A stretch of 64,000 bases of DNA. Source: a virus. Below the pieces are notes generated by a model. That model had not been told where the DNA came from and did no database searches. It saw nothing but the letters and a program-made list of their open reading frames with translations. The DNA lies in the IMG/VR virus record IMGVR_UViG_3300015050_001142, positions 31,586 through 95,585 of that record. The stretch is one strand, 5' to 3'. The first letter of the stretch is position 1; each line of letters opens with the position of its first letter. Positions 1 to 64,000 of this stretch are shown piece after piece. The position numbers and the translations under genes are program-made.

Positions 1-1517
1 AATATTCTTCTTACTGGAAACAGAATAGGCAGAAGAAGTTCTCACTCATGCACCAGAAAGGTTCTTACATCGATGAATTCGGTGTTGAGCGCGGGAAAAT
101 GCCTGAGATCATTGCACAGATCGTTGATAAACCTTCAAAGACTCGTGGTAAGCGTGGAAGAAAAGCTTCATTTGAAGAAGCAGGCTCATTTCCTAATCTG
201 GAAGCAGCTCTTGAAGTATCGATGGGTTCTATGCGTGAAGGTTCTGTATATGTGGGCCAGATCTCAGTATTCGGTACCGGTGGTGAAGTTGGACCAGGTA
301 TTCAAGGTTTGGAGAATATCTTTAATTCGCCTGAATCCTGGGATATGCTTGCGTTTCCTAATATTTGGGATGAAGGTATGTACGGAACTCAATGTGGATA
401 CTTTGTACCATGTTGGAGAGCTAACTCCTGGTTCATGGATGAAGATGGTAATGTTGATATGGAATCAGCTATTGCTGCAGATGATCGGGAACGGGAGAAA
501 AAGAAAAAATCTGGCCGGCCGAAGGATTTGGATAGAAGAAAGGCTGAGTACCCACGAACTCCGGCCGAAGCACTGCAGCGTATTAGTGATAATGGATTCA
601 ATATCGCGGAGATTGACGCACAGATATCCCGGATATTAACCAATAAATCTATCCAGGCTATGATCCGCCACGGTAAGTTGATTACCTCAACAACTGGTAC
701 TGGCGGAATTGACTTTGTACCGCAATCAAAAGCTGTAGCTAAACCTATTGAAGACTTCCCACATAAGAAAGGTGATGATTTAACTGGCTGTTTCTCTATT
801 ATTGAACGACCATTTACTGATCAGAATGGATTGGTACCCAAAGGAATGTATGTGATCAGCGTGGATAGTTATTCAAAAGAAGAATCCGAGGATGTAACAT
901 CGCTGTTCTCATTTAAAGTGTGGAAACAGGAGAATACTATTGATCCGGCATATGCTGGATTACCGGTAGCCTGGTACGCGGGCCGACCAAAACGATTAGA
1001 TGATAACCATGACATATTATTCAATGCATCTCAATACTTTAACGCTGATATACAAGGTGAAATAGCCGGCGGTGGCCAGATGATCGTCAATTATGCCCGT
1101 ACCCATAAACTCATGCACCGGTTAAAGCATGAGCCGGATATGATTCACAATAAAGAATTGGCAAGTAAATCTGCAGGTAATTCTTATTTGATGAATATGT
1201 CAACTGAGCGTAAGGAAGTAGGACTTACCTATCTGGAAGATTGGCATGTACAGCCACGCGGATTAGACGACAAGGGTAATAAGGTACTGAATGTTCATAG
1301 GATCTATGATATTGCCTGGTTGAGAGAAATGAAGAAACATCACTCAAAATTAAACTGCGATCGTATCTCTGATGCGATTATTGCTATGTACGAATTAAAG
1401 GAAAGAATGGCTATTCTGGTACAGGCCAGAGCTGAAACCAGAGGCTTTTACTCAAATAAACGGGTATTATATGGTGGATCAGCTATGAATACTGGTGGCC
1501 GTACTACCGCATATTAA
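1..1517 (+). CDS. terL: Terminase large subunit (5'-truncated; frame open from the window start)
   Basis: RGKRG...FEEAGSF Walker-B region, VFGTGG coupling motif, RNase H-like nuclease acidic residues (ISVDSY, DRISD); immediately upstream of portal as in crAss-like phages; no stop in frame upstream of position 48. Confidence 0.9.
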   Translation, partial: YSSYWKQNRQKKFSLMHQKGSYIDEFGVERGKMPEIIAQIVDKPSKTRGKRGRKASFEEAGSFPNLEAALEVSMGSMREGSVYVGQISVFGTGGEVGPGIQGLENIFNSPESWDMLAFPNIWDEGMYGTQCGYFVPCWRANSWFMDEDGNVDMESAIAADDREREKKKKSGRPKDLDRRKAEYPRTPAEALQRISDNGFNIAEIDAQISRILTNKSIQAMIRHGKLITSTTGTGGIDFVPQSKAVAKPIEDFPHKKGDDLTGCFSIIERPFTDQNGLVPKGMYVISVDSYSKEESEDVTSLFSFKVWKQENTIDPAYAGLPVAWYAGRPKRLDDNHDILFNASQYFNADIQGEIAGGGQMIVNYARTHKLMHRLKHEPDMIHNKELASKSAGNSYLMNMSTERKEVGLTYLEDWHVQPRGLDDKGNKVLNVHRIYDIAWLREMKKHHSKLNCDRISDAIIAMYELKERMAILVQARAETRGFYSNKRVLYGGSAMNTGGRTTAY

Positions 1518-1519
1518 TC

Positions 1520-1527
1520 TATATTTG
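1520..1527 (+). promoter_or_regulatory. Bacteroidota -7 promoter element TAnnTTTG upstream of portal
   Basis: TATATTTG in the intergenic gap, 18 nt before the ATG at 1546. Confidence 0.5.
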
Positions 1528-1545
1528 TACATAAACTGAATTCTT

Positions 1546-3984
1546 ATGTCAAGAGAAACTGTTATAAATAATCGGGTTACATCCACTGGGAAACCCTTAC
1601 AGGTAATCCCTTACACTGAGAAAACACCGGACTGGTATAAGAATAATGTAGATTATTATATCATGCGATCGAACTTTAACTTCGGATCGAAAGATAATAC
1701 TGGCCGCAAAGATTTACGGGTACTTTATGAGGTTTACAACAACCAGTTTCCTCTTGATTGGTTTGCACACGTAACTGATCCTCTATCAGCTAAAGTTGAA
1801 GCACACAAAGCATTTCCAGCTAAAATAAGACCGGTAACTATTCTGCGTACAAATATTGATCTATTGTTGGGAGAATGGCCTCGCCGTCCATATGTATACA
1901 ACGTAGAGAATCTTGGAGAAGGTGGATATAATAATTACATGGCCGCACTTGAAGAACAGTTGAAAACTAATATTACTCAACACTTTGTACAGGCAGCATT
2001 ACAATCAGCCAAAGAATCTGGGCAACAAATAACTCCAGAACAGGAACAGCAATTACAACAGAATCCACCTACCCCTGAAAAGATAAAAGAACAATTCCAA
2101 CAAACATATAAAGATGCTGTAGCAGTTAAAGGGCAGAAGTTTCTACGTAAGATGATCCGTGAGAAAGAGATTAAACAGAAGCAACATCAAATGTTTAAAG
2201 ACTGGAATATTGCTGGTCAAGCTTATTCTTTTAAAGGTGTGATGAATGACGACCTGGTTTATCGCCGGGTTTCTCCATTATGTATTGATTACGATAAATC
2301 AGAGACTGAGAAACTTATTGAGAATGGGGAATGGGTAGTTAATCGTGAACTCTATGTTGTGAGCGATGTGGTTAATATGTTTTGGCAAGTATTAAATAAA
2401 CAGAATCAAATTGATATTGATAACCGTCTTCCATTCGCTACAGCAGCGGGATTTTATTCAGCATTGAATGGTTTATATACTGATGAGAATGCGCGTAATA
2501 AAGTACCTGTTTACCACGTACAATGGAAGGGTAGACGTAAGGTATTATTTTTGTCTTACCTCGATCCTGAAACATTTCAGTACGTTGAAGATGTAAAAGT
2601 TGATGAAGCTTATATTCCTGATAAATCCCGTGGTGAAGTTGTTGAAGAACGTTGGGTAGATGAAGTTTATGAAGGTCATAGAATTGGCGATCAGGCTAAT
2701 GCTATTTATGTAAATCTTCAACCTGCAGCAGTACAGCGTGCACCAATGAATAATATGTCTGCGTGTAAGCTGAATTACAATGGACGTAAGTATTCTGATA
2801 CCCATGCTGAGAATCTGTCGGTACTGGAGATGGGTATTCCTTTTCAGATCATGTACATCATTATCACGTACATCTTAGAGAAAACAATTGCCAAGAGTAA
2901 GGGTAAGATATTAATGATTGATCAGAATGCTATTCCAAATGAAGGCGAATGGGATGATGAGAAATTCTTCTATTATTCTGAAGCACTTGGATATGCATTG
3001 CTTAATCGTAATCAGGTTGGCGTAGATAAGAGCTGGAACCAGTACCAGGTACTTGATATGAGCTTGTTTGATTCAATTCAACAGCTAATAGAATTACAAG
3101 CGCATACTAAACAGGAATGGGATGATTTGATTGGTATCAGCCGTCAGCGTAAAGGACAAACTTATTCCAGTGATGGTCAAGGTGTAAACGAACGTGCAGT
3201 ATTCCAATCAACTGTAATTACTGATATGATCTTTATTGGCTTTGAAGAGTTTGTACAAAGTGAATTGCAAGGTATAATGGATTATGGTAAATTCCTTACA
3301 GCTAAAGGGCATAAATCTATTTACAATGATGATGAATTTGGTACCATGTTGATGGAGATATTTCCAGAAGATTTTATTAATGAAGATCTAGGAGTATTTG
3401 TAGATAGTAGTTCTGAACATATTCATAAATTACAGCAGATGCAGGGATTGGCCCAGGCAATGGTACAGAACAATGCACGTATCTCTACTGTATTGGAAGT
3501 AATGGATGCAATTAATGTGGCTGATCTTAAAGCTAAGATAAGGCGTATTGAAGAGATTGAAGATCAAATAGCAGCTTCACAAGGACAATCAGAACAGGAA
3601 GCTTTAGCAGCAGCCGATGAACGTAAAGAACGTTATGCTAAATATGAAAACATTCTTGATACATTATTCATGAATGATGAATATAATCGTAAAGAAGATA
3701 TTGAGCATATCAAGGGTAGTTATCAATTAGAAGCAGCAGCTAAAGATGATAGTGTAAATGAAGATCCAAATGCTTCAGCTAACTTTGAGAAATTAATGCT
3801 TGAGCGTCAGAAGTTTGATGTCGATCGACAAGATAAATTAGCTGAACGGGATCGTAAAACTAAAGAATTACAATTACAGAAAACAGAACTAGAGCATAAG
3901 ATGGAAACCGATCGACAAAAATTAAAACTTGATGCTCGTAAGATAACAGTAGCAGCAAAAAAGAAAGCATCACCAACCAAGTAA
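1546..3984 (+). CDS. Portal protein (crAss-like)
   Basis: 812 aa, between terminase and capsid genes; crAss-portal-like segments (IDLLLGEW..RP, GISRQRKGQ, ERAVFQS), C-terminal coiled coil. Confidence 0.85.
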   Translation: MSRETVINNRVTSTGKPLQVIPYTEKTPDWYKNNVDYYIMRSNFNFGSKDNTGRKDLRVLYEVYNNQFPLDWFAHVTDPLSAKVEAHKAFPAKIRPVTILRTNIDLLLGEWPRRPYVYNVENLGEGGYNNYMAALEEQLKTNITQHFVQAALQSAKESGQQITPEQEQQLQQNPPTPEKIKEQFQQTYKDAVAVKGQKFLRKMIREKEIKQKQHQMFKDWNIAGQAYSFKGVMNDDLVYRRVSPLCIDYDKSETEKLIENGEWVVNRELYVVSDVVNMFWQVLNKQNQIDIDNRLPFATAAGFYSALNGLYTDENARNKVPVYHVQWKGRRKVLFLSYLDPETFQYVEDVKVDEAYIPDKSRGEVVEERWVDEVYEGHRIGDQANAIYVNLQPAAVQRAPMNNMSACKLNYNGRKYSDTHAENLSVLEMGIPFQIMYIIITYILEKTIAKSKGKILMIDQNAIPNEGEWDDEKFFYYSEALGYALLNRNQVGVDKSWNQYQVLDMSLFDSIQQLIELQAHTKQEWDDLIGISRQRKGQTYSSDGQGVNERAVFQSTVITDMIFIGFEEFVQSELQGIMDYGKFLTAKGHKSIYNDDEFGTMLMEIFPEDFINEDLGVFVDSSSEHIHKLQQMQGLAQAMVQNNARISTVLEVMDAINVADLKAKIRRIEEIEDQIAASQGQSEQEALAAADERKERYAKYENILDTLFMNDEYNRKEDIEHIKGSYQLEAAAKDDSVNEDPNASANFEKLMLERQKFDVDRQDKLAERDRKTKELQLQKTELEHKMETDRQKLKLDARKITVAAKKKASPTK

Positions 3985-4002
3985 ACCACAAACAGTAATT
4001 AT

Positions 4003-5172
4003 ATGCAAAATTTGATTAGACTTTTCCGCGATCCAAATCCAAATGACACGTCATTACCACCATCTCTTGTAGAATTGGAATCAGGTGTTGGTGCAGATGG
4101 TAAACCATTAATTAAACCTTTACCGCTTGACAATCCACTACCACCAAAACCAGGTGAAGCGGGATATGTAGAACCAAAGTTTGGCGAAGAAGGTTACGTT
4201 CTTAAACCCGGTGATGAAGGATACGAATTAAAACCGGGAGATGATGGCTACGAACCTAAACCCGGTGAAGAAGGTTATGTACCAAAAGAAGGAGAAGAAG
4301 GTTATGTAGCTCCTGAAGCCGGTACTGAACCACAATTCTGGGATGAGGTTGAAAAGATCACTGGACGTAAGGTTGAAATAACTTATCCTGATGGCATTGA
4401 AGCTGATACTCCTGAAGGTGCTGCATTCCGTGAAGAGTTTGTACGCGAAGAAGCAGCTATTGAATTTGAGAGTAAATTAGCTGAATCATCCCCTCGTGCT
4501 TATGCATTCTTTCTGCACATGGCCGCAGGTAAACCAGAAAATGAATTCTTTGGTGATACAGGTGCAAGTTTTTCGTTACCAGAACTATCAGCATTAGAAG
4601 CTTCAGTTGATCTTCAAACCAGTATGTACAAGCATGATTTAATCTCTCGTGGATTAGATGATGATGCAGCGCAAACCTTAGTGGATAAGGCTATCAAGGA
4701 TAATAAGCTTAAAGACCTTGCTGTAACTGCTTATAAGATTACTGATGCTGCACAGAAGCAGCAATTAGCGGATTTACAGAAAGAACAAGCAGCAGAAGAA
4801 ACTAAATTCAATACTTCTGTACAAGCGATTTCTACCCGTATTGCAACTGCAATTAAAGAGGAACTGAGCTTTGTTGTACCTACTGCAAGAGAAGAAGAGT
4901 TTAAAACTTTTGTAGCCAATCATTTACAATATGATAAAGGCGAATTTTTCCTGGTACAGAAGGTAGCTTCTGATAAAGATTTCAAGAATCAACTGGAAAG
5001 TTTATTCTTTCAGTTCGTAAAAGGCGATTTAAGTACTGTTGTGAAAAAACAAGTAAAAACAGAAGCTGCACAGCGTCTTAAGTTAGTTGTGAAGAAGGCA
5101 GAAGCAGGTACCGGGGGTGGTCAACGTAGTGGAGATGATGGTACAAAGAATATACCTTTAGGCGATCATTAA
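4003..5172 (+). CDS. Putative capsid scaffolding protein
   Basis: Acidic, low-complexity N-terminus and helical C-terminus; lies between portal and MCP. Confidence 0.6.
   Translation: MQNLIRLFRDPNPNDTSLPPSLVELESGVGADGKPLIKPLPLDNPLPPKPGEAGYVEPKFGEEGYVLKPGDEGYELKPGDDGYEPKPGEEGYVPKEGEEGYVAPEAGTEPQFWDEVEKITGRKVEITYPDGIEADTPEGAAFREEFVREEAAIEFESKLAESSPRAYAFFLHMAAGKPENEFFGDTGASFSLPELSALEASVDLQTSMYKHDLISRGLDDDAAQTLVDKAIKDNKLKDLAVTAYKITDAAQKQQLADLQKEQAAEETKFNTSVQAISTRIATAIKEELSFVVPTAREEEFKTFVANHLQYDKGEFFLVQKVASDKDFKNQLESLFFQFVKGDLSTVVKKQVKTEAAQRLKLVVKKAEAGTGGGQRSGDDGTKNIPLGDH
4144..4323 (+). repeat. Six tandem 9-10 aa repeats (P)KPG(E/D)EGY(V/E)x in the scaffold-like protein
   Basis: PKPGEAGYVE-PKFGEEGYVL-KPGDEGYEL-KPGDDGYEP-KPGEEGYVP-KEGEEGYVA. 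Confidence 0.85.
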
Positions 5173-5198
5173 TACTTCTAACCTAAAATCTAACCAAG

Positions 5199-6728
5199 AT
5201 GTCAAGTAACACTTTAGTTCCCCAGATGAAGTTCCAGGTACAGGAACAGATATTTGATGCTAAGAGTATGTTGGATGAAACCAACTTTTACCATCAGCGT
5301 CAAGGTATGCCGTCCGAGCTTACCAAAAAGTTAACCTATATCCTCGGATCTCAGAAACGTAACTATCCATTGTCACTTATGACTCTTGGTGCAGGTGGTT
5401 TCAACACTGATAACAAAGGTGGTGGATCAGCTATCGAGATCGATGATGTACAGTACACTTATCCGGTAATGACCCGCACCAACAAAGCATCAGTTATTTA
5501 CTCAACAGAGTATGTAACCGGTGATAAGCCTGGTATTGGCCACGGTAAGTTCTACGCAACATTTACTGATAACTGGATCAAACGTTTCTATGTTCTCCAA
5601 TCTACAGGTGGTACCCAAGCTTACGTACATAGCGATGGTGAACCGGTAGCAGGTGGTTACAGATATGAACTCCAGTTAGATCCGGCCGGCCCGACAGATT
5701 TCTGTCCTTTGGCACAGCTTGATCCCGGTACTCGTTGGGTTGAATTACATACAGCAGTAGCAGAATCTGAATCCCGTTCAACTGAGAGCAAAATGGTTAT
5801 GCCAGGTTTGTTCAAGAATCAGATGGGTTTCATGAGAGCTGGTATGAGCTGGGCAGGTAATTCAGCAAATAAAATGATGAGGATCACAGTTAAAACCGAT
5901 AAAGGTGAGACTGATATGTGGATGGATTACTACATGTGGCAGATGGAAGAGCGTTGGGCTGAAGAGTGTGAGCACATGTATTGGTACAGCCGTTATAACA
6001 GACTCGTTGATGGTTCTATTCCATTGAAAGATATGTTCACCGGTAAAGTAATTCCGCGTGGTTCCGGTGTATTTGAACAGATCACAAACAAATCAACCTA
6101 TGCCCGCCTTACTTTGAATGCTTTGACAAATAAAGTAGGTGATGCATTGTTTGGTCAGACTGATACTGGTGGAATGACTATTACCCTTATGACCGGTACT
6201 GGTGGTATGAGAGAGTTTGATCGTGCTTGTCGTGAGGCAGGTATTGCTAAACTTGGACCATTCGGTGCAGGTGATATCGCCAGCAAATTTGTATCTGGTA
6301 CAGGATATAACTTGGCTTTGGGTGGATACTTTGATACTTTCTATCATATTGATGGATATACAATTAAAGTAAAACATAACCCGGTATTCGATACAGGTCG
6401 TGTTGCGCTGGCTTCTCCATTACACCCTGAAAGTGGTTTACCACTGGAATCTTACAGGATGTGTTTCCTTGATGATAGCGATGTTGATGGATCACCAAAT
6501 ATCCGTCACGTAGCACAGAAAGGCCGTTCATTCCTGGATGGTGTTGTAAAAGGTTTAACTCCAATGCCACGTTCATTACAAATCTTGATCGGTTCTACCG
6601 GTGGTGCAGCTTCTAAAGATTTGGCAACTGTGCAGGATAAGAGTGAATACACAAGGTTTAAATCTGCAGGTATTCAGATCATGCGCGCTAACCGCTGCTT
6701 TGATCTCCAGTGTATCGCAGGTCAATAA
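5199..6728 (+). CDS. Major capsid protein (crAss-like)
   Basis: 509 aa; GSGVFEQI, LMTGTGGMREF, LGGYF..FYHIDG, HPESGLPLESYRM motifs; followed by a strong terminator. Confidence 0.9.
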   Translation: MSSNTLVPQMKFQVQEQIFDAKSMLDETNFYHQRQGMPSELTKKLTYILGSQKRNYPLSLMTLGAGGFNTDNKGGGSAIEIDDVQYTYPVMTRTNKASVIYSTEYVTGDKPGIGHGKFYATFTDNWIKRFYVLQSTGGTQAYVHSDGEPVAGGYRYELQLDPAGPTDFCPLAQLDPGTRWVELHTAVAESESRSTESKMVMPGLFKNQMGFMRAGMSWAGNSANKMMRITVKTDKGETDMWMDYYMWQMEERWAEECEHMYWYSRYNRLVDGSIPLKDMFTGKVIPRGSGVFEQITNKSTYARLTLNALTNKVGDALFGQTDTGGMTITLMTGTGGMREFDRACREAGIAKLGPFGAGDIASKFVSGTGYNLALGGYFDTFYHIDGYTIKVKHNPVFDTGRVALASPLHPESGLPLESYRMCFLDDSDVDGSPNIRHVAQKGRSFLDGVVKGLTPMPRSLQILIGSTGGAASKDLATVQDKSEYTRFKSAGIQIMRANRCFDLQCIAGQ

Positions 6729-6761
6729 TATAACTGTTTGGGTTGGTTTATTCCAATCTAT

Positions 6762-6792
6762 GAGTCCCGTCAGAAATGGCGGGATTCTTTTT
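6762..6792 (+). terminator. Rho-independent terminator after MCP
   Basis: GAGTCCCGTCA-GAAA-TGGCGGGATTC stem-loop followed by TTTTT. Confidence 0.85.
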
Positions 6793-6807
6793 GTCCTAAA
6801 CTTCCCC

Positions 6808-6815
6808 TACATTTG
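6808..6815 (+). promoter_or_regulatory. Bacteroidota -7 promoter element TAnnTTTG
   Basis: TACATTTG directly after the MCP terminator, 23 nt before the ATG at 6839. Confidence 0.5.
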
Positions 6816-6838
6816 TAAGACAATAAACCCATAACAGT

Positions 6839-7789
6839 ATGAAGACAACGGAAAAACACCTAAACAGTAAAACAGTCACCATCTTTCGATCAGGATCATT
6901 TCTGGCCCGCGCGCAGGGGCCGGCTATCCAGGATTATTTTGAATCAGCCAAAGTATCCATTGGTTCTTATTTTGAATCACAGAGTTCTACAATGATTGGT
7001 TCAGGATTAACCTTTGAAGAACAAAGGGTATTAATGCCGATATTAGTTGATGCTCCATTTGAGGATAGAGAGTTCAGGAAACTGGTACGTGACTACTTTT
7101 CAAATATTGATACGAAAGTACCACATGGTACCGGCTGTATTCTTGAGATTGGTTTAGCGAAAAATAATGCTGAACCAGTGAGTCTTGAAAATATGCCAAT
7201 CTCTATCGTTGACTTTGTTCGGTACCGTCATGCTTATCATCACCCTTTTATGGCATTAAGTAAAGAAGAAGCGGATAGTAATCCTACCAAACAGTATTAC
7301 ATTTTTGATAAATCTCAATTACAGGAAAAGAATAAGAAAAATACTCAGGAAGCCGATGCTGCAATGGCATTGTACCTGGCTGTGAAGAAAGATGAATCTA
7401 AAGTGAATATGCTTCTTACATTACTTGGCCTTGATCCGCGTTCCTTTACAAGTGAGTCAGATAAAACTGATAAACTGAAAGAAATTGCAGTACAAACACC
7501 GGAGAAATTTACTGAGAAACATAACAGCGATGATTTCGATATCAGGTATTGGATTGAATCAATGAAGAATGTAAAAATTCTTTTGTTGATTGGGCAGAAA
7601 TATATCAATGCTGATACCAAAAAAGTTATTGGTAACACATTGGAAGAAACTATCTACTTCTTCAAAGATGATGCGAATTCAGATGAGGTTGGTATCCTGA
7701 AAGCTAAGATGCAAGAGGCTTTACGTAATCCATTAGAAGCTCAGAAACGTGCAACCGCGCCGAAAGAAGGTACTGGTGCAACAAAATAA
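6839..7789 (+). CDS. Conserved crAss-like protein downstream of MCP ('gene 75'-like)
   Basis: Synteny; GLTFEEQRVLMP..., IGNTLEETIYFFK segments. Confidence 0.65.
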   Translation: MKTTEKHLNSKTVTIFRSGSFLARAQGPAIQDYFESAKVSIGSYFESQSSTMIGSGLTFEEQRVLMPILVDAPFEDREFRKLVRDYFSNIDTKVPHGTGCILEIGLAKNNAEPVSLENMPISIVDFVRYRHAYHHPFMALSKEEADSNPTKQYYIFDKSQLQEKNKKNTQEADAAMALYLAVKKDESKVNMLLTLLGLDPRSFTSESDKTDKLKEIAVQTPEKFTEKHNSDDFDIRYWIESMKNVKILLLIGQKYINADTKKVIGNTLEETIYFFKDDANSDEVGILKAKMQEALRNPLEAQKRATAPKEGTGATK

Positions 7790-7795
7790 TTTTGT

Positions 7796-8851
7796 ATGAC
7801 AGTTAACGAAATGCATATTGAATTAAGACAATCCGCTAATCAGATTGGTGCAAACAAAAGTCGTAAGTACGAACCTGAAGAATTGGATTGGATACTTAAC
7901 AAGATGTATAATCGTTTTATACAATCAAAACTTAAACCAAAGAAAGACGGATCTGGTGGCTTTGAACTGGACCAGATCAGTGCAGACCAGATCCGTACTT
8001 TAATTGTTCCTTCATATGACTTGGTACCCTATGTAGATGATAGTAGAAGGTACCAATGTTTTCTCCCGGCTGATTACGCTTACCTGTTGTCTGATTGGTC
8101 AGCTACAACATTACTTTGTACTGGAGATACCATTACTGAAACAGCTGAGAATCTCTATATAACAGCGATCAGACAAGATTACTCTACCGGTGCTTCTCCA
8201 AGCGGATTCTATCGAACATTGAAAGTATTGTTTCCTGATGCAACTGTAGAAATTCCAACTGATTTACCTTATGGTAATAATTATCAAGGATACACAAAGA
8301 AGACAGATATTTCATTTCTGATTCCTTGGATTCGTGCTAAGGGCCAATATTACTGGGAAAGATTCGCTGATTTGTTTTATCCTGGCTATTACATCCATAC
8401 CTCTTTAACTCCGGTCGCATCACCAATTCCTACGATTGGTATTACCATTGATGGAATTACTTACCATACATACCAATACGTGATCAAGAATCTGGTGAAA
8501 CATACCGGTACCGGTCAGATAAGAGATAATCGGTTAACAGCTTCTAATAAAATCTCAGGCTTAAACAGCACCCCATTCTGGAAATCTTCTCATTATAGTC
8601 CTGTTTCCGAGCTTGGAAATGGAATTTTATATATTTACAGAGATAATAGCTTCACAGTAAATGGTGTGAGCATTTCTTACATTAGGAAACCTGTCCCAAT
8701 CAGTTTAAGTTTGAATACAAATTGTGAATTACCTGAAGAGTTTCATCAAACGATCTGTGATTTAGCAACTCAGTACATGGCCGGAAGGTTAAAAGATGGA
8801 GATGCTTACCAACTTGATAAAGATGATAACGACACCAGAGTAGTTCTATAA
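7796..8851 (+). CDS. Tail ring / head-tail connector protein
   Basis: MTVNEMH...EELDWILN N-terminus and SYIRKP...CELPEEFHQTICDLA C-terminus typical of crAss ring proteins. Confidence 0.7.
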   Translation: MTVNEMHIELRQSANQIGANKSRKYEPEELDWILNKMYNRFIQSKLKPKKDGSGGFELDQISADQIRTLIVPSYDLVPYVDDSRRYQCFLPADYAYLLSDWSATTLLCTGDTITETAENLYITAIRQDYSTGASPSGFYRTLKVLFPDATVEIPTDLPYGNNYQGYTKKTDISFLIPWIRAKGQYYWERFADLFYPGYYIHTSLTPVASPIPTIGITIDGITYHTYQYVIKNLVKHTGTGQIRDNRLTASNKISGLNSTPFWKSSHYSPVSELGNGILYIYRDNSFTVNGVSISYIRKPVPISLSLNTNCELPEEFHQTICDLATQYMAGRLKDGDAYQLDKDDNDTRVVL

Positions 8852-8870
8852 CCCACTAAAAATTATTATC

Positions 8871-9791
8871 ATGGAAATGAATCGGTTCTTCTCCGCAACC
8901 CTCGGCGTACAAGCTGAATGTATTATCGCCCAATTTATTGACAATTCATCCCCCGGCCAGTCGCCTACACACAGAGCATTCGTTGATAACGCCTTAGCAG
9001 GTTCTATCGCTGTTTACTTTGATGATACCAATCTGTTGGTACCTGCAGGTGGAACCAGTTTGGCCGCTAATGCAAATCGTAAATTCTTTTATGCCTGGAA
9101 ACAAGCTGATGGCCGTGCGTTCCGAACAACCGGTTTCCCATGTCTTCCAACATATAAGCAGGCAGCTTACAATGCTGGTGTTGCACAAACAACTACTCTT
9201 ACAGTAACTGGTACAGTAAGTACAACCCAGATATTGCATGTTCGTATTACTGATACAACTCCTACACAGGTACCGTATCCTACATACGAATATCAATCAA
9301 CTGTATCTGTTGACGTTGCTACTTCATTAACTTCTATTGCTGCTCAAATTACTGCTGAAACCAATGAACCAATTGCTACAGCTACTTCTGCAGGATCAGT
9401 TCTTACTATCGTAGGACTTTACAAAACCCGTACATTTACTGTAACAGCTTACTTGGAAGTTAGTGCAACACAAGCAACTGATCTCAGTATATTTACCGCA
9501 GTGAACACTGTTAAAGCAGTAGCTCCGGTAGGTACCATTGAAGATGTGCTGGCTTTTGATAAGTATGTGATCGAGCAAAATGGTGGTGTACTATACACAG
9601 AAGCTGGTACTTTACCTGCTGAATTCCAGGCATGGGCCACAAATGCACTCAGCACAATTAACTATGGTTATCTGATTGTAAGTGCCAATAAACATGTTGT
9701 TGATGAAGGCGCTACCAGAGCATATGACAAGAAATCATACATCATCGTAGCACTACCAACTGCACAAGTGGCAACACTGGCAGCTAACTAA
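8871..9791 (+). CDS. Putative auxiliary capsid (decoration) protein
   Basis: Thr/Ala/Val-rich beta protein at the syntenic position of the crAss auxiliary capsid gene; followed by a terminator. Confidence 0.55.
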   Translation: MEMNRFFSATLGVQAECIIAQFIDNSSPGQSPTHRAFVDNALAGSIAVYFDDTNLLVPAGGTSLAANANRKFFYAWKQADGRAFRTTGFPCLPTYKQAAYNAGVAQTTTLTVTGTVSTTQILHVRITDTTPTQVPYPTYEYQSTVSVDVATSLTSIAAQITAETNEPIATATSAGSVLTIVGLYKTRTFTVTAYLEVSATQATDLSIFTAVNTVKAVAPVGTIEDVLAFDKYVIEQNGGVLYTEAGTLPAEFQAWATNALSTINYGYLIVSANKHVVDEGATRAYDKKSYIIVALPTAQVATLAAN

Positions 9792-9815
9792 CCGGCCATT
9801 CTACCCCATATATCA

Positions 9816-9846
9816 AAATCCCTCGGCTAACTACCGGGGGATTTGT
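9816..9846 (+). terminator. Stem-loop terminator
   Basis: AAATCCCTCGG-CTAACTA-CCGGGGGATTT followed by T-rich sequence. Confidence 0.7.
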
Positions 9847-9873
9847 ATTATCTTTATTCCCAAATCTATCACT

Positions 9874-10539
9874 ATGCCGGCAGAAACTCTCAATACGATA
9901 ACCACGGTCATAGCATCGCACTTCGATCGTGAACAGGATGAACCATTCAAGCGATCACTTGGGCCGGCAGTAGATGCCTGGAGATCTAAGCTTGTAACCA
10001 ACTCATTGGAGAAGCACCCTGAGCAACGTAAATTTTTCAAGCAAACATTATGGGTACCAATGGAATCGGCAGCATCAGTTCCATGTCCAATGCCAATGAC
10101 TCTATGTCCGGTAGCTAAATCTAAATTTGCTATCCCCAAACCATTAAGATTACAAGGAATTCTTTATGATTACGTTGGTAGCTACGATGGCCGGAACCCA
10201 TTTAAGGAAGCAGCTCCCGGTACCCTTGAATTTCTACAATCAGGAAAGTATTCAGGTAATATAACTTTCTGGGAAAATGAAAATCAATATATAAAGATTG
10301 GTGATAATGCAAAACTTCCCAAGATACGTGTTGATGGTGTATTTGATAAACCATTGGATGTAATGCTGATTAATTGCCAAAACAGTGGCGATTGTGATTA
10401 CTGGGAAATGGAATATCCTGCAACCGGAGATATTATTCAAATGATCATTCAATATATTTTACAGGTAGATTTCAATCGACCGAAATTACCTGATGCACCT
10501 GAGATTGAAGTAACTCCAACAGAACCAAAAAATCCATAA
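9874..10539 (+). CDS. Tail ring protein
   Basis: Synteny; IRVDGVFDKP...CDYWEMEYP C-terminal pattern of crAss ring proteins. Confidence 0.6.
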   Translation: MPAETLNTITTVIASHFDREQDEPFKRSLGPAVDAWRSKLVTNSLEKHPEQRKFFKQTLWVPMESAASVPCPMPMTLCPVAKSKFAIPKPLRLQGILYDYVGSYDGRNPFKEAAPGTLEFLQSGKYSGNITFWENENQYIKIGDNAKLPKIRVDGVFDKPLDVMLINCQNSGDCDYWEMEYPATGDIIQMIIQYILQVDFNRPKLPDAPEIEVTPTEPKNP

Positions 10540-10541
10540 GC

Positions 10542-11204
10542 ATGAAAGTAGAAGGCATTAAAGTACACACAATAAAACACATGTGGGAAGCTTATTCTAA
10601 AAAAATTGTAGAAGCCAATCCTGATTGTATTACTGTGTACCAAAATAACATTCATAATTTTTACATTTTCAAACCTAAGACCAGATCTAAAATAATTACA
10701 ACTGTTTTCCCTTCGCGTACAAGTTATCGTAGAGAATATAGTATGGATGGATTAATCTTCAGCTATGAGATGTTTCGTAAAATAATAGATGATTATTTCA
10801 TGAAAGCTCGTAAAGAAATCGTTGAAGGTAATGCCCTTCGTTTAAATACAATGGGAGTAATCTGCGGTAAGCGTGTAGAGAGAGATTATCGTAAATCAAA
10901 ACAACGAATGATCAATTGGCAGAAGACTAAGCTTCAACCTTTAGTTTATGATGAAGCACTTGGCCGAGATCGATATGAGAAAAAGATTTATTTTACTGGT
11001 GATGATTGGTGTCGTATAGCCTGGTGTAAGACTGTGCCGGTTACAAATATGACTGTATATGAGTTTACTCCGACATCTTCAACATCTGGTCAAAGAAATG
11101 GATTTAAATCTCAATTCACTGATGCACTTGCTTCTAACCCATTATTGAAATATCAATATTTATTTGAACCAATATATTATCCACCGATTAAGCCAACAGT
11201 ATGA
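10542..11204 (+). CDS. IHF/HU-like basic DNA-binding protein of the crAss structural module
   Basis: Basic; KEIVEGNALRLNTMG, INWQKTK, WCRIAW segments; position just before ring and muzzle genes. Confidence 0.6.
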   Translation: MKVEGIKVHTIKHMWEAYSKKIVEANPDCITVYQNNIHNFYIFKPKTRSKIITTVFPSRTSYRREYSMDGLIFSYEMFRKIIDDYFMKARKEIVEGNALRLNTMGVICGKRVERDYRKSKQRMINWQKTKLQPLVYDEALGRDRYEKKIYFTGDDWCRIAWCKTVPVTNMTVYEFTPTSSTSGQRNGFKSQFTDALASNPLLKYQYLFEPIYYPPIKPTV

Positions 11205-12040
11205 TCTATACATCAACAGGTATAAAAGAAGTCATTGGCCGTGTTATACGTAATACCCGTATTCAGGACAGTTCTTATATTTCTGATATGGTTGAATGGA
11301 TACCGGAAGCAATGGGACTCATGCAAACCAAGATGGAATTAAAACCTGCTTATGAAGATATACGTGTGAATTTTCATATGGGCAAGCTTCCATGTAATCT
11401 TCGCTGGATCACTGCAGTTGAATGGAATGGTTGTCGTATACCTGAAAACAATTCAGCACGATCTGCAGCAAGTATTTCCCGCAGGCGTATTGATGCAGCA
11501 TTAGGTACTGCTGAAGGTTTTATAACAGTACCCACTAAATGGGATACACCTACAGGTAATCAAATGTATGATACTGCACTGGTACAATTCAGTTCATTAT
11601 GTGCTGATTCATGTGGAAGACTTCCTTGGAATCAGGCAGTATGGTACCAGGTAGAAATGGATTACTTACAGTTCTCAATTGCTGATACTGTAGTAAGGGT
11701 ACATTACAAAGGAATTCCATTAGATGAAAATGGATTCCCGTTAATTCCTGATGAAGAAAATTATAAGCAAGCTCTTTATTTCTATACACGGAAGATGATG
11801 ATCGGTGCAGGATATGAAGATAAAGTTTATACCATGTTACAGCTTGATGCTGAATTTGAAAAGTATGCTGGTCGTGCAATGGGAAAGATTCGGTACCCTT
11901 CTGTAGATTCAATGGATATGAAAGTTGATCGAATGACAAGATTAATTGTTGATCCTAATTACTTCAATTCATTTTTCTCCGGTACTGGTCCAGAGAAATT
12001 TTATGGTTTACCAAGCAAAATAAACTATCCTAACTTATGA
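11201..12040 (+). CDS. Tail tubular / ring protein (P22 gp4-like)
   Basis: EWIPEAM, GKLPCNL, YKGIPLDENGFPLIPD motifs; directly before the muzzle gene. Confidence 0.75.
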   Translation: MIYTSTGIKEVIGRVIRNTRIQDSSYISDMVEWIPEAMGLMQTKMELKPAYEDIRVNFHMGKLPCNLRWITAVEWNGCRIPENNSARSAASISRRRIDAALGTAEGFITVPTKWDTPTGNQMYDTALVQFSSLCADSCGRLPWNQAVWYQVEMDYLQFSIADTVVRVHYKGIPLDENGFPLIPDEENYKQALYFYTRKMMIGAGYEDKVYTMLQLDAEFEKYAGRAMGKIRYPSVDSMDMKVDRMTRLIVDPNYFNSFFSGTGPEKFYGLPSKINYPNL

Positions 12041-15000
12041 AGCCAATAAAAGGAATACAAATGGATAATCGTCCCTCAGAGCAACCTGAAGGGACTTATC
12101 CGTTTGGTAAGAATGGTATTCAATTTGATTTGAATGGATCTGTATTCAATGAACCAGGGTTTAGAGCAATGACTGCAGTAGTACCTTATGCACTTAATGG
12201 TATAATCGAAACTGATGATAAGCCAATATTATTCTCAACAAATAATACTAATTCAGCAATTGGTTTCTTTAATCCAAAGACTGAATTATATGAACCCATT
12301 ATCGATGATGCAAACTGGGCTTTAACAGGACAGTATCTTGGGTTTAAGATTGAAAATTATATTACCGGTGAATCTCAGCGTAATTATAAAGGAGAGATGG
12401 TAGTAACCTTTACTGATAAGGTAACGTATCCAAAATATCTTAATTGTGATAATCCAAGCCTAGCATCAATTGATGATTTGAGATTATTCGCATATTTTCT
12501 TCCACCAACATTAACTGTAGTACAAGCTCAAGGCGGTAAACTTTTACCCGGTACTTACTATGTTGCAGTTGGCTATGAAAGAAATGATGGTACTTCATCT
12601 CCTTATTCTGCAGTGAGTAATGGCACTTTTGTTACTCCGGGCGCTACTATTGGAGTAACAAATAAATCACTAAGCATTACAATCGATAATGCAGATACAA
12701 GTTATGATTCAATCCGTGTTGCAATTATATCTCGTATTGATGGTAAAACAACTGCAGTTGAATTAAATGATTTCTTACCCATTACAGGCGCTACAATTCA
12801 ATTGACATATACAGGTGTAAATCCAAGTACTGATATTGCTATTGAATCAATATTAACTCCACCAGCTTTGTACAGTAAGGTTGGAACAATGGGACAATTA
12901 AATGATGCTTTGTATTTGGCTGAACTTGAGAAAGAACCGGATTTAGATGATATGCAGCCTTATGCTGCTTCTGTTATTTTAGAATGGACTTCAGAATTAA
13001 TGAATGCACTTAATCCGCCAGAAGAACATGTTACCGGGATCAAGAAATCTAATATGCACGAGGAAGTTTATGCTAGATATATTAGGTACCGTAAAGCTCG
13101 TGGTGGATTCACTAAATGGTACGTTATTCCTGGACCGGTACCTGAAGCTGCAGATATAGCCGCATCATCAGAAGCTGCTGTAAGTGGATATACTGGCGGA
13201 AGTGTACCGAAATTTAAAGTAGAAGATACGATTCATTATTTCGATCCTGTTGCTAAAACGGGATCTTGTGGTGTTTGGGTAAATACAACTGAAAGATATC
13301 CAGACACAGTTGATTTCGATGCTACATCTATCGGCGGACCAAACCTGCGTAATCAATTGGTTCGTCACCATAAGATGCCATCTCTCAGATGGTGTAAAGC
13401 AAATCTTTATCAAACAGAAGATGATTATGGTAAAACTAAACTCGATCTGCTTGGTGTGCGTGCATTAAATGTTCGTATTCCAGATAAATATATTGGAATT
13501 ATTAATGGTTATGAACTTGGATATGCATTACGTACAACAGGTAATATGACTGTACTTGGCCAAGGAGCATTAATGCATGGAGCTACTGATACACGTAATT
13601 ATCAGCATGCATTAAATACAATACCAATCTATACAACTGGTGGAAATTTTACCAGTGCCATATTTCATCCAACAGTAAACTTTTTTAGTTCGGATCGTGG
13701 TCCGTGGAATGATGATGATGCATTACAGGATCTTAGACTGGATACAATGAGATTTCATGCGTTTGATTTATTATTCAATAAACCTGCGATATCTCCAACA
13801 TTTATATCTGCACAGTTTAAGCTTCACAGAGATATTGGCTATCCTCAATACTTAGAAGATGGTACTCTTGACGATACAGTTCCTGGTGATGCACCATTAG
13901 GATTTTTAATTGATTATACAATTGGATTGAAACCTGTACAAATTGCAACTGGAAAGAAACTTCGAGCTATTGGTTCAAGTTTCTATCTTGATAATACAGT
14001 TAATGTAAATCAGTTTGTAAATCTTAGACACGAGAATACATATGGTGGTACTTTATTAGGAACTCCCTGGAGTATTGTGTATGGTAATTCATCATTAAGA
14101 ATGCGCCGTGGTAATGCTACTGATTATACACTCGGAATGCCACCTTATGAAGAAACTTACCTCATCAATCTTCTTTCATTGAAGAATGACATCTATAATA
14201 ATTTCTATTCTCAAATGCTTGTATCATCCGGTACCGCAAAAAGTCTTTCTGATATAACTCCATTCTGGGGCGGCGATACATTTAATTGTGATTATACTTT
14301 TCATACTTATGGAAGACATGATGCTGTAGATTCAGAAGGTGATGGATTTAGAGGAAAGAAAATAGTTCGTAGAATTATTTGTGAAAGCGTATCGAACATT
14401 GCAGTAAGATATGAGATACCAGGAAATATTTATTCTAAGTGGTACCCACATAACTCTATTACAACAGGAGTACCTGAGCAATGTTATCCTACATTTCAAT
14501 TAAGAACTGAAGATCCTAATCAATTTGGATACTCTAAAGATTTCAATGCATTGAATGATTTAATTGATGCAACAATATATTCTCCATTCAGAGAATATAT
14601 TTATTCGTTTCCATTTCGTATTCATCGTGGTGGTAAGAATAATCGTCAAACAAGGCCACGTTCATGGAGAACATTTTTACCACTTGATTACTATGAATGC
14701 CAAAAGAATATGGGCCGGATAATTAATCTGGAAGGTTTAGATGATCACTTATTAATTCATCACGAAAATGCATTATTCCAAACTTTGGATAAATTAAAAC
14801 TTGATGGGGATGTATTATCTGTAACACTTGGTTCCGGTGATATATTTCAGTTTGAACCACAAACACCAATTGATGCTAAACTCGGCTATGCAGGTACACA
14901 GCATGATTTAGCATGTATTAAAACTCCAATGGGGTACTTTTTTGTTGATGCTAAACAAGGAGAAGTATATCTCTATAAATCTAATACTCCTCAAAATCTT

Positions 15001-17022
15001 AATGCGGGTGCAAATATTTTCTTACGTGAATTCTTAAAAATAACTGAGAAGAACACATATATAGGTAATGGTATCACTGTAGCATGGGATCAGAAATATA
15101 AAAGATTATTACTTACAATTAAAAATAGAACTGTTGGAACTGGTGTAATTAAAATATTCCAGGATACAGATGAGTTTTGGGATTCACTTGAAGTTGGTGA
15201 TGTTGTAAGTTATAAAGGTAGATTAGTTCAATTCAAAGGAAATAATGATACAATTTATTCCTGCCCAACTGTACCAACTCCTGAAGTATTGGTATGGACA
15301 AAGACTACTCCTTACTGTACTCCAAATGATCGCAGTCCTGCGGGTAATAGCGGAATGAAAGCCTGGAGATATCGTACAAGAACTGGTGGAAGTCCTAATC
15401 CATATGTTGAATTAAATACGCCTAACAGTGGATTGGGACCATACTTTCCACCTGAATATGATCCTGCGACATGCCCTTTACCAATCCCGGTTGTTGAATG
15501 GATTGGAATAAATCCTTATTGTGTTAAATCAGGTGGTGGAAGCCAGTGCCCTGTTGGTTGGACTCTTTCAGATGATGGTACATACTGTTATATGATCGAT
15601 CAATACCCGGCAACTGCATCAACATCTCCAGCATCTGTATTGAGATTAGCACATTTTCAATACGAACATTATGGAGAAGTGGGTACTGTTGTACATAAAC
15701 TTAATGGTTTCAATGCTGATGGTACTTGGGATACAGGTGATTCAGCTAAATGGCCAAATATTTATGCCCCTATAGCTTATCAAACTGTTTACAATCATGC
15801 TACTGTAATTGACTATCCATCAGGAATGTGGAGAAATGCATTATCTAATTTAACTGATGGCAGACTAAATACAGCAGGTATATGGTTACAGGGGAATCAA
15901 AATTATAACGGTACTCTTGGATTTTCAAGGCAAGTAAATATTCCTGTTGCCGGTACTTATTACATTGGTGTTGGATCTGATGATTATGGTACTATTAAAG
16001 TCGATGGAGTAACTGTTGTAATGCAATCAGTAGCTACATTATCTGGTGTAAATTATTTGAATACGCCTGGTCAAGATTGTTTATTCAGACACTGGATATT
16101 ATATCCAGTACAATTAACTGCAGGCCCACATATATTTGAATTGATTAGTACCAATACTGGTTCATTAGGCATTCTTGGAATGGAAATATATGTAGGTGAT
16201 GAAGCAACTTTAATGGCTTTAACAAGTCTTGATGCCAGTCATTATTTATTTTCTACAAAAGATGAAATTGATGGAGATCCATTTGATGTTGGTAATTATA
16301 ATTGTGATGCTTATCCTGGATATCAATTAGTAAATGATGGCGGTGTTTATTATTGCCGTAAAATAACAACTCAAGCGCCTGTAGCCGGTGAAACAAATAC
16401 CGGATCAAAAGGATATAACGATCGTGCACGAATAACTAATGGAGAACGCGATGGTTATGAAGAGCCTAATACATTGTTTGATGGACTAGGCACATACGTA
16501 CCCCCAATTGTTGATTATACAGCTTGTCCAGTAACATCTCCAGTGGCATCTCCGGCAGATCCGATAATTAGTGGTACTGTAACAAAGTTCTGCAGTGATG
16601 AAGGTTGTGCCGTAGAAGGGCATGTATCTTTATACCTTGAATTTGATCAACCGGTACCATTTGACTTGGTTTTATTAGTAGGAGAATTGATTACATTATT
16701 TGATGGACGTAAAGAATATACAGGCAGTGATATCTTTACTCCACCACCAGGCGCAAGGCCGAATCAACTCTTTTATCAGGCAGGAGCTGGTAAGAATACT
16801 CCATTTGAAATCAATATCCCTGCAGGCGCAAGAGGTATTACTATTCCTGAAATCATTTATCAAGAAGGATACTTTGGGGTACCTTTCGCCGATTGGAGAT
16901 GCAATAATTGTCAATATCCAATAAGTGATCTTTATTTCAAATTAAAACTACCTGAATCTGGGTACACTTTGAATTTACGTGGAGCAGAGAGTCCTGGAAT
17001 AACTATTCATAATCAAAATTAA
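12037..17022 (+). CDS. Tail stabilisation / muzzle protein, N-terminal part, with C-terminal Cys-rich and PA14-like modules
   Basis: KGIQMD start, VRHHKMP, WGGDTF, SWRTFLPLDY, GYAGTQH, GYFFVDAKQG, WDQKYKRLLLT motifs; GSDDYGTIKVDG PA14-like motif. Confidence 0.8.
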   Translation: MKPIKGIQMDNRPSEQPEGTYPFGKNGIQFDLNGSVFNEPGFRAMTAVVPYALNGIIETDDKPILFSTNNTNSAIGFFNPKTELYEPIIDDANWALTGQYLGFKIENYITGESQRNYKGEMVVTFTDKVTYPKYLNCDNPSLASIDDLRLFAYFLPPTLTVVQAQGGKLLPGTYYVAVGYERNDGTSSPYSAVSNGTFVTPGATIGVTNKSLSITIDNADTSYDSIRVAIISRIDGKTTAVELNDFLPITGATIQLTYTGVNPSTDIAIESILTPPALYSKVGTMGQLNDALYLAELEKEPDLDDMQPYAASVILEWTSELMNALNPPEEHVTGIKKSNMHEEVYARYIRYRKARGGFTKWYVIPGPVPEAADIAASSEAAVSGYTGGSVPKFKVEDTIHYFDPVAKTGSCGVWVNTTERYPDTVDFDATSIGGPNLRNQLVRHHKMPSLRWCKANLYQTEDDYGKTKLDLLGVRALNVRIPDKYIGIINGYELGYALRTTGNMTVLGQGALMHGATDTRNYQHALNTIPIYTTGGNFTSAIFHPTVNFFSSDRGPWNDDDALQDLRLDTMRFHAFDLLFNKPAISPTFISAQFKLHRDIGYPQYLEDGTLDDTVPGDAPLGFLIDYTIGLKPVQIATGKKLRAIGSSFYLDNTVNVNQFVNLRHENTYGGTLLGTPWSIVYGNSSLRMRRGNATDYTLGMPPYEETYLINLLSLKNDIYNNFYSQMLVSSGTAKSLSDITPFWGGDTFNCDYTFHTYGRHDAVDSEGDGFRGKKIVRRIICESVSNIAVRYEIPGNIYSKWYPHNSITTGVPEQCYPTFQLRTEDPNQFGYSKDFNALNDLIDATIYSPFREYIYSFPFRIHRGGKNNRQTRPRSWRTFLPLDYYECQKNMGRIINLEGLDDHLLIHHENALFQTLDKLKLDGDVLSVTLGSGDIFQFEPQTPIDAKLGYAGTQHDLACIKTPMGYFFVDAKQGEVYLYKSNTPQNLNAGANIFLREFLKITEKNTYIGNGITVAWDQKYKRLLLTIKNRTVGTGVIKIFQDTDEFWDSLEVGDVVSYKGRLVQFKGNNDTIYSCPTVPTPEVLVWTKTTPYCTPNDRSPAGNSGMKAWRYRTRTGGSPNPYVELNTPNSGLGPYFPPEYDPATCPLPIPVVEWIGINPYCVKSGGGSQCPVGWTLSDDGTYCYMIDQYPATASTSPASVLRLAHFQYEHYGEVGTVVHKLNGFNADGTWDTGDSAKWPNIYAPIAYQTVYNHATVIDYPSGMWRNALSNLTDGRLNTAGIWLQGNQNYNGTLGFSRQVNIPVAGTYYIGVGSDDYGTIKVDGVTVVMQSVATLSGVNYLNTPGQDCLFRHWILYPVQLTAGPHIFELISTNTGSLGILGMEIYVGDEATLMALTSLDASHYLFSTKDEIDGDPFDVGNYNCDAYPGYQLVNDGGVYYCRKITTQAPVAGETNTGSKGYNDRARITNGERDGYEEPNTLFDGLGTYVPPIVDYTACPVTSPVASPADPIISGTVTKFCSDEGCAVEGHVSLYLEFDQPVPFDLVLLVGELITLFDGRKEYTGSDIFTPPPGARPNQLFYQAGAGKNTPFEINIPAGARGITIPEIIYQEGYFGVPFADWRCNNCQYPISDLYFKLKLPESGYTLNLRGAESPGITIHNQN

Positions 17023-17027
17023 TTACA

Positions 17028-17783
17028 ATGCCTGTACTTGGTTGTATGAATCCGAATGCTGTTAATTATAATCCTTCTGCAACTCAGGAAGATAATAGTT
17101 GTATATACCTGATTAGCCATGATTCTGAATGTAAAAAGTTTATTGATTACACAGATGTAATTGATCGATCATTTACTTTATCTTATTCAATCATGGGGAA
17201 TTCATGGGTATTCTTTCATGATTATATACCGGATATGTACCTGCAAACAAGAGAGAATCTCTATTCAGTTAAGCAATCTGAAATTCGTAAACACCATGAA
17301 GGAGCACCAGGTAATTATGACGGTACTATTAGCCCGTTCTTTATTGATATAATATTTAGAGCTGAATCAGACCTATTATTAGAATCAATTACCTGGATAA
17401 CCGAATTCCTTGACGCTAATGCGAAAGATCAGGAATTCGATACATTAACTCATATTAGTATTTGGAATTCTACTCAACATTCAGGACGAATTGAACTTTC
17501 TCAAGTATTTGAGAATTTAGAATTTCAGGTAAGACGTACTCAGGGATCATGGACATTCAACGATTTCCGTAATATCATTAAAGACAATGGAGTACAGTTC
17601 TTACTCGATCTTTTCCATAATTATCGTCTGGATACAGATCAAATAGATCCTAACCTTTCATGGTACGATAAAGCTTTACTTCAAGATAAGTGGTTTTGTA
17701 TCAGATTTGAGTCTGATAATATATCAGGAAAGAAAGTTATCTTGCATGATACAACGATCACAGCATTAAAATCTAACCGATGA
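17028..17783 (+). CDS. Muzzle / stabilisation protein C-terminal part as a separate ORF
   Basis: SFTLSYS...WVFFHDYIPD, IWNSTQHSG, WTFNDFRN, DKWFCIRF resemble the C-terminus of crAss muzzle proteins; starts with a GCMNPNAVNYNPSATQEDNSC repeat. Confidence 0.7.
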   Translation: MPVLGCMNPNAVNYNPSATQEDNSCIYLISHDSECKKFIDYTDVIDRSFTLSYSIMGNSWVFFHDYIPDMYLQTRENLYSVKQSEIRKHHEGAPGNYDGTISPFFIDIIFRAESDLLLESITWITEFLDANAKDQEFDTLTHISIWNSTQHSGRIELSQVFENLEFQVRRTQGSWTFNDFRNIIKDNGVQFLLDLFHNYRLDTDQIDPNLSWYDKALLQDKWFCIRFESDNISGKKVILHDTTITALKSNR

Positions 17784-18763
17784 GTAAGTTATATAAACGA
17801 TATGGAAACGGTGGGGATACTACAAAAATAAGAGTGCCTAAACTTAATATGGCAGAAGAAATTGCTGCTATTAATGCAGGTAAAAAAGGATTTAGTGATG
17901 TACAAAGAGATAGCATTGCTGCAACATTTGATAGAAAATCATGGCTTCATACTGTTGATAAAGCTGGATTTGATACAACCAAAATTATAAATTCAAAAGC
18001 ACCTATAAATACAACTATAGTTAAACGAAGAATGGGTAATGGTGGAGATACAAGGTCTGCTGTTCTTGGTAATCAAATTGGTACTGCAGCTGGTGTCGGT
18101 GCGGGAGTCATTGATGCATTTGATGGCGGAAATGATTTAGGGTACCAGGGAAAAGGTACAGTAATTGGTAAGAGTGTGCTGACTGGAGCTGCAACTGGAG
18201 CTATGTTTGGACCGATTGGGGCCGGCGTTGGTGCTGTAGTTGGCGGTATTACCGGGATTGTTCGTGCCGGCCAACAAGCTAATGAACAAAAAACATTGAG
18301 ATCCCGTATCAAGACGAATAAATTCATGAATGATGCCGCTAATTCTCAAGCACGAATAGCAACTAATCCTGAACTTGTAACCGGTTCACAGAATGCTCAA
18401 TACTTTGCTGATGGTGGTCAAATGAAAGCACCACTTACTGAAGCTTATATGAAAGGCGGTAATGCGAAACAATTATCATCAACCAATAGCGAACTTGAAG
18501 GTAATAGCCATGAACAAGGTGGAATTGATGTACCTGCTGTAAATGCTAATCTGGAAGATGGCGAAACAACTGCAGGTACTTTTGTATTCAGTGAGAAATT
18601 AGGATTCGCTAAATTGCATAAGCCTATTGCCAGAGCGATCGGTAAGATTGAGGAGAAAGTACAAACTCCTGATCGTGTTGAAGCTATAAAACGATTGAAA
18701 GCAAGAGAACAGGAATTAGCACAGAAACAAGAATTATACAAAAAGCTTTATAATATAAATTGA
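17780..18763 (+). CDS. Cargo (ejected) protein 1-like
   Basis: Glycine-zipper hydrophobic segment (GAATGAMFGPIGAGVGAVVGG); GNSHEQGG, EDGET, FVFSEKL motifs. Confidence 0.7.
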   Translation: MSKLYKRYGNGGDTTKIRVPKLNMAEEIAAINAGKKGFSDVQRDSIAATFDRKSWLHTVDKAGFDTTKIINSKAPINTTIVKRRMGNGGDTRSAVLGNQIGTAAGVGAGVIDAFDGGNDLGYQGKGTVIGKSVLTGAATGAMFGPIGAGVGAVVGGITGIVRAGQQANEQKTLRSRIKTNKFMNDAANSQARIATNPELVTGSQNAQYFADGGQMKAPLTEAYMKGGNAKQLSSTNSELEGNSHEQGGIDVPAVNANLEDGETTAGTFVFSEKLGFAKLHKPIARAIGKIEEKVQTPDRVEAIKRLKAREQELAQKQELYKKLYNIN

Positions 18764-19842
18764 TTTCTATGAAACAATTATCTAAAGGATTTCGTAAGAT
18801 GGCTTATGGCGGTGATAATGATCCGTTCTCTGGTTCATCATCTGCATCTGTAAGTTCTACTCGTAAAAAGAAATGGAATCCAGATATTAAAGCTGCGCCA
18901 CAATCTTTTATGGGTACTGCTTTAAATCTTACGCCTAAGAAACGATTTACTGGAAGTACAGCAGATCCTGATTTGAAAAAACCTGGAGTTAGTGCAATTG
19001 TAGATAAGATATTGCCTTATGCAAGTAATATTGCTAATGCGTTTCGCCGTGCGCCAAAACCATCAGCTCCAATATTAAATGCAGCTCAGAAATTACAGAA
19101 GATTAATATGGATGATGCGCGGTACCAAGTTGGTCGTGAGATAGGCGCTTCTAATACTGGAGCCGATCGTACACTCGATAGTAATACTGCAATGTCAGTT
19201 AAGTTATTTAATTCCGGTCGTAAGATTAATGAATTAGGAAAGATTAATGAATTCGAGAAGAATGCCAATGCGGGAATCTCTAATCAACAAGCAATGCTGG
19301 ATTATCAAAATCAAGTTGGTAATAATGCAAAGCTTGATGAATTTAACAATACTATACTTGAAGGTAAGATTGCTGATAGCGCAAATCAATCTGCAAACTT
19401 TGCTAATGCTGCAGATAAATATATTGCTATTGGTAACGAGAGAGCTAAAGGTCAACTCGATCTTGATAAGACAAAAACACTTTCAACAATGTTCTCAACA
19501 AATGGACCAGGGGGTGGGTTGTTTAATCGTGAAAGATTACGTATTGCAAAGACAGGTGCTGTTGATCCATTACTTGGCCGAGCATTAACTCCAATGGAAA
19601 TAGCACAGATTGGATATACTAATGATGAACCAGTAGTTACCAGTACACCACCTGCAGTTCAACCTACCGCTGTTACGCCAGCACCGATAAGTTCCGATCG
19701 TATTCCTTATATGCCACCACAAGCAAAAGGGTATCCTTACAGTAATACCACTTTACCAAAACAATTTTCAGTTCCAGCTAATCCACTGATACGTAAATCA
19801 AAGTTTCAATTGGGTGGACAAATGAGAAAAGTTAAATACTAA
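18760..19842 (+). CDS. Putative cargo (ejected) protein
   Basis: Synteny; Asn/Ala/Gln-rich helical core; xxxGG motifs at both ends. Confidence 0.55.
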   Translation: MISMKQLSKGFRKMAYGGDNDPFSGSSSASVSSTRKKKWNPDIKAAPQSFMGTALNLTPKKRFTGSTADPDLKKPGVSAIVDKILPYASNIANAFRRAPKPSAPILNAAQKLQKINMDDARYQVGREIGASNTGADRTLDSNTAMSVKLFNSGRKINELGKINEFEKNANAGISNQQAMLDYQNQVGNNAKLDEFNNTILEGKIADSANQSANFANAADKYIAIGNERAKGQLDLDKTKTLSTMFSTNGPGGGLFNRERLRIAKTGAVDPLLGRALTPMEIAQIGYTNDEPVVTSTPPAVQPTAVTPAPISSDRIPYMPPQAKGYPYSNTTLPKQFSVPANPLIRKSKFQLGGQMRKVKY

Positions 19843-19845
19843 GCC

Positions 19846-22164
19846 ATGTCATTATACGATAGATTCCGTTTAAGCAATTCAACTGAGATCCCACGATATC
19901 AAGGATCAACTGGCCCTGAAGCAATTCAGGTAGGTAGTTATTTGCAAGGTAAGTACGATGTTGCTGAACAAGGTATTGGTACTATTGGTGATGCATCGAT
20001 GAATATTATTAATAATGCAGTACCTGAAGATCGTGAAGAAGCATTGAACTATCAAAGAGAAGTTAATAGTAAACTCGATGAATTCTCTAAACGTGGTGAT
20101 CTTGAGAACCTGGTACCTTCGGTTCAATCACTTGGTAGAAAGTTCTCAGCTAATTCTCAAGCATTCTATCAGCGTGCACAAGCTCAATCAGCCTTCCAAA
20201 AACAACTTGATGAACAGGATAAGGGTAAACCTGAAGCATTAACTCCTGAACAAAAACAGATAGCAATGATGATGGCCAGAACAAATAATGGCTCAATCAA
20301 GAAAGATGCTAATGGTAATTACATGGGTACTTGGTCAGGAGATACTATTGCTCCAAACGTTGATACCAGTAAGATCGTTGATGATGCAATGAAAGAACGT
20401 GTAATCAGTAAACATGGTTCAGAATGGTACGAGCGCCATAAGAATGATGCTACATTCAGTCGTGGTGCTGATGGAGAAATATGGATGAAACTTGGAAATA
20501 AAACTGAAAAAGAATCTCTTGGTAAAATCCATGATATTCTTAACCCAGCATTATCTAATAATCAAGCTTATCAAGCAGCTAAACAACGCGAAGGAAAGTT
20601 TGCCACATTCTTAGCTGGTAACAAAATTAAAGATCCGTCTGATTTATCTGATACTGTAACTGTTGCAGGTAAACAAGTACCAAATCCTATTAAGCAACAG
20701 GCATTACAATTATCAAAAGAGAAAGGAATTCCATTTAAAGATGCTGTTGCATCTATTGCCGGTAATATGTCTGCACAACAATTTGAGGATAATGCTTATC
20801 AATACGCATACAATAAATACTTCCAGGATGATAAACATACAACTGTAGATATGACTGCAGATCCATTTGCATTAAAGGGTACCAGAGAAGGACCGGATGA
20901 GTTCCGTATCGCTGGTGTAGGCCCGAATACTGAAGCTGGATTTGTTGGTGGTAATGTTGACCATGATATTACGCAATCTCAGAAAGCTATAAGTGGATTA
21001 CAAGATCAATTGAGTTTCAAACAAATTCAATTAGCTCAAGCTCAAAAGAATGGTCAACCTCTTGGTAATCTTGAGGCTGATATTGAAGCGTTACAAACTC
21101 AGATTAATGGTAATACTGCAATCATGAATGCAGCTACTGAAAGGAAAAATCGTGTAGCTGATGCGGCTGTACAGAAAGCTAATATTGATGATGGTACTGG
21201 AAAACCAATTACATCTTATGTACAGTTATTGAAATCTGAATTACCGAAAGTAACTGGTGAGGTACGTAAGCTTTATCCTAAAGGATTATTTATTGGTGGA
21301 ATGATTTTAAGTCCTGAGCAATTGGCTGATATTGCCATGAACAATAAAATTAAAACTATTGTACCTGCTGATGCCGGTAGTGGACCAGGAGCGATAAATT
21401 CAGCTAAAACTGCAATACAATTACCAAATGGTAAAGTAGTAGAATTTGCTAATAATTCTGAAAGAGCGAAAGTATTGAACGGATTATTACATTTGAACAC
21501 AAAAGTTCGTAATGGTGAAGTTACCAATCTTAATAAAGTAAATGAAGCTGCGAAGACTATTGATAAGACAGCATTGAAAAATTTTAGCATGACTCCAGAT
21601 GCTGTTGGATTAAATGAAGAAGAAGCTAAAGCAATCAGCCATTTTGGAATTGGCAGTGGTAAGGTTTATGAAGTACCAGGTACTATGCAGGAATATAAGA
21701 AAGCTGATATTCAGAAAATGATCTGGGAGCCTCAATCTTATAATATTCAAACTAATCGTATTCAAGGTAGGTTTAAAGATCCTGATAGTAAAGAATATAC
21801 TTCTCCAATGGAAATTGATATGCCATCGAATGTACCAAGTGAATTACGTACCCGTATTGCCAAACGCTCGAAAGGTGATCCTGCGTGGACTGGCATTGTA
21901 AAAGAGCTTGAATTAAATGGTAAAGATCCATTGAAATATATTCAACCAAATACTGGTATCACAGAACATCCAGGAAGTAAGCAACCATTGAAATTAACTG
22001 ATGGTACAAAGGTTGAATTATTCCTTGATCATCGCGGAACAACTCCTGAATGGCAGGTAAGAATACCAGGCAGTGATAAACCGGTTCGTAAACCAGATGG
22101 AAGTATTTATCGAACAACTAACCAGGCCATTGCACATTCATGGCTCGAAAGCTTAAGTAAATGA
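19846..22164 (+). CDS. Putative cargo (ejected) protein
   Basis: 772 aa helical, Cys-free, in the cargo cluster. Confidence 0.55.
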   Translation: MSLYDRFRLSNSTEIPRYQGSTGPEAIQVGSYLQGKYDVAEQGIGTIGDASMNIINNAVPEDREEALNYQREVNSKLDEFSKRGDLENLVPSVQSLGRKFSANSQAFYQRAQAQSAFQKQLDEQDKGKPEALTPEQKQIAMMMARTNNGSIKKDANGNYMGTWSGDTIAPNVDTSKIVDDAMKERVISKHGSEWYERHKNDATFSRGADGEIWMKLGNKTEKESLGKIHDILNPALSNNQAYQAAKQREGKFATFLAGNKIKDPSDLSDTVTVAGKQVPNPIKQQALQLSKEKGIPFKDAVASIAGNMSAQQFEDNAYQYAYNKYFQDDKHTTVDMTADPFALKGTREGPDEFRIAGVGPNTEAGFVGGNVDHDITQSQKAISGLQDQLSFKQIQLAQAQKNGQPLGNLEADIEALQTQINGNTAIMNAATERKNRVADAAVQKANIDDGTGKPITSYVQLLKSELPKVTGEVRKLYPKGLFIGGMILSPEQLADIAMNNKIKTIVPADAGSGPGAINSAKTAIQLPNGKVVEFANNSERAKVLNGLLHLNTKVRNGEVTNLNKVNEAAKTIDKTALKNFSMTPDAVGLNEEEAKAISHFGIGSGKVYEVPGTMQEYKKADIQKMIWEPQSYNIQTNRIQGRFKDPDSKEYTSPMEIDMPSNVPSELRTRIAKRSKGDPAWTGIVKELELNGKDPLKYIQPNTGITEHPGSKQPLKLTDGTKVELFLDHRGTTPEWQVRIPGSDKPVRKPDGSIYRTTNQAIAHSWLESLSK

Positions 22165-25100
22165 TAAACGATCTTAATGATATCTACGACCCACAACAAG
22201 TAGAGCAACCCAAACCAGTACCAAAGACAGCCGGCCCCGGACCTAAAAAACCAGTGCCGGCTGCTCCTATTGTGGAAGGGCCGGGAACACGCGCACAAAC
22301 ATCTGGAACTGATGTACCGGATTATGCTGGCTATATGCCTGAAGGTGTATACGATTCCAAAGGTGATTTAGATTTATTACGCGGTGAAAGACAATCGGGA
22401 TTTGCTAAACTTGGGATTCGTGCGGCTAATCTTATCCCCAATATGGCTGCATCTGTATTAGGTATGATCGGTTATACTGGTGCATTAGTAATGGATTGGG
22501 GAGATAACAGAGATTATTCCAATGCTTTTACTCAGGCTGCTGATGAGATGAAAGATCCATTCGGTAAAACTTATCGCAGAAGTAATGATGTATTCGCATT
22601 AAGTGATCCTACATGGTGGATAGATAATATTGCCAATCTTACCGAGATGGCGGTACCCTTTGCAGGAGAAGCAGCCCTGGTTGGTAATCTTATGAGTAAG
22701 GTTGCATCTGGTGCATCCAAATTGATGAGGCTTGGACAAACTGGTTCCCGTATAGCTCAGGGAGCTGCACAATTGGGTACTGCAGGCTTTACAGCTTATA
22801 CAGAAGCTGCTATGGATGGTGCTGGTGTATTCCAGAAAACTTATGATGCACAGGTTCAGAAATTACTTGGTAAAGGAGTGCCTGTTGATCAAGCGAAAGA
22901 ACAGGCCAAACATATCGCTGCTCAATCAGCTGCAACTACTGTACAACTCTCTACAGCAATGACAACATTGCTCAATTTATCATCTGTTGCTCCATTCTTT
23001 AAGAAATCCGAGGATGTGGTTGCTGATGTGTTAAAGAACCAAATGAAAAGAGAAGTTGGTGAAACTGTTGAACAATGGGGAAAGAGAATTAAGAACTTAC
23101 AAGCAACTCAATTCAAGGATAAATTATTTGGTAATACAAAATCAACTCTTGCGCGTGAAGCTGGTCAGGAAGGATTTGAAGAACTGGAACAATATTTCGC
23201 ACAGCGTACAGGTGAAGAAGAAGGTGAGAAGGGCACTGTACATGGATTCCTCGATCAGTTTAAACAACTGGAACATTTCTTTGATCGTACAATGGATCAA
23301 CAAGGTGCATTATCATTTGCATTAGGTGCATTCGGTGGTGTAGCTCAAACTGCATTGATACATAGTATTGTTCCATCAAAATATTCTGAGATCAATCAGG
23401 ATGGAAATAAAACTCAAGCTATTGATAAGGATGGTACACCAATGTTTGATAAGAAAGGTACCCCATTGTATGAGAGGAAATTAGTTACTCCTCGTACATA
23501 TGATCAGTGGAGTACTAATCAAACGTTCACTAATATGCGTGATGCATTAGCTACTGATATCACCAATTTCAGTAAGATGCAGAATGATTTTGTTACAGCA
23601 TCGAAAGCCGGTAATGCTGTTGAAGCAGATAAGATTCGTAATAAGATGTTCAATGTTGCTAATCTCCAGGCAATTAAAACTGGTATGGCTGAACCGTGGA
23701 TTGGTACTTATAATGATATTGCTTCTCTTGATAATACAGAATCAATTGATCCGGCTGATGAGAATGGCCCAACTGAAGCTATGCAACGTGGTTATGCAAA
23801 AGATCGTACTGATAATGAGTATAAACAAAAAGCAACTAAGGCCGCAGGTGATATTGTAAAGTACCAGAATGAATATGATAAACTGGTTAAACGATACGGT
23901 GCTCAATATGAAGGTAATAAAGGATTGATGCCTGTTATTGATAACATCTTTGCGCGTAAGGTAGCTTTGATGTCTGATAATGATACGTTGACAGAGCATG
24001 AAGAGAAGCTCAAGGTAATGGAAGCTGAGGAGAATGAGATGGTACATGTCTCTAATCCAATTGATTTTGATGCATCTCTTGGTGATTATCAGAAACAAGC
24101 TGCAGCTGCGCAGGAAGTAAGTAAACGATTGATTGCTGATCATAAATTAATTGAGAAAGCATTAGCTGATAATGATGTGGTACTCGCTAAGAAATTAGTT
24201 GAGAAATATAAAGCTGTTGGTATCAATGATAGCGATTTAGTAAGTGCATTAAAAGATCTTTCAACTAAGATCCATAAAGGAAATGAATTGCAGCTTCACA
24301 AGATGCAGCAAGCTGAGGAGAAATTAATGAATTCATCTGGATACCTGCAATGGAAAGAACATAATCCAACAAAGGAATTCAAAGATTATCGTAATGAAGT
24401 AGAAAAGAAATATAATCTTTCTGCAACTAATAATGCGTATCGTGCAAATATTGAAGAAGCTCGTGCTCAATATAATATTGCATCACAGAATTACAATGAT
24501 ATTGTGGCTGAGAAATCAGTTCACAAATTTGTATCTAAAGCCAGTAATTGGTTGAATGTATTAGAAGCTAATACTGCACGCATCCAGGCTGCAGAGCGAG
24601 CTGAGTTAGCAATTCGTGCGAAGGATAAAGCTACAATGCAAACATTGAATGGTACTGCACCTGTTGCTACAAGTGTACCAGTTACAGAAGCTGTTGAACC
24701 AGAACAGGTTGCTGAGGAGCCTGATGAGATACCAGAACCAGAAGTTGCTGTGATCACAGATGATATTCAAGATAAATTAGAAGATATTCAAGAAAGGCAA
24801 CGCAGTGATTTTGGTAATATGACTATTGCTCATCATTTAGCTCATGCACCTTTAACATCTGCAGATGGAAAGTTTGTTATAATTAAGGGTACCAAAGAGG
24901 AAGTTAAAGATCAAATTTTAGCTTTTCATGCAGCTGAAATTGCAGCTTTAGGTTTACCTGATATAGTACCACCAGTTGTAACTGATAGTCCAATCATCGC
25001 ATTACCAAATGATTCAATCGCTGAAGCCCTGCCTACAGAATTAGGAATGCACATGGGTAAGAAAACAGTTGATGTATTATCAATTGCAAACAGTACCATT

Positions 25101-26882
25101 GGCTATCATGAAGTAGAACGTAGTGGAAAGTATTATAAGATCACCGATAAAACCAAGCTCAATGAGAATACTAATCCTGATATTCTTACACCTGGCAGAT
25201 TAAATTCCGGCCATCCAATAAGATTAGAAATTGATCGTGATTATGATGGTACTGTAAACATCGATGATGAATTGATCCAGGATGAGTATGGTGAGAGAAT
25301 GCAACGTAATGAGAATACTGATCAATATTTCAAAGATGATAAAGTTGTACCTCGTCCAGAGAATATTGGTAATGTACCCATTCGTATTATCGATGTAATA
25401 ACCAATAAACCAATCGGATATGTACGTAGAGTTGATTGGGTACAGGCCAAGTATCCAAATACAACTGATTACAGAAATGTAGTTGATACATTATATGATA
25501 GTGAAGGGAATGCTACTGATAATATCGGTAAGCAAACTGCTGCATTGATGGCATTACGAAATAAAGTTGTTGAACAGTACAATGCTGGTGGTAAGCCAAC
25601 GGAAGCTAAACTCAGCGGTAAAGGAACAGGTACTTTAATAAGAAATTTATCTTTCAATGCGAATACTGAGAAAGCCAAATTAGAATTGGGTTATGCACGA
25701 TCACGTAAAGAAGAGAATAGTTTATTACCTGATTTGAGTTTGCAATTAGCTATTGTCAATAATGGTACCGCATACGTTGGTAAAGATTATCCATTCAAAG
25801 GATCGAAAGGATATGAGGAAGTGAAGTTGAATGATGGTAATATAGTTGTAATGTTACCCGGTGCGAATGGTGAGCATTTATATGCACCATTAGTTGGACA
25901 GATGTTAGCAGAGGGTACCCGCAGATCTGCAGTAGTAACAGTTGCTAAGGCGATTGAATTATTTTTAACCAATGACGGGTCAAGAGGAGACGTAGTTGAC
26001 GAAATAAAAGATTTACAGAGTAACACCGGTTTTGATATATCCACTGAAGAAGGTTTACGGAATTTTATCAATCAATATTTTACTTACACAGAATCTTTTA
26101 AAGATGTTGATACATCTCCGAATGCTACAGCTGGAGAGAAACGTGAAAGATTCTTATTCAGCATTGCAGATGCGATCGGATCTCAAACCAAAGGAAATAT
26201 TAAACTGGGATGGGCTTACTCAGGTAGACCGATCATCCAGGCTAAGTTAATTGATGGTAAGATCAACCCGGAGTTCATAGAAGCTCTTGAGGAAGGATTC
26301 AATACCCGTGCCCGCGCGGTGAACTACACTAAACCCGGTCAAGGATTAATTGGTATCAATTCTATTGGTGAGTTCAAAGATGTGATCTTTACAGTTGATG
26401 GCAAACCACGGTATACCAAGTATCCGAATTACAATGAGTATGTGAAATCATTCTCTAAAACTGCAGTGTATGGCCGCAACCAATTAAAGGATGGTACCTA
26501 TGTATACACTGCCAATCCAACAATGCCGATCGCTGTGGATACTGCAACTGAATTCCCAACACTGAATGTAACTGAGAATACAACAGGTACTGAACCAGTG
26601 GTTAATGGGCCAAAAACTTACAATGAGCAGGCTGCTGATATCTTTGATCAATTATCCAATTTCTCTATAATTCAAGCACCACCTGTTATCAGCTCCCAAG
26701 AGATTGGTACTGGCCCAGAGAATTCAGTGCCCTTAACTGAACAGAGTCTGCAGGAATTGTATAACTTTACCCCAGAGGCAAACCGCAACGGCAAAACTGT
26801 ACGCGAGGTCTATGAGCAACTGGCCAGCAATGGTCATACGTTCCTGGCTCAAGGTTACAATCCGTTTACCCGGTGCCTTTAA
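22161..26882 (+). CDS. Large cargo protein with N-terminal membrane-channel-like region
   Basis: 1573 aa; Gly/Ala-rich hydrophobic helices, EAGQEGFEELEQ and FALGAFGG motifs; directly precedes the vRNAP gene. Confidence 0.65.
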   Translation: MINDLNDIYDPQQVEQPKPVPKTAGPGPKKPVPAAPIVEGPGTRAQTSGTDVPDYAGYMPEGVYDSKGDLDLLRGERQSGFAKLGIRAANLIPNMAASVLGMIGYTGALVMDWGDNRDYSNAFTQAADEMKDPFGKTYRRSNDVFALSDPTWWIDNIANLTEMAVPFAGEAALVGNLMSKVASGASKLMRLGQTGSRIAQGAAQLGTAGFTAYTEAAMDGAGVFQKTYDAQVQKLLGKGVPVDQAKEQAKHIAAQSAATTVQLSTAMTTLLNLSSVAPFFKKSEDVVADVLKNQMKREVGETVEQWGKRIKNLQATQFKDKLFGNTKSTLAREAGQEGFEELEQYFAQRTGEEEGEKGTVHGFLDQFKQLEHFFDRTMDQQGALSFALGAFGGVAQTALIHSIVPSKYSEINQDGNKTQAIDKDGTPMFDKKGTPLYERKLVTPRTYDQWSTNQTFTNMRDALATDITNFSKMQNDFVTASKAGNAVEADKIRNKMFNVANLQAIKTGMAEPWIGTYNDIASLDNTESIDPADENGPTEAMQRGYAKDRTDNEYKQKATKAAGDIVKYQNEYDKLVKRYGAQYEGNKGLMPVIDNIFARKVALMSDNDTLTEHEEKLKVMEAEENEMVHVSNPIDFDASLGDYQKQAAAAQEVSKRLIADHKLIEKALADNDVVLAKKLVEKYKAVGINDSDLVSALKDLSTKIHKGNELQLHKMQQAEEKLMNSSGYLQWKEHNPTKEFKDYRNEVEKKYNLSATNNAYRANIEEARAQYNIASQNYNDIVAEKSVHKFVSKASNWLNVLEANTARIQAAERAELAIRAKDKATMQTLNGTAPVATSVPVTEAVEPEQVAEEPDEIPEPEVAVITDDIQDKLEDIQERQRSDFGNMTIAHHLAHAPLTSADGKFVIIKGTKEEVKDQILAFHAAEIAALGLPDIVPPVVTDSPIIALPNDSIAEALPTELGMHMGKKTVDVLSIANSTIGYHEVERSGKYYKITDKTKLNENTNPDILTPGRLNSGHPIRLEIDRDYDGTVNIDDELIQDEYGERMQRNENTDQYFKDDKVVPRPENIGNVPIRIIDVITNKPIGYVRRVDWVQAKYPNTTDYRNVVDTLYDSEGNATDNIGKQTAALMALRNKVVEQYNAGGKPTEAKLSGKGTGTLIRNLSFNANTEKAKLELGYARSRKEENSLLPDLSLQLAIVNNGTAYVGKDYPFKGSKGYEEVKLNDGNIVVMLPGANGEHLYAPLVGQMLAEGTRRSAVVTVAKAIELFLTNDGSRGDVVDEIKDLQSNTGFDISTEEGLRNFINQYFTYTESFKDVDTSPNATAGEKRERFLFSIADAIGSQTKGNIKLGWAYSGRPIIQAKLIDGKINPEFIEALEEGFNTRARAVNYTKPGQGLIGINSIGEFKDVIFTVDGKPRYTKYPNYNEYVKSFSKTAVYGRNQLKDGTYVYTANPTMPIAVDTATEFPTLNVTENTTGTEPVVNGPKTYNEQAADIFDQLSNFSIIQAPPVISSQEIGTGPENSVPLTEQSLQELYNFTPEANRNGKTVREVYEQLASNGHTFLAQGYNPFTRCL

Positions 26883-26888
26883 TAATCT

Positions 26889-29800
26889 ATGGCATGTTCC
26901 CACCTGGCTCCCAATGGAGAAAAATCACTGTTATATGATCAGTTAGAGCAGAAGTATGGTCCAGAGAAAGCCCATGAAATCTGGGATTTGGTACGTACCC
27001 AACAGTTTCTGAATAAACATGGGGACTGGAATGCCTATACTCCTGTTAAAACAGAATTATTTAAAGGTTTCTGGACAAGGGAACAGATTGAGAAGCAAAC
27101 TGATAAGGTATTCTTGTTTGGAGATAATACAAATGATCGGATGCATACAAAGTATGTTCCAACTTCTACACAGGCTGTAATACGTGGTTTACCAAATGCA
27201 ATTGGAATTGATACAAAAAGAGATAGAGGTACCACAAAAGCATCTTACTTTTCAGATAATGATTTAAATGTTTTTGAATTACAATTAGCTCAAGCTTTAA
27301 ACAAAGCTATTGATAGTGGTAAAATTATTGTAATACCCGCAGATGGAATTGGTACTGGTAAAGCAATGCTTAAGGAAAAAGCTCCAAAGTTATTCGAGTA
27401 TTTAGTTGATCAACTACAAAAATTACAAACTTCAATATTAGATGCTAACGGTGAACCTACAATTGATTGGGTACAGAAAACTCTTAATCTAACTGAGCCA
27501 ACTATTGAACAACAGAAAGAGATTATAGAAATATCTTTTGAACCAAAGGAGAATGAGAAAGCTAAGTACAGAAGTACAAGAGATTCAGAACAGATAATTT
27601 CTCAGAAGATCACAGATTTAATTCTTACTGCAACAGATAATCCTAATAAGCAATATAAGTTTAATTACCTGTTCACTGAATCAGGAAGTTTAAAGAGTGG
27701 GTATACGGTTAAAGAATTAGCGAATCTGATTGATCAATTTGATCTTCCATCGAATATTGTATTACCAGAAGCTTATCACAATCTGGTACGTAATTCTTCT
27801 AAGAGAATTATTGAACAGTTTCAATCAAATACGCCTGTTGAATTTCTTAATAGAAACGAGGAAGCGTTACAACTGGATATTGCCCGTATACTGGTACCCA
27901 AAGTTGATGCTAATGGTAAAACTCAAGGATATTTTACACCGGTACAGTACCAGGAGATTACTGATTCAATTGTTTCAGGTGTTCAATTAATACTGAGACA
28001 AGATCCAAATCAAAAAGCTAATGCAGTAATTAAAGCTATATATGCATTTGATCAAGGTAGAAGAAAACTTGAATCACTAAATAGCAAACCAGAGTTACAA
28101 GAAACATTAGGATTTATCCACAATCAGCGTGTAAGATTTGCTGAAGCTGCTATTAAACGATTATCTGATTATGGATTAAGTATTACTGATAAGAGTAAAG
28201 CCACGATCCTGAAGGCGGTACAATTGGTTCAACCATTAGCTGAACAACAGAAACAAGATTTCATTACAGCCAATCCAGGCATTGATGCAGATCAGATTGA
28301 TGAAGCAACTGGTGAATTTATTGAGGCGCAGGGCCGTGGATTAAAAGATTGGAATGATGTGGTGTTTGAACTCGATCCAAAGGATACAGCATCAGCCAGG
28401 ATTAAAATGTTCATCGCTACACTACCGGAAACCGATCGCGGTATATATAATGTTGATAAAGATGGTGTAGAGATATTCCCAGCAGCGATCAGAGTTGGAG
28501 ACAAAACCCTGGGCAACTATATTGAAGAATTGGGTCCATCACTGGCATTTAACAAGTGGAAGCAATTGGATATCAATGGATTACAACGGACAATCCGTGA
28601 GACAAACAGAAAGACTTTTTGGATGCAAAATGAAGAATTGTCTAAGGAATTTGCCAAGTTCTTAAACAATAATTTCCCAATGATCGCCAAAGAGAACTTC
28701 TTAGGCATGAAGAAATTGGTTGATTTCGAGGCTACATTCGACAATCTGTTACAGCTATTGGCCGATAAAAAGGCTGATTTCGCCGATTATATGAAGACTC
28801 TGGAAGATTCAGGGAAACCAAATCTCCAGTACCTGGTCAATGAGATGCGTAATGCTGATCCTCAGCTACAGAAAGAGTTCATGAAGGTTATGACCAAACA
28901 GTACCAGAACTTCACTATGGTACTCTTTAACCGTGATGCGGCCGGTTATACATTCAAGCTTCTCAATGCAAACAGGTACTCTCAAAAGAATAGTCTTATT
29001 AAGAATTGGCAGGAAGAGCAGAAACTTTCTGAGATGGTTATCATCAATGATCAGGGAGAACGTGTATTCGATGTAGAACGCGCACATGAACGTTGGATTC
29101 CAATGCTGGCCCGCGCACAACGTATTAACGATTGGGGAATAAAAGAGAATAAATCCTGGGCGATTAAATCGATGGGTAATATTCTTCGTGTATCAGGTAT
29201 CGATATAAGCGAGGAAATGGTTACAGATCTGTTTGATAACATGGAGAAATGGACCAAGGGTACCACATTCACAGGCGGTATTGGAAGACAATTCTCTGTA
29301 ACTCAAACCGGTGAACCTAATGGCTTGTTTTCTGCATTCATTATGAAAGCTGCAGGAGTAAGCAATGTAAATGATCTTGATATCGATGAAGAAACAACTG
29401 CAAGAGCTGAACAGAATAATCCTTTATACACTGAAAAAACTGCAATGCAGATATTAGCATCAGTTGTTGCTAAACATACCCCTGTATTACACTCATCAAA
29501 TCACAAATCAGTTGAAGGTAAAAGTGTTTGGGATTTTGGTTTAAATACTAAGCTCTCACATAAGTTCCGTGATATGACTGAGAACTTTGAAGAATTCAAG
29601 AAGATTCAACTACAGATTGATATTGCGAAAGATAGTTGGTTGTTGAATGCAATTAATAATACTCCAAAGTACCTGGAAAAAATGCAATTAGCTTATCTCG
29701 ATGGAGTTAAACCTGAATGGTCTAAACGTGGAACTACTCGTTCTGATATGAGTGATCGTGAACAGTTATTAACTGCAGTTTCGTTATTTCAGAATAAAGG

Positions 29801-32800
29801 ATATGGGTTCAATAAGATTCCAGTAGCAAACTATTTATCGCTTACTCATGCTGATAAAACTATGGCTCCGTTATATATGAATATGCCCAAATTGAATATG
29901 GGCGCATATGATTCGGTACCCGATACTATAACCGGTAAGATTGGATCAGCAATGTACAATGTATTCAGCAGTGAACATCAGCGTATTGTTAAGCAATCTA
30001 ATATTGATTTCAACAGTAAACAATATGATCAGGGAAAAAAGTTATTCTATTTCTTACCTGAATTCAATTATGATTCAATGAAGGAATTAGCTCGTCAGGG
30101 AATTATATCTCAAGGCGAGTTTAAATCTTTATGGGTAGATGGTCAACGTGTATTGTCTCCTATCATCCGTGCTGATAAGGAGTTGATTGTAATCAATAAA
30201 ATCATTCAGCGTCATTTAGATTCATTAGTTGCTAATACATTACAGCAATGGAAAGATACTGGTATAGTTTCTGAAGAGGGTACCATGTTCGATAAGAAAT
30301 ATATCAAACAGGTACTGTATGCTAACGGAATTAAATCAAGTAAGAAAGCTGCCAATGTTATTGAATCATTTACAGATAAGACAGGTAATAAACTTCATGC
30401 TAAACAAGTACAGGATATTATTGTACAAACTGCAGCAAAGGATTTCGCATGGAATTATTTCTTATTCAATACAGCATTAAGTCAATTGATGTATGGTGAT
30501 CCTGCGCTTACTTATAAAGCTGCAAAAGGAAAGAATCTTACTGATATGGACCATGTGAATAGTACCATGAAGGAATATGCTAAAAGATTGGCCAAAGACA
30601 TAGCGCCGGGGCAAGATCCGTACTGGCTTCCGAATGAGAAAACTTATAATACTATTACTCTGGCCGATGTTAAGACAGCAGAGAAATACATGTATAAATT
30701 CAGTGAAAGCTTATACGATTCCTATTCTGATGTTGAAGGCACAGATGCTCAGGAATTAACTACAGTTAAGGAACATATTCGTGTAATGCGAGCAATGGGT
30801 ACCATCTCTGAAACAACATTCAATGAGATGATGGATATTATCAATAAAGCCAAAGGTGGGTACTATGAATTCACTAAACCTGAACATCTGGCTATTGTAT
30901 TACAACCAATGAAACCAGTATACTCTGGTACACGTTTACCACAAAATGGTGCTCAACTTGAAGACTATATCAAGACTTCATCTTATCCATTATACCCACC
31001 ATTAACAGCAGGATTGGAGATTGATAAGTTTCGTAAGTTGATGGAAGATACCAATATCGATCGTGCTAATTATGCATCAGGAAAGAAGATTGGATTACCA
31101 GCGCAGTCATTAGAAATATTCACTCCAGAAGGAAAGTTTATCGATCCGGTTGGTGATGTAGTAGTTAAAGCAACTCAACAATTATCTCGTGATGGATTCC
31201 GTATTCAGCAAGAGGTACCCTATGATGAAAATAAGGAAGAGATCCGAACTGTATCTCAAATGAATAAGCTTATTGTTGAAGGTATTGGTGATATCAAAGG
31301 ATTTGAAGTACCGGGATATGGTAAGATGGATGGCACTCAAATTCGTGAATTGAAAGAGAATATTCGTAAGCAGATGATCAATATCGGCTATACGAATTTC
31401 AAGAATAAATTCAATGTAGATCCTGTATCATTAGTTATTCAGAATAAGAACAAAGTATATGATATGCTTGCCGATGAAGCAGAAGCTAAAGGATATACTT
31501 TGAATGAACGCCAAGCATTACTTATCCGTGATAAGGATGGAGAATTGGCAATTCCACTCATTTACAATACTGCAGCTGATAAGCTTGAGAGTATGATGAT
31601 GAGTTTGGTTAAGAAGATTGTTGATATTAAAGTACCCGGTAAATCATTTATTCAGGCATCTTCTGTTGGGTTTACTCGTGATAATATTCGTACTGAAGAT
31701 TCAATTGATAAATCCCAGGTTGTTTGGCTTGATGGATATGATGGTACCGCATTGAAAACTGTTCATCTCGGTGAAGATGGTACAGTACAAGCCGCACAGG
31801 TATTGGTACCCTTTAATTTTATGGATGAAGATGGTAATAGATTGAATGTACAGGACTTTATGATTGAACGTGATGGTCGTAAATACCTGGATACTGAACG
31901 TGTACCAAAAGAATTGATACAGATGATTGGTGCCCGTATTCCCAACCAGGGCCATAACTCTATGCTTCCAATCGAGATAGTAGGATTCTTACCAGCTAAT
32001 GCTGGCGATCTTATTATTGTACCATCAGCTATCACTAAGCAAATGGGTGCAGATTTCGATGTGGATAAATTATTCTGTTATCGTAGACCATATACATATA
32101 ATCCTGAAACTAAAATATTCTTACCTACTCGTGCAGAAGGTACTGAATATGAATTTGAAGACCAATTACAAACAGCTTATTTCGATGTACACTGGAGTAT
32201 TCTTACTCATCCTGAAATGCTTGAGAAGGTATTGAAACCTCTTGATAAACCAGATCTAAAAGAAGAAGCAGCTAAGATTAAAGTTCCTCAACCGAATAAT
32301 TACTACGATGTAATTACTCAGTTGAGTGAATTCCAGTCCGGTAAAGATGCGAAAGCATTAGTTGGATTAACATCTCTTTCTGTAACATTCAATGCTGTAA
32401 TTCAAGATAAAGGATTACATCTTATGAAGATTGAAGAAAATATAAATGATGAAGGTGGAATGCAAATGGCTTTTGTACGAGATTATATCTCTGTGCTTGG
32501 AGCTAATGGTGAAGAAATTAAACTCACTAATCTTTCTGGTAATGGTACCAGTGAATATAATGGAGAAAAAAGAACTAAGCATGATAACCATACAACTGTT
32601 CAATCTGGTGCGGTAGATAATGCCAAAGAGAGAACTCTTGATAAACCTAATATTACTACTAATACATTCCGCGCAATTGATGCAATGAACCAGTTAGAAG
32701 ATGAGAATGGTTATGCATTAGATTTATCTTATGGTGTTGGATTATTATCTCAACCAATTATTCGTGCATTTGATCAGATGATGAAACGTGGTAATGATTC

Positions 32801-35800
32801 ATTAAGTGATGAATTTACTGCAGATCTTAAGAATTCTGTGTTTGAACAATTGGAAGCAGAATATTCAGCAGATTTTCCAGATGCGATTACTGAAGCAGAA
32901 ACAATATTGTTTGATCCAGAGATATTCAGGTATACCCGTGATCAGGAACCTGGTACTCTTGAATATGCGACTCATCAGATTGCAGCATTGAATTTATTCA
33001 AACGATTCGATGCAGTTGGACAACGTAAAGCTGAGATTCAATCTGTATATAATCAAGATACTTCCGGTGCTGGGCCTAATATTTTAACAGCAATGGATAA
33101 AATATTGAAACAAGCTACTATAGAACAACCACCAATTGGTGGAACTGAGAGTTTAATGTTTCTTAATAATCCAGATGATAAAAATAATCAAACGAGTGAA
33201 TTAGATGTAACGTTTTATCGTACAGTATGGCCTGCTTACAGTATTCTTGGACAATTACTTCCATATACGGGGTTAACAGTGGGCGCATTTAAAGATATTC
33301 AGGAAACTGGTGGCCGTACATCATTATCGATCGATCAACAACGTAATATCATTCGTTCAATCAGATCAATTGTTTATACAAAAGGATCTTATTGGTATAC
33401 CAACGCTCAATCAGAACGTGTAAGATTATTATACAATACAGATACTGATTCTCTTGGTAAGCGTGTACTTGATGCAAAACGTACATGGGGTAAGGATAAT
33501 TATTTCTTACAACGATTAGATGGTCGTATTAGTGATACAAAGACCGGACCTGACTATGTAGAATATCAAGCTGCAAGTACTGGTAGAATTGATGAGGAGC
33601 AGAATGTACGTGCTTGGTTAGAAATGTTGATGAGTAAGGACGACATCCAAAGACATCTCGGTGAGGATCTGTTACGCTATGCATTCTTAACTGGTGGTGT
33701 GCAGGATGCAAACTCATTTGTAAAATTTGTACCAACTTCTTACATAGCTAATACACCATTCGGTGATATGCTCAAAGAAGAAGCTGATAAATTTGGTGAA
33801 CAACCAGGTTTTGTTTCTCAATACTTTCAGCATAACCCTGAGCTTGCAGTACAACTTTCTCGTGAAGCGTTTGGAGAATATGTAAGTGCTAATCAGGATT
33901 ATCCAGAGACATTTAAAGTACCATCAATTGATGATCCGAGATTTAATCGATTCAGAACATTGAGTAATGCTGATGGTACAATGAAACAATTTGCCTCTTA
34001 TCGTAGTAAGGCTGAAAACAAGTGGGTACTGTACCATATCAATCATGTTGGTGAATCAACTTATTATACTCGTATTGATACACTGGGTAATAAATTCACT
34101 GATGAGTACAATGGTAATGTAGATGGTGCACAGCGATCAATCTTTACAGAGAATCGTGCGTTAGCTTCATCCATTCCTTATGGTAATCCAATTCAAAATA
34201 TTATCAATGCAAGTATTCAAGAAGGATTTAAAGGCAATAATGCTAATTATTATAAAGGCGTATCTCCTATAGAACAAATTGGATTGAAAGAAGGACGATG
34301 GACTGTTGATGTAGCGATTAGAGATATTATAGATAATACACTCATTCCTGAGTATTTACGAACAACAGCAAAACTACTGGATAGCACTTCAGAAGGTGGT
34401 ATGACCAGAGAAGCACGTAAGGCTTTAAATTGGGAATTCAACGGTATTAATGTAGTCTTTGATACAACAATTTCAGGCCGTGGAAGTATGGATGCATCAG
34501 GTAATTTAGTTTTAAACCCAAGCAATATAAATACTCGAAAAAGTGCAGCTGAAACTTTTCTACATGAAATGCTGCATTCAAGAACTCAGGCAATTATTTA
34601 TGCTACAGGATTTGATGAAAGACTTTTTAATAGTGATTATAAAATATCAAATCTAATACGAGCTATTAATAAAGATTTTAATGAAAAGAATCCTGAGACT
34701 TATAAACATGTAAAAGAACTTGATCGTATTCGCTATGAAGCTTATAACGCTTTATCTAAGCAATTGGGTATTGAACGTATTAAGCAAATTGAAGCAGATC
34801 TTGCTAATGGAGTTGTAACTTCAGTAGATCATACAATGGTTTATGCATTATCCAATGTTCATGAGTTAGTTGCTCATGTAATGACCAACAGTGATGTAGC
34901 AGGGTACCTTAACACTATTCCATCAAGTACAGAGAAAGGATTCTTACAAAGATTCATTGAGAAGATTGCTGATATCTTGAAATCATTCTCTAAAGCATTT
35001 GGATTCACTGTTAAGGATGATTCATTATTAAAAGAAGCATTGATACATACTATCATGCTTACTCAACCAACTGATCGTAATGTAAATATTGATACAGCTC
35101 TTAAAGAAACGATGCCACTTATTGTGGATACTGAAGCTGAAGCAAAAGAATTACAAGAGATTGCTGAATTGAATTATCAACGCGAAACAACTATTGAACA
35201 ATCACCGATTGGTTTCACAGTTAATATTACCAATGAATCTAAATCAGCACCAGTAACTAAGATTGATAAAATCTTGGGTAAACTCCGTAAGCAATTAGAT
35301 GATGCTGGTTACGCGATATCAAATGCTAAAACTCCAACTGAACGTGTTGCATTAAGTATTCGCTACCGTGAATTGAAAGAAGATGTATATCAATTGGCCA
35401 GTCAACGTAATCTTGATTTGATTGTAACTACCGGGCAGAAGCAATTAGCTTGGGTTGATAAGGTACTGGCTCAAGATTCTCCATCAGCTACTGATGTACA
35501 GGCTGCCATTGAAGTGACTAATATCTGGAGTGGGTTGACTGAATTATTATACGGTGATCTTACCAAGATAACCGGTACTGATAAAGAATTCGCTCAAATA
35601 CAATCTGATGCACAGCAGAAAAGAATTGAGTTGATTAATTCTAAAGCCAGAGATATCGTTGTTGAATTCTTGAATGGTCGCTATGTTGTTACATCAACTG
35701 CAGATTTCAAATCCAATGTTGAAGAACTTTCTCAAGGTGTTGCTAAATTCCTTGAGCTGGCCCGTGTGAAGCCGGTACTGGCACAAGCAATATCTGTAAT

Positions 35801-38588
35801 GGGTAAGGAAGCTGCTAATAATCGTGATGAAGAAATCAATCGTATAAGTAAGAAATTGGAATCACTTAATGCTCAAATGAAAAAAGCAGGTGTAACTGCA
35901 GACGCATTCATGCAGGACGGTACCTGGGGATTGGTACAGCGTCTATCTAATAAGTGGTATTCTCATGTGAATGGAATGAAATCTAAGCTCCATACAACTA
36001 TTGAAGGGTTGGATAAGGCTGATGGTATTACTGATCAGGTTCGCCGTGAGAAGAAAGCTGAAGCTTGGAATAAGTATTGGAGTGAGATACGTAAATCAGC
36101 TGTCTTCGTTGATACTCGTGTATTTTTTGATTTCAAAGATGGTACCCGAATGAATGATGATAAATCGAAAGCTGCGTTTGAAAATTTAGCTAAAGAAGTT
36201 GGATCAGAAGCTTATGCTAATGAATTATTAGATAAAGCGCATGAGAAATTTCAACGTTATATTGAAGAACGTGTAATCGCTAAGGATTTCATTTATTCTC
36301 AAGTTGAATTATCAGATGAGGATAAACTTAAAACTCCAGAAGAGCAAGAACAGATTCTTAAAGAGAAACAAACTATACAGTACGATAAGTGGATACAGTA
36401 CAATTCTCCTACTGAATTTTTAAATAAGATGAACAGTACTGAGAAAGTGAAGTATCTCAACAATGGAGATAAGTGGGTAGTGATGGCTCCCAAGGCCAGT
36501 ACCAAAGAATTCTTTGATGAGAAATATAAAACTATTAATGAAGATGAGAAAGTTCGTAACATCTATGATCAATATCGTGCTATCATTTCTGAGATGGTAT
36601 CTTATCTTCCTGTTCATATCCAAACAGAATTGGAAGAAGATTTCTTACCAATTATAAGCCCTGATACAGTTAATACATTAGCTGGTATGATTGGTAAGAT
36701 CAGAAACTTTGATACTATTATATTAAATGCGTTAACAGCTACTGAACAGGAAGAACATGCACGCATTCATGCTGATAGAATTCCAATCATGTATACACAT
36801 GCAACTAAACGTACACAAGAACCTGAACAACGTAGCAGGGATTTAATTCGTGTAGCTGAAGTATTTTCTATGATGGCATTACATTACAAGCATATGTCTC
36901 CGGTACTTGATTCAATCAATGTTGCTGAAAGCATTGTAAAAGAAGTTAATCGCCAACGTACTGCAGGTGAGACAGAAGGTAAACCATTACGTAATCTATT
37001 GGATGATATTAAGTACTTCAAGGATGCGGTACTCTTTAAAAAACCAAAAGAATTAGAAGGTAAAGTACCCAACGCTGTGTATTCCAGTAATCCAGCCAAG
37101 CAAATTAAGATTGAAGCACGTATCAAAGAATTAACTCTTCAACGTAAAGAAGTTGAGAAACAAATTACTGATGCTAATATCGAAGGCGAATGGCAAACTG
37201 ATGATCTTGATAAAAAACTTGAAGAGATCGATACTGAATTACTGAAGTATGAAGCTAATGCCCGTAATATTTATGGTAGTAAAGTTGCAGATACTTTTAT
37301 TGGGTTGAATCAATTAACGACAATTGGATTTAGCCCTGTATCAGCTATTACTAACTTAACTTTTGGTTCAATCTCGTTGAATATTCATGCTAATGGCCGT
37401 AGAGATTTTAGTCATAAGGATCTTACATGGGCTATGAAGAAGATGAGCAATTCAATGGCCAGGTACTTTTCATTTGGATTATCTCAAGGAGAAGAAGCAC
37501 GTAAGATTACTAATATCATTGATCGTGCAGGTATCATGGGCGATGTAGTTGATACTCAGTATGGACAAAGTAATATTCCATCGAAACGTATCAGCCCATT
37601 ACTTAAATCTCTCACTCCATTTAACTGGCAGAGAAGTGGTGACTTTTATGTAAAGGGAAAGATGTTACTCGCAATGATGCATAAACAACAGGTTGAAGTA
37701 ACTGATCAGGAGACTGGAGAGAAGTCAACCATTTCCTTATATGATGCATTGGATGCAGAAGGCAATTGGAATGAAGAAAAGTATGGTGTAAATACAAACT
37801 GGTACTCTACAGATATTTCTGAACAGAAAGAATGGAATCAATTCCGTAACAAAGCTCGTAAGATCTCAACTATCATCTTTGGTAATCAGGATAAAAATGC
37901 TCCATTACTTGCGAAGAAAAATTTCCTATGGCGCTTAGTTGGGCAGTTCAGGATGAGCTGGTTCCCGGAAGGTATCGCTACCAGGTTCCTTGGTGAACGT
38001 AATGATATCGAACTGGGCCGTAAGGTTAAAGGTCGCTGGGTAACTTATGGCGATCTAGGTGTACTGAATTCAGCAGGTATAATGCTCAAACAGCTTCTAT
38101 CATCTTTACCTGGTGTACAGATCGATGCATTTGAAGGCCGTACAGATAAACAAGGTAATCCGATCTCTGAAACTGATATTGAGAACATGCGTAAGAACTT
38201 CGCCGGTCTTGCCTGGACAGCTTCATTTGCTATAGCAATTATGATGCTCAAAGGATTTGAAGATGATCGTAAGGGTAAGAAGAAAACGGCTGCAGCGAAG
38301 AAATTACAGTTGGCGATTAACTTAATGTTACGTAATTACCAGGATCTGATGCAATATTCATCTCCAACAGCATTCAATTCTTTAACCGGTAATATTGTAC
38401 CGGCCACAAGGGTACTGATAAATTATTGGGGTGCATTGAAAGCTACAGCTATCGTTATTGCGGGTGATGAACACAAAGATGCTACTCAGAGATGGATACT
38501 TAAAACAGCTAAAGCATTCCCAATATTGAATCAATATCCGAAACTAAATACATTGATCAATCGTGATCTGGATGATATTCAGAAATAA
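26889..38588 (+). CDS. Virion-packaged two-barrel RNA polymerase polyprotein (macro-like domains, RNAP, zincin, helical C-terminal domain)
   Basis: Catalytic GADFDVDK at ~32046-32069; RIPNQG, TDAQ, QPMKP, AVDNAK motifs of crAss vRNAP; HEMLH zincin motif at 34563-34577. Confidence 0.92.
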   Translation: MACSHLAPNGEKSLLYDQLEQKYGPEKAHEIWDLVRTQQFLNKHGDWNAYTPVKTELFKGFWTREQIEKQTDKVFLFGDNTNDRMHTKYVPTSTQAVIRGLPNAIGIDTKRDRGTTKASYFSDNDLNVFELQLAQALNKAIDSGKIIVIPADGIGTGKAMLKEKAPKLFEYLVDQLQKLQTSILDANGEPTIDWVQKTLNLTEPTIEQQKEIIEISFEPKENEKAKYRSTRDSEQIISQKITDLILTATDNPNKQYKFNYLFTESGSLKSGYTVKELANLIDQFDLPSNIVLPEAYHNLVRNSSKRIIEQFQSNTPVEFLNRNEEALQLDIARILVPKVDANGKTQGYFTPVQYQEITDSIVSGVQLILRQDPNQKANAVIKAIYAFDQGRRKLESLNSKPELQETLGFIHNQRVRFAEAAIKRLSDYGLSITDKSKATILKAVQLVQPLAEQQKQDFITANPGIDADQIDEATGEFIEAQGRGLKDWNDVVFELDPKDTASARIKMFIATLPETDRGIYNVDKDGVEIFPAAIRVGDKTLGNYIEELGPSLAFNKWKQLDINGLQRTIRETNRKTFWMQNEELSKEFAKFLNNNFPMIAKENFLGMKKLVDFEATFDNLLQLLADKKADFADYMKTLEDSGKPNLQYLVNEMRNADPQLQKEFMKVMTKQYQNFTMVLFNRDAAGYTFKLLNANRYSQKNSLIKNWQEEQKLSEMVIINDQGERVFDVERAHERWIPMLARAQRINDWGIKENKSWAIKSMGNILRVSGIDISEEMVTDLFDNMEKWTKGTTFTGGIGRQFSVTQTGEPNGLFSAFIMKAAGVSNVNDLDIDEETTARAEQNNPLYTEKTAMQILASVVAKHTPVLHSSNHKSVEGKSVWDFGLNTKLSHKFRDMTENFEEFKKIQLQIDIAKDSWLLNAINNTPKYLEKMQLAYLDGVKPEWSKRGTTRSDMSDREQLLTAVSLFQNKGYGFNKIPVANYLSLTHADKTMAPLYMNMPKLNMGAYDSVPDTITGKIGSAMYNVFSSEHQRIVKQSNIDFNSKQYDQGKKLFYFLPEFNYDSMKELARQGIISQGEFKSLWVDGQRVLSPIIRADKELIVINKIIQRHLDSLVANTLQQWKDTGIVSEEGTMFDKKYIKQVLYANGIKSSKKAANVIESFTDKTGNKLHAKQVQDIIVQTAAKDFAWNYFLFNTALSQLMYGDPALTYKAAKGKNLTDMDHVNSTMKEYAKRLAKDIAPGQDPYWLPNEKTYNTITLADVKTAEKYMYKFSESLYDSYSDVEGTDAQELTTVKEHIRVMRAMGTISETTFNEMMDIINKAKGGYYEFTKPEHLAIVLQPMKPVYSGTRLPQNGAQLEDYIKTSSYPLYPPLTAGLEIDKFRKLMEDTNIDRANYASGKKIGLPAQSLEIFTPEGKFIDPVGDVVVKATQQLSRDGFRIQQEVPYDENKEEIRTVSQMNKLIVEGIGDIKGFEVPGYGKMDGTQIRELKENIRKQMINIGYTNFKNKFNVDPVSLVIQNKNKVYDMLADEAEAKGYTLNERQALLIRDKDGELAIPLIYNTAADKLESMMMSLVKKIVDIKVPGKSFIQASSVGFTRDNIRTEDSIDKSQVVWLDGYDGTALKTVHLGEDGTVQAAQVLVPFNFMDEDGNRLNVQDFMIERDGRKYLDTERVPKELIQMIGARIPNQGHNSMLPIEIVGFLPANAGDLIIVPSAITKQMGADFDVDKLFCYRRPYTYNPETKIFLPTRAEGTEYEFEDQLQTAYFDVHWSILTHPEMLEKVLKPLDKPDLKEEAAKIKVPQPNNYYDVITQLSEFQSGKDAKALVGLTSLSVTFNAVIQDKGLHLMKIEENINDEGGMQMAFVRDYISVLGANGEEIKLTNLSGNGTSEYNGEKRTKHDNHTTVQSGAVDNAKERTLDKPNITTNTFRAIDAMNQLEDENGYALDLSYGVGLLSQPIIRAFDQMMKRGNDSLSDEFTADLKNSVFEQLEAEYSADFPDAITEAETILFDPEIFRYTRDQEPGTLEYATHQIAALNLFKRFDAVGQRKAEIQSVYNQDTSGAGPNILTAMDKILKQATIEQPPIGGTESLMFLNNPDDKNNQTSELDVTFYRTVWPAYSILGQLLPYTGLTVGAFKDIQETGGRTSLSIDQQRNIIRSIRSIVYTKGSYWYTNAQSERVRLLYNTDTDSLGKRVLDAKRTWGKDNYFLQRLDGRISDTKTGPDYVEYQAASTGRIDEEQNVRAWLEMLMSKDDIQRHLGEDLLRYAFLTGGVQDANSFVKFVPTSYIANTPFGDMLKEEADKFGEQPGFVSQYFQHNPELAVQLSREAFGEYVSANQDYPETFKVPSIDDPRFNRFRTLSNADGTMKQFASYRSKAENKWVLYHINHVGESTYYTRIDTLGNKFTDEYNGNVDGAQRSIFTENRALASSIPYGNPIQNIINASIQEGFKGNNANYYKGVSPIEQIGLKEGRWTVDVAIRDIIDNTLIPEYLRTTAKLLDSTSEGGMTREARKALNWEFNGINVVFDTTISGRGSMDASGNLVLNPSNINTRKSAAETFLHEMLHSRTQAIIYATGFDERLFNSDYKISNLIRAINKDFNEKNPETYKHVKELDRIRYEAYNALSKQLGIERIKQIEADLANGVVTSVDHTMVYALSNVHELVAHVMTNSDVAGYLNTIPSSTEKGFLQRFIEKIADILKSFSKAFGFTVKDDSLLKEALIHTIMLTQPTDRNVNIDTALKETMPLIVDTEAEAKELQEIAELNYQRETTIEQSPIGFTVNITNESKSAPVTKIDKILGKLRKQLDDAGYAISNAKTPTERVALSIRYRELKEDVYQLASQRNLDLIVTTGQKQLAWVDKVLAQDSPSATDVQAAIEVTNIWSGLTELLYGDLTKITGTDKEFAQIQSDAQQKRIELINSKARDIVVEFLNGRYVVTSTADFKSNVEELSQGVAKFLELARVKPVLAQAISVMGKEAANNRDEEINRISKKLESLNAQMKKAGVTADAFMQDGTWGLVQRLSNKWYSHVNGMKSKLHTTIEGLDKADGITDQVRREKKAEAWNKYWSEIRKSAVFVDTRVFFDFKDGTRMNDDKSKAAFENLAKEVGSEAYANELLDKAHEKFQRYIEERVIAKDFIYSQVELSDEDKLKTPEEQEQILKEKQTIQYDKWIQYNSPTEFLNKMNSTEKVKYLNNGDKWVVMAPKASTKEFFDEKYKTINEDEKVRNIYDQYRAIISEMVSYLPVHIQTELEEDFLPIISPDTVNTLAGMIGKIRNFDTIILNALTATEQEEHARIHADRIPIMYTHATKRTQEPEQRSRDLIRVAEVFSMMALHYKHMSPVLDSINVAESIVKEVNRQRTAGETEGKPLRNLLDDIKYFKDAVLFKKPKELEGKVPNAVYSSNPAKQIKIEARIKELTLQRKEVEKQITDANIEGEWQTDDLDKKLEEIDTELLKYEANARNIYGSKVADTFIGLNQLTTIGFSPVSAITNLTFGSISLNIHANGRRDFSHKDLTWAMKKMSNSMARYFSFGLSQGEEARKITNIIDRAGIMGDVVDTQYGQSNIPSKRISPLLKSLTPFNWQRSGDFYVKGKMLLAMMHKQQVEVTDQETGEKSTISLYDALDAEGNWNEEKYGVNTNWYSTDISEQKEWNQFRNKARKISTIIFGNQDKNAPLLAKKNFLWRLVGQFRMSWFPEGIATRFLGERNDIELGRKVKGRWVTYGDLGVLNSAGIMLKQLLSSLPGVQIDAFEGRTDKQGNPISETDIENMRKNFAGLAWTASFAIAIMMLKGFEDDRKGKKKTAAAKKLQLAINLMLRNYQDLMQYSSPTAFNSLTGNIVPATRVLINYWGALKATAIVIAGDEHKDATQRWILKTAKAFPILNQYPKLNTLINRDLDDIQK

Positions 38589-38620
38589 ATAAACCATTAA
38601 CTTTACCAAAATACTCGTAT

Positions 38621-39376
38621 ATGAGCTTCCAACCGGTTATTACCTTAACAGCTTTACCGCGTACATCTGATTCTTTTACAGTGATCGATGCTACACCAAC
38701 CGGGGGAAGTACCGGCTATGGCTCAACAAATGCGCCAGCTAATTTGGCTGCAATTACCTCAATTTATGGGCAAACGCAACCCTATGCTGAAGATGCGGTG
38801 CCGGCTACAGCTTATTCAGGAAATCTTACTGCAGGCTTCCAATCCACAGTACCAATTAGAGATGGTGTAAACCTGCTTGGGGTACTCTTTGGAGAAGAAA
38901 TAACATTCCCAGCTGTCTCCCCTGTAGCAGCAATTGGTATTACAGCAATATCTTCTGATCGTCTTACTCTTACAATGGGCCAGGATTATCGTGCTCTATT
39001 GGGCAATGTATATGCGCTATCAATTGATGGTCTTGCATTTCCTCAAGTAATCAAATCTATCTCAGTAACAACAATTGTATTATATACGGCATTGCCTGGT
39101 ACTGTTACAACAGCAACAACAATATATCGTTATTATCTGGCAACCAGTACTCAATTAGTATTAAATCAAGCTGATGTAAAGATTGGCAATGAGATAGCAA
39201 GCTTACCATTACGCGCGAATAAATGTGATTCGGTACAGGATACGCTTGATGATTTATTATTGAAATTCAGTTCTCAAGCTGCTTATGCTAATCAGAATTA
39301 CGCAAAAGCACATGAAGCAGCTCGATTGATCACGGCCGATGTAACATTACCCTCATCAACTTGTTCAACCTGTTAA
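38621..39376 (+). CDS. Putative tail hub / fibre-attachment protein
   Basis: Beta-rich N-terminus, helical C-terminus ending TCSTC; upstream of the fibre gene. Confidence 0.45.
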   Translation: MSFQPVITLTALPRTSDSFTVIDATPTGGSTGYGSTNAPANLAAITSIYGQTQPYAEDAVPATAYSGNLTAGFQSTVPIRDGVNLLGVLFGEEITFPAVSPVAAIGITAISSDRLTLTMGQDYRALLGNVYALSIDGLAFPQVIKSISVTTIVLYTALPGTVTTATTIYRYYLATSTQLVLNQADVKIGNEIASLPLRANKCDSVQDTLDDLLLKFSSQAAYANQNYAKAHEAARLITADVTLPSSTCSTC

Positions 39377-39377
39377 T

Positions 39378-39959
39378 ATGAATAATTCCTGTGTACAGCA
39401 AACTGTTACTAAAATAACAGAAGCAGAAGTCGATCTTACGATAACCAGGGCATTGGCATTGCTTACAGCATTGTCTTTACGTGCTGGGTATAGTAGATTG
39501 TATGCAACACATGATAAAGAGATCTGTAAACGGGATCTGATTTATCTCTACATTTATTTTTTACAAATGTGGAACTACACAATTGATGCGTATAACTTTT
39601 CCAGCGCAGCACAAATGGCCTCAGTAGTAGCAGATTTACAGCAATTATTATATGATAAAGGTTGTGATAATTCAATTGATTACTCAGGTACAGTTAGTGT
39701 TCAATTTGTACCGGTGCCTAATTATACACAAATTAAGGTACCGTATAGTTTCAGAATTGTTGTAACTGCTGAAGGAATGAGTGTAACAGACGCTCAATTA
39801 CTGGGATTAATGGATACTACAACTGTGTTTTTAAATAATCAAGTTGTACAAACTGGATGGATAATAAACGGAACAACTGGTGAAATAACTTTTACAAATC
39901 TTACTCTTTATCCTGACGATGTAATTACAGGAGATGGAGCTAAATTTTTTCAATTATGA
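39378..39959 (+). CDS. Putative tail hub / adaptor protein
   Basis: Helical Cys-containing N-terminal half plus small beta C-terminal domain; ATGA overlap with the fibre gene. Confidence 0.4.
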   Translation: MNNSCVQQTVTKITEAEVDLTITRALALLTALSLRAGYSRLYATHDKEICKRDLIYLYIYFLQMWNYTIDAYNFSSAAQMASVVADLQQLLYDKGCDNSIDYSGTVSVQFVPVPNYTQIKVPYSFRIVVTAEGMSVTDAQLLGLMDTTTVFLNNQVVQTGWIINGTTGEITFTNLTLYPDDVITGDGAKFFQL

Positions 39960-42496
39960 TAAAGAAACTCCTATTATTTCCATTAATTATTTGCAGCTTT
40001 TTATCTGTTAACGCACAATTTACCAATGCTGTACCAAGAGGTAATGCTAATACACTTGATTCAGTAATTGGTGGAATAAAGCCAAATCTTATGTTGGCCC
40101 TACCACAAACAATTTATGCAGATACAACTGCAGCTAATTTAAGTGTTGCAAGTAAATACCGTGGCTCATTAATTTTAACAGGATCAACTGGCGCATATAA
40201 AATTTGGTTTCGTACACTTAATCCAAATATGTGGAATTTATTTGCTACAGGATCTGGATCAGCGCAATTCAATCCAACTGCAGGATTTGGAATAACTCTT
40301 ACAGGTACATACCCCAATATAACATTTACAGTAGATACTACTGTAATGGCTAAAAAGTCTTATGTACAAGAACTAAATGTTAATGGGGCATCAGGAGTAT
40401 CCTGGACAGGAGCATTTCCTGATTATAATATATCATTAGGGAATATTACTCCTTCATCTATTGTTTCAAGTGGAGCAATAACTGCATCGACTTCTTTGGC
40501 AGGAACGATTGTGACTGCATTACAGCCTAATATTACATTGGTAGGTACATTATCTAATTTGACTGTGGCTGGGACTATAACAGCTCATTCAGTAGTAACA
40601 ACAGCACTTGTAAAAAGTGCCAGAACAGATGTAAATTATGTATGGGAAGGAGACTCCAGATTTACCACTTATTTAGGAGAAACTTCTATTCCTACTTTAG
40701 TAATGGCGATGTCTAATTTTTCTGGTACCGGTACTTCTTATAATGTGGCATTAGGTGGTTCAAATATTAGTGATCTGTATGGAAGATATTTAGCCAACGT
40801 ATATCCGAAACGACCAACTGGCGGCATTACTGAAGCATATTTATTCGTTATGATAAATATTAACGATATTCAACAAAGAGCCAATCCTAATCCTTATTCT
40901 ATTGCTGATAGTACGTTGGGATATTGTAATATGGCTAAGAATGATGGATTTAAAGTGGTATTATTTTCTGCATTTTATGAGCATGATTTTACTCCAACTC
41001 AAGAACGTGCCAGGAAAAGATTAAATGATTCATTAAGAGCTGGATTTTCTAAGTATTATGTTTTCATCGACCTTGAAGAAATATTACCACCACAAAAAGA
41101 TGATCCATTCTATTTAGATATTACTCATCTTAATACAGCAGGAAATACACTTATTGCTAATTATATAAATGACAAATTCCCATTAGGTAATACCGGTAAT
41201 TCAATTATTCATAGAAGTTCAGACCAGGATATTTTTACTCCGAAAGATTATTTTAGAATAGCCGGCAGTGCGCGGATAACAGACACAATTGGCAGTGCAA
41301 TTGAATTTGTAAAACAAGGGTATTTTACTGATTTGACAATTGCTCCAGCACACACAATAGTTGGAAACGTTGCTACCGCTGATGCATTAGCTACAACCCG
41401 TTCAATAGGATCAAATGGAGATGTTACTGTATTATGGAATTTTAATGGTACATCTAATTTAACATCAACTGCTACATTAGCAACTGTAAACGGTAATGTT
41501 GGATCATTTACAAATGCTGATATTACTGTTGACGCAAAAGGCAGAATTTTAGCAGCATCTAATGGTTCACCTGGCGGTGTAACAACGCTTAGTGGTACAG
41601 CTAATCAAATAACAGCTTCTGCGAGTACGGGGGCAGTAACTCTATCAATACCATCAAATTTGATTGTATCAAGTTCTATTACAACAACAACTTTTCGCGG
41701 AACAGAATTGTATACTACACCTACTGGTGTTAATGCTGGAGTAGTGGTGAGCGATGCTTCGTATAATAATTCAATATACCCGCATGGTTTGATAGCAAGT
41801 CCTCTAAACTCCAACCGGGTAAGCGTTTTAATATCAAACGCTCCTTCTTCCAGCGGATACATAAGTGCTTATACAGCTTTAAATTCAGTAAGCATAGATA
41901 CTAACAGAGTAATCTTTAACCAGGCAGGAACAAGCGGGTCTTTACAACCAACAACTTTAACAACAAGTAGACAATGGTTATTACCTGATATTTCAGGAAC
42001 AATTGCTCTAACCAATTCAACAGAGGGTTTCCAAACAACTGGCATTATACAGGCGGGTGGATTGACAGCTACCGGTAATGTTACCGCAAACGGTTTTTCT
42101 GCTTCAGGAAGTTCTTTATTTAAAGATGTTGGATTTGGTGGGCCAGTGATAAGTGGCGGTGCTGGCGGTAATTGGGGCGCGTTTCATGGTTGGGGATCAG
42201 GGTATTCCGGTGGGATCGTATTAGCGTATAATGGTTCGCCAATGGGCTATGTGTACTATGACGGCACCGGCATTTCAATACTGGGGGCAAATACAACCAT
42301 GCCGATCATTGTAAGTGGACCGGTTGCTTTTGCTAAATACACTGTAGCCACTTTACCCTCATGTGCAACGGGGCAGAAAGGCTATCAGGCGTATGTCACT
42401 GATGCACTTGCACCCGCTTTTCTTGCAACAATCGTGGGGGGTGGATCAATAGGAACAAACGTATCTTGTAACGGAACTAACTGGGTAGCTCAATAA
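39956..42496 (+). CDS. Tail-fibre-like protein with SGNH/GDSL esterase domain and N-terminal Sec signal peptide
   Basis: EGDS (40649-40657), NVALGG, ININD, DITH (41118-41129) SGNH blocks; fibre-type segments (ITVDAKGRILAASNG, YTVATLP...CNGTNW); MIKKLLLFPLIICSFLSVNA-Q leader. Confidence 0.75.
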   Translation: MIKKLLLFPLIICSFLSVNAQFTNAVPRGNANTLDSVIGGIKPNLMLALPQTIYADTTAANLSVASKYRGSLILTGSTGAYKIWFRTLNPNMWNLFATGSGSAQFNPTAGFGITLTGTYPNITFTVDTTVMAKKSYVQELNVNGASGVSWTGAFPDYNISLGNITPSSIVSSGAITASTSLAGTIVTALQPNITLVGTLSNLTVAGTITAHSVVTTALVKSARTDVNYVWEGDSRFTTYLGETSIPTLVMAMSNFSGTGTSYNVALGGSNISDLYGRYLANVYPKRPTGGITEAYLFVMININDIQQRANPNPYSIADSTLGYCNMAKNDGFKVVLFSAFYEHDFTPTQERARKRLNDSLRAGFSKYYVFIDLEEILPPQKDDPFYLDITHLNTAGNTLIANYINDKFPLGNTGNSIIHRSSDQDIFTPKDYFRIAGSARITDTIGSAIEFVKQGYFTDLTIAPAHTIVGNVATADALATTRSIGSNGDVTVLWNFNGTSNLTSTATLATVNGNVGSFTNADITVDAKGRILAASNGSPGGVTTLSGTANQITASASTGAVTLSIPSNLIVSSSITTTTFRGTELYTTPTGVNAGVVVSDASYNNSIYPHGLIASPLNSNRVSVLISNAPSSSGYISAYTALNSVSIDTNRVIFNQAGTSGSLQPTTLTTSRQWLLPDISGTIALTNSTEGFQTTGIIQAGGLTATGNVTANGFSASGSSLFKDVGFGGPVISGGAGGNWGAFHGWGSGYSGGIVLAYNGSPMGYVYYDGTGISILGANTTMPIIVSGPVAFAKYTVATLPSCATGQKGYQAYVTDALAPAFLATIVGGGSIGTNVSCNGTNWVAQ

Positions 42497-42519
42497 ATTT
42501 TTCACTAAAATAAAATAAT

Positions 42520-42795
42520 ATGACAGATCAATTACAAGAGGTATCAACCACTAAAGATGTGAAAGGTACCGTAACTTTTGCACCAGGATCTCCATCCCCG
42601 ATATGGGCCACATGGACATTCAGAATTATCTTCTTAGCGAATAAGGCTGCAACTGTTCTTATTGCAGCCGAAGATATGTTCACAGATAAAATGAAAATTA
42701 AAATTTTCTTGTACATGAGTGCTGTTGATCTTTTTGTATGGGGTATTGCTAAAGGACTTGGTGTAAAGAAAAAAGATTTTGAAGATGTAAATTAA
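42520..42795 (+). CDS. Small membrane protein, holin candidate
   Basis: 91 aa, two hydrophobic segments, basic then acidic C-terminal tail; located after the fibre gene. Confidence 0.45.
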   Translation: MTDQLQEVSTTKDVKGTVTFAPGSPSPIWATWTFRIIFLANKAATVLIAAEDMFTDKMKIKIFLYMSAVDLFVWGIAKGLGVKKKDFEDVN

Positions 42796-42820
42796 TTATT
42801 CACAATAAATCAATCCAAAC

Positions 42821-43243
42821 ATGAGTATTTTTTCATTTCTTGGTGATCTCTTCCATAAAATATTTGGTGGACTCACAACCGAACAAAAACAAATCGTTAA
42901 AGTTAGCAGCGATATTATCAATGCAATAAAATCTGGCCAGGATTATGATGTTGCAGTTGAGAATGTGCTGAAGTTAATTCCAGAAGATTTGAAAGAGAAA
43001 TTTCTGAATAATATCATCCCTATTCTCTTTAAAGCAGGTTTAATCGATTCAGATCAATTTACAGTGCGGGAAGCCATTACTCATGCTGGAGAACGGGTTA
43101 AGGAACTAGATGGAGATATTCTTCATAATATTTCTCTTAACAACTTGGGGTACTTTCTCATCGATGTATTTGCCGATGGTAAAATAACCTGGAGTGATCT
43201 GGTGTTTCTTCCCCGGTTATTCTTTAAACATAAAACAACTTAA
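42821..43243 (+). CDS. Hypothetical protein with amphipathic N-terminal helix
   Basis: MSIFSFLGDLFHKIFGGL; in the putative lysis cluster. Confidence 0.5.
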   Translation: MSIFSFLGDLFHKIFGGLTTEQKQIVKVSSDIINAIKSGQDYDVAVENVLKLIPEDLKEKFLNNIIPILFKAGLIDSDQFTVREAITHAGERVKELDGDILHNISLNNLGYFLIDVFADGKITWSDLVFLPRLFFKHKTT

Positions 43244-43296
43244 TCGAATTTTAATGGTATGATTATTTTAATACCATATCTTTAAACTGTGATATT

Positions 43297-43581
43297 ATGA
43301 CAATCAAACAATTAGAAATGGAAATGGATAAACGACTCGAATCTATCGAAAAAGGCATGGGTTTAATGTCTAGCCAGGTGAAAGAAGTTTATGATGCACT
43401 TATGGGAAATAAAGTGGCTGGAGAAGCTGGTTTGACAGAGCGTATTAAAATGCTTGAAACACAAAGTGCTGCACATGAAAAGTTTCAAAATGTTATTCTT
43501 ACATCTTGGAAATTTCTGGGTATCATTGGTGCTATTGTAATGGCACTTGCCGGATTTCTAATTGGATATTATAAACGATAA
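43297..43581 (+). CDS. Coiled-coil protein with C-terminal TM helix (holin/XhlA-like candidate)
   Basis: Heptad N-terminus; FLGIIGAIVMALAGFLIGYY TM segment. Confidence 0.5.
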   Translation: MTIKQLEMEMDKRLESIEKGMGLMSSQVKEVYDALMGNKVAGEAGLTERIKMLETQSAAHEKFQNVILTSWKFLGIIGAIVMALAGFLIGYYKR

Positions 43582-43844
43582 TGAATTTACTTGAGATTGC
43601 ATCAGGATGGTACCATTACATTAATGGGAATCAAAGTACCCGACAATTGATGGATAAACGTCTACAGATCTGTGAATCTTGCCCCAACAAGGTTCAATTA
43701 TCTGGTACCGGACAAATCTTGGTTCAATCAATTCACGAAGAGGGATCTATTTATAAGTGTGGATTATGTGGATGTCCATTAGCAGCTCTCACCGCGAATC
43801 CATCATCAAGTTGTAAAGATAATCGTTGGCCAGCAGTAGGATAA
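43581..43844 (+). CDS. Small Cys-rich zinc-binding protein
   Basis: R..ICESCP...CGLCGC.L...C...W pattern common in Bacteroidota phages. Confidence 0.6.
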   Translation: MNLLEIASGWYHYINGNQSTRQLMDKRLQICESCPNKVQLSGTGQILVQSIHEEGSIYKCGLCGCPLAALTANPSSSCKDNRWPAVG

Positions 43845-43863
43845 ATGGCCGAAATCAAAAAAT

Positions 43864-43891
43864 AAACCACAGCCATTACAGCTGTGGTTTT
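43864..43891. terminator. Bidirectional terminator at the convergence of the structural and replication modules
   Basis: Perfect 10-bp stem AAACCACAGC-CATTACA-GCTGTGGTTT flanked by an A-run and a T-run. Confidence 0.8.
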
Positions 43892-43896
43892 CCTAT

Positions 43897-44511
43897 TCAG
43901 GATATGTGTATAGGGGTTAGTCGATTAATATCGAGATACGATTCATCCCCTGGAATACTAAGTAATTCATCCGAATCAGATAGTTCTACTATCGATCGCG
44001 GATTACTCAACTCAGTTTCCCACATGGCTCTTAACTGTGGATGCCTATCCAGTGCCAATAATCTTCCATCTGTTTCCGTTTGACCTTTCTTCGTTTGCTT
44101 ATAAGGCAATCGACTATATCTGATGATATGATCTTTCGCATCATTGGACATTAGACTGAAACGGCCAGTACGGAAATAAGTGATATCCGTTATCCATTTA
44201 ATTGGCACAAGAAATACTATATAATAGTAGCTTCGATCATCTTTGTAAGATGAGATATATTCCTTGTGTTTGTAGATATGTTGGTCAATCAAAGACTGAT
44301 CAAGTACCTGCACAATTAAACGGGTTTTGGATGGTAAACTATCTTTGGCAAGATAACAATTCACGAAGTTAGAAGACACGAAACTAAACTTGCTCAATTT
44401 GAGCAACGGTAAGATAAAATGGGTGCACAGATTTTCTCTCCGTAATTCTTCTATCAGCTTATGTGACATAGAACTGTTTTGTTTAGCTACATTATTCCTG
44501 AATGGATGCAA
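43897..44511 (-). CDS. Hypothetical phage protein
   Basis: 204-aa ORF overlapping the end of the exonuclease gene; true start uncertain. Confidence 0.6.
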   Translation of the reverse strand: MHPFRNNVAKQNSSMSHKLIEELRRENLCTHFILPLLKLSKFSFVSSNFVNCYLAKDSLPSKTRLIVQVLDQSLIDQHIYKHKEYISSYKDDRSYYYIVFLVPIKWITDITYFRTGRFSLMSNDAKDHIIRYSRLPYKQTKKGQTETDGRLLALDRHPQLRAMWETELSNPRSIVELSDSDELLSIPGDESYLDINRLTPIHIS

Positions 44512-45280
44512 ATCCAGATTTCTCTTTTCTTGCAGGTATTGTATGAATACAGTTATTAGCGATATATTCTAAATCATTTTTGTAAATATCAAAAAAGACA
44601 TGCTTATTGCACATTAATTGCACTGCTAATTTTGTTTCTTTGAATATAATTGGGCCATAGTAAGCTCCAAAATATTTAATGAATTCATTCATTACAGCGG
44701 TACCATAGAGAAGTGCATTATCCAACTCAGTGAGTACTTTTTCAGCTTTCTTGGGACCAAGACCTGGTACACCTTTGATGTTATCGGTACCATCTCCTGT
44801 GAGAATCTGTAGCCAGAAATTATATTTAGCTGTTTCTTCACTGATCAGTTCGGGTACCATTTCAGTTTTCTTGTAATCATAATGTACTCCAGGAATTTGT
44901 TTCATATCCTTATCAGGAGAACAAATAGTACAATCTGGAAATACTTCAGCCATTGCTCCCATGATATCATCAGCTTCAAGATCTCTTGGCGTTATAAATT
45001 TCCATTCACGTTCCAGGTATTGTTTAATAGGCTGTTCCCAGAATTTAAACCAATCAGGACGTTCCGGGCGTTCACCTTTGTATTTAGCATATTTATATTC
45101 CCGGTGACGGAAATTCTTATCACTTGAGAAGGTACCTAAATATGTATCTGCATGAGTCATTGTAAGAATAGTTCTCACAAAATCATCAGCTGCAGCTTCT
45201 ACAACCTGTACATCGGTGTGATCACGATGATTGTAGGCGAGTATATGCACGATTGAATCGGCATCGATCAAACTGACCAT
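44492..45280 (-). CDS. 5'-3' exonuclease (FEN/PIN fold, T7 gp6 / T5 D15-like)
   Basis: LIDADS, YKGER, EADD, DKDMKQIPG, GDGTDNIKGVPGLGPKKA (H3TH). Confidence 0.9.
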   Translation of the reverse strand: MVSLIDADSIVHILAYNHRDHTDVQVVEAAADDFVRTILTMTHADTYLGTFSSDKNFRHREYKYAKYKGERPERPDWFKFWEQPIKQYLEREWKFITPRDLEADDIMGAMAEVFPDCTICSPDKDMKQIPGVHYDYKKTEMVPELISEETAKYNFWLQILTGDGTDNIKGVPGLGPKKAEKVLTELDNALLYGTAVMNEFIKYFGAYYGPIIFKETKLAVQLMCNKHVFFDIYKNDLEYIANNCIHTIPARKEKSGFASIQE

Positions 45281-45281
45281 A

Positions 45282-45785
45282 TTAATGGAGTTTAGATATT
45301 TCGTTTACTAAGTCATTTGCACGAATCAATGCAGCTTTATTCTTTCTGAATTCTTCAAGTTCTATTCGATCTTTCATGATCTGCAGAAAGTCTTCTTTAT
45401 GAAGAATAGCAAAATGCCCTTGAGTTACAAATTGACCCATCTTATTACTCTTACCCTTATTCGATGTAAGCTTATGAAAGATCACATTAATAACACCTGG
45501 TACTTTAGGAATTCGTCCAAGTACATCAGCATATTTTAAATGAGTTGCATAATTCTTACATTGAACATTGTAAGGTAATCTACCATTGGTACCTTCATCT
45601 TTATTGATAAGATCGATTCCTTGTGCATCACGGGACCGGCTTTCCGATCGAGTGCTTACAACATGAGGAAATCCTGCATCAATAAGGAGATCTCTGCAGG
45701 TACGTTCATACGCATGGCCAGCATTTCTATTACGTGAAGTTCCACGTTTTGGTTTCACTATCTTTTCTTTTGGTTCTTTTTTCAT
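45282..45785 (-). CDS. PD-(D/E)xK nuclease, Holliday-junction resolvase-like
   Basis: NRNAGHAYER, GIDL, NVQCK. Confidence 0.75.
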   Translation of the reverse strand: MKKEPKEKIVKPKRGTSRNRNAGHAYERTCRDLLIDAGFPHVVSTRSESRSRDAQGIDLINKDEGTNGRLPYNVQCKNYATHLKYADVLGRIPKVPGVINVIFHKLTSNKGKSNKMGQFVTQGHFAILHKEDFLQIMKDRIELEEFRKNKAALIRANDLVNEISKLH

Positions 45786-45796
45786 TCAGCTAAGTT

Positions 45797-45833
45797 AAAA
45801 AGAAAACCCGATATCAAATGATACCGGGTCTTT
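45797..45833 (-). terminator. Terminator downstream of rIIB
   Basis: ACCCGATATCA/TGATACCGGGT inverted repeat with an A-run on the + strand (U-tract on -). Confidence 0.65.
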
Positions 45834-45854
45834 GTATATAAAACCAACTGACTG

Positions 45855-47099
45855 CTATCCTTTCAACGCATCATCAATATTCAACTTAGAACCTGATTCA
45901 GTTGAACCGGTACTGGTTGTTGCTTTTGTAATTGGTGCACCAAATGCCTGAGTTGTTTCCATCAGCTTTTGAGCTTCTTCCTGTTTCATTTTGGTCTGCT
46001 CAACAATCTCCTGTACCATCTTCGCATATTCAGCATCAGTGATCGCTGCATAAGTAGAAGAATGATAAATAGATTTGTTCGGGCCGGCGAATGATGAGAA
46101 TACAAAGTATTCTTTCACTGTCATAGCGCCATCATTACCATATCCAACACCAGCGATGGTATGAATATTAGCTGGATCAACAAAGATGTTATGAGTTACA
46201 GCATCTTCACCATTTTGGTACCCTCTGATATAATTAAGGCCACCACAATGAAGCCCTTTAGAGCCTGGTGAACTTACCTGATCCCATGATTCCAACCAAT
46301 GGCGTTGACCAACACGGATGAAATGTCCTTTCTTATCACCACAATAAAATTCATCGCCACGATCTTTCATTACATAAGGTTTGAAGAGACGATCTTCAAC
46401 TGCTGTAGGTTCGCTGTATGTAACGAATCCAGTATCAGGATCAACGTTCTTTTTGTAGCGACTTTTCTGAATTACTTCTTCATCGGCATTAAGCTCATAA
46501 CGTTCACGAACTTCTGCAGATACCTTATAACAAACAAGTAAACCTTCTTGAGTAATAGCAACCTGTGTTGTTGTAGATAATTCAGTAGCCATTTTATTGC
46601 TCAATCCTTCGTCATTCATTAACTTCTGAACTTTATCAGAGTTAACATACGGAGCATTGATATACTGATCAAAGAGTTCACCTCTTGCTTTAGTATATTT
46701 TGGACGACCTGGTACATCACGCAGGAAACGTACCCAACACTTAATCAATGGAGTTACATTAATGTTTTTCTCAACTGATTTCAAAATACGATCAACGAAT
46801 CCCTGCGGCAGTTCATAAGAACTTACTTTGCCATTGAATTGCAGATAGAATTTATTGCTGTGTCTGTTGACAAGAATATACGGGCACATTGTTTCAACAA
46901 GTTCTTTGTAACTCTCTTTGGTAAGAGGTTCAAATTCCTTGATAATGTCCTGCATTTCTTCAACTGTAGTCGCAGCATCTGCGCGATCTTGTAATGCAAG
47001 CATAAGATCATATTTCGTTTGATCGAAGCTTACACCGAATTGTTGCCCATTGAATGAGCCTGAGATTAGGTCATTGACCCTGTTCACGATTAACATCAT
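45855..47099 (-). CDS. rIIB: RIIB-like protein
   Basis: ITQEGLLVCYK, IRVGQ, SKGLHCG..NY, FVDPANI motifs; downstream of rIIA. Confidence 0.7.
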   Translation of the reverse strand: MMLIVNRVNDLISGSFNGQQFGVSFDQTKYDLMLALQDRADAATTVEEMQDIIKEFEPLTKESYKELVETMCPYILVNRHSNKFYLQFNGKVSSYELPQGFVDRILKSVEKNINVTPLIKCWVRFLRDVPGRPKYTKARGELFDQYINAPYVNSDKVQKLMNDEGLSNKMATELSTTTQVAITQEGLLVCYKVSAEVRERYELNADEEVIQKSRYKKNVDPDTGFVTYSEPTAVEDRLFKPYVMKDRGDEFYCGDKKGHFIRVGQRHWLESWDQVSSPGSKGLHCGGLNYIRGYQNGEDAVTHNIFVDPANIHTIAGVGYGNDGAMTVKEYFVFSSFAGPNKSIYHSSTYAAITDAEYAKMVQEIVEQTKMKQEEAQKLMETTQAFGAPITKATTSTGSTESGSKLNIDDALKG

Positions 47100-47245
47100 T
47101 TATGACGGTTTAATTTGTCCTTTACTTCTGCGATCTCGGCTTCGCATGTAGCCATATTGTCCAGGAGATCAGTATACCACCAAGGTAACTCATCCATTGT
47201 TTCAAGTTGAAGTACTAATCGACTGAAACTTACATCAATTAACAT
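47096..47245 (-). CDS. 49-aa protein wedged between rIIA and rIIB
   Basis: ATG at 47245 lies just inside the end of rIIA; its TGA overlaps the rIIB ATG; MLIDVSFSRL...KLNRHK (shorter version of the 129-aa track ORF). Confidence 0.55.
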   Translation of the reverse strand: MLIDVSFSRLVLQLETMDELPWWYTDLLDNMATCEAEIAEVKDKLNRHK

Positions 47246-50093
47246 GCTCCAATTCCATATGCGGAGCGACAGCAACTTCATCCATAGAGATAATCTTTTC
47301 ATAAGACAGTACTCCTTTATATTCAAGATAATGTTTAATTTCCTGTTCCAGCTGCTCACCAATAAGAGTCTTAGTGCGTGGTGTTCCTTTGGTATAAACA
47401 TGAGCGCCATAAGGGTACCCGGTAAGAGTTGGCATCTGGTTAAGCAAATTACCACAAGCATTCGTGAATTCCAATACTTCATCAAGAATAATTATCATCT
47501 CAGGATCAAGTGCCATACCATCAGTAAGTTCTTTGTTACCGAAGAGTTCCATTGCCAATATCGCAATCTCTGGAGTATCAGGATTTTGCGCTACAAACTG
47601 TTGAAAGCTTGCTACTTTATCCAAGTGATTTGTTAAATCATTATAGATATCCTGATTCAATCCAAAGTAATTATAGCCGGTTGAACCTTCTACTTCACGA
47701 TAATGCCTGTCAACATATTGTGTTAGCTGTTGGTACATTTCCGAATACTTAGAATTGAATATATCGAAGTTGTATAAGAATGCACATGAATACAGTTTAT
47801 CCTTAATGATTCTGGCTGTATTCCATCGAATTAATAAATTACTCATTGTAATTTTTTTGTTTTTGATCTGTATGAAAAATTCCTGAAGAGGTTTGAAATC
47901 CCGGAGATACTTGATATTAGCTTCTGCTGATTTAACGAGAGTGATTTCATTGTTATCAAAGAAGTGCTGTAATTTATAAGCATCCCATTGCTGAACTTTG
48001 AGATCCTTAAGTTTAGATTCATTGAGACGGTACCACTTCTTTGAACCCCAAGCTATATCACCACGATTCATATGATCTTTCTCTCTTGATGCATGACAAT
48101 ATCTATCACCATGACCAATAAAGTTTTCAGCATAAGTATCACGGGTTAGCATTGCTACAAACTGCAACATTTCATCTTCACCTGCTCTTGCGTAATAGAT
48201 TTCTTGAGAATCCCAATCGTTAATTGATTTAATAGGAATCTCAATCTTCTTCATCTCATAAGCTTTAACAGGATCAACAGTAGAATTGTTATAGTTATTA
48301 TAACGTTCTGCTGAAGGAGTATAGATAAGAATCTTACCTTCTAACTTCCTGCGTTCATCTGCAGTTGATTTAGCCAATTGAATTTCTTCTTCCTCTTCAA
48401 CAGTTTCAGCAATCTTCTCCTCTTCCTCTTCATCGGTACCCTTAAAATCTTCAGGTACTTCAACATTAGCATAAGTTAACACTCCATCACTTGCACTGAT
48501 ATATTTGAATGTATCTGCGGGTGTAGCAAATTTCTTCTCTTCACCATCGCGTTTAGCTCGATGTATTTTGATTGATTCAATGAATTCATCACTCATTCCT
48601 GAGAGTTTCATTTCTTCTTCAGTAGCAAATGGAGCATATACAGCAACAAATCCTTCTGGATACATTGAGAGAAGCCATTTATCTTTTCGATTACCAGCTT
48701 TCTCTTCAGCATTCATTATAAAGAAAGGAAGATGGTAGTAATCAGCAAGCATCTTAATTTCCTTACGCTTGACAACGTTCTTATATTTATTAGCGCGTTG
48801 TTCACGAGTTAATGATACATACCTTGCATACAATCCGTTGAGTAGTTCAGTCTGCCGGTACTCTATACGAGGATCAACAGAATACTTAATCTTAGCCTCG
48901 CTTAAATCAACGATCTTAGCTAATCTATCAAGAACGCCGTTATTACCGTATCTGGAGCTGGCTGAAAAACAAGCACGAATCCATTTAAGATAATCTTTCT
49001 CCTGTAATTCAGCATTAATGAAATTAGTGGCAATATCAGTTACCTGTTTGAATCGTTCCAGAACTTTTACTTTAGTTCTATCAGACCAGATCACCGATTC
49101 ACGGTTAGGATTTACATCGATATCATCAGGGTCAACCTTAATACCGATATTACCTACTCTGGCTTCGAGTTCAAATTCATCCCAATCAATGTATCCGTAG
49201 TTTACTTTGTTGAGAAGTAAGTGAGGCTTAGAGAAATAATCATTATCGCTTAATACGATATAATTATCCTCATACAATATCTCAGCTTTGTAATTGATCA
49301 AGGTTTCGGTACCCTCTTCTTCAACAATGAACTTAAGATCCGAGAAGTAAAGCAATTGAGATTTAACTGCATCGATGTACTGTTGCTTATGACTCTTCTT
49401 TGTTTCCAGAGAAATAGTAACACCATTCTTTTCATCAGTTGGTTCCCAGTAGACTTTATAATCATCAAAGAGAAGGAATTCATTTTCTTTTCCCAGCTCC
49501 ATATTCATGGCCGGAATAATACTATCATAAGTTGATGAGTAGATATTGAATTTGAATTTCTTACCATTGTAATTACTTTCCATTGTATAGAAATCAACAC
49601 TGGTACTCAATGCAGCTTTTCCGCCGATACCGAATTTACCAACAGGTAACTTACTCAAACGCTTTGTACTGAATCCCAGGTTTAGGTACCCTCTCAAGCG
49701 TTTATCACCAATCCCAACTCCATAATCTTTGATGGTGAGTTTATCTCTACCCATCTTACTGCCAACAATATAACGAATTTCAACTTCGTTATTCTTACTA
49801 AGCCAGTTGAGATCATAATAACTGGGATCGAATTTTGAATCTTTGTACACATCTCCTTCGAGTTGTACAAAGAAATCTTCTACCTTATTCTTACCTGTAA
49901 GAATGAGTTCTGCAACATTTCTTTCGGAAACAGAATCAACAGCATTACACACAAGCTCTCTGGTAGTAGATTTAATTGGATAACCATATTGCGATTTCTG
50001 AAGGTTATCCAATATCATGTCAATCGCACCCTGGTCGATGATCTTGTTATGACCACCGCCCATTGTACGTGTTTGTTCAATGTGAATTGCCAT
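47235..50093 (-). CDS. rIIA: RIIA-like protein (N-terminal GHKL/Hsp90-type ATPase)
   Basis: RELVCNAVDS, IKDYGVGI, STKR...GKFGIGGK, NGVTI, PNRES motifs. Confidence 0.85.
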   Translation of the reverse strand: MAIHIEQTRTMGGGHNKIIDQGAIDMILDNLQKSQYGYPIKSTTRELVCNAVDSVSERNVAELILTGKNKVEDFFVQLEGDVYKDSKFDPSYYDLNWLSKNNEVEIRYIVGSKMGRDKLTIKDYGVGIGDKRLRGYLNLGFSTKRLSKLPVGKFGIGGKAALSTSVDFYTMESNYNGKKFKFNIYSSTYDSIIPAMNMELGKENEFLLFDDYKVYWEPTDEKNGVTISLETKKSHKQQYIDAVKSQLLYFSDLKFIVEEEGTETLINYKAEILYEDNYIVLSDNDYFSKPHLLLNKVNYGYIDWDEFELEARVGNIGIKVDPDDIDVNPNRESVIWSDRTKVKVLERFKQVTDIATNFINAELQEKDYLKWIRACFSASSRYGNNGVLDRLAKIVDLSEAKIKYSVDPRIEYRQTELLNGLYARYVSLTREQRANKYKNVVKRKEIKMLADYYHLPFFIMNAEEKAGNRKDKWLLSMYPEGFVAVYAPFATEEEMKLSGMSDEFIESIKIHRAKRDGEEKKFATPADTFKYISASDGVLTYANVEVPEDFKGTDEEEEEKIAETVEEEEEIQLAKSTADERRKLEGKILIYTPSAERYNNYNNSTVDPVKAYEMKKIEIPIKSINDWDSQEIYYARAGEDEMLQFVAMLTRDTYAENFIGHGDRYCHASREKDHMNRGDIAWGSKKWYRLNESKLKDLKVQQWDAYKLQHFFDNNEITLVKSAEANIKYLRDFKPLQEFFIQIKNKKITMSNLLIRWNTARIIKDKLYSCAFLYNFDIFNSKYSEMYQQLTQYVDRHYREVEGSTGYNYFGLNQDIYNDLTNHLDKVASFQQFVAQNPDTPEIAILAMELFGNKELTDGMALDPEMIIILDEVLEFTNACGNLLNQMPTLTGYPYGAHVYTKGTPRTKTLIGEQLEQEIKHYLEYKGVLSYEKIISMDEVAVAPHMELEHVN

Positions 50094-50097
50094 AGTT

Positions 50098-50313
50098 TTA
50101 AGATTCTCTTCCTCTTAATACAAGAAATCCTGTAGAGGTAAGTTGTTTAATATTTGATTTCAATTCAGATAAAGTACAATCATATATTGTACCTAAAGTA
50201 GCTCGTGAGATGCGGTTATTAAATCCAGAACCACCCCAAAATGCAGTAGCAGTTAACCCGTTTATAAATAGAGTATATTGTTTCCTGATTTTCATTACAA
50301 TAAGTTTAAGCAT
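50098..50313 (-). CDS. Hypothetical protein
   Basis: Short ORF tiling the gap; start may be the internal Met. Confidence 0.4.
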   Translation of the reverse strand: MLKLIVMKIRKQYTLFINGLTATAFWGGSGFNNRISRATLGTIYDCTLSELKSNIKQLTSTGFLVLRGRES

Positions 50314-50528
50314 TCACTCAAACACTCAATACTTACAGTGTAGCGTTTATCATGAATATAGATGATCACTATTTCAGCACCACGTTCTGTCTCGATAGAG
50401 ATTCCATCAACCATACCATATACAGTAGGGTACCCTGGAATATCAAGAGAACAATTATTGCCTTTGTATTTATCCTCAAGGATTGATTCGGCTTCTTTCC
50501 GATTGTATCGTTTTCTGGTTTTATACAT
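50295..50528 (-). CDS. Hypothetical protein
   Basis: 77-aa ORF tiling the operon. Confidence 0.55.
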   Translation of the reverse strand: MYKTRKRYNRKEAESILEDKYKGNNCSLDIPGYPTVYGMVDGISIETERGAEIVIIYIHDKRYTVSIECLSECLNLL

Positions 50529-50536
50529 AGAATTGT

Positions 50537-50740
50537 TTAAGATATTATGCGAATACGTTCCTTATTGTGTTCAATACCTACATGATTTCCTTCATCTTTA
50601 TACAATTCCCATTCATTATTTTCTTCTGACCATTTAGCAATTCCTTGCATTTTAATAGTCTCAAATTCAAGAAGTAATTTATCATCTTCATGAATTAATT
50701 GTCCGAATTTATCATTGATGTTCGTTGATTTTTTATTCAT
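50537..50740 (-). CDS. YopX-like small protein
   Basis: STNINDKFGQLIHEDDKL resembles the YopX TGLKDKNGKEIYEGDI motif. Confidence 0.55.
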   Translation of the reverse strand: MNKKSTNINDKFGQLIHEDDKLLLEFETIKMQGIAKWSEENNEWELYKDEGNHVGIEHNKERIRIIS

Positions 50741-51713
50741 AGAATTTTAATTGTTTAAGCATTCGTAGAGTTTCTTCCGGACCATGATGAGAACAATAAT
50801 CTGATACATCTTTATCATCAGGTCTTAAATCCATTGGGATATAAACCTTTGGATAAGGGAGATTAGCACCAGCATGTTTACCATCATTATCAAAGAGTAC
50901 CGCAATATGCTTGTACTTAGATTCGAGATGTTTCAAACATAAATCAGGTAATGGTGTATTTTCACTACGCGGTGATATTGCTTCATATCCAAATGATCGT
51001 AAGCACATCACATCCTTTCGGGATTTAGTAATAATACAAAGATCAGAATTGTATTGCAATTGTTTGAATCCATGAACACATACTTCAGTTAAGTTATGGC
51101 GGAATTTATATCGCTTCTCTGCATGAGGAAAGTACAACTGGTACTTGTCCCATTCACGATAAGCATATCCCAATCCTTTTGGATAATCAGGAGTCTTCTG
51201 TTCCTTAGTTATCCAATAAGCTGCTATAGCTTTCACCGTGTATTGTTCAAGTATTTGTTGTGTGATATTGAATTGCTGCCAATAGTTTAAATCTGATCGA
51301 TTGAATGGCCGAGCTTTAATTTCTATGTCAATTGGTTCCAGGTATTTACGATCAGGTACTTTTGATGGAGCTTTAACTATACTGGTACCGCCTAATCCAA
51401 AATCAGCCATTACAACTTTCATTGCTTCTCTACGGGTCTTAACTGAATCAAACAGAAGCATTACCAGATCGAATATATCTCCATGTACATTAGCGGCTAA
51501 ATCCTTCCATAAGAATTCATGATAACCTGCACCATACTTACGTTCATAGATTCCAAATGATGGATCTCTGTCTTCGTTAAATTGTATCTCACCACGTACC
51601 GGAGATGGGTACTTGGCACCGATTAAAGGTTCAAAGCCGAGATAGAAACAATAGAGCGCGTATTCATCTACGCGCTCTAAAATGTCTTCTTCCCGGAATA
51701 ACAGATATTCCAT
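50733..51713 (-). CDS. dnaG: DNA primase (crAss-type, TOPRIM)
   Basis: SPVR...DRDPSF, WKDLA..GDIFD, IITKSRKDVM, SEN, LFDND, KDVSDY. Confidence 0.85.
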   Translation of the reverse strand: MEYLLFREEDILERVDEYALYCFYLGFEPLIGAKYPSPVRGEIQFNEDRDPSFGIYERKYGAGYHEFLWKDLAANVHGDIFDLVMLLFDSVKTRREAMKVVMADFGLGGTSIVKAPSKVPDRKYLEPIDIEIKARPFNRSDLNYWQQFNITQQILEQYTVKAIAAYWITKEQKTPDYPKGLGYAYREWDKYQLYFPHAEKRYKFRHNLTEVCVHGFKQLQYNSDLCIITKSRKDVMCLRSFGYEAISPRSENTPLPDLCLKHLESKYKHIAVLFDNDGKHAGANLPYPKVYIPMDLRPDDKDVSDYCSHHGPEETLRMLKQLKFYE

Positions 51714-51726
51714 GTTAGAAATTTAA

Positions 51727-52437
51727 TTATCCACCAAATACTGATTCAGCTGATAGAGGTACTGAACCTTCTGTTGCATCTGGGCCTTTAGCCGGCCTTG
51801 CGATCGGAGCTGCATCATCTAAACCTTCTCTCTTTTCATAATCTGTGAATTTCAGCTTGCTGGCTTCTTTCGGTACATCTACAGATTCATAAAAAGGATT
51901 GTCTTCGATATAGCTTCCGCGTAACGCCGGGAAATGTTTGTCTTTGCTTTGGCGAACCAGTAATAACCTGAATTGTAAATCAGTTTTATCAAGGAACGGT
52001 TGCATAGCCTGGATGAAAGCAGTACACATATTCTTGTGTATTTCTTTCTGGATTTCCAGTTTCTGTATCTGTTCATTGAAATTACCTTCTTCGATTGGTA
52101 CTCCATTATACGCAACTTTACCAAGCTTAGGCATAGCATCAGTGGTCATATACTGGCGCATAAAATGCTGCAATTGGCCTTTAACTTTGTTGATACCATA
52201 TACAGCCAGATCAACCTTTTTCTCTTCAGTTAAATCTGTCTTGGTACTGGCACTTGGTCCAAAGATGCGTACAGATGATGTTGTGTTTTCGATTACATCA
52301 TCATCCTGAATTGCAGCAAATCCACTGGTTGGTTTCGTTGCTGTAGGATCATCAAACTTAATTTCAAGAGAAAGTTTATCATCAAGGGTAATACCCTTCA
52401 TATAAACTGGCTCATTAACTCCGATTTTTAACGGCAT
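51727..52437 (-). CDS. Putative single-stranded DNA-binding / replication protein
   Basis: Between the AAA ATPase and primase; flexible C-terminal tail ending in an aromatic residue (SVFGG). Confidence 0.4.
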   Translation of the reverse strand: MPLKIGVNEPVYMKGITLDDKLSLEIKFDDPTATKPTSGFAAIQDDDVIENTTSSVRIFGPSASTKTDLTEEKKVDLAVYGINKVKGQLQHFMRQYMTTDAMPKLGKVAYNGVPIEEGNFNEQIQKLEIQKEIHKNMCTAFIQAMQPFLDKTDLQFRLLLVRQSKDKHFPALRGSYIEDNPFYESVDVPKEASKLKFTDYEKREGLDDAAPIARPAKGPDATEGSVPLSAESVFGG

Positions 52438-52465
52438 AATATTCGAGTTATAATATGAAAATAAT

Positions 52466-52491
52466 AGAGAGAAGAATTTCTCCTTCTCTCT
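52466..52491. terminator. Intergenic stem-loop
   Basis: AGAGAGAAG-AATTTCTC-CTTCTCTCT. Confidence 0.45.
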
Positions 52492-52502
52492 TAAGTATTG
52501 TA

Positions 52503-53330
52503 TTAGTTATTCTCCTGAACTTCAGGAGCTGTAGCTGAGTTATTCTCAACGTCTTCAATTGTTACTTCTCCACTACCAGCCGCAAGACCTGCGATTTCTG
52601 CTGGTACAAAACCATAAATGGTCATGTTTTCTCTACGCACATAATCTGCTGCTCCAGCATCTTTACCACGGCTAACTCTTTTCGGTACCAGGGTAATAGG
52701 CTTGGAGAATTTCTCATTAATATTCATGCCTTCTAATTCAGAGGCAACGATCATATCAACATAAGGTTTTTCTTCTGTTAAGGTAACACCATATAATTCC
52801 TCGATGGCTTTTAACAGAACATCTTTACCGAAAGTTGCAGCACCTTGTTCCATCACGGTACTCTTTGGTTGGCCCTCATCGTTATAAACGGTAGAACCAA
52901 ACATATCAACTTTAGGCTCATCTTTACTTGTGGCTCCAATGAACAACATATTATTGTTAGCATCTTTCCACTGACCCCAAACACGGGTGTCGATTACATC
53001 AAACGCATTACCAACCGGTGGTTCAACTGTTAAGATCCTTTTCTTACTGGCTTCTTTGGCCGGAGTCTTAACTGTGATACCATCAGCTTCCAGTACCGCA
53101 TCCTTGGCAGCTACATCTTCAAATGTAACTTTACCAGCACGATACTCAAGATCGAATTTATCAACCAATGCTTGCGATGGAAATACTGATCCATCCATCC
53201 ATACCCTGATAGCAAGTAATGCCGGGGCTGGATTCCATTGTTTACGTGGACCACCACGCTTTGCGCCTGTTGAGGCTTCAACTTTTACTTCTTCAACTTC
53301 TGCACTTTTTAAGAATCCTAAAAAACTCAT
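52503..53330 (-). CDS. Hypothetical protein (probable start MSFLGF at 53330)
   Basis: The longer track ORF overlaps the upstream gene; acidic C-terminal tail. Confidence 0.6.
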   Translation of the reverse strand: MSFLGFLKSAEVEEVKVEASTGAKRGGPRKQWNPAPALLAIRVWMDGSVFPSQALVDKFDLEYRAGKVTFEDVAAKDAVLEADGITVKTPAKEASKKRILTVEPPVGNAFDVIDTRVWGQWKDANNNMLFIGATSKDEPKVDMFGSTVYNDEGQPKSTVMEQGAATFGKDVLLKAIEELYGVTLTEEKPYVDMIVASELEGMNINEKFSKPITLVPKRVSRGKDAGAADYVRRENMTIYGFVPAEIAGLAAGSGEVTIEDVENNSATAPEVQENN

Positions 53331-53355
53331 TTGTTCTGTGTTAAAATGTGAATAA

Positions 53356-54156
53356 TTATTGTGCAGGTTCTGGAATAAATATCTTATCCCAACTGAATTC
53401 AAATCTCTTTCCTGCAAGGTGTGGAAAGCGTGCACCCATTACGGAACTTTCATAAGTCTCAAAGCTCACCATCAGAGGTGTACCAGGCTGACGGTACAAG
53501 TAACCTATTGCATCGCATTTCGCTGCGACAATAGATCCCAGTTTACCAGTAAGTGCAATATCCATTGAGGATACAGCAACTCCACCTTTGTCAGTGATTT
53601 TCTCTTTAACGTGAGAAATGAGAATTAAATGCTTGCAGTACAGAGCTAATTGATCTATCACACGCAGAACCTCGTTGCGTAAATGATAATAACCGGCACC
53701 ATTTGGAAGTTCAAGGACCGATTTTCCTTCAAAATTCTGTCCAATGACGGTTGATTTATAAGCAACGGTTGCACTTACTTCGCAATAATCCTCTAGCTTA
53801 TCCAGAGTATCAACTGCGATATATTTATAAGGAAACCGTAACTGTTCTTTTGCAGCTGTTTGACGGGCAGCTTCCGCATTCATATCTTTGATGAATTCGT
53901 TAATGGAAGTACTTACTATTTCAGTAGTATCATTTCCCTTTTCATCTTTCTTGTACTTAGTAATTCCAGACATACTACGAATTGGTAAGCGAAGTATTTC
54001 ATACATTTCGGCACCACCTTCAGTATCCAGATTAAGGCAATTATCCAGTGTACTTAATATTCCTGTTTTACCAACCTTTGGAACTCCATAGAACAAAATG
54101 ATCTTTGGATTAATTCGTGTTGCCTTTATAGGCTTTGTGGGCAATATACTTGACAT
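53356..54156 (-). CDS. AAA_24 / Sak4-like P-loop ATPase
   Basis: FYGVPKVGKT Walker A, LDTEGG, VDTLD Walker B, GAGY, LISH, DAIGY. Confidence 0.8.
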   Translation of the reverse strand: MSSILPTKPIKATRINPKIILFYGVPKVGKTGILSTLDNCLNLDTEGGAEMYEILRLPIRSMSGITKYKKDEKGNDTTEIVSTSINEFIKDMNAEAARQTAAKEQLRFPYKYIAVDTLDKLEDYCEVSATVAYKSTVIGQNFEGKSVLELPNGAGYYHLRNEVLRVIDQLALYCKHLILISHVKEKITDKGGVAVSSMDIALTGKLGSIVAAKCDAIGYLYRQPGTPLMVSFETYESSVMGARFPHLAGKRFEFSWDKIFIPEPAQ

Positions 54157-55382
54157 AGTTTTTCAATTTCTTGTGCTTTATCATACCACGGTTGCATAGC
54201 AAGTGGATTACCTGGTGTTAATGGTAGATCGTACATGTACCCGGTTGAACCATCCATAAACAATGGAATGGTACGCGCTGCAGGGCCATATCTGTTCTTC
54301 ATAATGTAATTGGCAACGAAAGATTCGCCTAATCCTTCTAAACGACTCAAATCATAGCCGAGAAACTTACTGAGATCAGATTGAGGTTTAACTACACCAT
54401 ATACAACATCAGCATCTCGATAGGTAGCTTTACTATCACCAAAATCAATACGCTGTGGAGTTACAGTAGCTTCAGTTTTCTTTCCAATTAATCCTCTGTA
54501 GGTACTCATCATATCAGGAGAGAATTGCTGATAAAATCCAACTGTACAGAAGAATACATTTCTAAGAACAATAGCATACTTGCTCATCTTATCCATGATA
54601 TCTTTTGTATGCAAATGAAGTTCACTACCTGTAAGAGCTAAGTGATCAATCATTAGAATTGTTATCAAATTCGGATCATTCTCTTTGTATCCTCTCACAA
54701 ATCCTTTCTTACCTTTCTTCTTATCAGCTTCAGGTACTGGAGTACGTTCAACAATTCCTTCTTTGGCGAAGTGATTTTCAATGATTGATTCAAATATGTT
54801 CGTTGGATGAGTTACATGTTCAAGGATTACAACATCTTTCATCATTTCAGTAACTACTGAGTAAGCTTCCAGAATAATCTTTACATGTTCTTCAGCAACT
54901 AACTTACCGGTAATTCTTCCTTGCAAATAATCACTTGGTAATCGAATTCCATACTTAACAAAGATGAAGTAACTACACCAGCGATAAAGCTTTTCAGTCT
55001 TACCGATTTCAAATGAGCAATAAAAGATCTTTATCCGGCGCTTTTGTTTCTTAGCAGATTCCCAGGCTTTGAGAACGAACATGAAATCACCAAGAGTGGT
55101 TTTACCTGCACCTGATTCTCCACCGAGTAAATAGTACCTTGCCTTGTGAATACCATAAGTGTATTTATCAATATTCGCCAATGAGGTATCAAGCCCAATA
55201 TTCTGGCCAAGCATACCACGCCTTAACTGTGATAAGAATTGATCATGCTTAGATTCATCATTCCACATTTCCCAAAGCATCTTATCAACACCTTCAGGAC
55301 AATCACCTATGGTATAAGGACTAAGAATCTCACCGGTATCAACATCAAACTCATCCGAGGGTGTAACGATTGTGTTCTCCAT
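54126..55382 (-). CDS. dnaB: Replicative DnaB-like (SF4) helicase
   Basis: GGESGAGKT, SFEI, IDHL, QQF, DADVV, KNRYG. Confidence 0.8.
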   Translation of the reverse strand: MENTIVTPSDEFDVDTGEILSPYTIGDCPEGVDKMLWEMWNDESKHDQFLSQLRRGMLGQNIGLDTSLANIDKYTYGIHKARYYLLGGESGAGKTTLGDFMFVLKAWESAKKQKRRIKIFYCSFEIGKTEKLYRWCSYFIFVKYGIRLPSDYLQGRITGKLVAEEHVKIILEAYSVVTEMMKDVVILEHVTHPTNIFESIIENHFAKEGIVERTPVPEADKKKGKKGFVRGYKENDPNLITILMIDHLALTGSELHLHTKDIMDKMSKYAIVLRNVFFCTVGFYQQFSPDMMSTYRGLIGKKTEATVTPQRIDFGDSKATYRDADVVYGVVKPQSDLSKFLGYDLSRLEGLGESFVANYIMKNRYGPAARTIPLFMDGSTGYMYDLPLTPGNPLAMQPWYDKAQEIEKLCQVYCPQSL

Positions 55383-55881
55383 TATTGATCTCTTCTTTAA
55401 GGTGTTGTTGTAATTCTGTTTCCCCGCCTTCAGCTGCAGTCTTCAGATTTAGATAATCAGATCTGAATTCACCTGATGTAAAATAAGTACCTATTGCTTT
55501 CTTCAACCTGATTCCAGATTTATAATAGAGCATGGTACTCTTAACAAGTAAATCATAGATGTATCCTTCTTTATCGATTGCTTTGATGAAAGCTTTACAT
55601 GCATCCTGATTGTATTTATTAGCTGAATACAGATTACCACGATGATCTTCCAATTTAGCCGGTACTTTAGCCTCTTGAATGAATTGGATGAATAATTGTT
55701 GCCAATCTGTTGCAGTTCTTGCTTTTAAAACAGCAATTTGTTGATCGATTTTTATAATATCAAAAGCAGGTTTACGTACTTTACATTTCATTTGAAATTC
55801 ATCAGATAAAACATAATCATCATTAACTTGAGTGATATAACCTTGATTTTTGAGGTACTGGATAATTTCTTCTAAAGTCAT
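55351..55881 (-). CDS. Hypothetical protein upstream of DnaB (possible initiator/loader); probable start MTLEEII
   Basis: Overlaps the dnaB start; ATG at 55881 lies just after the SF2 helicase stop. Confidence 0.5.
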   Translation of the reverse strand: MTLEEIIQYLKNQGYITQVNDDYVLSDEFQMKCKVRKPAFDIIKIDQQIAVLKARTATDWQQLFIQFIQEAKVPAKLEDHRGNLYSANKYNQDACKAFIKAIDKEGYIYDLLVKSTMLYYKSGIRLKKAIGTYFTSGEFRSDYLNLKTAAEGGETELQQHLKEEINNGEHNRYTLG

Positions 55882-55882
55882 A

Positions 55883-57082
55883 TTATTCAGCTTTAACGTA
55901 ATATTCTTTAACCCGATCTTTATTAAAATCCTTAAAAGCGGCTCTGTACCAATCCTCATCCTTTGTTCCTTTCGCCACCAGTACAACAATCAAAGCTGTG
56001 TGATCTTCTCTCCACCGGATATTTCGTCCGATACGTTGAGTTATTCCACGTTTACTTGAACTAAGCTGTACGATAATTGATTGGTCTAATGCATCGATAT
56101 TCTTTCCTTCATCAAGGGCATTTACAACACCCAGAAAATTGGTTTCCTTGGCCTGGAACTTGCTAAGATAAGTAGAATCACTCTTTGAATTAAAGATATT
56201 TTCTCCACATAATTCCTTGCTTTGTTCAATAGATCCGCAGAAGATTAAGGTACGATTTTCCGGTGTAATTAGCTTACCCATTACGGTTTTTGCCAACTTT
56301 TTTTTCGACTCCAGATTGTACAATAGCTGGTTCCGTTTCTGCACATAAAAGAACATCATTCCCTGGCTCTTTTTAGCGCCAAACATGGATTTCTGTATGA
56401 GCTTGGTTAAGTACTTGTATTGAGCTGCTTCAGTGGTATACGTGGGCCTGGCTTTGGTACCACCAAGAATATTCATTGAGGTTTTATCCAGATCGAATAA
56501 TAATACCTTGACTTCAAAATCAGCAACCAGGTTGAGGAATCGGGCCTGTTCAAGCGTTACAATATAACTGGTTGGACACAAAGTTTTAAGAATAATTAAC
56601 TTATCGTTTTCATTACCATATTTACTGGCTTCAGGCTCAGTGGCTGTGAGAAACAGCATACGGTACACTTTATTATTACTGAAGAATACAGAATTGTTTG
56701 GAGTAGCATGATGGCATTCGTCCCAAACAAACAGATCTATTTCCCCAGCCTGTACCTTGTCCATACTTGCATGGCAGAGAAGATTGATTTTTGGGAGAAT
56801 ATCTTCGCACCCCCAATTTTTGAATTCAGCCGGCCAATCCACATCACGAAGCGTTTCTGTAGGTACTGCAATGTATATTACAGCGTTAGGATTCGATTGT
56901 AATTCTCGTTTAGCTGCAAGTACCGCTATACGGGTTTTACCCACCCCCGTAGCTGCAGCAATGATTGACCGGTACCCATTAGCTACCCAGAACTTCAATG
57001 CATCGTCCTGGATAGCTTCTTTGATCTCATTAGGTTTCATTGTAGCAACCATATGAGCCATTTCTTCTTTGGTGAATTTCAT
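55883..57082 (-). CDS. Superfamily 2 helicase
   Basis: ATGVGKT, DECH, TAT, LDEGKN, QRIGR. Confidence 0.88.
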   Translation of the reverse strand: MKFTKEEMAHMVATMKPNEIKEAIQDDALKFWVANGYRSIIAAATGVGKTRIAVLAAKRELQSNPNAVIYIAVPTETLRDVDWPAEFKNWGCEDILPKINLLCHASMDKVQAGEIDLFVWDECHHATPNNSVFFSNNKVYRMLFLTATEPEASKYGNENDKLIILKTLCPTSYIVTLEQARFLNLVADFEVKVLLFDLDKTSMNILGGTKARPTYTTEAAQYKYLTKLIQKSMFGAKKSQGMMFFYVQKRNQLLYNLESKKKLAKTVMGKLITPENRTLIFCGSIEQSKELCGENIFNSKSDSTYLSKFQAKETNFLGVVNALDEGKNIDALDQSIIVQLSSSKRGITQRIGRNIRWREDHTALIVVLVAKGTKDEDWYRAAFKDFNKDRVKEYYVKAE

Positions 57083-57360
57083 AGGCGTAATCCCTTATTC
57101 TTACAGTAGTTACCTGCAAGCACTTTAACTGGTCCAGTATCAGTGATACGATTCTCATTCTCTCCAACACCATTAGCGCCGGCGATGTAAGCATTTTCAA
57201 CAAGTTGAGAAATATACTCAAGTAATGGATCTCCATCGATCATTGGTAAATTTTTATATCTACCTTTAAGAAAGAATTGATTTGATAATTGAAGTACTCT
57301 TGAAAGTTCAAGTCTGCGCTGCATAATCTTTACTCGTTCCTGTATTCCTTCGATATACAT
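57079..57360 (-). CDS. Hypothetical protein
   Basis: 93 aa; 4-nt overlap with the helicase start. Confidence 0.55.
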   Translation of the reverse strand: MYIEGIQERVKIMQRRLELSRVLQLSNQFFLKGRYKNLPMIDGDPLLEYISQLVENAYIAGANGVGENENRITDTGPVKVLAGNYCKNKGLRL

Positions 57361-57365
57361 AGTAA

Positions 57366-58868
57366 TTATTTTACAATGAATAATTTCTGTTTCGCACGGG
57401 TACTGGCTACATACTTCAAAGAATTACGTTCAGGTATATCTCTATTGGCATTCATATCGAATTCCATTGAGAATACGAATTGATAAGTCGAACCCTGACT
57501 TTTGTGTGAGGTGACACAATAATTATATTTCACCCAGGCAAAATGTTTCTCAACTCCATAGAATTGTTTCCACATTTCTTTCTGATCAAACTGATCTTTA
57601 TTCTTCTTAGCTAATCCTTCAAGAGTAGATCGAATCAAAGTATAATCCTGTTCACTTTCTTCATGCAATACAGTTAATTGGTGAACTTTCTTTTCAGGAG
57701 TTCTCACTGTGATCACATAAACTTTAGGAGTCCAGATTTTTACCTTCTTGCCAATCTCCTGATCTTCAAATGCAGTTTCCTTAGTGAATACTGTTGTACC
57801 ACGATCGATTTCAGTATACTTGATATTAATAACTGTTTCATTAACATCAAGCACTTCAATCTCTTCATTATTCGCAATAACCACTTTGTCTTTTACAACA
57901 AATGGTTTATCCATGATAAGCTGTTCCGCCAACATAAACTTTGGAAGTAAATCTTTCTCATAGATAATTGTACGAATGAAAGAATTAAAGTAATTCACAC
58001 GATCATTACGCCATGCTACAACTTTTGCATAATCAGGATCATCTTTGAATTGCTGTGTCTTGAAGTAGGTACTGAACAAGTCTTTTAACTGTCCCATATT
58101 TTGTGGGAGCAATTCAAGTGCATGTTTGTATTCTTCCTTGAATTCAAAGTCAATATTCTGTTTATGGTGTTGTTGTCGAATAGCTGTAGCATAAGCAATG
58201 ATTGGACTATCTGCAGCTTGACGTTGTGGCTCAGTAAGTACCAGGTGATGAATCTTATGAGATGTTCTACGCTCAGGAATGAATGGTATTGCAAATGCAA
58301 CTCCAGTCTTTTGTTTCTTTCCAACCGGGGGGAGTTGTAAAGAATCACCCATATAGATAACACGTAGTTTTCTATTACTGCGAAGTTCATTTTCAATATG
58401 CTCAAATAAATCATCTCCAAGCATTGAACTTTCATCAACAATAAGAATATCGATTCCATCAATACGTCTTGGTTTACCGCCAAGGTATTCAGGCTCGTAA
58501 GTTACTTTACCGGTGATATGGTTAATCTTCTCTTTCAAACCGAGAAAACTATGTATGGTACCGAAATCAAGAACATCTTTTAATTCAGAACTTTTCTTGA
58601 GTACCCGAACAGCTTTATGTGTCGGTGCTGTCATACCAAAATTGACTCCATCATCAATAATTCGTGCTGATTCAACAACACGATTGATAAGGAATGATTT
58701 ACCGGTACCTGCCCAACCTTCCAGAAGTATTTTACGGTCTTCCTTAGTTCCCAGGCAGAATGGTACAAGCCAATCATGGGCTTCCTGTTGACCAACATTC
58801 AGTTTATACGCTGGTGTGAGATCAACAGATGGCCCATCAAACAGTGAAAATTGTTCTTTATTCTCCAT
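57366..58868 (-). CDS. dda: Dda/RecD-like SF1B helicase
   Basis: GWAGTGKS, APTHKA, IVDESSM, GDSLQLPPV, RQA, TSHKSQGST, YVASTRA. Confidence 0.9.
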   Translation of the reverse strand: MENKEQFSLFDGPSVDLTPAYKLNVGQQEAHDWLVPFCLGTKEDRKILLEGWAGTGKSFLINRVVESARIIDDGVNFGMTAPTHKAVRVLKKSSELKDVLDFGTIHSFLGLKEKINHITGKVTYEPEYLGGKPRRIDGIDILIVDESSMLGDDLFEHIENELRSNRKLRVIYMGDSLQLPPVGKKQKTGVAFAIPFIPERRTSHKIHHLVLTEPQRQAADSPIIAYATAIRQQHHKQNIDFEFKEEYKHALELLPQNMGQLKDLFSTYFKTQQFKDDPDYAKVVAWRNDRVNYFNSFIRTIIYEKDLLPKFMLAEQLIMDKPFVVKDKVVIANNEEIEVLDVNETVINIKYTEIDRGTTVFTKETAFEDQEIGKKVKIWTPKVYVITVRTPEKKVHQLTVLHEESEQDYTLIRSTLEGLAKKNKDQFDQKEMWKQFYGVEKHFAWVKYNYCVTSHKSQGSTYQFVFSMEFDMNANRDIPERNSLKYVASTRAKQKLFIVK

Positions 58869-59427
58869 TGGATATTTTTACAGGTAACTCAGGTTGTGAA
58901 CTACGGAGCCAGATCTTACCACTCTTAAAGAACAGTTGCCCTTCTTGCTTGTTAACATCTGCACGTAATTCGTCTGAAAATAATTTGAATAATGCTTTGT
59001 ATTTCCCGAACCAAATCTTCTTACGATTTTCCTGGGCATAAAGTACCGAATGAATTGAATCGATAACAATACCGAGAAACTCATCGTATTCTTCGGTACC
59101 CTCTTCATTACCAATACGCTGAAGCATATCAAGCAATCGGGCTACATCATGGGATTTAGATTCGTCAGGTTTTCTTACAAGCCAACCTAATACCTTATCA
59201 TCTTTCCCGTGAAGTTCTACCTCTTGGTACGCTTCCAAAGTAAGTTCATCGATTGCACCTATTGCACACAATTTAGCTTTCATAAGAGAAGCTGATAATG
59301 CAGAATTGGGTACATCAACCAATAACTGTTTACCAACATTGAGTTGGAATACGGATCTTAAAATTCTCATCGTAAATACAAAGTCTGCATCTACAGTTGT
59401 CTGTTTGTCTTGAAGTTGTGTTTCCAT
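58858..59427 (-). CDS. Hypothetical protein
   Basis: 189-aa ORF tiling the operon. Confidence 0.6.
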   Translation of the reverse strand: METQLQDKQTTVDADFVFTMRILRSVFQLNVGKQLLVDVPNSALSASLMKAKLCAIGAIDELTLEAYQEVELHGKDDKVLGWLVRKPDESKSHDVARLLDMLQRIGNEEGTEEYDEFLGIVIDSIHSVLYAQENRKKIWFGKYKALFKLFSDELRADVNKQEGQLFFKSGKIWLRSSQPELPVKISNGE

Positions 59428-59437
59428 TTTGGTTTGT

Positions 59438-59905
59438 TTATTGGTTCATCAATTTAGTTACTTCTTCGTAGTCTGTTTTAACTGTAAGTTTCATATGCCG
59501 AAGAGCTTCCGGTAATTTTTCATTTCCTTCAAACGCATAAGAAAATCGTTTTACATTCGACATAATGGTAGTATGGTCTTTATTAAATAATCTACCTAAT
59601 GCAGAAAGAGTATAAAGAGTTGGATTTTTCTTTCTTGCATAATAAGAAAACATTTCTCTTATGTATACAATACCACTATTGTTATCTTTTTTTAATAATG
59701 CACCAAGAGAAAGGTCAGTTCTTAAAATTGCATTTTTATTCGATTTATTATGTAATCTTTCAACATAAACATATCGAGGTATAACAATATTTGCAAATTG
59801 TACAAAAAGATCGTCTAAGGAAATATCCTTTTCTCTTGGTATACCTGGTAATGCATAAGGTGAAGTTTCCAGTATTTTTTTCATAGAATTTATTTTGTCC
59901 AGCAA
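59438..59905 (-). CDS. Protein with DnaA C-terminal (domain IV) HTH
   Basis: IVYIREMFSYYAR...TLSALGRLFNKDHTTIM matches the DnaA signature R..AMYL....SL..IG..F..RDHTTV. Confidence 0.7.
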   Translation of the reverse strand: MLDKINSMKKILETSPYALPGIPREKDISLDDLFVQFANIVIPRYVYVERLHNKSNKNAILRTDLSLGALLKKDNNSGIVYIREMFSYYARKKNPTLYTLSALGRLFNKDHTTIMSNVKRFSYAFEGNEKLPEALRHMKLTVKTDYEEVTKLMNQ

Positions 59906-62097
59906 TGGTAAACAGTTGTATCAGCGCGTAATATCCCTGTTGGAATTACAACTTTACCTGCATCACACATAAGCTTATCCAATATTGGTGCCCATTCTGC
60001 TGTAAATGATTTATGGCAAGTTGTATCAACCTGGTCATGTACCTGCATAACCAATCTTACTTTATGCCAAAGATTATTATCTCTGATATAATTACGGATT
60101 AACACAACTGCAAGCTTACAGATATCAGCTGAAGTACCTTGTACTGGATGATTAGCGCCAGCTTTCTCAATCTCTCCAAGTGTTGGATTATATCGTATTT
60201 CTTCTTCATGCTCAGTAATGAACATTCGATTTTCATACCAATAAGGAAACCAACGTTTACGAAAGAATGGAGCCATTGTTTTTGAATATCCATTAAGGAG
60301 AGTAAAGTGTTTAAGAAATCTAAGAAGACGATTTACAAACGGTAATTTACTAAAGTAAATATCCATCAATGCTTCAGCATCTCTAACAGGTATCTCAAGC
60401 TCACTGGCTAATTTGAATTTACCACCACCATAAATCAACAGAAAGTTAACTGTCTTAATATCGTAGCGAAGTGGTTTATGCTTTTTACAATTACATTTCT
60501 GTTTAGCTTTTTCCAGCACGCCATGTTTGTTGATTTCCATCTTGTAATAAGCACAATCAGGTTCTGCTGCATCAAGCCATTTCTGGCCATAAACGATTTC
60601 AGCACAAATAGAGTGTAAATCCTTTCCATCAGTAACTGCCTCTAACCATGCAGGTTCCTGGCTCATGTATGATACAAGTACCAATTCCTGTGAGATATAA
60701 TCTGAACTTACAAATTCCCAATCAATATCGTGTGGTACGAAAGCGTTTCTATAACGGGTACCAACAAATTCTTTCACAATGATATTCTGCATATTGGGAT
60801 TGGATGATCCAACCCGACCAGTGGATTTAATTTGATCGAAATTAGTTCTCACCATTCCATCACTATCAACATACTTACGAATAAACTCTTCGCCCAGATC
60901 ATTAATCAGTTTCAATGATTGTTTATAAGCTTCCAGATCTTTGAGAATTGGATGATTCCACTTATTGCGCTCTTCTTCCGATAATCCTTTGATTTTAGGT
61001 ACAACACATCTTACCAGGGGAAGTACCTGGTCCGGCGAATTCCAGTTAATAGTGGACTGTCCTTTTGGAATCAGGTACCCATTAGCAATCAGGTACTCTC
61101 TATGATTGAGAATTAATTCTTTCTCAAGCTCAGTATAATCCTTATCAATTGCAGTGAGAAGCATATTACACTTCTCTAATGATAATTCTTTACCGTGATC
61201 ACGAATGTATTTCTTAATCACCGGTTTGGTACCACCTTCAAGATCAGGGAATACCAATTCAAGTAATTCCCTTTTCTGTTGATGAGAATTATAATTGATT
61301 GTGATTCTGTCTTTATCACTTAGGTACCCTAAATCATAAGCCATGAATTCAATACCGGATTTACCATCGCTTAGCCATGTATTCAACTTAGCATGAGCTG
61401 CTTCAACTAATGGTTCAGCGAATTTGATATTATCTCTCCACTTATCTAAATCTAGTTTCATTCCATTAAATGTCATATCAGAGAAACCTAATAAGGCTTC
61501 CATCTCTAATCCAACAACATTCAATAAGCCTTGGGTACTGGCCTCAGCGATCTGTATCCGCCATATTGTATCCAAGTAAGCAACATCAGTAATACCGTAA
61601 TAAATCTTATCATCAGTAATAATGTTGTTACCAAAATTCTTTTGTTCTGTTTTATCCATCATGATACTCAAATATTTCCATGAGATATCCGCTAATGAAT
61701 ATTGCATATTTTCCATTCCACCACGCAAAATCTTTTCCATTACCATAGTACATCGTACATTCTCCAGGATAATTCCCATGAAACGACTTACTATATATTC
61801 AAACTTTGCATTGTGGATGTATTTAACTTTTCTTGCGTCTTCCAGAAGCTCTTTCATTTCTTGCTTCTGTAGATCGGTGAGTGCTGACCACTGAATAAAC
61901 CATTGTATACGTTGATCAGTTACTGAACCAAACTGTAAGGAGATGTAATAGAAATCATTCCATTTCTCGCATACAGGAGTCTCAATATCGAATTGGTACG
62001 CTTTCTGTTCTTTGAACCATTTCTTGAACTCTTCCCAAGTACCACGTTGATAGATTGATTCTTCAATATCAGCGATGAAATAAATTTTTCCAATCAT
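59890..62097 (-). CDS. polA: Family A DNA polymerase with 3'-5' exonuclease
   Basis: FDIET, HNAKFE, YGITD exo motifs; TGRVGSSNPNMQNI; motif A SDYISQE; motif B RYDIKTVNFLLIYG; motif C QVHDQ. Confidence 0.95.
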   Translation of the reverse strand: MIGKIYFIADIEESIYQRGTWEEFKKWFKEQKAYQFDIETPVCEKWNDFYYISLQFGSVTDQRIQWFIQWSALTDLQKQEMKELLEDARKVKYIHNAKFEYIVSRFMGIILENVRCTMVMEKILRGGMENMQYSLADISWKYLSIMMDKTEQKNFGNNIITDDKIYYGITDVAYLDTIWRIQIAEASTQGLLNVVGLEMEALLGFSDMTFNGMKLDLDKWRDNIKFAEPLVEAAHAKLNTWLSDGKSGIEFMAYDLGYLSDKDRITINYNSHQQKRELLELVFPDLEGGTKPVIKKYIRDHGKELSLEKCNMLLTAIDKDYTELEKELILNHREYLIANGYLIPKGQSTINWNSPDQVLPLVRCVVPKIKGLSEEERNKWNHPILKDLEAYKQSLKLINDLGEEFIRKYVDSDGMVRTNFDQIKSTGRVGSSNPNMQNIIVKEFVGTRYRNAFVPHDIDWEFVSSDYISQELVLVSYMSQEPAWLEAVTDGKDLHSICAEIVYGQKWLDAAEPDCAYYKMEINKHGVLEKAKQKCNCKKHKPLRYDIKTVNFLLIYGGGKFKLASELEIPVRDAEALMDIYFSKLPFVNRLLRFLKHFTLLNGYSKTMAPFFRKRWFPYWYENRMFITEHEEEIRYNPTLGEIEKAGANHPVQGTSADICKLAVVLIRNYIRDNNLWHKVRLVMQVHDQVDTTCHKSFTAEWAPILDKLMCDAGKVVIPTGILRADTTVYHCWTK

Positions 62098-62103
62098 CTT
62101 GAA

Positions 62104-62379
62104 TTAGTTTAGTTTTTCATCATCAGCAAATACTCTTGCTTTATTATGCGGTGCAAGTAATCCTGAACCGATATAAGACTCAATTTGTTCATGAGTAATT
62201 TCTGGTTCTTTACCATTGATTACAGCTAATCGTGCGTAACAATATTTGATAACACTTCTGCAAAGTGATGGACTAAGCTGCCTGATATACGAATTCAAAA
62301 ATGTTGCTTGTGCTCTTGCTGTTAATCGCGTAAGTATTTCTACCCACGCATTGAAATCTACATGTTTCTTATCATCCAT
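62104..62379 (-). CDS. Hypothetical protein
   Basis: 91-aa ORF tiling the operon. Confidence 0.55.
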   Translation of the reverse strand: MDDKKHVDFNAWVEILTRLTARAQATFLNSYIRQLSPSLCRSVIKYCYARLAVINGKEPEITHEQIESYIGSGLLAPHNKARVFADDEKLN

Positions 62380-62381
62380 AA

Positions 62382-62681
62382 TTATTCATTTAAAAATATC
62401 ATTCGATATGATTCTAACGCCGGTGGTTTAAAAAATGATGGAGCATCAAAGATTGGATTGTACTGCATTGTAATAGTATATTCTTCAGTTTTACCAAACC
62501 GTCCTTCCATTCTAAGTTGTTCAATGTATAAACGATCGCGTTCCTTACGAGCAGGGATTCCATCACGATATTCTTTCCATTGTTCTTCTGTCCACCATTC
62601 TGCTTCTAAACCAGGATAATAATCTACATCATCAATACCCAATCGAACTGGTACTTTATACTGTTTAAATTCTCCTTCCAT
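62382..62681 (-). CDS. Hypothetical protein (probable start MEGEF at 62681)
   Basis: The longer track ORF runs through the tRNA-like gene; ATG at 62681 lies just downstream of it. Confidence 0.55.
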   Translation of the reverse strand: MEGEFKQYKVPVRLGIDDVDYYPGLEAEWWTEEQWKEYRDGIPARKERDRLYIEQLRMEGRFGKTEEYTITMQYNPIFDAPSFFKPPALESYRMIFLNE

Positions 62682-62695
62682 AATTCTAATTTTTG

Positions 62696-62768
62696 CTGAG
62701 AATCCCGGACTCGAACCGGGGACATAGGGGATTGTCTTCCCTTGCTCTACCAACTGAGCTAATTCTCA
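62696..62768 (-). tRNA. tRNA-like gene with non-canonical anticodon loop (identity undetermined; body resembles tRNA-Phe)
   Basis: TGAGAAT/ATTCTCA acceptor stem, TA, GCTC-AGTTGGTA-GAGC D arm, CCCGG-TTCGAGT-CCGGG T arm, 73 nt, discriminator G, no encoded CCA. Confidence 0.85.
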
Positions 62769-62818
62769 AACCATCTGTTTAACGCTTAACAGCCATAAGC
62801 TGTGCCAGATACGGCAAC

Positions 62819-63361
62819 TTAAATAAAATTCTTCCACATAGCACTTGGTACCGGACGAGCCGGCTGATCAGAATACTTACTATCCTTTTTAAAGTTGTAA
62901 GGATTCTGGCATTTACCTTGCGTTAAGTGAAAATAAATTTGTGCGATTGGCATGTTCGGATAAATTATTACCGGAACAATACAACTAATCTCTAACGTCC
63001 ATGTTCCTTTGAAGCCTACATCACCAAATCCAGCAGTTGCATGAATACTAATACCTAATCTGCCAATAGAAGATTTACCTTCTATACAGGGTACTGTAGT
63101 CTTCGCATGGGTAATTTCATTGGTATATCCTAAGTAGAGATCGCCAGGAATAAGTAAGAATCCATCTTCTGGAATTTCATTAGTTATATATCCTGTTGGT
63201 TCTTTTCTACAATCCAATGTAATACTGCTTGGATAATGATAAAGTGTTGGACCAAGTGTAAGATCATAGCTATTAGATCCCAGTCTGTTTCTGTCGAAGG
63301 GTTTAATTTCAATATCCCCTACCTTCATTGCATTGAGGATACTTTGGTCTACTAATACCAT
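62819..63361 (-). CDS. dcd: dCTP deaminase
   Basis: SYDLTL, EGKSSIGRLG, AGFGDVGFKGTWTLEI, IAQIYF, KY..Q. Confidence 0.92.
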   Translation of the reverse strand: MVLVDQSILNAMKVGDIEIKPFDRNRLGSNSYDLTLGPTLYHYPSSITLDCRKEPTGYITNEIPEDGFLLIPGDLYLGYTNEITHAKTTVPCIEGKSSIGRLGISIHATAGFGDVGFKGTWTLEISCIVPVIIYPNMPIAQIYFHLTQGKCQNPYNFKKDSKYSDQPARPVPSAMWKNFI

Positions 63362-63385
63362 ATATTTCTTGAATTTAATTTCGTG

Positions 63386-63661
63386 CTAAAGTGTTGTTAC
63401 AATCATCCTGCCATTCTTCTTTGCATTAGTAATAATCTTGTTCTTGATCATAAAATCAAGGGTAGCAATATTACATAATTGAACTGATGAATCCAAAGAA
63501 AATGCACCATTTTCATTGTTAAGTTCAGTACGTTCAAAGATGAGAAATCCATCTTTCACTTCTTTGATCTCTTGAGGTAAGATCTGCATTGGCTGCATAC
63601 CAATTACCATCATTGTACAGAGATCCCAATCCTTTGCTGTTAGTCTTTCAAACTGTGTCAT
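63386..63661 (-). CDS. Hypothetical protein
   Basis: 91-aa ORF; 4-nt overlap with the upstream gene. Confidence 0.55.
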   Translation of the reverse strand: MTQFERLTAKDWDLCTMMVIGMQPMQILPQEIKEVKDGFLIFERTELNNENGAFSLDSSVQLCNIATLDFMIKNKIITNAKKNGRMIVTTL

Positions 63662-63912
63662 TCTTCTTTCTTTTGTTCGTTAAATGCAATAGATACAAGA
63701 CCAGCTGGTGGTACATATATCAGTGTCTCATGTATAGGTAATGGTATTCTACCTACTATCAATTGGTACCATACTCCACCTGATTCTTCATCGAGCTTCA
63801 AGTGGCTGCATTCGGTATTAAGAATACTAAGTGTGCTGTTATTGGTACCAGCAAATACTCTGATCGCATAGATACCGCGAGTATTTGCTTCAAGCATTCT
63901 TTTCGTTATCAT
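63658..63912 (-). CDS. Hypothetical protein
   Basis: 84-aa ORF tiling the operon. Confidence 0.55.
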   Translation of the reverse strand: MITKRMLEANTRGIYAIRVFAGTNNSTLSILNTECSHLKLDEESGGVWYQLIVGRIPLPIHETLIYVPPAGLVSIAFNEQKKEE

Positions 63913-64000
63913 AGTGAAGTTATTTTACGGGAGTTGTTGTTTGATCTACTGTAATACATACCAAACGAAATTTATACTTCTTATGTTTCTTACGCATATC

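Follow-up and report, generated by a model that had tools for sequence, protein, structure and literature searches.

Over-representation of the palindrome GGTACC beyond coding constraints in an uncultivated crAss-like phage

Introduction

HIP1 (GCGATCGC) is a cyanobacterial 8-mer found at 15-300x, with conserved sites and a periodicity of 10-90 kb (PMC4390886; PMC5861425). Highly iterated palindromes (HIPs) are linked with cognate methyltransferases, and their one-nucleotide deviants are biased to outer positions (Elhai 2015, PMC4390886); whether HIP1 is a product of selection or of biased repair is debated (Elhai 2015, PMC4390886; Xu, Lawrence & Durand 2018, PMC5861425). Chi, on the other hand, is a host-specific short word that certain phage lineages have in excess and their relatives lack, and that persists through being read by an enzyme of DNA processing (PMC12315714); Chi-rich lambdoid phages are without a Rec module, and in phage LLS Chi is clustered near the genome ends (Zheng et al. 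2025, PMC12315714). Words are also removed: restriction-site avoidance in phages affects 6-bp palindromes, the typical Type II sites (Rusinov et al. 2018, PMC6286503). Phage genomics thus knows many removed words and few that are actively accumulated; the genome described here shows both extremes.

That genome (IMG/VR record IMGVR_UViG_3300015050_001142; hereafter G000, other G and L labels denoting compared genomes) is 95.6 kb long, CheckV-complete and uncultivated, and its capsid gene places it among the crAss-like phages (Crassvirales). Analysis centred on a window of 64,000 nt (record positions 31,586-95,585). Like HIP1, the word GGTACC is a GC-rich palindrome, scattered over coding sequence in every frame, at a frequency far beyond what composition predicts, and lineage-specific, with one-off variants biased to the outer positions. 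Unlike HIP1, which is an 8-mer at 15-300x in a bacterial chromosome, it is a 6-mer in a virus genome, at about 10x (3.3x over a coding null); its unit is probably a pentamer, a sister lineage has a non-palindromic word, and G000 itself has no match to a cognate methyltransferase (five families). As in Chi-rich phages, enrichment is found in one phage lineage and not in its relatives. Chi, however, is asymmetric and orientation-dependent, whereas GGTAC(C) is strand-symmetric, enriched in both orientations and evenly spread; Chi is abundant in the host chromosome, whereas sampling of about 540 Bacteroidota genomes revealed no enrichment of GGTACC; and, unlike the Rec-lacking Chi-rich phages, G000 has recombination-type genes (predicted AAA_24 ATPase, 5'-3' exonuclease and resolvase-like nuclease). 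GGTACC is of the same class as restriction-avoided words and is likewise lineage-specific within one clade (it is depleted in G004 and G541), but in G000 the sign is opposite. A literature search returned no paper joining GGTACC to over-representation in phages and none joining crAss-like phages to restriction site avoidance.

Results

Number and distribution of sites

A sequence-only reading of the window had estimated some 75 GGTACC sites, an enrichment of about ten-fold and a GC content near 36%. Exact counting bears this out: there are 77 sites in the window against 7.67 expected from mononucleotides (O/E 10.0; rank 1 of 4096 hexamers), GC is 37.4%, and the whole genome contains 105 sites, giving densities of 1.2 per kb in the window and 1.10 per kb genome-wide. 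Its example positions 273, 833, 7221, 13085 and 63844 are exact and 61324 is in fact 61323, while three others were misplaced by 10-30 nt (8488, 29885 and 47404 should read 8507, 29915 and 47414). The two Arg-Tyr-Arg readings were right, as was the claim that sites fall in all three frames: the 103 sites in coding sequences of the whole genome divide 48/27/28 among frames 0, 1 and 2. The GTAC core, CCGG and GGCC, which had looked common by eye, are over mononucleotide expectation by 2.0x, 2.15x and 1.33x.

Gaps between sites across the genome have a coefficient of variation of 0.99, as in a Poisson process, and density is comparable among the early, structural and replication modules. Plus-strand genes occupy window positions 1-43844 and minus-strand genes 43897-64000; minus-strand genes at 75-96 kb of the genome carry 25 sites against 5.6 expected, and preference for the top strand is weak (1.88 vs 1.48, p about 0.04). 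Given the Poisson spacing and this marginal preference, regular spacing, clustering and polarity toward the genome ends were rejected. So was a longer repeat or extended motif, flanking sequences being diverse; the extreme look of AGGGTACC/GGTACCCT is due to the rarity of AGG and GGG.

Table 1. Features of the 64,000-nt window (window coordinates; gene names follow the family match given).
Feature	Position	Strand	Remarks
GGTACC word-excess domain	1..64000	both strands	77 sites, every one within ORFs, Poisson-spaced
Site, frame 0, GGT ACC, Gly-Thr	273..278	+	codon reading
Site, frame 2, xxG GTA CCx, Val-Pro	833..838	+	codon reading
Major capsid protein gene (Crass_capsid)	5199..6728	+	PF23898, E 4e-57; marker used to find relatives
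Site, frame 1, CGG TAC CGT, Arg-Tyr-Arg	7221..7226	+	codon reading
Site, frame 1, second example, AGG TAC CGT	13085..13090	+	codon reading
DNA primase gene	50733..51713	-	phrog_12622, E 8e-31
Site, frame 0, in replication/early-module gene	63844..63849	-	codon reading

The excess surpasses coding nulls

One explanation is that GGTACC is a by-product of codon usage, codon-pair bias or amino-acid composition, or of G+C displaced into the few words left by the purging of restriction sites. Part of the count does arise in this way. Bacteroidota-like codon usage (Gly GGT 50%, Val GTA 50% and GTC 3%, together with TAC and ACC), combined with the protein sequence, lifts the expectation 2.7-fold, from about 11 (11.2) to about 30 sites per genome; an order-2 Markov model, built from word counts, gives 25.8 in the window; Gly-Thr (174 vs 124) and Val-Pro (119 vs 69.5) exceed the prediction from composition; and some enrichment is shared by most GC-rich palindromes that escaped the purge (GCCGGC 4.2x, ACCGGT 2.3x, CGATCG 2.2x, CTGCAG 2.1x). 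Thr-Gly is as frequent as Gly-Thr (171 vs 174), and the dipeptide excess is therefore not driven by the DNA word.

Yet no coding null reaches the 103 sites observed, whether it preserves codon usage, codon order, the codon plus next base, or dicodons. Synonymous-codon shuffling yields 30.2+-5 (z about 13-14), codon permutation 17.1 and a stricter third-position shuffle 48.7. Codon-pair bias, judged insufficient by the sequence-only reading, proves so: dicodon-preserving shuffles (n=200) average 79.7 with a maximum of 94, and against them frame 1 (27 observed vs 11.9, P 9e-7) and frame 2 (28 vs 19.8) stay in excess. Thus O/E, near 10 on composition, stays above 1 under codon and dicodon shuffles. 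Synonymous shuffles in which 109 purged words were held purged give only 28-41 sites, about 33, and so displacement from purged words does not account for the count. GGTACC is the top hexamer against the synonymous null (3.3x), and GGTAC/GTACC are the top pentamers. Seen another way, 103 of the 315 positions at which GGTACC is synonymously possible are filled (32.7%, against 26 or 8.4% expected), whereas no possible site is filled for GGATCC (0/245), TTCGAA (0/385) or CCATGG (0/82). The comparison with GGATCC, a word of the same composition, makes this a clean and quantifiable case of one favoured word.

Together these data show two layers: the rise due to codon usage and protein sequence, and a further 3.3-3.5 fold pull on double-stranded DNA toward GGTAC/GTACC, and hence GGTACC. 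The excess over what proteins and codon usage require is three to four times. The by-product explanation, to which we give very little credence, is already largely refuted.

Codon choice favours the word in every frame and on both strands

Pull toward the word is visible within individual codon families. Gly-Thr dipeptides are encoded GGT-ACC in 48 of 174 cases, against 14.2 expected from codon usage. Where Tyr follows GG, TAC rises to 70% from 29% (p 3e-12), and in GG-TAY-C contexts TAC outnumbers TAT by 27 to 4 (baseline TAC 31%); the ratio in frame 1 is 24:18 where the following C is missing, which indicates synergy at the level of the hexamer. Val codons that precede CC are GTA 81% of the time, vs 47% elsewhere, and among residues following GT the sole shift is that of Thr toward ACC (31% vs 14%, p 2.5e-9). 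After GG there is no shift in Asn or Asp, and His shifts weakly away from CAC (p 0.04). Thus the departure recurs across three frames and four codon families independent of one another, solely for the combination that builds GGTAC/GTACC, which further counts against a by-product.

Enrichment on the sense strand is symmetric (GGTAC 2.05x, GTACC 2.15x; GGTACT 2.01x, AGTACC 2.11x). Since Gly, Thr, Tyr and Val codons in three frames favour GGTACC, and both strands do so alike, the pressure acts on double-stranded DNA. It is an attraction to the word: avoidance of alternatives such as GGAAC and GGTATC was rejected by the within-family codon tests. GGTATC is depleted where changing T to C is synonymous (4 vs 9.3 expected) and at expectation where the change alters the protein (16 vs 17.5).

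The elementary unit is probably a pentamer

Excess is graded, from 1.4x for GTAC through 2.1x for GGTAC to 3.3x for GGTACC, and the pentamer GGTAC/GTACC is present 508 times against 243 expected (2.09x). An order-4 (maximal-order) Markov model predicts 76.8 hexamers in the window where 77 are observed; the number of hexamers can therefore be derived from those of GGTAC, GTACC and GTAC, and it is mainly in 3-mers and 5-mers that the signal lies. The elementary unit is thus probably the pentamer on either strand, the hexamer being largely its self-overlap. Because of this, and because the word of the sister genome G540 (below) is non-palindromic, the palindromy of GGTACC may be incidental.

One-off variants of GGTACC are raised at outer positions (1.17-2.05x) and lowered at inner ones (0.53-0.85x). 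Deficits concern the central positions (GGAAC 0.58, GGGAC 0.45, GGTCC 0.53; also GGCAC); T variants are not depleted (GGTAT 0.91, GTATC 1.01). In the same genome, purging has left 15-20 other palindromes with no site at all.

The excess is specific to one lineage

If the excess were common to the group it should be evident in related phages, a comparison that the sequence-only reading had proposed. It is not. Among relatives whose capsid protein is 52-76% identical, some are neutral (G540, 24 observed vs 24.2 under the synonymous null; G005, 19 vs 18.3) and others depleted (G004, 6 vs 14.2; G541, 0 vs 5.2), and crAss002 and p-crAssphage have no GGTACC in 50 kb each. Homologous positions in the relatives carry the word in 12 of 401 comparisons. 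The excess is therefore specific to the lineage of G000, in which the sites arose via scattered point substitutions and were not inherited from relatives. Scans of IMG/VR and JGI metagenomes for closer relatives found nothing above 76% capsid identity.

A further prediction concerns the host. If the true host carries the same GGTAC/GGTACC excess, the phage would simply have ameliorated to an inherited signature. Candidate hosts were sampled as about 540 Bacteroidota genomes (401 drawn evenly and, partly overlapping, 151 from a single family). The idea draws on the general word usage of the phage, much of which is Bacteroidota-like: CTAG is at 0.05-0.15, CCGG at about 2x, CTGCAG at 3.5-5x and ACCGGT at 2-3x; GTC/GAC are depleted, Val being GTA-rich and GTC-poor; GGATCC and TTCGAA are rare in bacterium G200; and GGTAC is weakly over-represented in G040 (1.25-1.29x, z about 6). 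However, none of the sampled genomes equals the phage: the maximum is 0.48 GGTACC per kb vs 1.10, in a sample that covers a few percent of Bacteroidota species. Counts in Bacteroidota are usually under the CCATGG control, and the bacteria densest in GGTACC are high-GC genomes with O/E of 1.1-2.1. Codon usage accounts for the whole excess in the two bacteria that most resemble the phage (synonymous-null O/E 0.98 in G200 and 1.21 in G040), neither of which shows a pull from GG-TAY-C contexts, and phage relatives with the same general signature lack the excess. We therefore consider an inherited signature unlikely. A dCTP-deaminase-like gene was rejected as a guide to the host, its matches being scattered across many phyla; they served solely as an entry to Bacteroidota genomes.

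Methyltransferases and candidate readers

The GTAC/GGTACC methyltransferase raised by the sequence-only reading was sought and not recovered: five DNA methyltransferase families (PF01555, PF00145, PF02086, PF02384, PF05869) have no match in the complete genome, and one encoded by the phage was accordingly rejected. ORFs of a glycan cassette match glycosyltransferases and acetyltransferases and contain no methyltransferase domain. Nor did a candidate reader of the word appear among about 56 scanned ORFs (about 46 against Pfam and 10 of the replication module, for the most part already among those, against PHROGs); the majority of the small early genes match no known family. A 952-aa GHKL-ATPase protein was considered as a repair factor of the MutL type and rejected, being RIIA-like and conserved in G004 and G540, relatives that lack the enrichment. 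The primase, as a sequence-reading DNA enzyme, is a conceivable candidate for a reader of GGTAC.

Discussion

Two kinds of process could produce a pull on duplex DNA. In the one that we tentatively prefer, and hold to be possible though short of probable, a sequence-specific protein belonging to the phage or its host would recognise GGTACC and act on duplex DNA; selection would hold the density of sites, and the phage would use them for binding, marking or processing, in a situation that may be HIP-like or Chi-like. Since some 20 other palindromes are purged, the DNA is otherwise exposed to restriction, and GGTACC is thus evidently uncut in the host range. A dimeric reader with two half-sites would fit the graded excess of GTAC, GGTAC and GGTACC, with outer variants up and inner variants down; the order-4 Markov model reproduces the hexamer count, however, and a hexamer-specific, dimeric reader is therefore not required. 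The parallel word of a sister lineage, described below, also speaks for a reader. Against one, sites are Poisson-spaced and, at the distance of the relatives compared (52-76% capsid identity), show no positional conservation, which neutral drive predicts equally well. Further, an ordinary bacterium, G200, has twice the number of one pentamer that its synonymous null allows (CCTGC/GCAGG, 1029 vs 514), and words of this sort may be a common part of genome signatures.

Such drive is the essence of Elhai's HIP model. A host methyltransferase for GTAC or GGTACC, coupled to methylation-dependent mismatch repair, would turn near-cognates into the full site; the biased repair would act during phage replication and recombination, and the word would accumulate without serving the phage. 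The scatter of sites, their spacing, their lack of positional conservation against these distant relatives and the equal involvement of all modules are as this model expects, and the asymmetry between outer (1.2-2.05x) and inner (0.53-0.85x) variants is as in HIPs (PMC4390886). Moreover, depletion of GGTACC in G004 and G541 suggests that enzymes specific for it probably exist in the clade's host range. Within this clade CCWGG offers a parallel: enrichment of about 2x in L001, L002 and L011 stands beside purging in L025, L033 and L037, as expected with a host methylase-repair pair or a restriction enzyme, respectively. This pattern is read through Dcm/Vsr of E. coli, whose methylase-associated very-short-patch repair leaves a signature of raised CCWGG and lowered CTAG; G000 is similar, with CCWGG, CCAG/CTGG and CAGG/CCTG enriched and CTAG/TAGG depleted.

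Several observations weigh against biased repair, which on balance we think doubtful. The phage has no match to the five methyltransferase families; the depleted neighbours of GGTACC are transversion-type central variants, whereas the T variants, which T:G repair should remove, show no depletion; and a process borne by the host should enrich the host, yet none of the roughly 540 sampled Bacteroidota genomes is enriched. Magnitude differs too: patch repair in E. coli enriches CCWGG just ~1.3-fold, far less than seen here for GGTACC. What stands of the HIP-like signal first proposed is thus its independence of frame, its DNA-level nature, its excess beyond codon and codon-pair bias and its absence from relatives and sampled Bacteroidota; what gains no support is the link to methylation, the phage having no match to five methyltransferase families and the neighbour spectrum differing from that of T:G repair.

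Returning to a protein that reads the word, a broader version can be drawn from the sister genome G540, in which non-palindromic CAGCC(T)/(A)GGCTG is equally strong (CAGCC/GGCTG 489 vs 244; also in L022). Each phage of this environmental crAss-like clade may have a 'house word' peculiar to it, present about 1-2 times per kb – GGTAC(C) in G000, CAGCC(T) in G540 – read by a fast-evolving DNA-transaction protein of phage or host, with possible roles in self-marking, nuclease protection, priming or recombination. It would be the phage counterpart of HIP or Chi, switching with lineage or host. This generalization is speculative, and we rate it as rather unlikely.

If a reader exists, the Crassvirales, a poorly understood group, would have yielded a new phage-host interaction; if biased repair is the cause, such repair would be shaping the genome of a lytic phage. 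In either case the word could mark lineage or host, and needs to be accounted for in codon-based host prediction. Closer kin of G000 do occur: there are capsid proteins at 81-89% identity to its own, the one at 81% lying on a 92.6-kb contig, and in runs X1 and X2 a relative at about 90% nucleotide identity is present, as short contigs only, with about 1700 differences.

GGTACC frequency, frame and spacing

The window contains 77 copies of GGTACC (105 in the genome) where base composition predicts 7.7: the observed/expected ratio of 10.0 is the highest among all 4096 hexamers and bears out the roughly ten-fold enrichment estimated in the sequence-only reading. Every site in the window lies inside an open reading frame (ORF) and, as also noted in that reading, all three frames are used (genome-wide, 48 as GGT ACC, 27 as xGG TAC Cxx and 28 as xxG GTA CCx). 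Spacing is Poisson (CV 0.99), density is alike in the early, structural and replication modules, flanking sequences are diverse and the top-strand polarity of the word is marginal.

Markov models of order 0 to 4 predict 7.7, 5.6, 25.8, 39.5 and 76.8 sites in the window, respectively. The signal thus has two tiers, one in the trinucleotides GGT, GTA, TAC and ACC and another in the pentamers (216 GGTAC and 155 GTACC in the window); given the pentamer counts, the hexamer contributes nothing more overall (76.8 predicted at order 4 vs. 77).

Excess beyond coding and avoidance

Coding nulls were computed on 107 ORFs (greedy ORF calls, 93% of the genome). Compared to the 103 sites observed, codon permutation gave 17.1, within-gene synonymous permutation 30.2±5.0 (z 14.5) and strict third-position permutation, in which each codon and the following base are preserved, 48.7±5.1 (z 10.7). 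The synonymous null ranks GGTACC as the top hexamer, with GGTAC (283 vs. 138 expected) and GTACC (225 vs. 105) the top pentamers. A dicodon-preserving Euler shuffle, which fixes frame 0 by construction, gave 79.7 sites (maximum 94 in 200 shuffles), with observed sites in excess in frame 1 (27 vs. 11.9; P 9e-7) and frame 2 (28 vs. 19.8; P 0.02). The excess is therefore left standing by all codon and dicodon shuffles rather than falling to a ratio near 1, and codon-pair bias alone is, as suspected, insufficient.

A second possibility is that sequence is displaced onto GGTACC by avoidance of other words. However, shuffles in which 109 strongly depleted words were held purged reach just 28–41 sites, and this origin was rejected. 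GGTACC fills 103 of the 315 places where the protein permits it synonymously (32.7% vs. 8.4% expected); the corresponding figures for other palindromes are 0/245 (GGATCC), 0/385 (TTCGAA) and 0/82 (CCATGG). Codon choice leans toward the word in four independent families: GGT makes up 79% of Gly codons ahead of AC (baseline 50%), ACC 31% of Thr codons behind GT (vs. 14%; p 2.5e-9), TAC 70% of Tyr codons behind GG (vs. 29%; p 3e-12) and GTA 81% of Val codons ahead of CC (vs. 47%). CCC, GCC and TCC are unshifted behind GT; behind GG, AAC and GAC show no comparable shift and CAC shifts weakly in the opposite direction. Where T>C alters the protein, GGTATC occurs about as often as expected (16 vs. 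17.5); it is depleted only at places where that change is synonymous (4 vs. 9.3). Together, constrained shuffles and within-family shifts show that the purge of restriction sites does not produce the excess as a side effect, and an origin purely in coding or avoidance is essentially excluded.

Strand symmetry and anatomy of the bias

On the sense strand both orientations are equally enriched, for pentamers (GGTAC 2.05x, GTACC 2.15x) and for outer variants (GGTACT 2.01x, AGTACC 2.11x), which argues for a cause at the level of duplex DNA, not mRNA or translation. Enrichment is graded, from GTAC (1.44x) through GGTAC/GTACC (2.09x) to GGTACC (3.3x). Variants at the outer positions are raised (AGTACC/GGTACT 2.05x, TGTACC 1.43x) and those at inner positions lowered (0.53–0.85x); AGTACT stands at 0.75x and CGTACG is absent. 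The deficits balancing the pentamer excess fall on the central variants GGAAC, GGCAC, GGGAC and GGTCC, the T variants not being in deficit.

The phage and its genes

The source record is a single 95,585-bp IMG/VR virus rated complete by CheckV, of which the window spans bases 31,586–95,585. The element is a crAss-like phage with a Crass_capsid major capsid protein; it also encodes a 3,899-aa virion RNA-polymerase-type ORF, a DNA polymerase of family A, a primase, helicases and a RIIA-like protein. Capsid identity is just ~33% to named Crassvirales and 52–76% to 39 uncultivated IMG/VR relatives. Family, codon and oligonucleotide signature point to a putative Bacteroidota host. Short contigs of a relative with ~90% nucleotide identity (compared with window positions 1–20000; ~94% in the capsid gene region) occur in public sequencing runs X1 and X2 of one study; this relative is closer than anything in IMG/VR.

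Profile searches of the complete phage genome for the DNA-methyltransferase families PF01555, PF00145, PF02086, PF02384 and PF05869 gave no match. A Pfam scan of ~46 phage ORFs and a PHROGs scan of 10 from the replication module (largely overlapping the Pfam set) yielded no methyltransferase, Vsr-like protein or other candidate reader; the small early proteins mostly match no family. The RIIA-like protein is kept in the related phages G004 and G540 (about 41–43% identity), with two stops (TAG, TAA) read through in the G004 copy. Two nucleotide-pool enzymes have no evident link with the word bias.

Phage proteins with family matches
Feature	Location	Strand	Match
952-aa GHKL-ATPase protein, RIIA lysis-inhibitor family	window 47235-50093	-	phrog_612, E 1e-15
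dCTP-deaminase-like protein	window 62819-63361	-	PF22769, E 8e-33
dNMP-kinase-like protein	L040:982-1791	-	PF21448

Candidate hosts

GGTACC density was compared with that in 401 genomes sampled evenly across the Bacteroidota and in 151 of one family. Density is typically ~0.15/kb and never above 0.48/kb, compared to 1.10/kb in the phage; the word is usually rarer than the same-composition control CCATGG, and the densest genomes are GC-rich with ratios of 1.1–2.1. Two genomes, G200 and G040, share the phage signature (Val GTA-rich and GTC-poor; CTAG ~0.05–0.1; CCGG, CTGCAG and ACCGGT enriched), and GGATCC and TTCGAA are rare in G200, as in the phage. By composition GGTACC is 1.8–2.2x enriched in these two genomes, but it stands at 0.98 and 1.21 of the synonymous null, and neither has the GG-TAY-C pull. 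Thus ~2.7x of the phage's 9–10x reflects host-like codon usage; the remaining 3.3x is in no sampled bacterium. An inherited signature of a host outside this sample, which covers a few percent of the phylum and may omit the phage's own host, is improbable. CCATGG occurs just once in the 3.5 Mb of a further survey genome, G203.

Relatives and their own words

Among relatives the mononucleotide ratio for GGTACC ranges from 0 to 4.8. Measured against the synonymous null of each relative, GGTACC is not in excess in the closest ones (L001 4 vs. 6.0, L002 11 vs. 10.5, L003 8 vs. 5.8), nor in the whole genomes G004 (6 vs. 14.2), G541 (0 vs. 5.2), G540 (24 vs. 24.2) and G005 (19 vs. 18.3); one small sub-clade has 28 vs. 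10.6, in frame 0 throughout, and several other relatives are depleted. Neither crAss002 nor p-crAssphage has GGTACC in 50 kb each. At 22 mappable sites of the phage, relatives have GGTACC in 12 of 401 comparisons, GGTACT and GGTATC being among the synonymous near-cognates that they often carry instead: the sites were thus made in the phage's own lineage by point substitutions. A lineage-specific pressure on duplex DNA, atop host-like codon usage, pulls the sequence toward GGTAC/GTACC.

The sister phage G540 (capsid 63% identical; 47.5% GC) has a word of its own, non-palindromic and just as strongly in excess in every frame and on either strand: CAGCC/GGCTG 489 vs. 244 and CAGCCT/AGGCTG 181 vs. 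68. It is shared by L022, from a close relative of G540, and by L023, and is absent from other lineages. CCWGG is ~2x over the synonymous null in L001, L002/G005 and L011, and purged (0–1 copies) in L025, L033 and L037. In the bacterium G200, CCTGC/GCAGG (1029 vs. 514, 2.0x the synonymous null, z 23) is a "house word" matching phage GGTAC in size. Lineage-specific house words thus seem to be a recurring feature, one for which palindromy is probably dispensable. The G540 genome (loci L207–L211) is complete, 87 kb, with direct terminal repeats; GGGCCC in G004 numbers 11 vs. 1.2.

Our tentative preference is for a putative sequence-specific DNA-transaction protein that would read the word, selection maintaining its sites. 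In keeping with such a reader are the half-site gradient, the gains that come from neighbours of every kind and the parallel word of G540. Biased methylation-linked repair, as modelled by Elhai (PMC4390886), is nearly as likely, if itself doubtful: it accounts for the asymmetry of outer and inner variants and for the missing positional conservation of sites, but leaves unexplained the neighbour spectrum and the absence of excess from sampled bacteria. Among described phenomena, the closest is the cyanobacterial HIP1 with its alternates (PMC4390886, PMC5861425); for a phage that accumulates an enzyme-read word, the closest is that of the Chi-rich lambdoid phages (PMC12315714). The phage GGTACC case differs from both.

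Other word biases

Six-bp palindromes are broadly purged from the 95.6-kb genome: twenty are missing altogether from its CDS, among them (synonymous-null expectation) TTCGAA (30), GGATCC (12), CCATGG (12), CACGTG (11–12), ACTAGT (11) and TCTAGA (11), and four others have just 1–2 copies. TCCGGA is at 1 vs. 14 and the tetramer CTAG at 17 vs. 117. Such heavy restriction-site avoidance argues against wholesale base modification of phage DNA. The purged sets differ among relatives (GATC-type words in G540; ATCGAT, CATATG and AACGTT in G004). GGAGG and its complement CCTCC are almost absent (2 with strands merged vs. a synonymous-null expectation of 71; the window has neither), a symmetry that suggests avoidance at the DNA level (e.g. 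of an asymmetric restriction site), not Shine-Dalgarno-like avoidance; G200 and G040 avoid them far less. Runs of A or of T are strongly avoided (AAAAA/TTTTT 247 vs. 623; AAAAAAA 6 vs. 58). GAC/GTC trinucleotides stand at 0.33–0.39 of expectation (Val GTC 3%, Asp GAC 9%), and the rarity of GTC is shared by G200 (1.2% of Val).

Follow-up and report, generated by a model that had tools for sequence, protein, structure and literature searches.

In the human gut, no phages are more abundant than Crassvirales, which deliver megadaltons of protein, their own RNA polymerase (RNAP) among it, ahead of their DNA. A trio of crass-like cargo proteins (gp47/gp50/gp49 in crAss001 and gp65/gp66/gp67 in phi14:2) is carried in the virion, and in some phages the three are made as one polyprotein (PMC10172136; bioRxiv 10.1101/2020.03.07.982082). 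Packaging of the trio was established by mass spectrometry for crAss001 and phi14:2 only, the crAss001 work covering reduced as well as untreated samples (PMC10172136; bioRxiv 10.1101/2020.03.07.982082). The authors of the crAss001 structure guessed that the order of ejection depends on the packing of the proteins and on their mutual interactions, and disulfides do form in crassvirus particles, having been seen in the tail and gp57 of crAss001 (PMC10172136). The ejected proteins of N4-like phages, such as N4 gp50 and DEV gp71, gp72 and gp73, are nearly free of Cys, with a reported frequency of 0.00075% (PMC11445570; Kazmierczak et al. 2002), and passage through the oxidising periplasm is the published reason for this suppression (PMC11445570). 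In the cyanopodophage A4 (Anabaena phage A-4L), cryo-EM shows a disulfide between Cys1715 of gp27 and Cys5 of gp26 in the packed pre-ejectosome; that bond was treated as a local stabiliser, with no general rule drawn from it and no link made to gene fusion (PNAS 2025, PMC12002296).

Layout and identity of the cargo locus

The stretch of viral DNA that we analyzed, referred to here as the window, is 64,000 nucleotides long. When the window was used to search sequencing runs, the shares of matching words were only 5-6%, and no habitat could be assigned. Its cargo block consists of five ORFs on the + strand. In the first (17780-18763, 327 aa), residues 142-161 form a hydrophobic, Gly-zipper-like segment, placed like the transmembrane (TM) helix predicted at residues 136-158 of crAss001 gp45 (PMC10172136). 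It is followed by ORFs of 360 aa (18760-19842) and 772 aa (19846-22164), by a 1573-aa ORF (22161-26882), and by a 3899-aa ORF (26889-38588). The last two genes meet at a junction (26880-26888) made up of the tandem stops TAA TAA and the triplet TCT, with 6 nt separating the stop codon from the ATG that follows.

We designate the gp47-, gp50- and gp49-like parts of the cargo trio modules A, B and C, respectively. The 1573-aa protein is a module A, homologous to crAss001 gp47 and phi14:2 gp65: an alignment of the window's clade matches Steigviridae A with an hhalign Prob of 97.9 (E 3e-13) and Intestiviridae A with a Prob of 99.4 (E 1e-21). The 3899-aa protein carries the two-barrel RNAP DxDxD motif as DFDVD at residues 1722-1726, matches phrog_16227 at 1.6e-50, and matches the RNAPs of FpV4, phi14:2 and crAss001 by tblastn. 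A profile of Steigviridae module B matches it at 2e-45, mapping to residues 601-2074, and in hhalign the C-terminal 1500 aa of its family align with gp49-like alignments (Prob 99.2 and 99.0) to the end of both. By these matches, the 3899-aa protein is a gp50-like virion RNAP fused to a gp49-like C-terminal part, and we refer to it as B-C. Pairwise phmmer yielded no module mapping across families, whereas family profiles with hhalign succeeded. Likewise, the module A gene as query gave no match by megablast or in a protein search of the phage collection, and a search for related loci with the single A protein found none, whereas the alignment as query did recover loci. A DUF7831 (PF25176) module (27060-27413) is inserted after the N-terminal leader of the 3899-aa protein, and we rejected it as a positional anchor for the junction, given that it sits at many different places in giant proteins.

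The original prediction described the 1573-aa product as a channel-forming protein that tows the polymerase. This is not borne out: the protein is of the gp47/gp65-like, RNAP-associated kind and has no hydrophobic segment, and of the four cargo ORFs other than the polymerase, only the gp45-like 327-aa ORF has a TM-like segment. The zincin domain of gp47-like proteins was not detected in module A of the window with Pfam. We also considered a cysteine switch on a zincin domain, like that of MMPs, and rejected it because it leaves the N-terminal Cys residues on B and C unexplained.

Cysteine depletion and the two terminal cysteines

The five cargo ORFs (17780-38588, 6931 aa) contain 3 Cys in total, where approximately 69 would be expected from the 0.99% found in the rest of the window's ORFs (129 in 13,019 aa). 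The resulting frequency of 0.043% is a suppression of the N4/Schitoviridae type, and the deficit is highly significant (Poisson P of approximately 8e-26; Fisher 3e-20). Base composition is not its cause, because the two off-frames of the cargo-block DNA hold a mean of 273 TGY triplets each, as against 3 in frame. The predicted purge of Cys from the cargo proteins is thus confirmed, as is the Cys-rich character claimed for the structural neighbors, of which a 1661-aa muzzle-like protein has 22. Purging of ejected proteins is itself already known for N4-like phages. Across the modules of the window and the reference crass-like genomes described below, Cys amounts to 0.15% of 133,131 aa. As a separate observation, the giant proteins P0103, P0135 and P0143 are Cys-free.

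The count of three Cys that had been claimed for these ORFs is exact. The 327-, 360- and 772-aa proteins have none, the 1573-aa protein has one (C1572), and the 3899-aa protein has two (C3 and C1730). C1572 is the penultimate residue of module A (...FTRCL*; TGC codon at 26874-26876, + strand), and C3 lies close to the start of B-C (MACSH...; TGT codon at 26895-26897, + strand), so that the stretch 26874-26897 runs from TGC through TGT with only CTT TAA TAA TCT ATG GCA between the two codons. The third Cys follows the catalytic motif of the RNAP (DFDVDKLFCY, 32052-32078, + strand).

The two terminal residues are conserved on both sides of the junction. In the module A family (29-100% identity, 1573-2593 aa), 48 of 48 members have exactly one Cys, always as the last or second-last residue, and the alignment shows C1572, P1568 and F1569 to be invariant within a conserved C-terminal motif, NPF-x-x-C-(x). 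A Cys is found at residue 3-5 in all 27 close relatives of the window's virion RNAP, 15 of which have no other Cys in approximately 4000 aa; in the window it falls within a conserved leader, M-A-(I)-C-x-H-L-A-P-N-G-E-K-S. Both residues are present in each of the four related IMG/VR loci that hold the A/B-C junction, whereas homologues of A and B-C from the protein database were assigned to each other by the equal lengths of their contigs. The co-conservation expected under the original prediction is thus found. The window therefore displays a head-to-tail signature of lone, conserved Cys residues, C1572 of 1573 facing C3 of 3899. C1730 behaves differently. Its position is occupied by Thr or Ala in 25 of the 27 relatives, and judging from this alignment the residue is a lineage-specific Thr-to-Cys change.

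It might be argued that the terminal Cys residues are neutral leftovers of common ancestry, or of sites at which a polyprotein was once processed, and have no present function. The genomes are all related, and descent could account for part of the conservation. Nevertheless, Cys has been actively removed elsewhere in these same modules, and the internal C1730 is unconserved, yet the terminal residue of module A is invariant down to 29% identity as the sole Cys of the protein. We regard neutrality as very improbable. Two further candidates were rejected: a split intein or other trans-splicing element, since the Cys residues are wrongly placed for intein blocks and no module has the size of an intein, and a lipobox or lipidation site, since there is no signal peptide.

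Terminal cysteines at split and fused junctions

To place the window's junction among others, we scored the module ends of the window and 21 reference crass-like genomes (Steigviridae, Intestiviridae, Suoliviridae and FpV4). Where A|B or B|C is split, 54 of the 55 facing ends have a Cys within 10 residues, whereas the outer ends (the N end of A and the C end of C) have one in 0 of 43 cases. For background ORFs, the corresponding values are 15 of 189 at the N end and 19 of 189 at the C end. The difference between split-junction and outer ends gives a Fisher P of 3.6e-27 with the kinship of the genomes ignored, and because they are related, independent events are fewer than the counts suggest. 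The same terminal pattern is present in the cultured phages crAss001, phi14:2, DAC15 and FpV4. Four genomes with gene A on the opposite strand (crAss001, DAC15, cr106_1 and cr128_1) also obey the rule, which excludes a nucleotide-level cause and rules out the translational-coupling signal that we had considered.

The prediction that the pair should be lost where the genes are fused also stood up to comparison. The FpV4 A-B fusion (4287 aa) has one Cys, at position -2, and the full A-B-C fusions P0097 and P0104 have none at all. In L028, a natural A-B fusion, the junction consists of an acidic linker that contains neither a Cys nor the NPF-x-x-C motif. Among the matches listed for the C-terminal half of module A, there were no longer, fused relatives. 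The Cys pairs follow several separate states of fusion and fission in different families, a pattern that neutral descent does not readily explain.

Loss at fused junctions does not by itself imply that the two residues are partners. It would equally be expected if each Cys had its own end-dependent role, whether as an anchor to the portal, the capsid interior or DNA, or in the formation of homodimers, with no link between A and B-C. Unpaired terminal Cys residues do occur in small cargo proteins of p-crAssphage (861 aa) and FpV4 (598 aa), and a further C-terminal Cys that lacks an obvious partner is present in both cr116_1 (in an 833-aa cargo protein) and IAS virus. In cr273_1, the A-B protein lacks a C-terminal Cys, its last Cys being at -50. 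Apart from cr116_1, IAS virus and cr273_1, however, C-terminal and N-terminal Cys residues balance 1:1 in most genomes, and the same signature in A4 corresponds to a hetero-pair. It is the lack of Cys at the outer ends, and only this, that argues specifically for pairing. We therefore consider independent roles improbable.

We found nothing on a terminal-Cys rule in crassviruses in a literature search, and the papers on crAss001 and phi14:2 do not mention terminal cysteines (PMC10172136; bioRxiv 10.1101/2020.03.07.982082).

A proposed inter-chain disulfide and its counterparts in other phages

The most likely reading, and one that we hold to be rather probable on the strength of the comparisons above, is that one inter-chain disulfide inside the particle ties the C-terminal end of A to the N-terminal end of B-C; this bond would stand in for the peptide bond of the polyprotein. 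The idea of a disulfide-linked polyprotein built from separate genes appears well supported by comparison, because both sequence checks (co-conservation and loss at fusions) pass and because the A4 structure shows the same signature as a disulfide. Under this proposal, A and B-C would be packaged cargo that passes through the tail and the cell envelope at least partly unfolded, with its cysteines purged as in other ejected phage proteins. The two Cys residues retained by selection, at the penultimate position of A and at residue 3 of B-C, would form a single disulfide in the particle, joining A head to tail with B-C and restoring from two genes the single A-B-C polyprotein of other crass-like phages. 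The conserved modules beside each Cys (NPF-x-x-C on A, and C-x-H-L-A-P-N-G-E-K-S on B-C) would probably dock the two ends for bonding; AlphaFold modelled these end modules with low confidence (mean pLDDT 49 and 43). Such a link would ensure that the chains are packaged 1:1 and would hold them together as a near-linear thread during assembly and ejection, after which it could be opened by the reducing cytoplasm of the host. For this phage, we infer the existence of the bond, its timing and its purpose, be it towing and ordering or the stabilization of a packed cargo complex.

A counterpoint to a disulfide is that virions assemble in a reducing cytoplasm and that many of the hosts are gut anaerobes. 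A metal ion (Zn, Fe or Cu) shared by the two terminal Cys residues would need no oxidant and would thus suit assembly in this compartment; such a clasp fits the pairing rule equally well, and a His at +2 of the N-terminal Cys (C-x-H) is found in 27 of the 27 close B-C relatives of the window's clade. Across families, though, conservation at the ends is limited to the Cys, with no second ligand recurring in Steigviridae, Intestiviridae or Suoliviridae, and the sole solved example of the signature, that of A4, is a disulfide. A shared metal therefore seems to us an unlikely alternative to the disulfide.

If the disulfide is real, a conserved covalent link between cargo proteins would provide a concrete mechanism for stoichiometry, ejection order and release, and would account for fused and split forms of the modules being interchangeable in evolution. 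It would also unite the Cys purging of N4-like phages with the single disulfide seen in A4. More tentatively, and as a possibility that we would not yet favor, a terminal-cysteine code may operate generally in crass-like phages, with a disulfide replacing the peptide bond wherever A-B-C is split. Packing, threading through the tail and delivery would then involve a single covalent chain made up of the RNAP and its partners, with their order fixed and their ratio 1:1. In the host cytoplasm, reduction would serve as a sensor of the compartment, setting the polymerase free and perhaps activating it. Such an arrangement might have evolved independently in A4 and might be a common principle of podophage ejection.

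Compared with crAss001 and phi14:2, the window shares homologous modules A, B and C and cargo that is associated with an RNAP, and differs in that B and C form one gene, which leaves one junction and one Cys pair. N4-like phages resemble the window in combining a giant virion RNAP with companion ejection proteins that are almost without Cys. Unlike those of the window, however, their ejected proteins have no conserved terminal Cys and have not been proposed to be chained covalently; moreover, the N4-like RNAP is of the T7-like single-subunit type, whereas that of the window is a two-barrel DFDxD enzyme that in the phrog and tblastn searches matches crass-like RNAPs only. The resemblance to A4 is of another kind. 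The only Cys of A4 gp27 (1717 aa) is at 1715 and the only Cys of gp26 (1114 aa) is at 5, so that, as in the window, large internal or ejection proteins are encoded side by side, with a lone Cys near each of their facing ends. Neither protein matches those of the window by phmmer at E<=10 or by hhalign (Prob 0.1), and given this lack of detectable sequence homology the resemblance is one of signature and not of descent. Furthermore, unlike the pair in the window, the Cys-linked pair of A4 includes no RNA polymerase.

Cysteine content of the cargo genes

The window derives from a 95.6-kb IMG/VR virus record and contains a crass-like virion module in which genes for a portal, a major head protein, and a muzzle-like protein of 1661 aa are followed by five cargo ORFs at 17780-38588. 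These encode proteins of 327, 360, 772, 1573, and 3899 aa that contain 0, 0, 0, 1, and 2 cysteines, respectively. Given a rate of 0.99% Cys in the window's other ORFs, approximately 69 cysteines would be expected in the five-ORF block, whereas only 3 are present (Poisson 8e-26). Read in either off-frame, the cargo DNA contains ~273 TGY triplets, which rules out base composition as the cause of the Cys scarcity. Just ahead of this block, a 251-aa ORF (17028-17783) matches the C-terminal part of muzzle-like PHROG families and resembles a C-terminal fragment that has split away from the muzzle protein. Its N-terminal cysteines at residues 6, 25, and 35 lie at nearly the same positions in two relatives (5, 24, and 34 in L024; 4, 23, and 33 in L027).

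The only cysteine of the 1573-aa protein, C1572, is its penultimate residue. The 3899-aa protein has C3, within MACSH, and C1730, four residues past the DFDVD catalytic motif. From Cys codon to Cys codon, the gene junction (26874-26897) runs over CTT TAA TAA TCT ATG GCA, the tandem stops lying at 26880-26885. These counts and positions confirm the original prediction that two lone cysteines face each other across this junction.

Module identity and conservation of the junction cysteines

The window's polymerase matches the crass-like virion RNA polymerases (vRNAPs) of Flavobacterium phage FpV4, phi14:2 (gp66), and crAss001 (gp50). In profile comparisons, the 3899-aa protein has an RNAP core that maps to a gp50-like profile, and its last ~800 residues align with the gp49-like family as far as that family's end (Prob 99.2). 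The 1573-aa family is homologous both to crAss001 gp47 (hhalign Prob 97.9) and to the 'RNAP-associated/zincin' protein of Intestiviridae (Prob 99.4). These comparisons indicate that the window encodes a gp47-like module A followed by fused modules B (gp50-like RNAP) and C (gp49-like). In phi14:2, the three proteins are described as virion components that form one fused polyprotein in some phages (bioRxiv 10.1101/2020.03.07.982082). A Gly-zipper-like segment is found in the 327-aa ORF (residues 142-161), near the position of the predicted transmembrane helix of crAss001 gp45.

We identified 47 relatives of the 1573-aa protein by database search (29-68% identity, 1655-2593 aa). All 47 have a single cysteine, as the ultimate or penultimate residue, within NPF-x-x-C-(x), and C1572, P1568, and F1569 are invariant columns in a 23-sequence alignment of the family. 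With the first 700 aa of the vRNAP protein as the query, we found 26 close B-C relatives (3760-4572 aa), each with a cysteine at residue 3-5 within M-A-(I)-C-x-H-L-A-P-N-G-E-K-S. This is the sole cysteine of ~4000 residues in 15 of the 27 B-C family members. The junction is present in four related IMG/VR contigs, and both cysteines lie side by side in all four, so the terminal cysteines are co-conserved, as had been proposed. C1730 (32076-32078), by comparison, is not conserved: the residue is Thr or Ala in 25/27 relatives, and the Thr-to-Cys change is common only to the window and its nearest relative. In the vRNAP, DUF7831 (PF25176; 27060-27413) follows the conserved N-terminal leader and precedes the remainder of the protein. 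This highly conserved module (up to 73% identity) is found at very different positions in other giant crass-like proteins, ranging from close to the N-terminus to the far C-terminal end, and behaves like a shuffled cassette.

Terminal cysteines at split and fused junctions

Cargo regions were surveyed in 21 reference genomes (Steigviridae, Intestiviridae, Suoliviridae, and FpV4), 5 of which were read with TAG as Gln. An end was scored as positive if it had a cysteine within 10 residues. In Steigviridae with separate A, B, and C proteins (crAss001, phi14:2, DAC15, cr106_1, and cr128_1), cysteines are found at the end of A, at the start and end of B, and at the start of C; phi14:2 has no cysteines other than these four in 5398 aa. 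Gene A is on the opposite strand in crAss001, DAC15, cr106_1, and cr128_1, which excludes a nucleotide-level or translational-coupling cause. Where B and C are fused, as in the window and six Intestiviridae, the A|B pair alone remains. Where A and B are fused, as in seven Suoliviridae and FpV4, the B|C pair alone remains, and the 4287-aa FpV4 fusion has one cysteine, at -2. Two full A-B-C fusions, P0097 (4424 aa) and P0104 (5193 aa), have none. In L028, which is related to the window's clade, A and B are naturally fused through an acidic linker, and the junction has neither a cysteine nor NPF-x-x-C. The pair is thus absent where the genes are fused, in agreement with the original prediction.

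Overall, 54/55 ends facing a split junction bear a cysteine, as compared to 0/43 outer ends (the N end of A and C end of C; Fisher P 3.6e-27, uncorrected for shared ancestry). The independent evidence for the rule is a handful of separate fusion and fission states in different families. N-terminal cysteines lie at residue 3-6 and C-terminal ones mostly at -1 to -4. Among background ORFs of at least 250 aa at the same loci, 15/189 have a cysteine at the N end and 19/189 at the C end. Neutral inheritance of the terminal cysteines is contradicted by their invariance in cargo proteins otherwise purged of cysteine. Independent roles for each cysteine at its own end would fit their loss at fusions, but do not fit the Cys-free outer ends. 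We found no statement of a terminal-Cys rule for crassviruses in the literature.

The only clear exception among the genomes surveyed is cr273_1 (L015 7341-24725), whose 5794-aa A-B fusion lacks a cysteine within 10 residues of its C-terminus, the closest being at -50; the protein that follows still begins M-F-C. In cr116_1 and IAS virus, the B region is split further and has an extra unpaired C-terminal cysteine; the IAS virus record contains Ns. The B region of cr116_1 (L020 13134-27845) is broken into ORFs of 2507 and 833 aa, which are separated by a LAGLIDADG-type endonuclease gene. Each piece is Cys-terminated, but the 833-aa piece lacks an N-terminal cysteine. This break may reflect interruption by an intron or an intein-like element, or else be an exception to the rule. 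Lone terminal cysteines with no evident partner occur in two small cargo proteins at the gp45-like position, at -2 in the 861-aa protein of p-crAssphage (L006 5084-7669) and at residue 5 in the 598-aa protein of FpV4 (L003 8051-9847). In another relative (L027 5900-9956), an I-K-P-F motif lies at the ends of three consecutive cargo ORFs: a 438-aa protein ends in IKPFC, its only cysteine, a 200-aa protein ends in IKPFA, and a 712-aa protein has QIKPFAG at residues 15-21.

Proposed inter-chain link and comparison with known systems

A link between the two chains is strongly suggested by the comparison across phages and by a solved precedent, and its best reading is one inter-chain disulfide from C1572 of A to C3 of B-C, which would replace the peptide bond found in fused polyproteins. 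A metal ion common to both cysteines is a possible alternative, for which C-x-H is present in the window's clade; however, the various families do not have a conserved second ligand in common. The conserved ~45-residue modules adjoining both cysteines probably serve in docking. AlphaFold models of the end regions are of low confidence (pLDDT 49 and 43 overall), and the modules alone reach pLDDT ~70. Each module is modelled as a short helical unit, a short strand and then helices, and the adjoining cysteine falls among the few residues at the chain end, which are unstructured. A similar N-G-(x)-K-[ST], ~3 residues, [VL]-[YF]-x-x-L pattern occurs in the C-terminal module of A (26740-26879) and in the B-C leader (26889-27030), and the two may be related docking units.

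Because each cysteine lies within a few residues of its chain end, the linked product would be nearly linear, which would suit N-to-C threading of a narrow channel, as proposed for gp45 (PMC10172136). The original prediction also had a channel-forming 1573-aa protein tow the polymerase. That detail is not supported, as the 1573-aa protein has no hydrophobic segment; towing, ejection order, and reductive release are inferred.

Suppression of cysteine in ejected proteins is known from N4 gp50 and from the ejection operon of Schitoviridae, where passage through the periplasm is the proposed reason (PMC11445570). The crAss001 atlas, for which MS was run on both reduced and untreated samples, describes virions from an anaerobic host that have disulfides in the tail and in gp57, and is silent on cargo termini (PMC10172136); oxidation of crassvirus particles therefore does occur. 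Small thioredoxin or thiol-disulfide isomerase-like genes annotated near the replication module of cr8_1, cr128_1, and Rudgehvirus (L011, L014, and L007) may bear on virion thiol chemistry.

The solved precedent is Anabaena phage A-4L, in which the only cysteine of gp27 (1717 aa) is Cys1715 and the only cysteine of gp26 (1114 aa), encoded by the next gene, is Cys5 (PMC12002296). Cryo-EM of the packed pre-ejectosome reveals a Cys1715-Cys5 disulfide, and a cleft of gp26 holds the C-terminal helix of gp27 (PMC12002296). The A-4L proteins have no detectable homology to those of the window and bear the same terminal-Cys signature. This signature has therefore arisen also in a system that is either unrelated or diverged beyond recognition, where it corresponds to a real bond.
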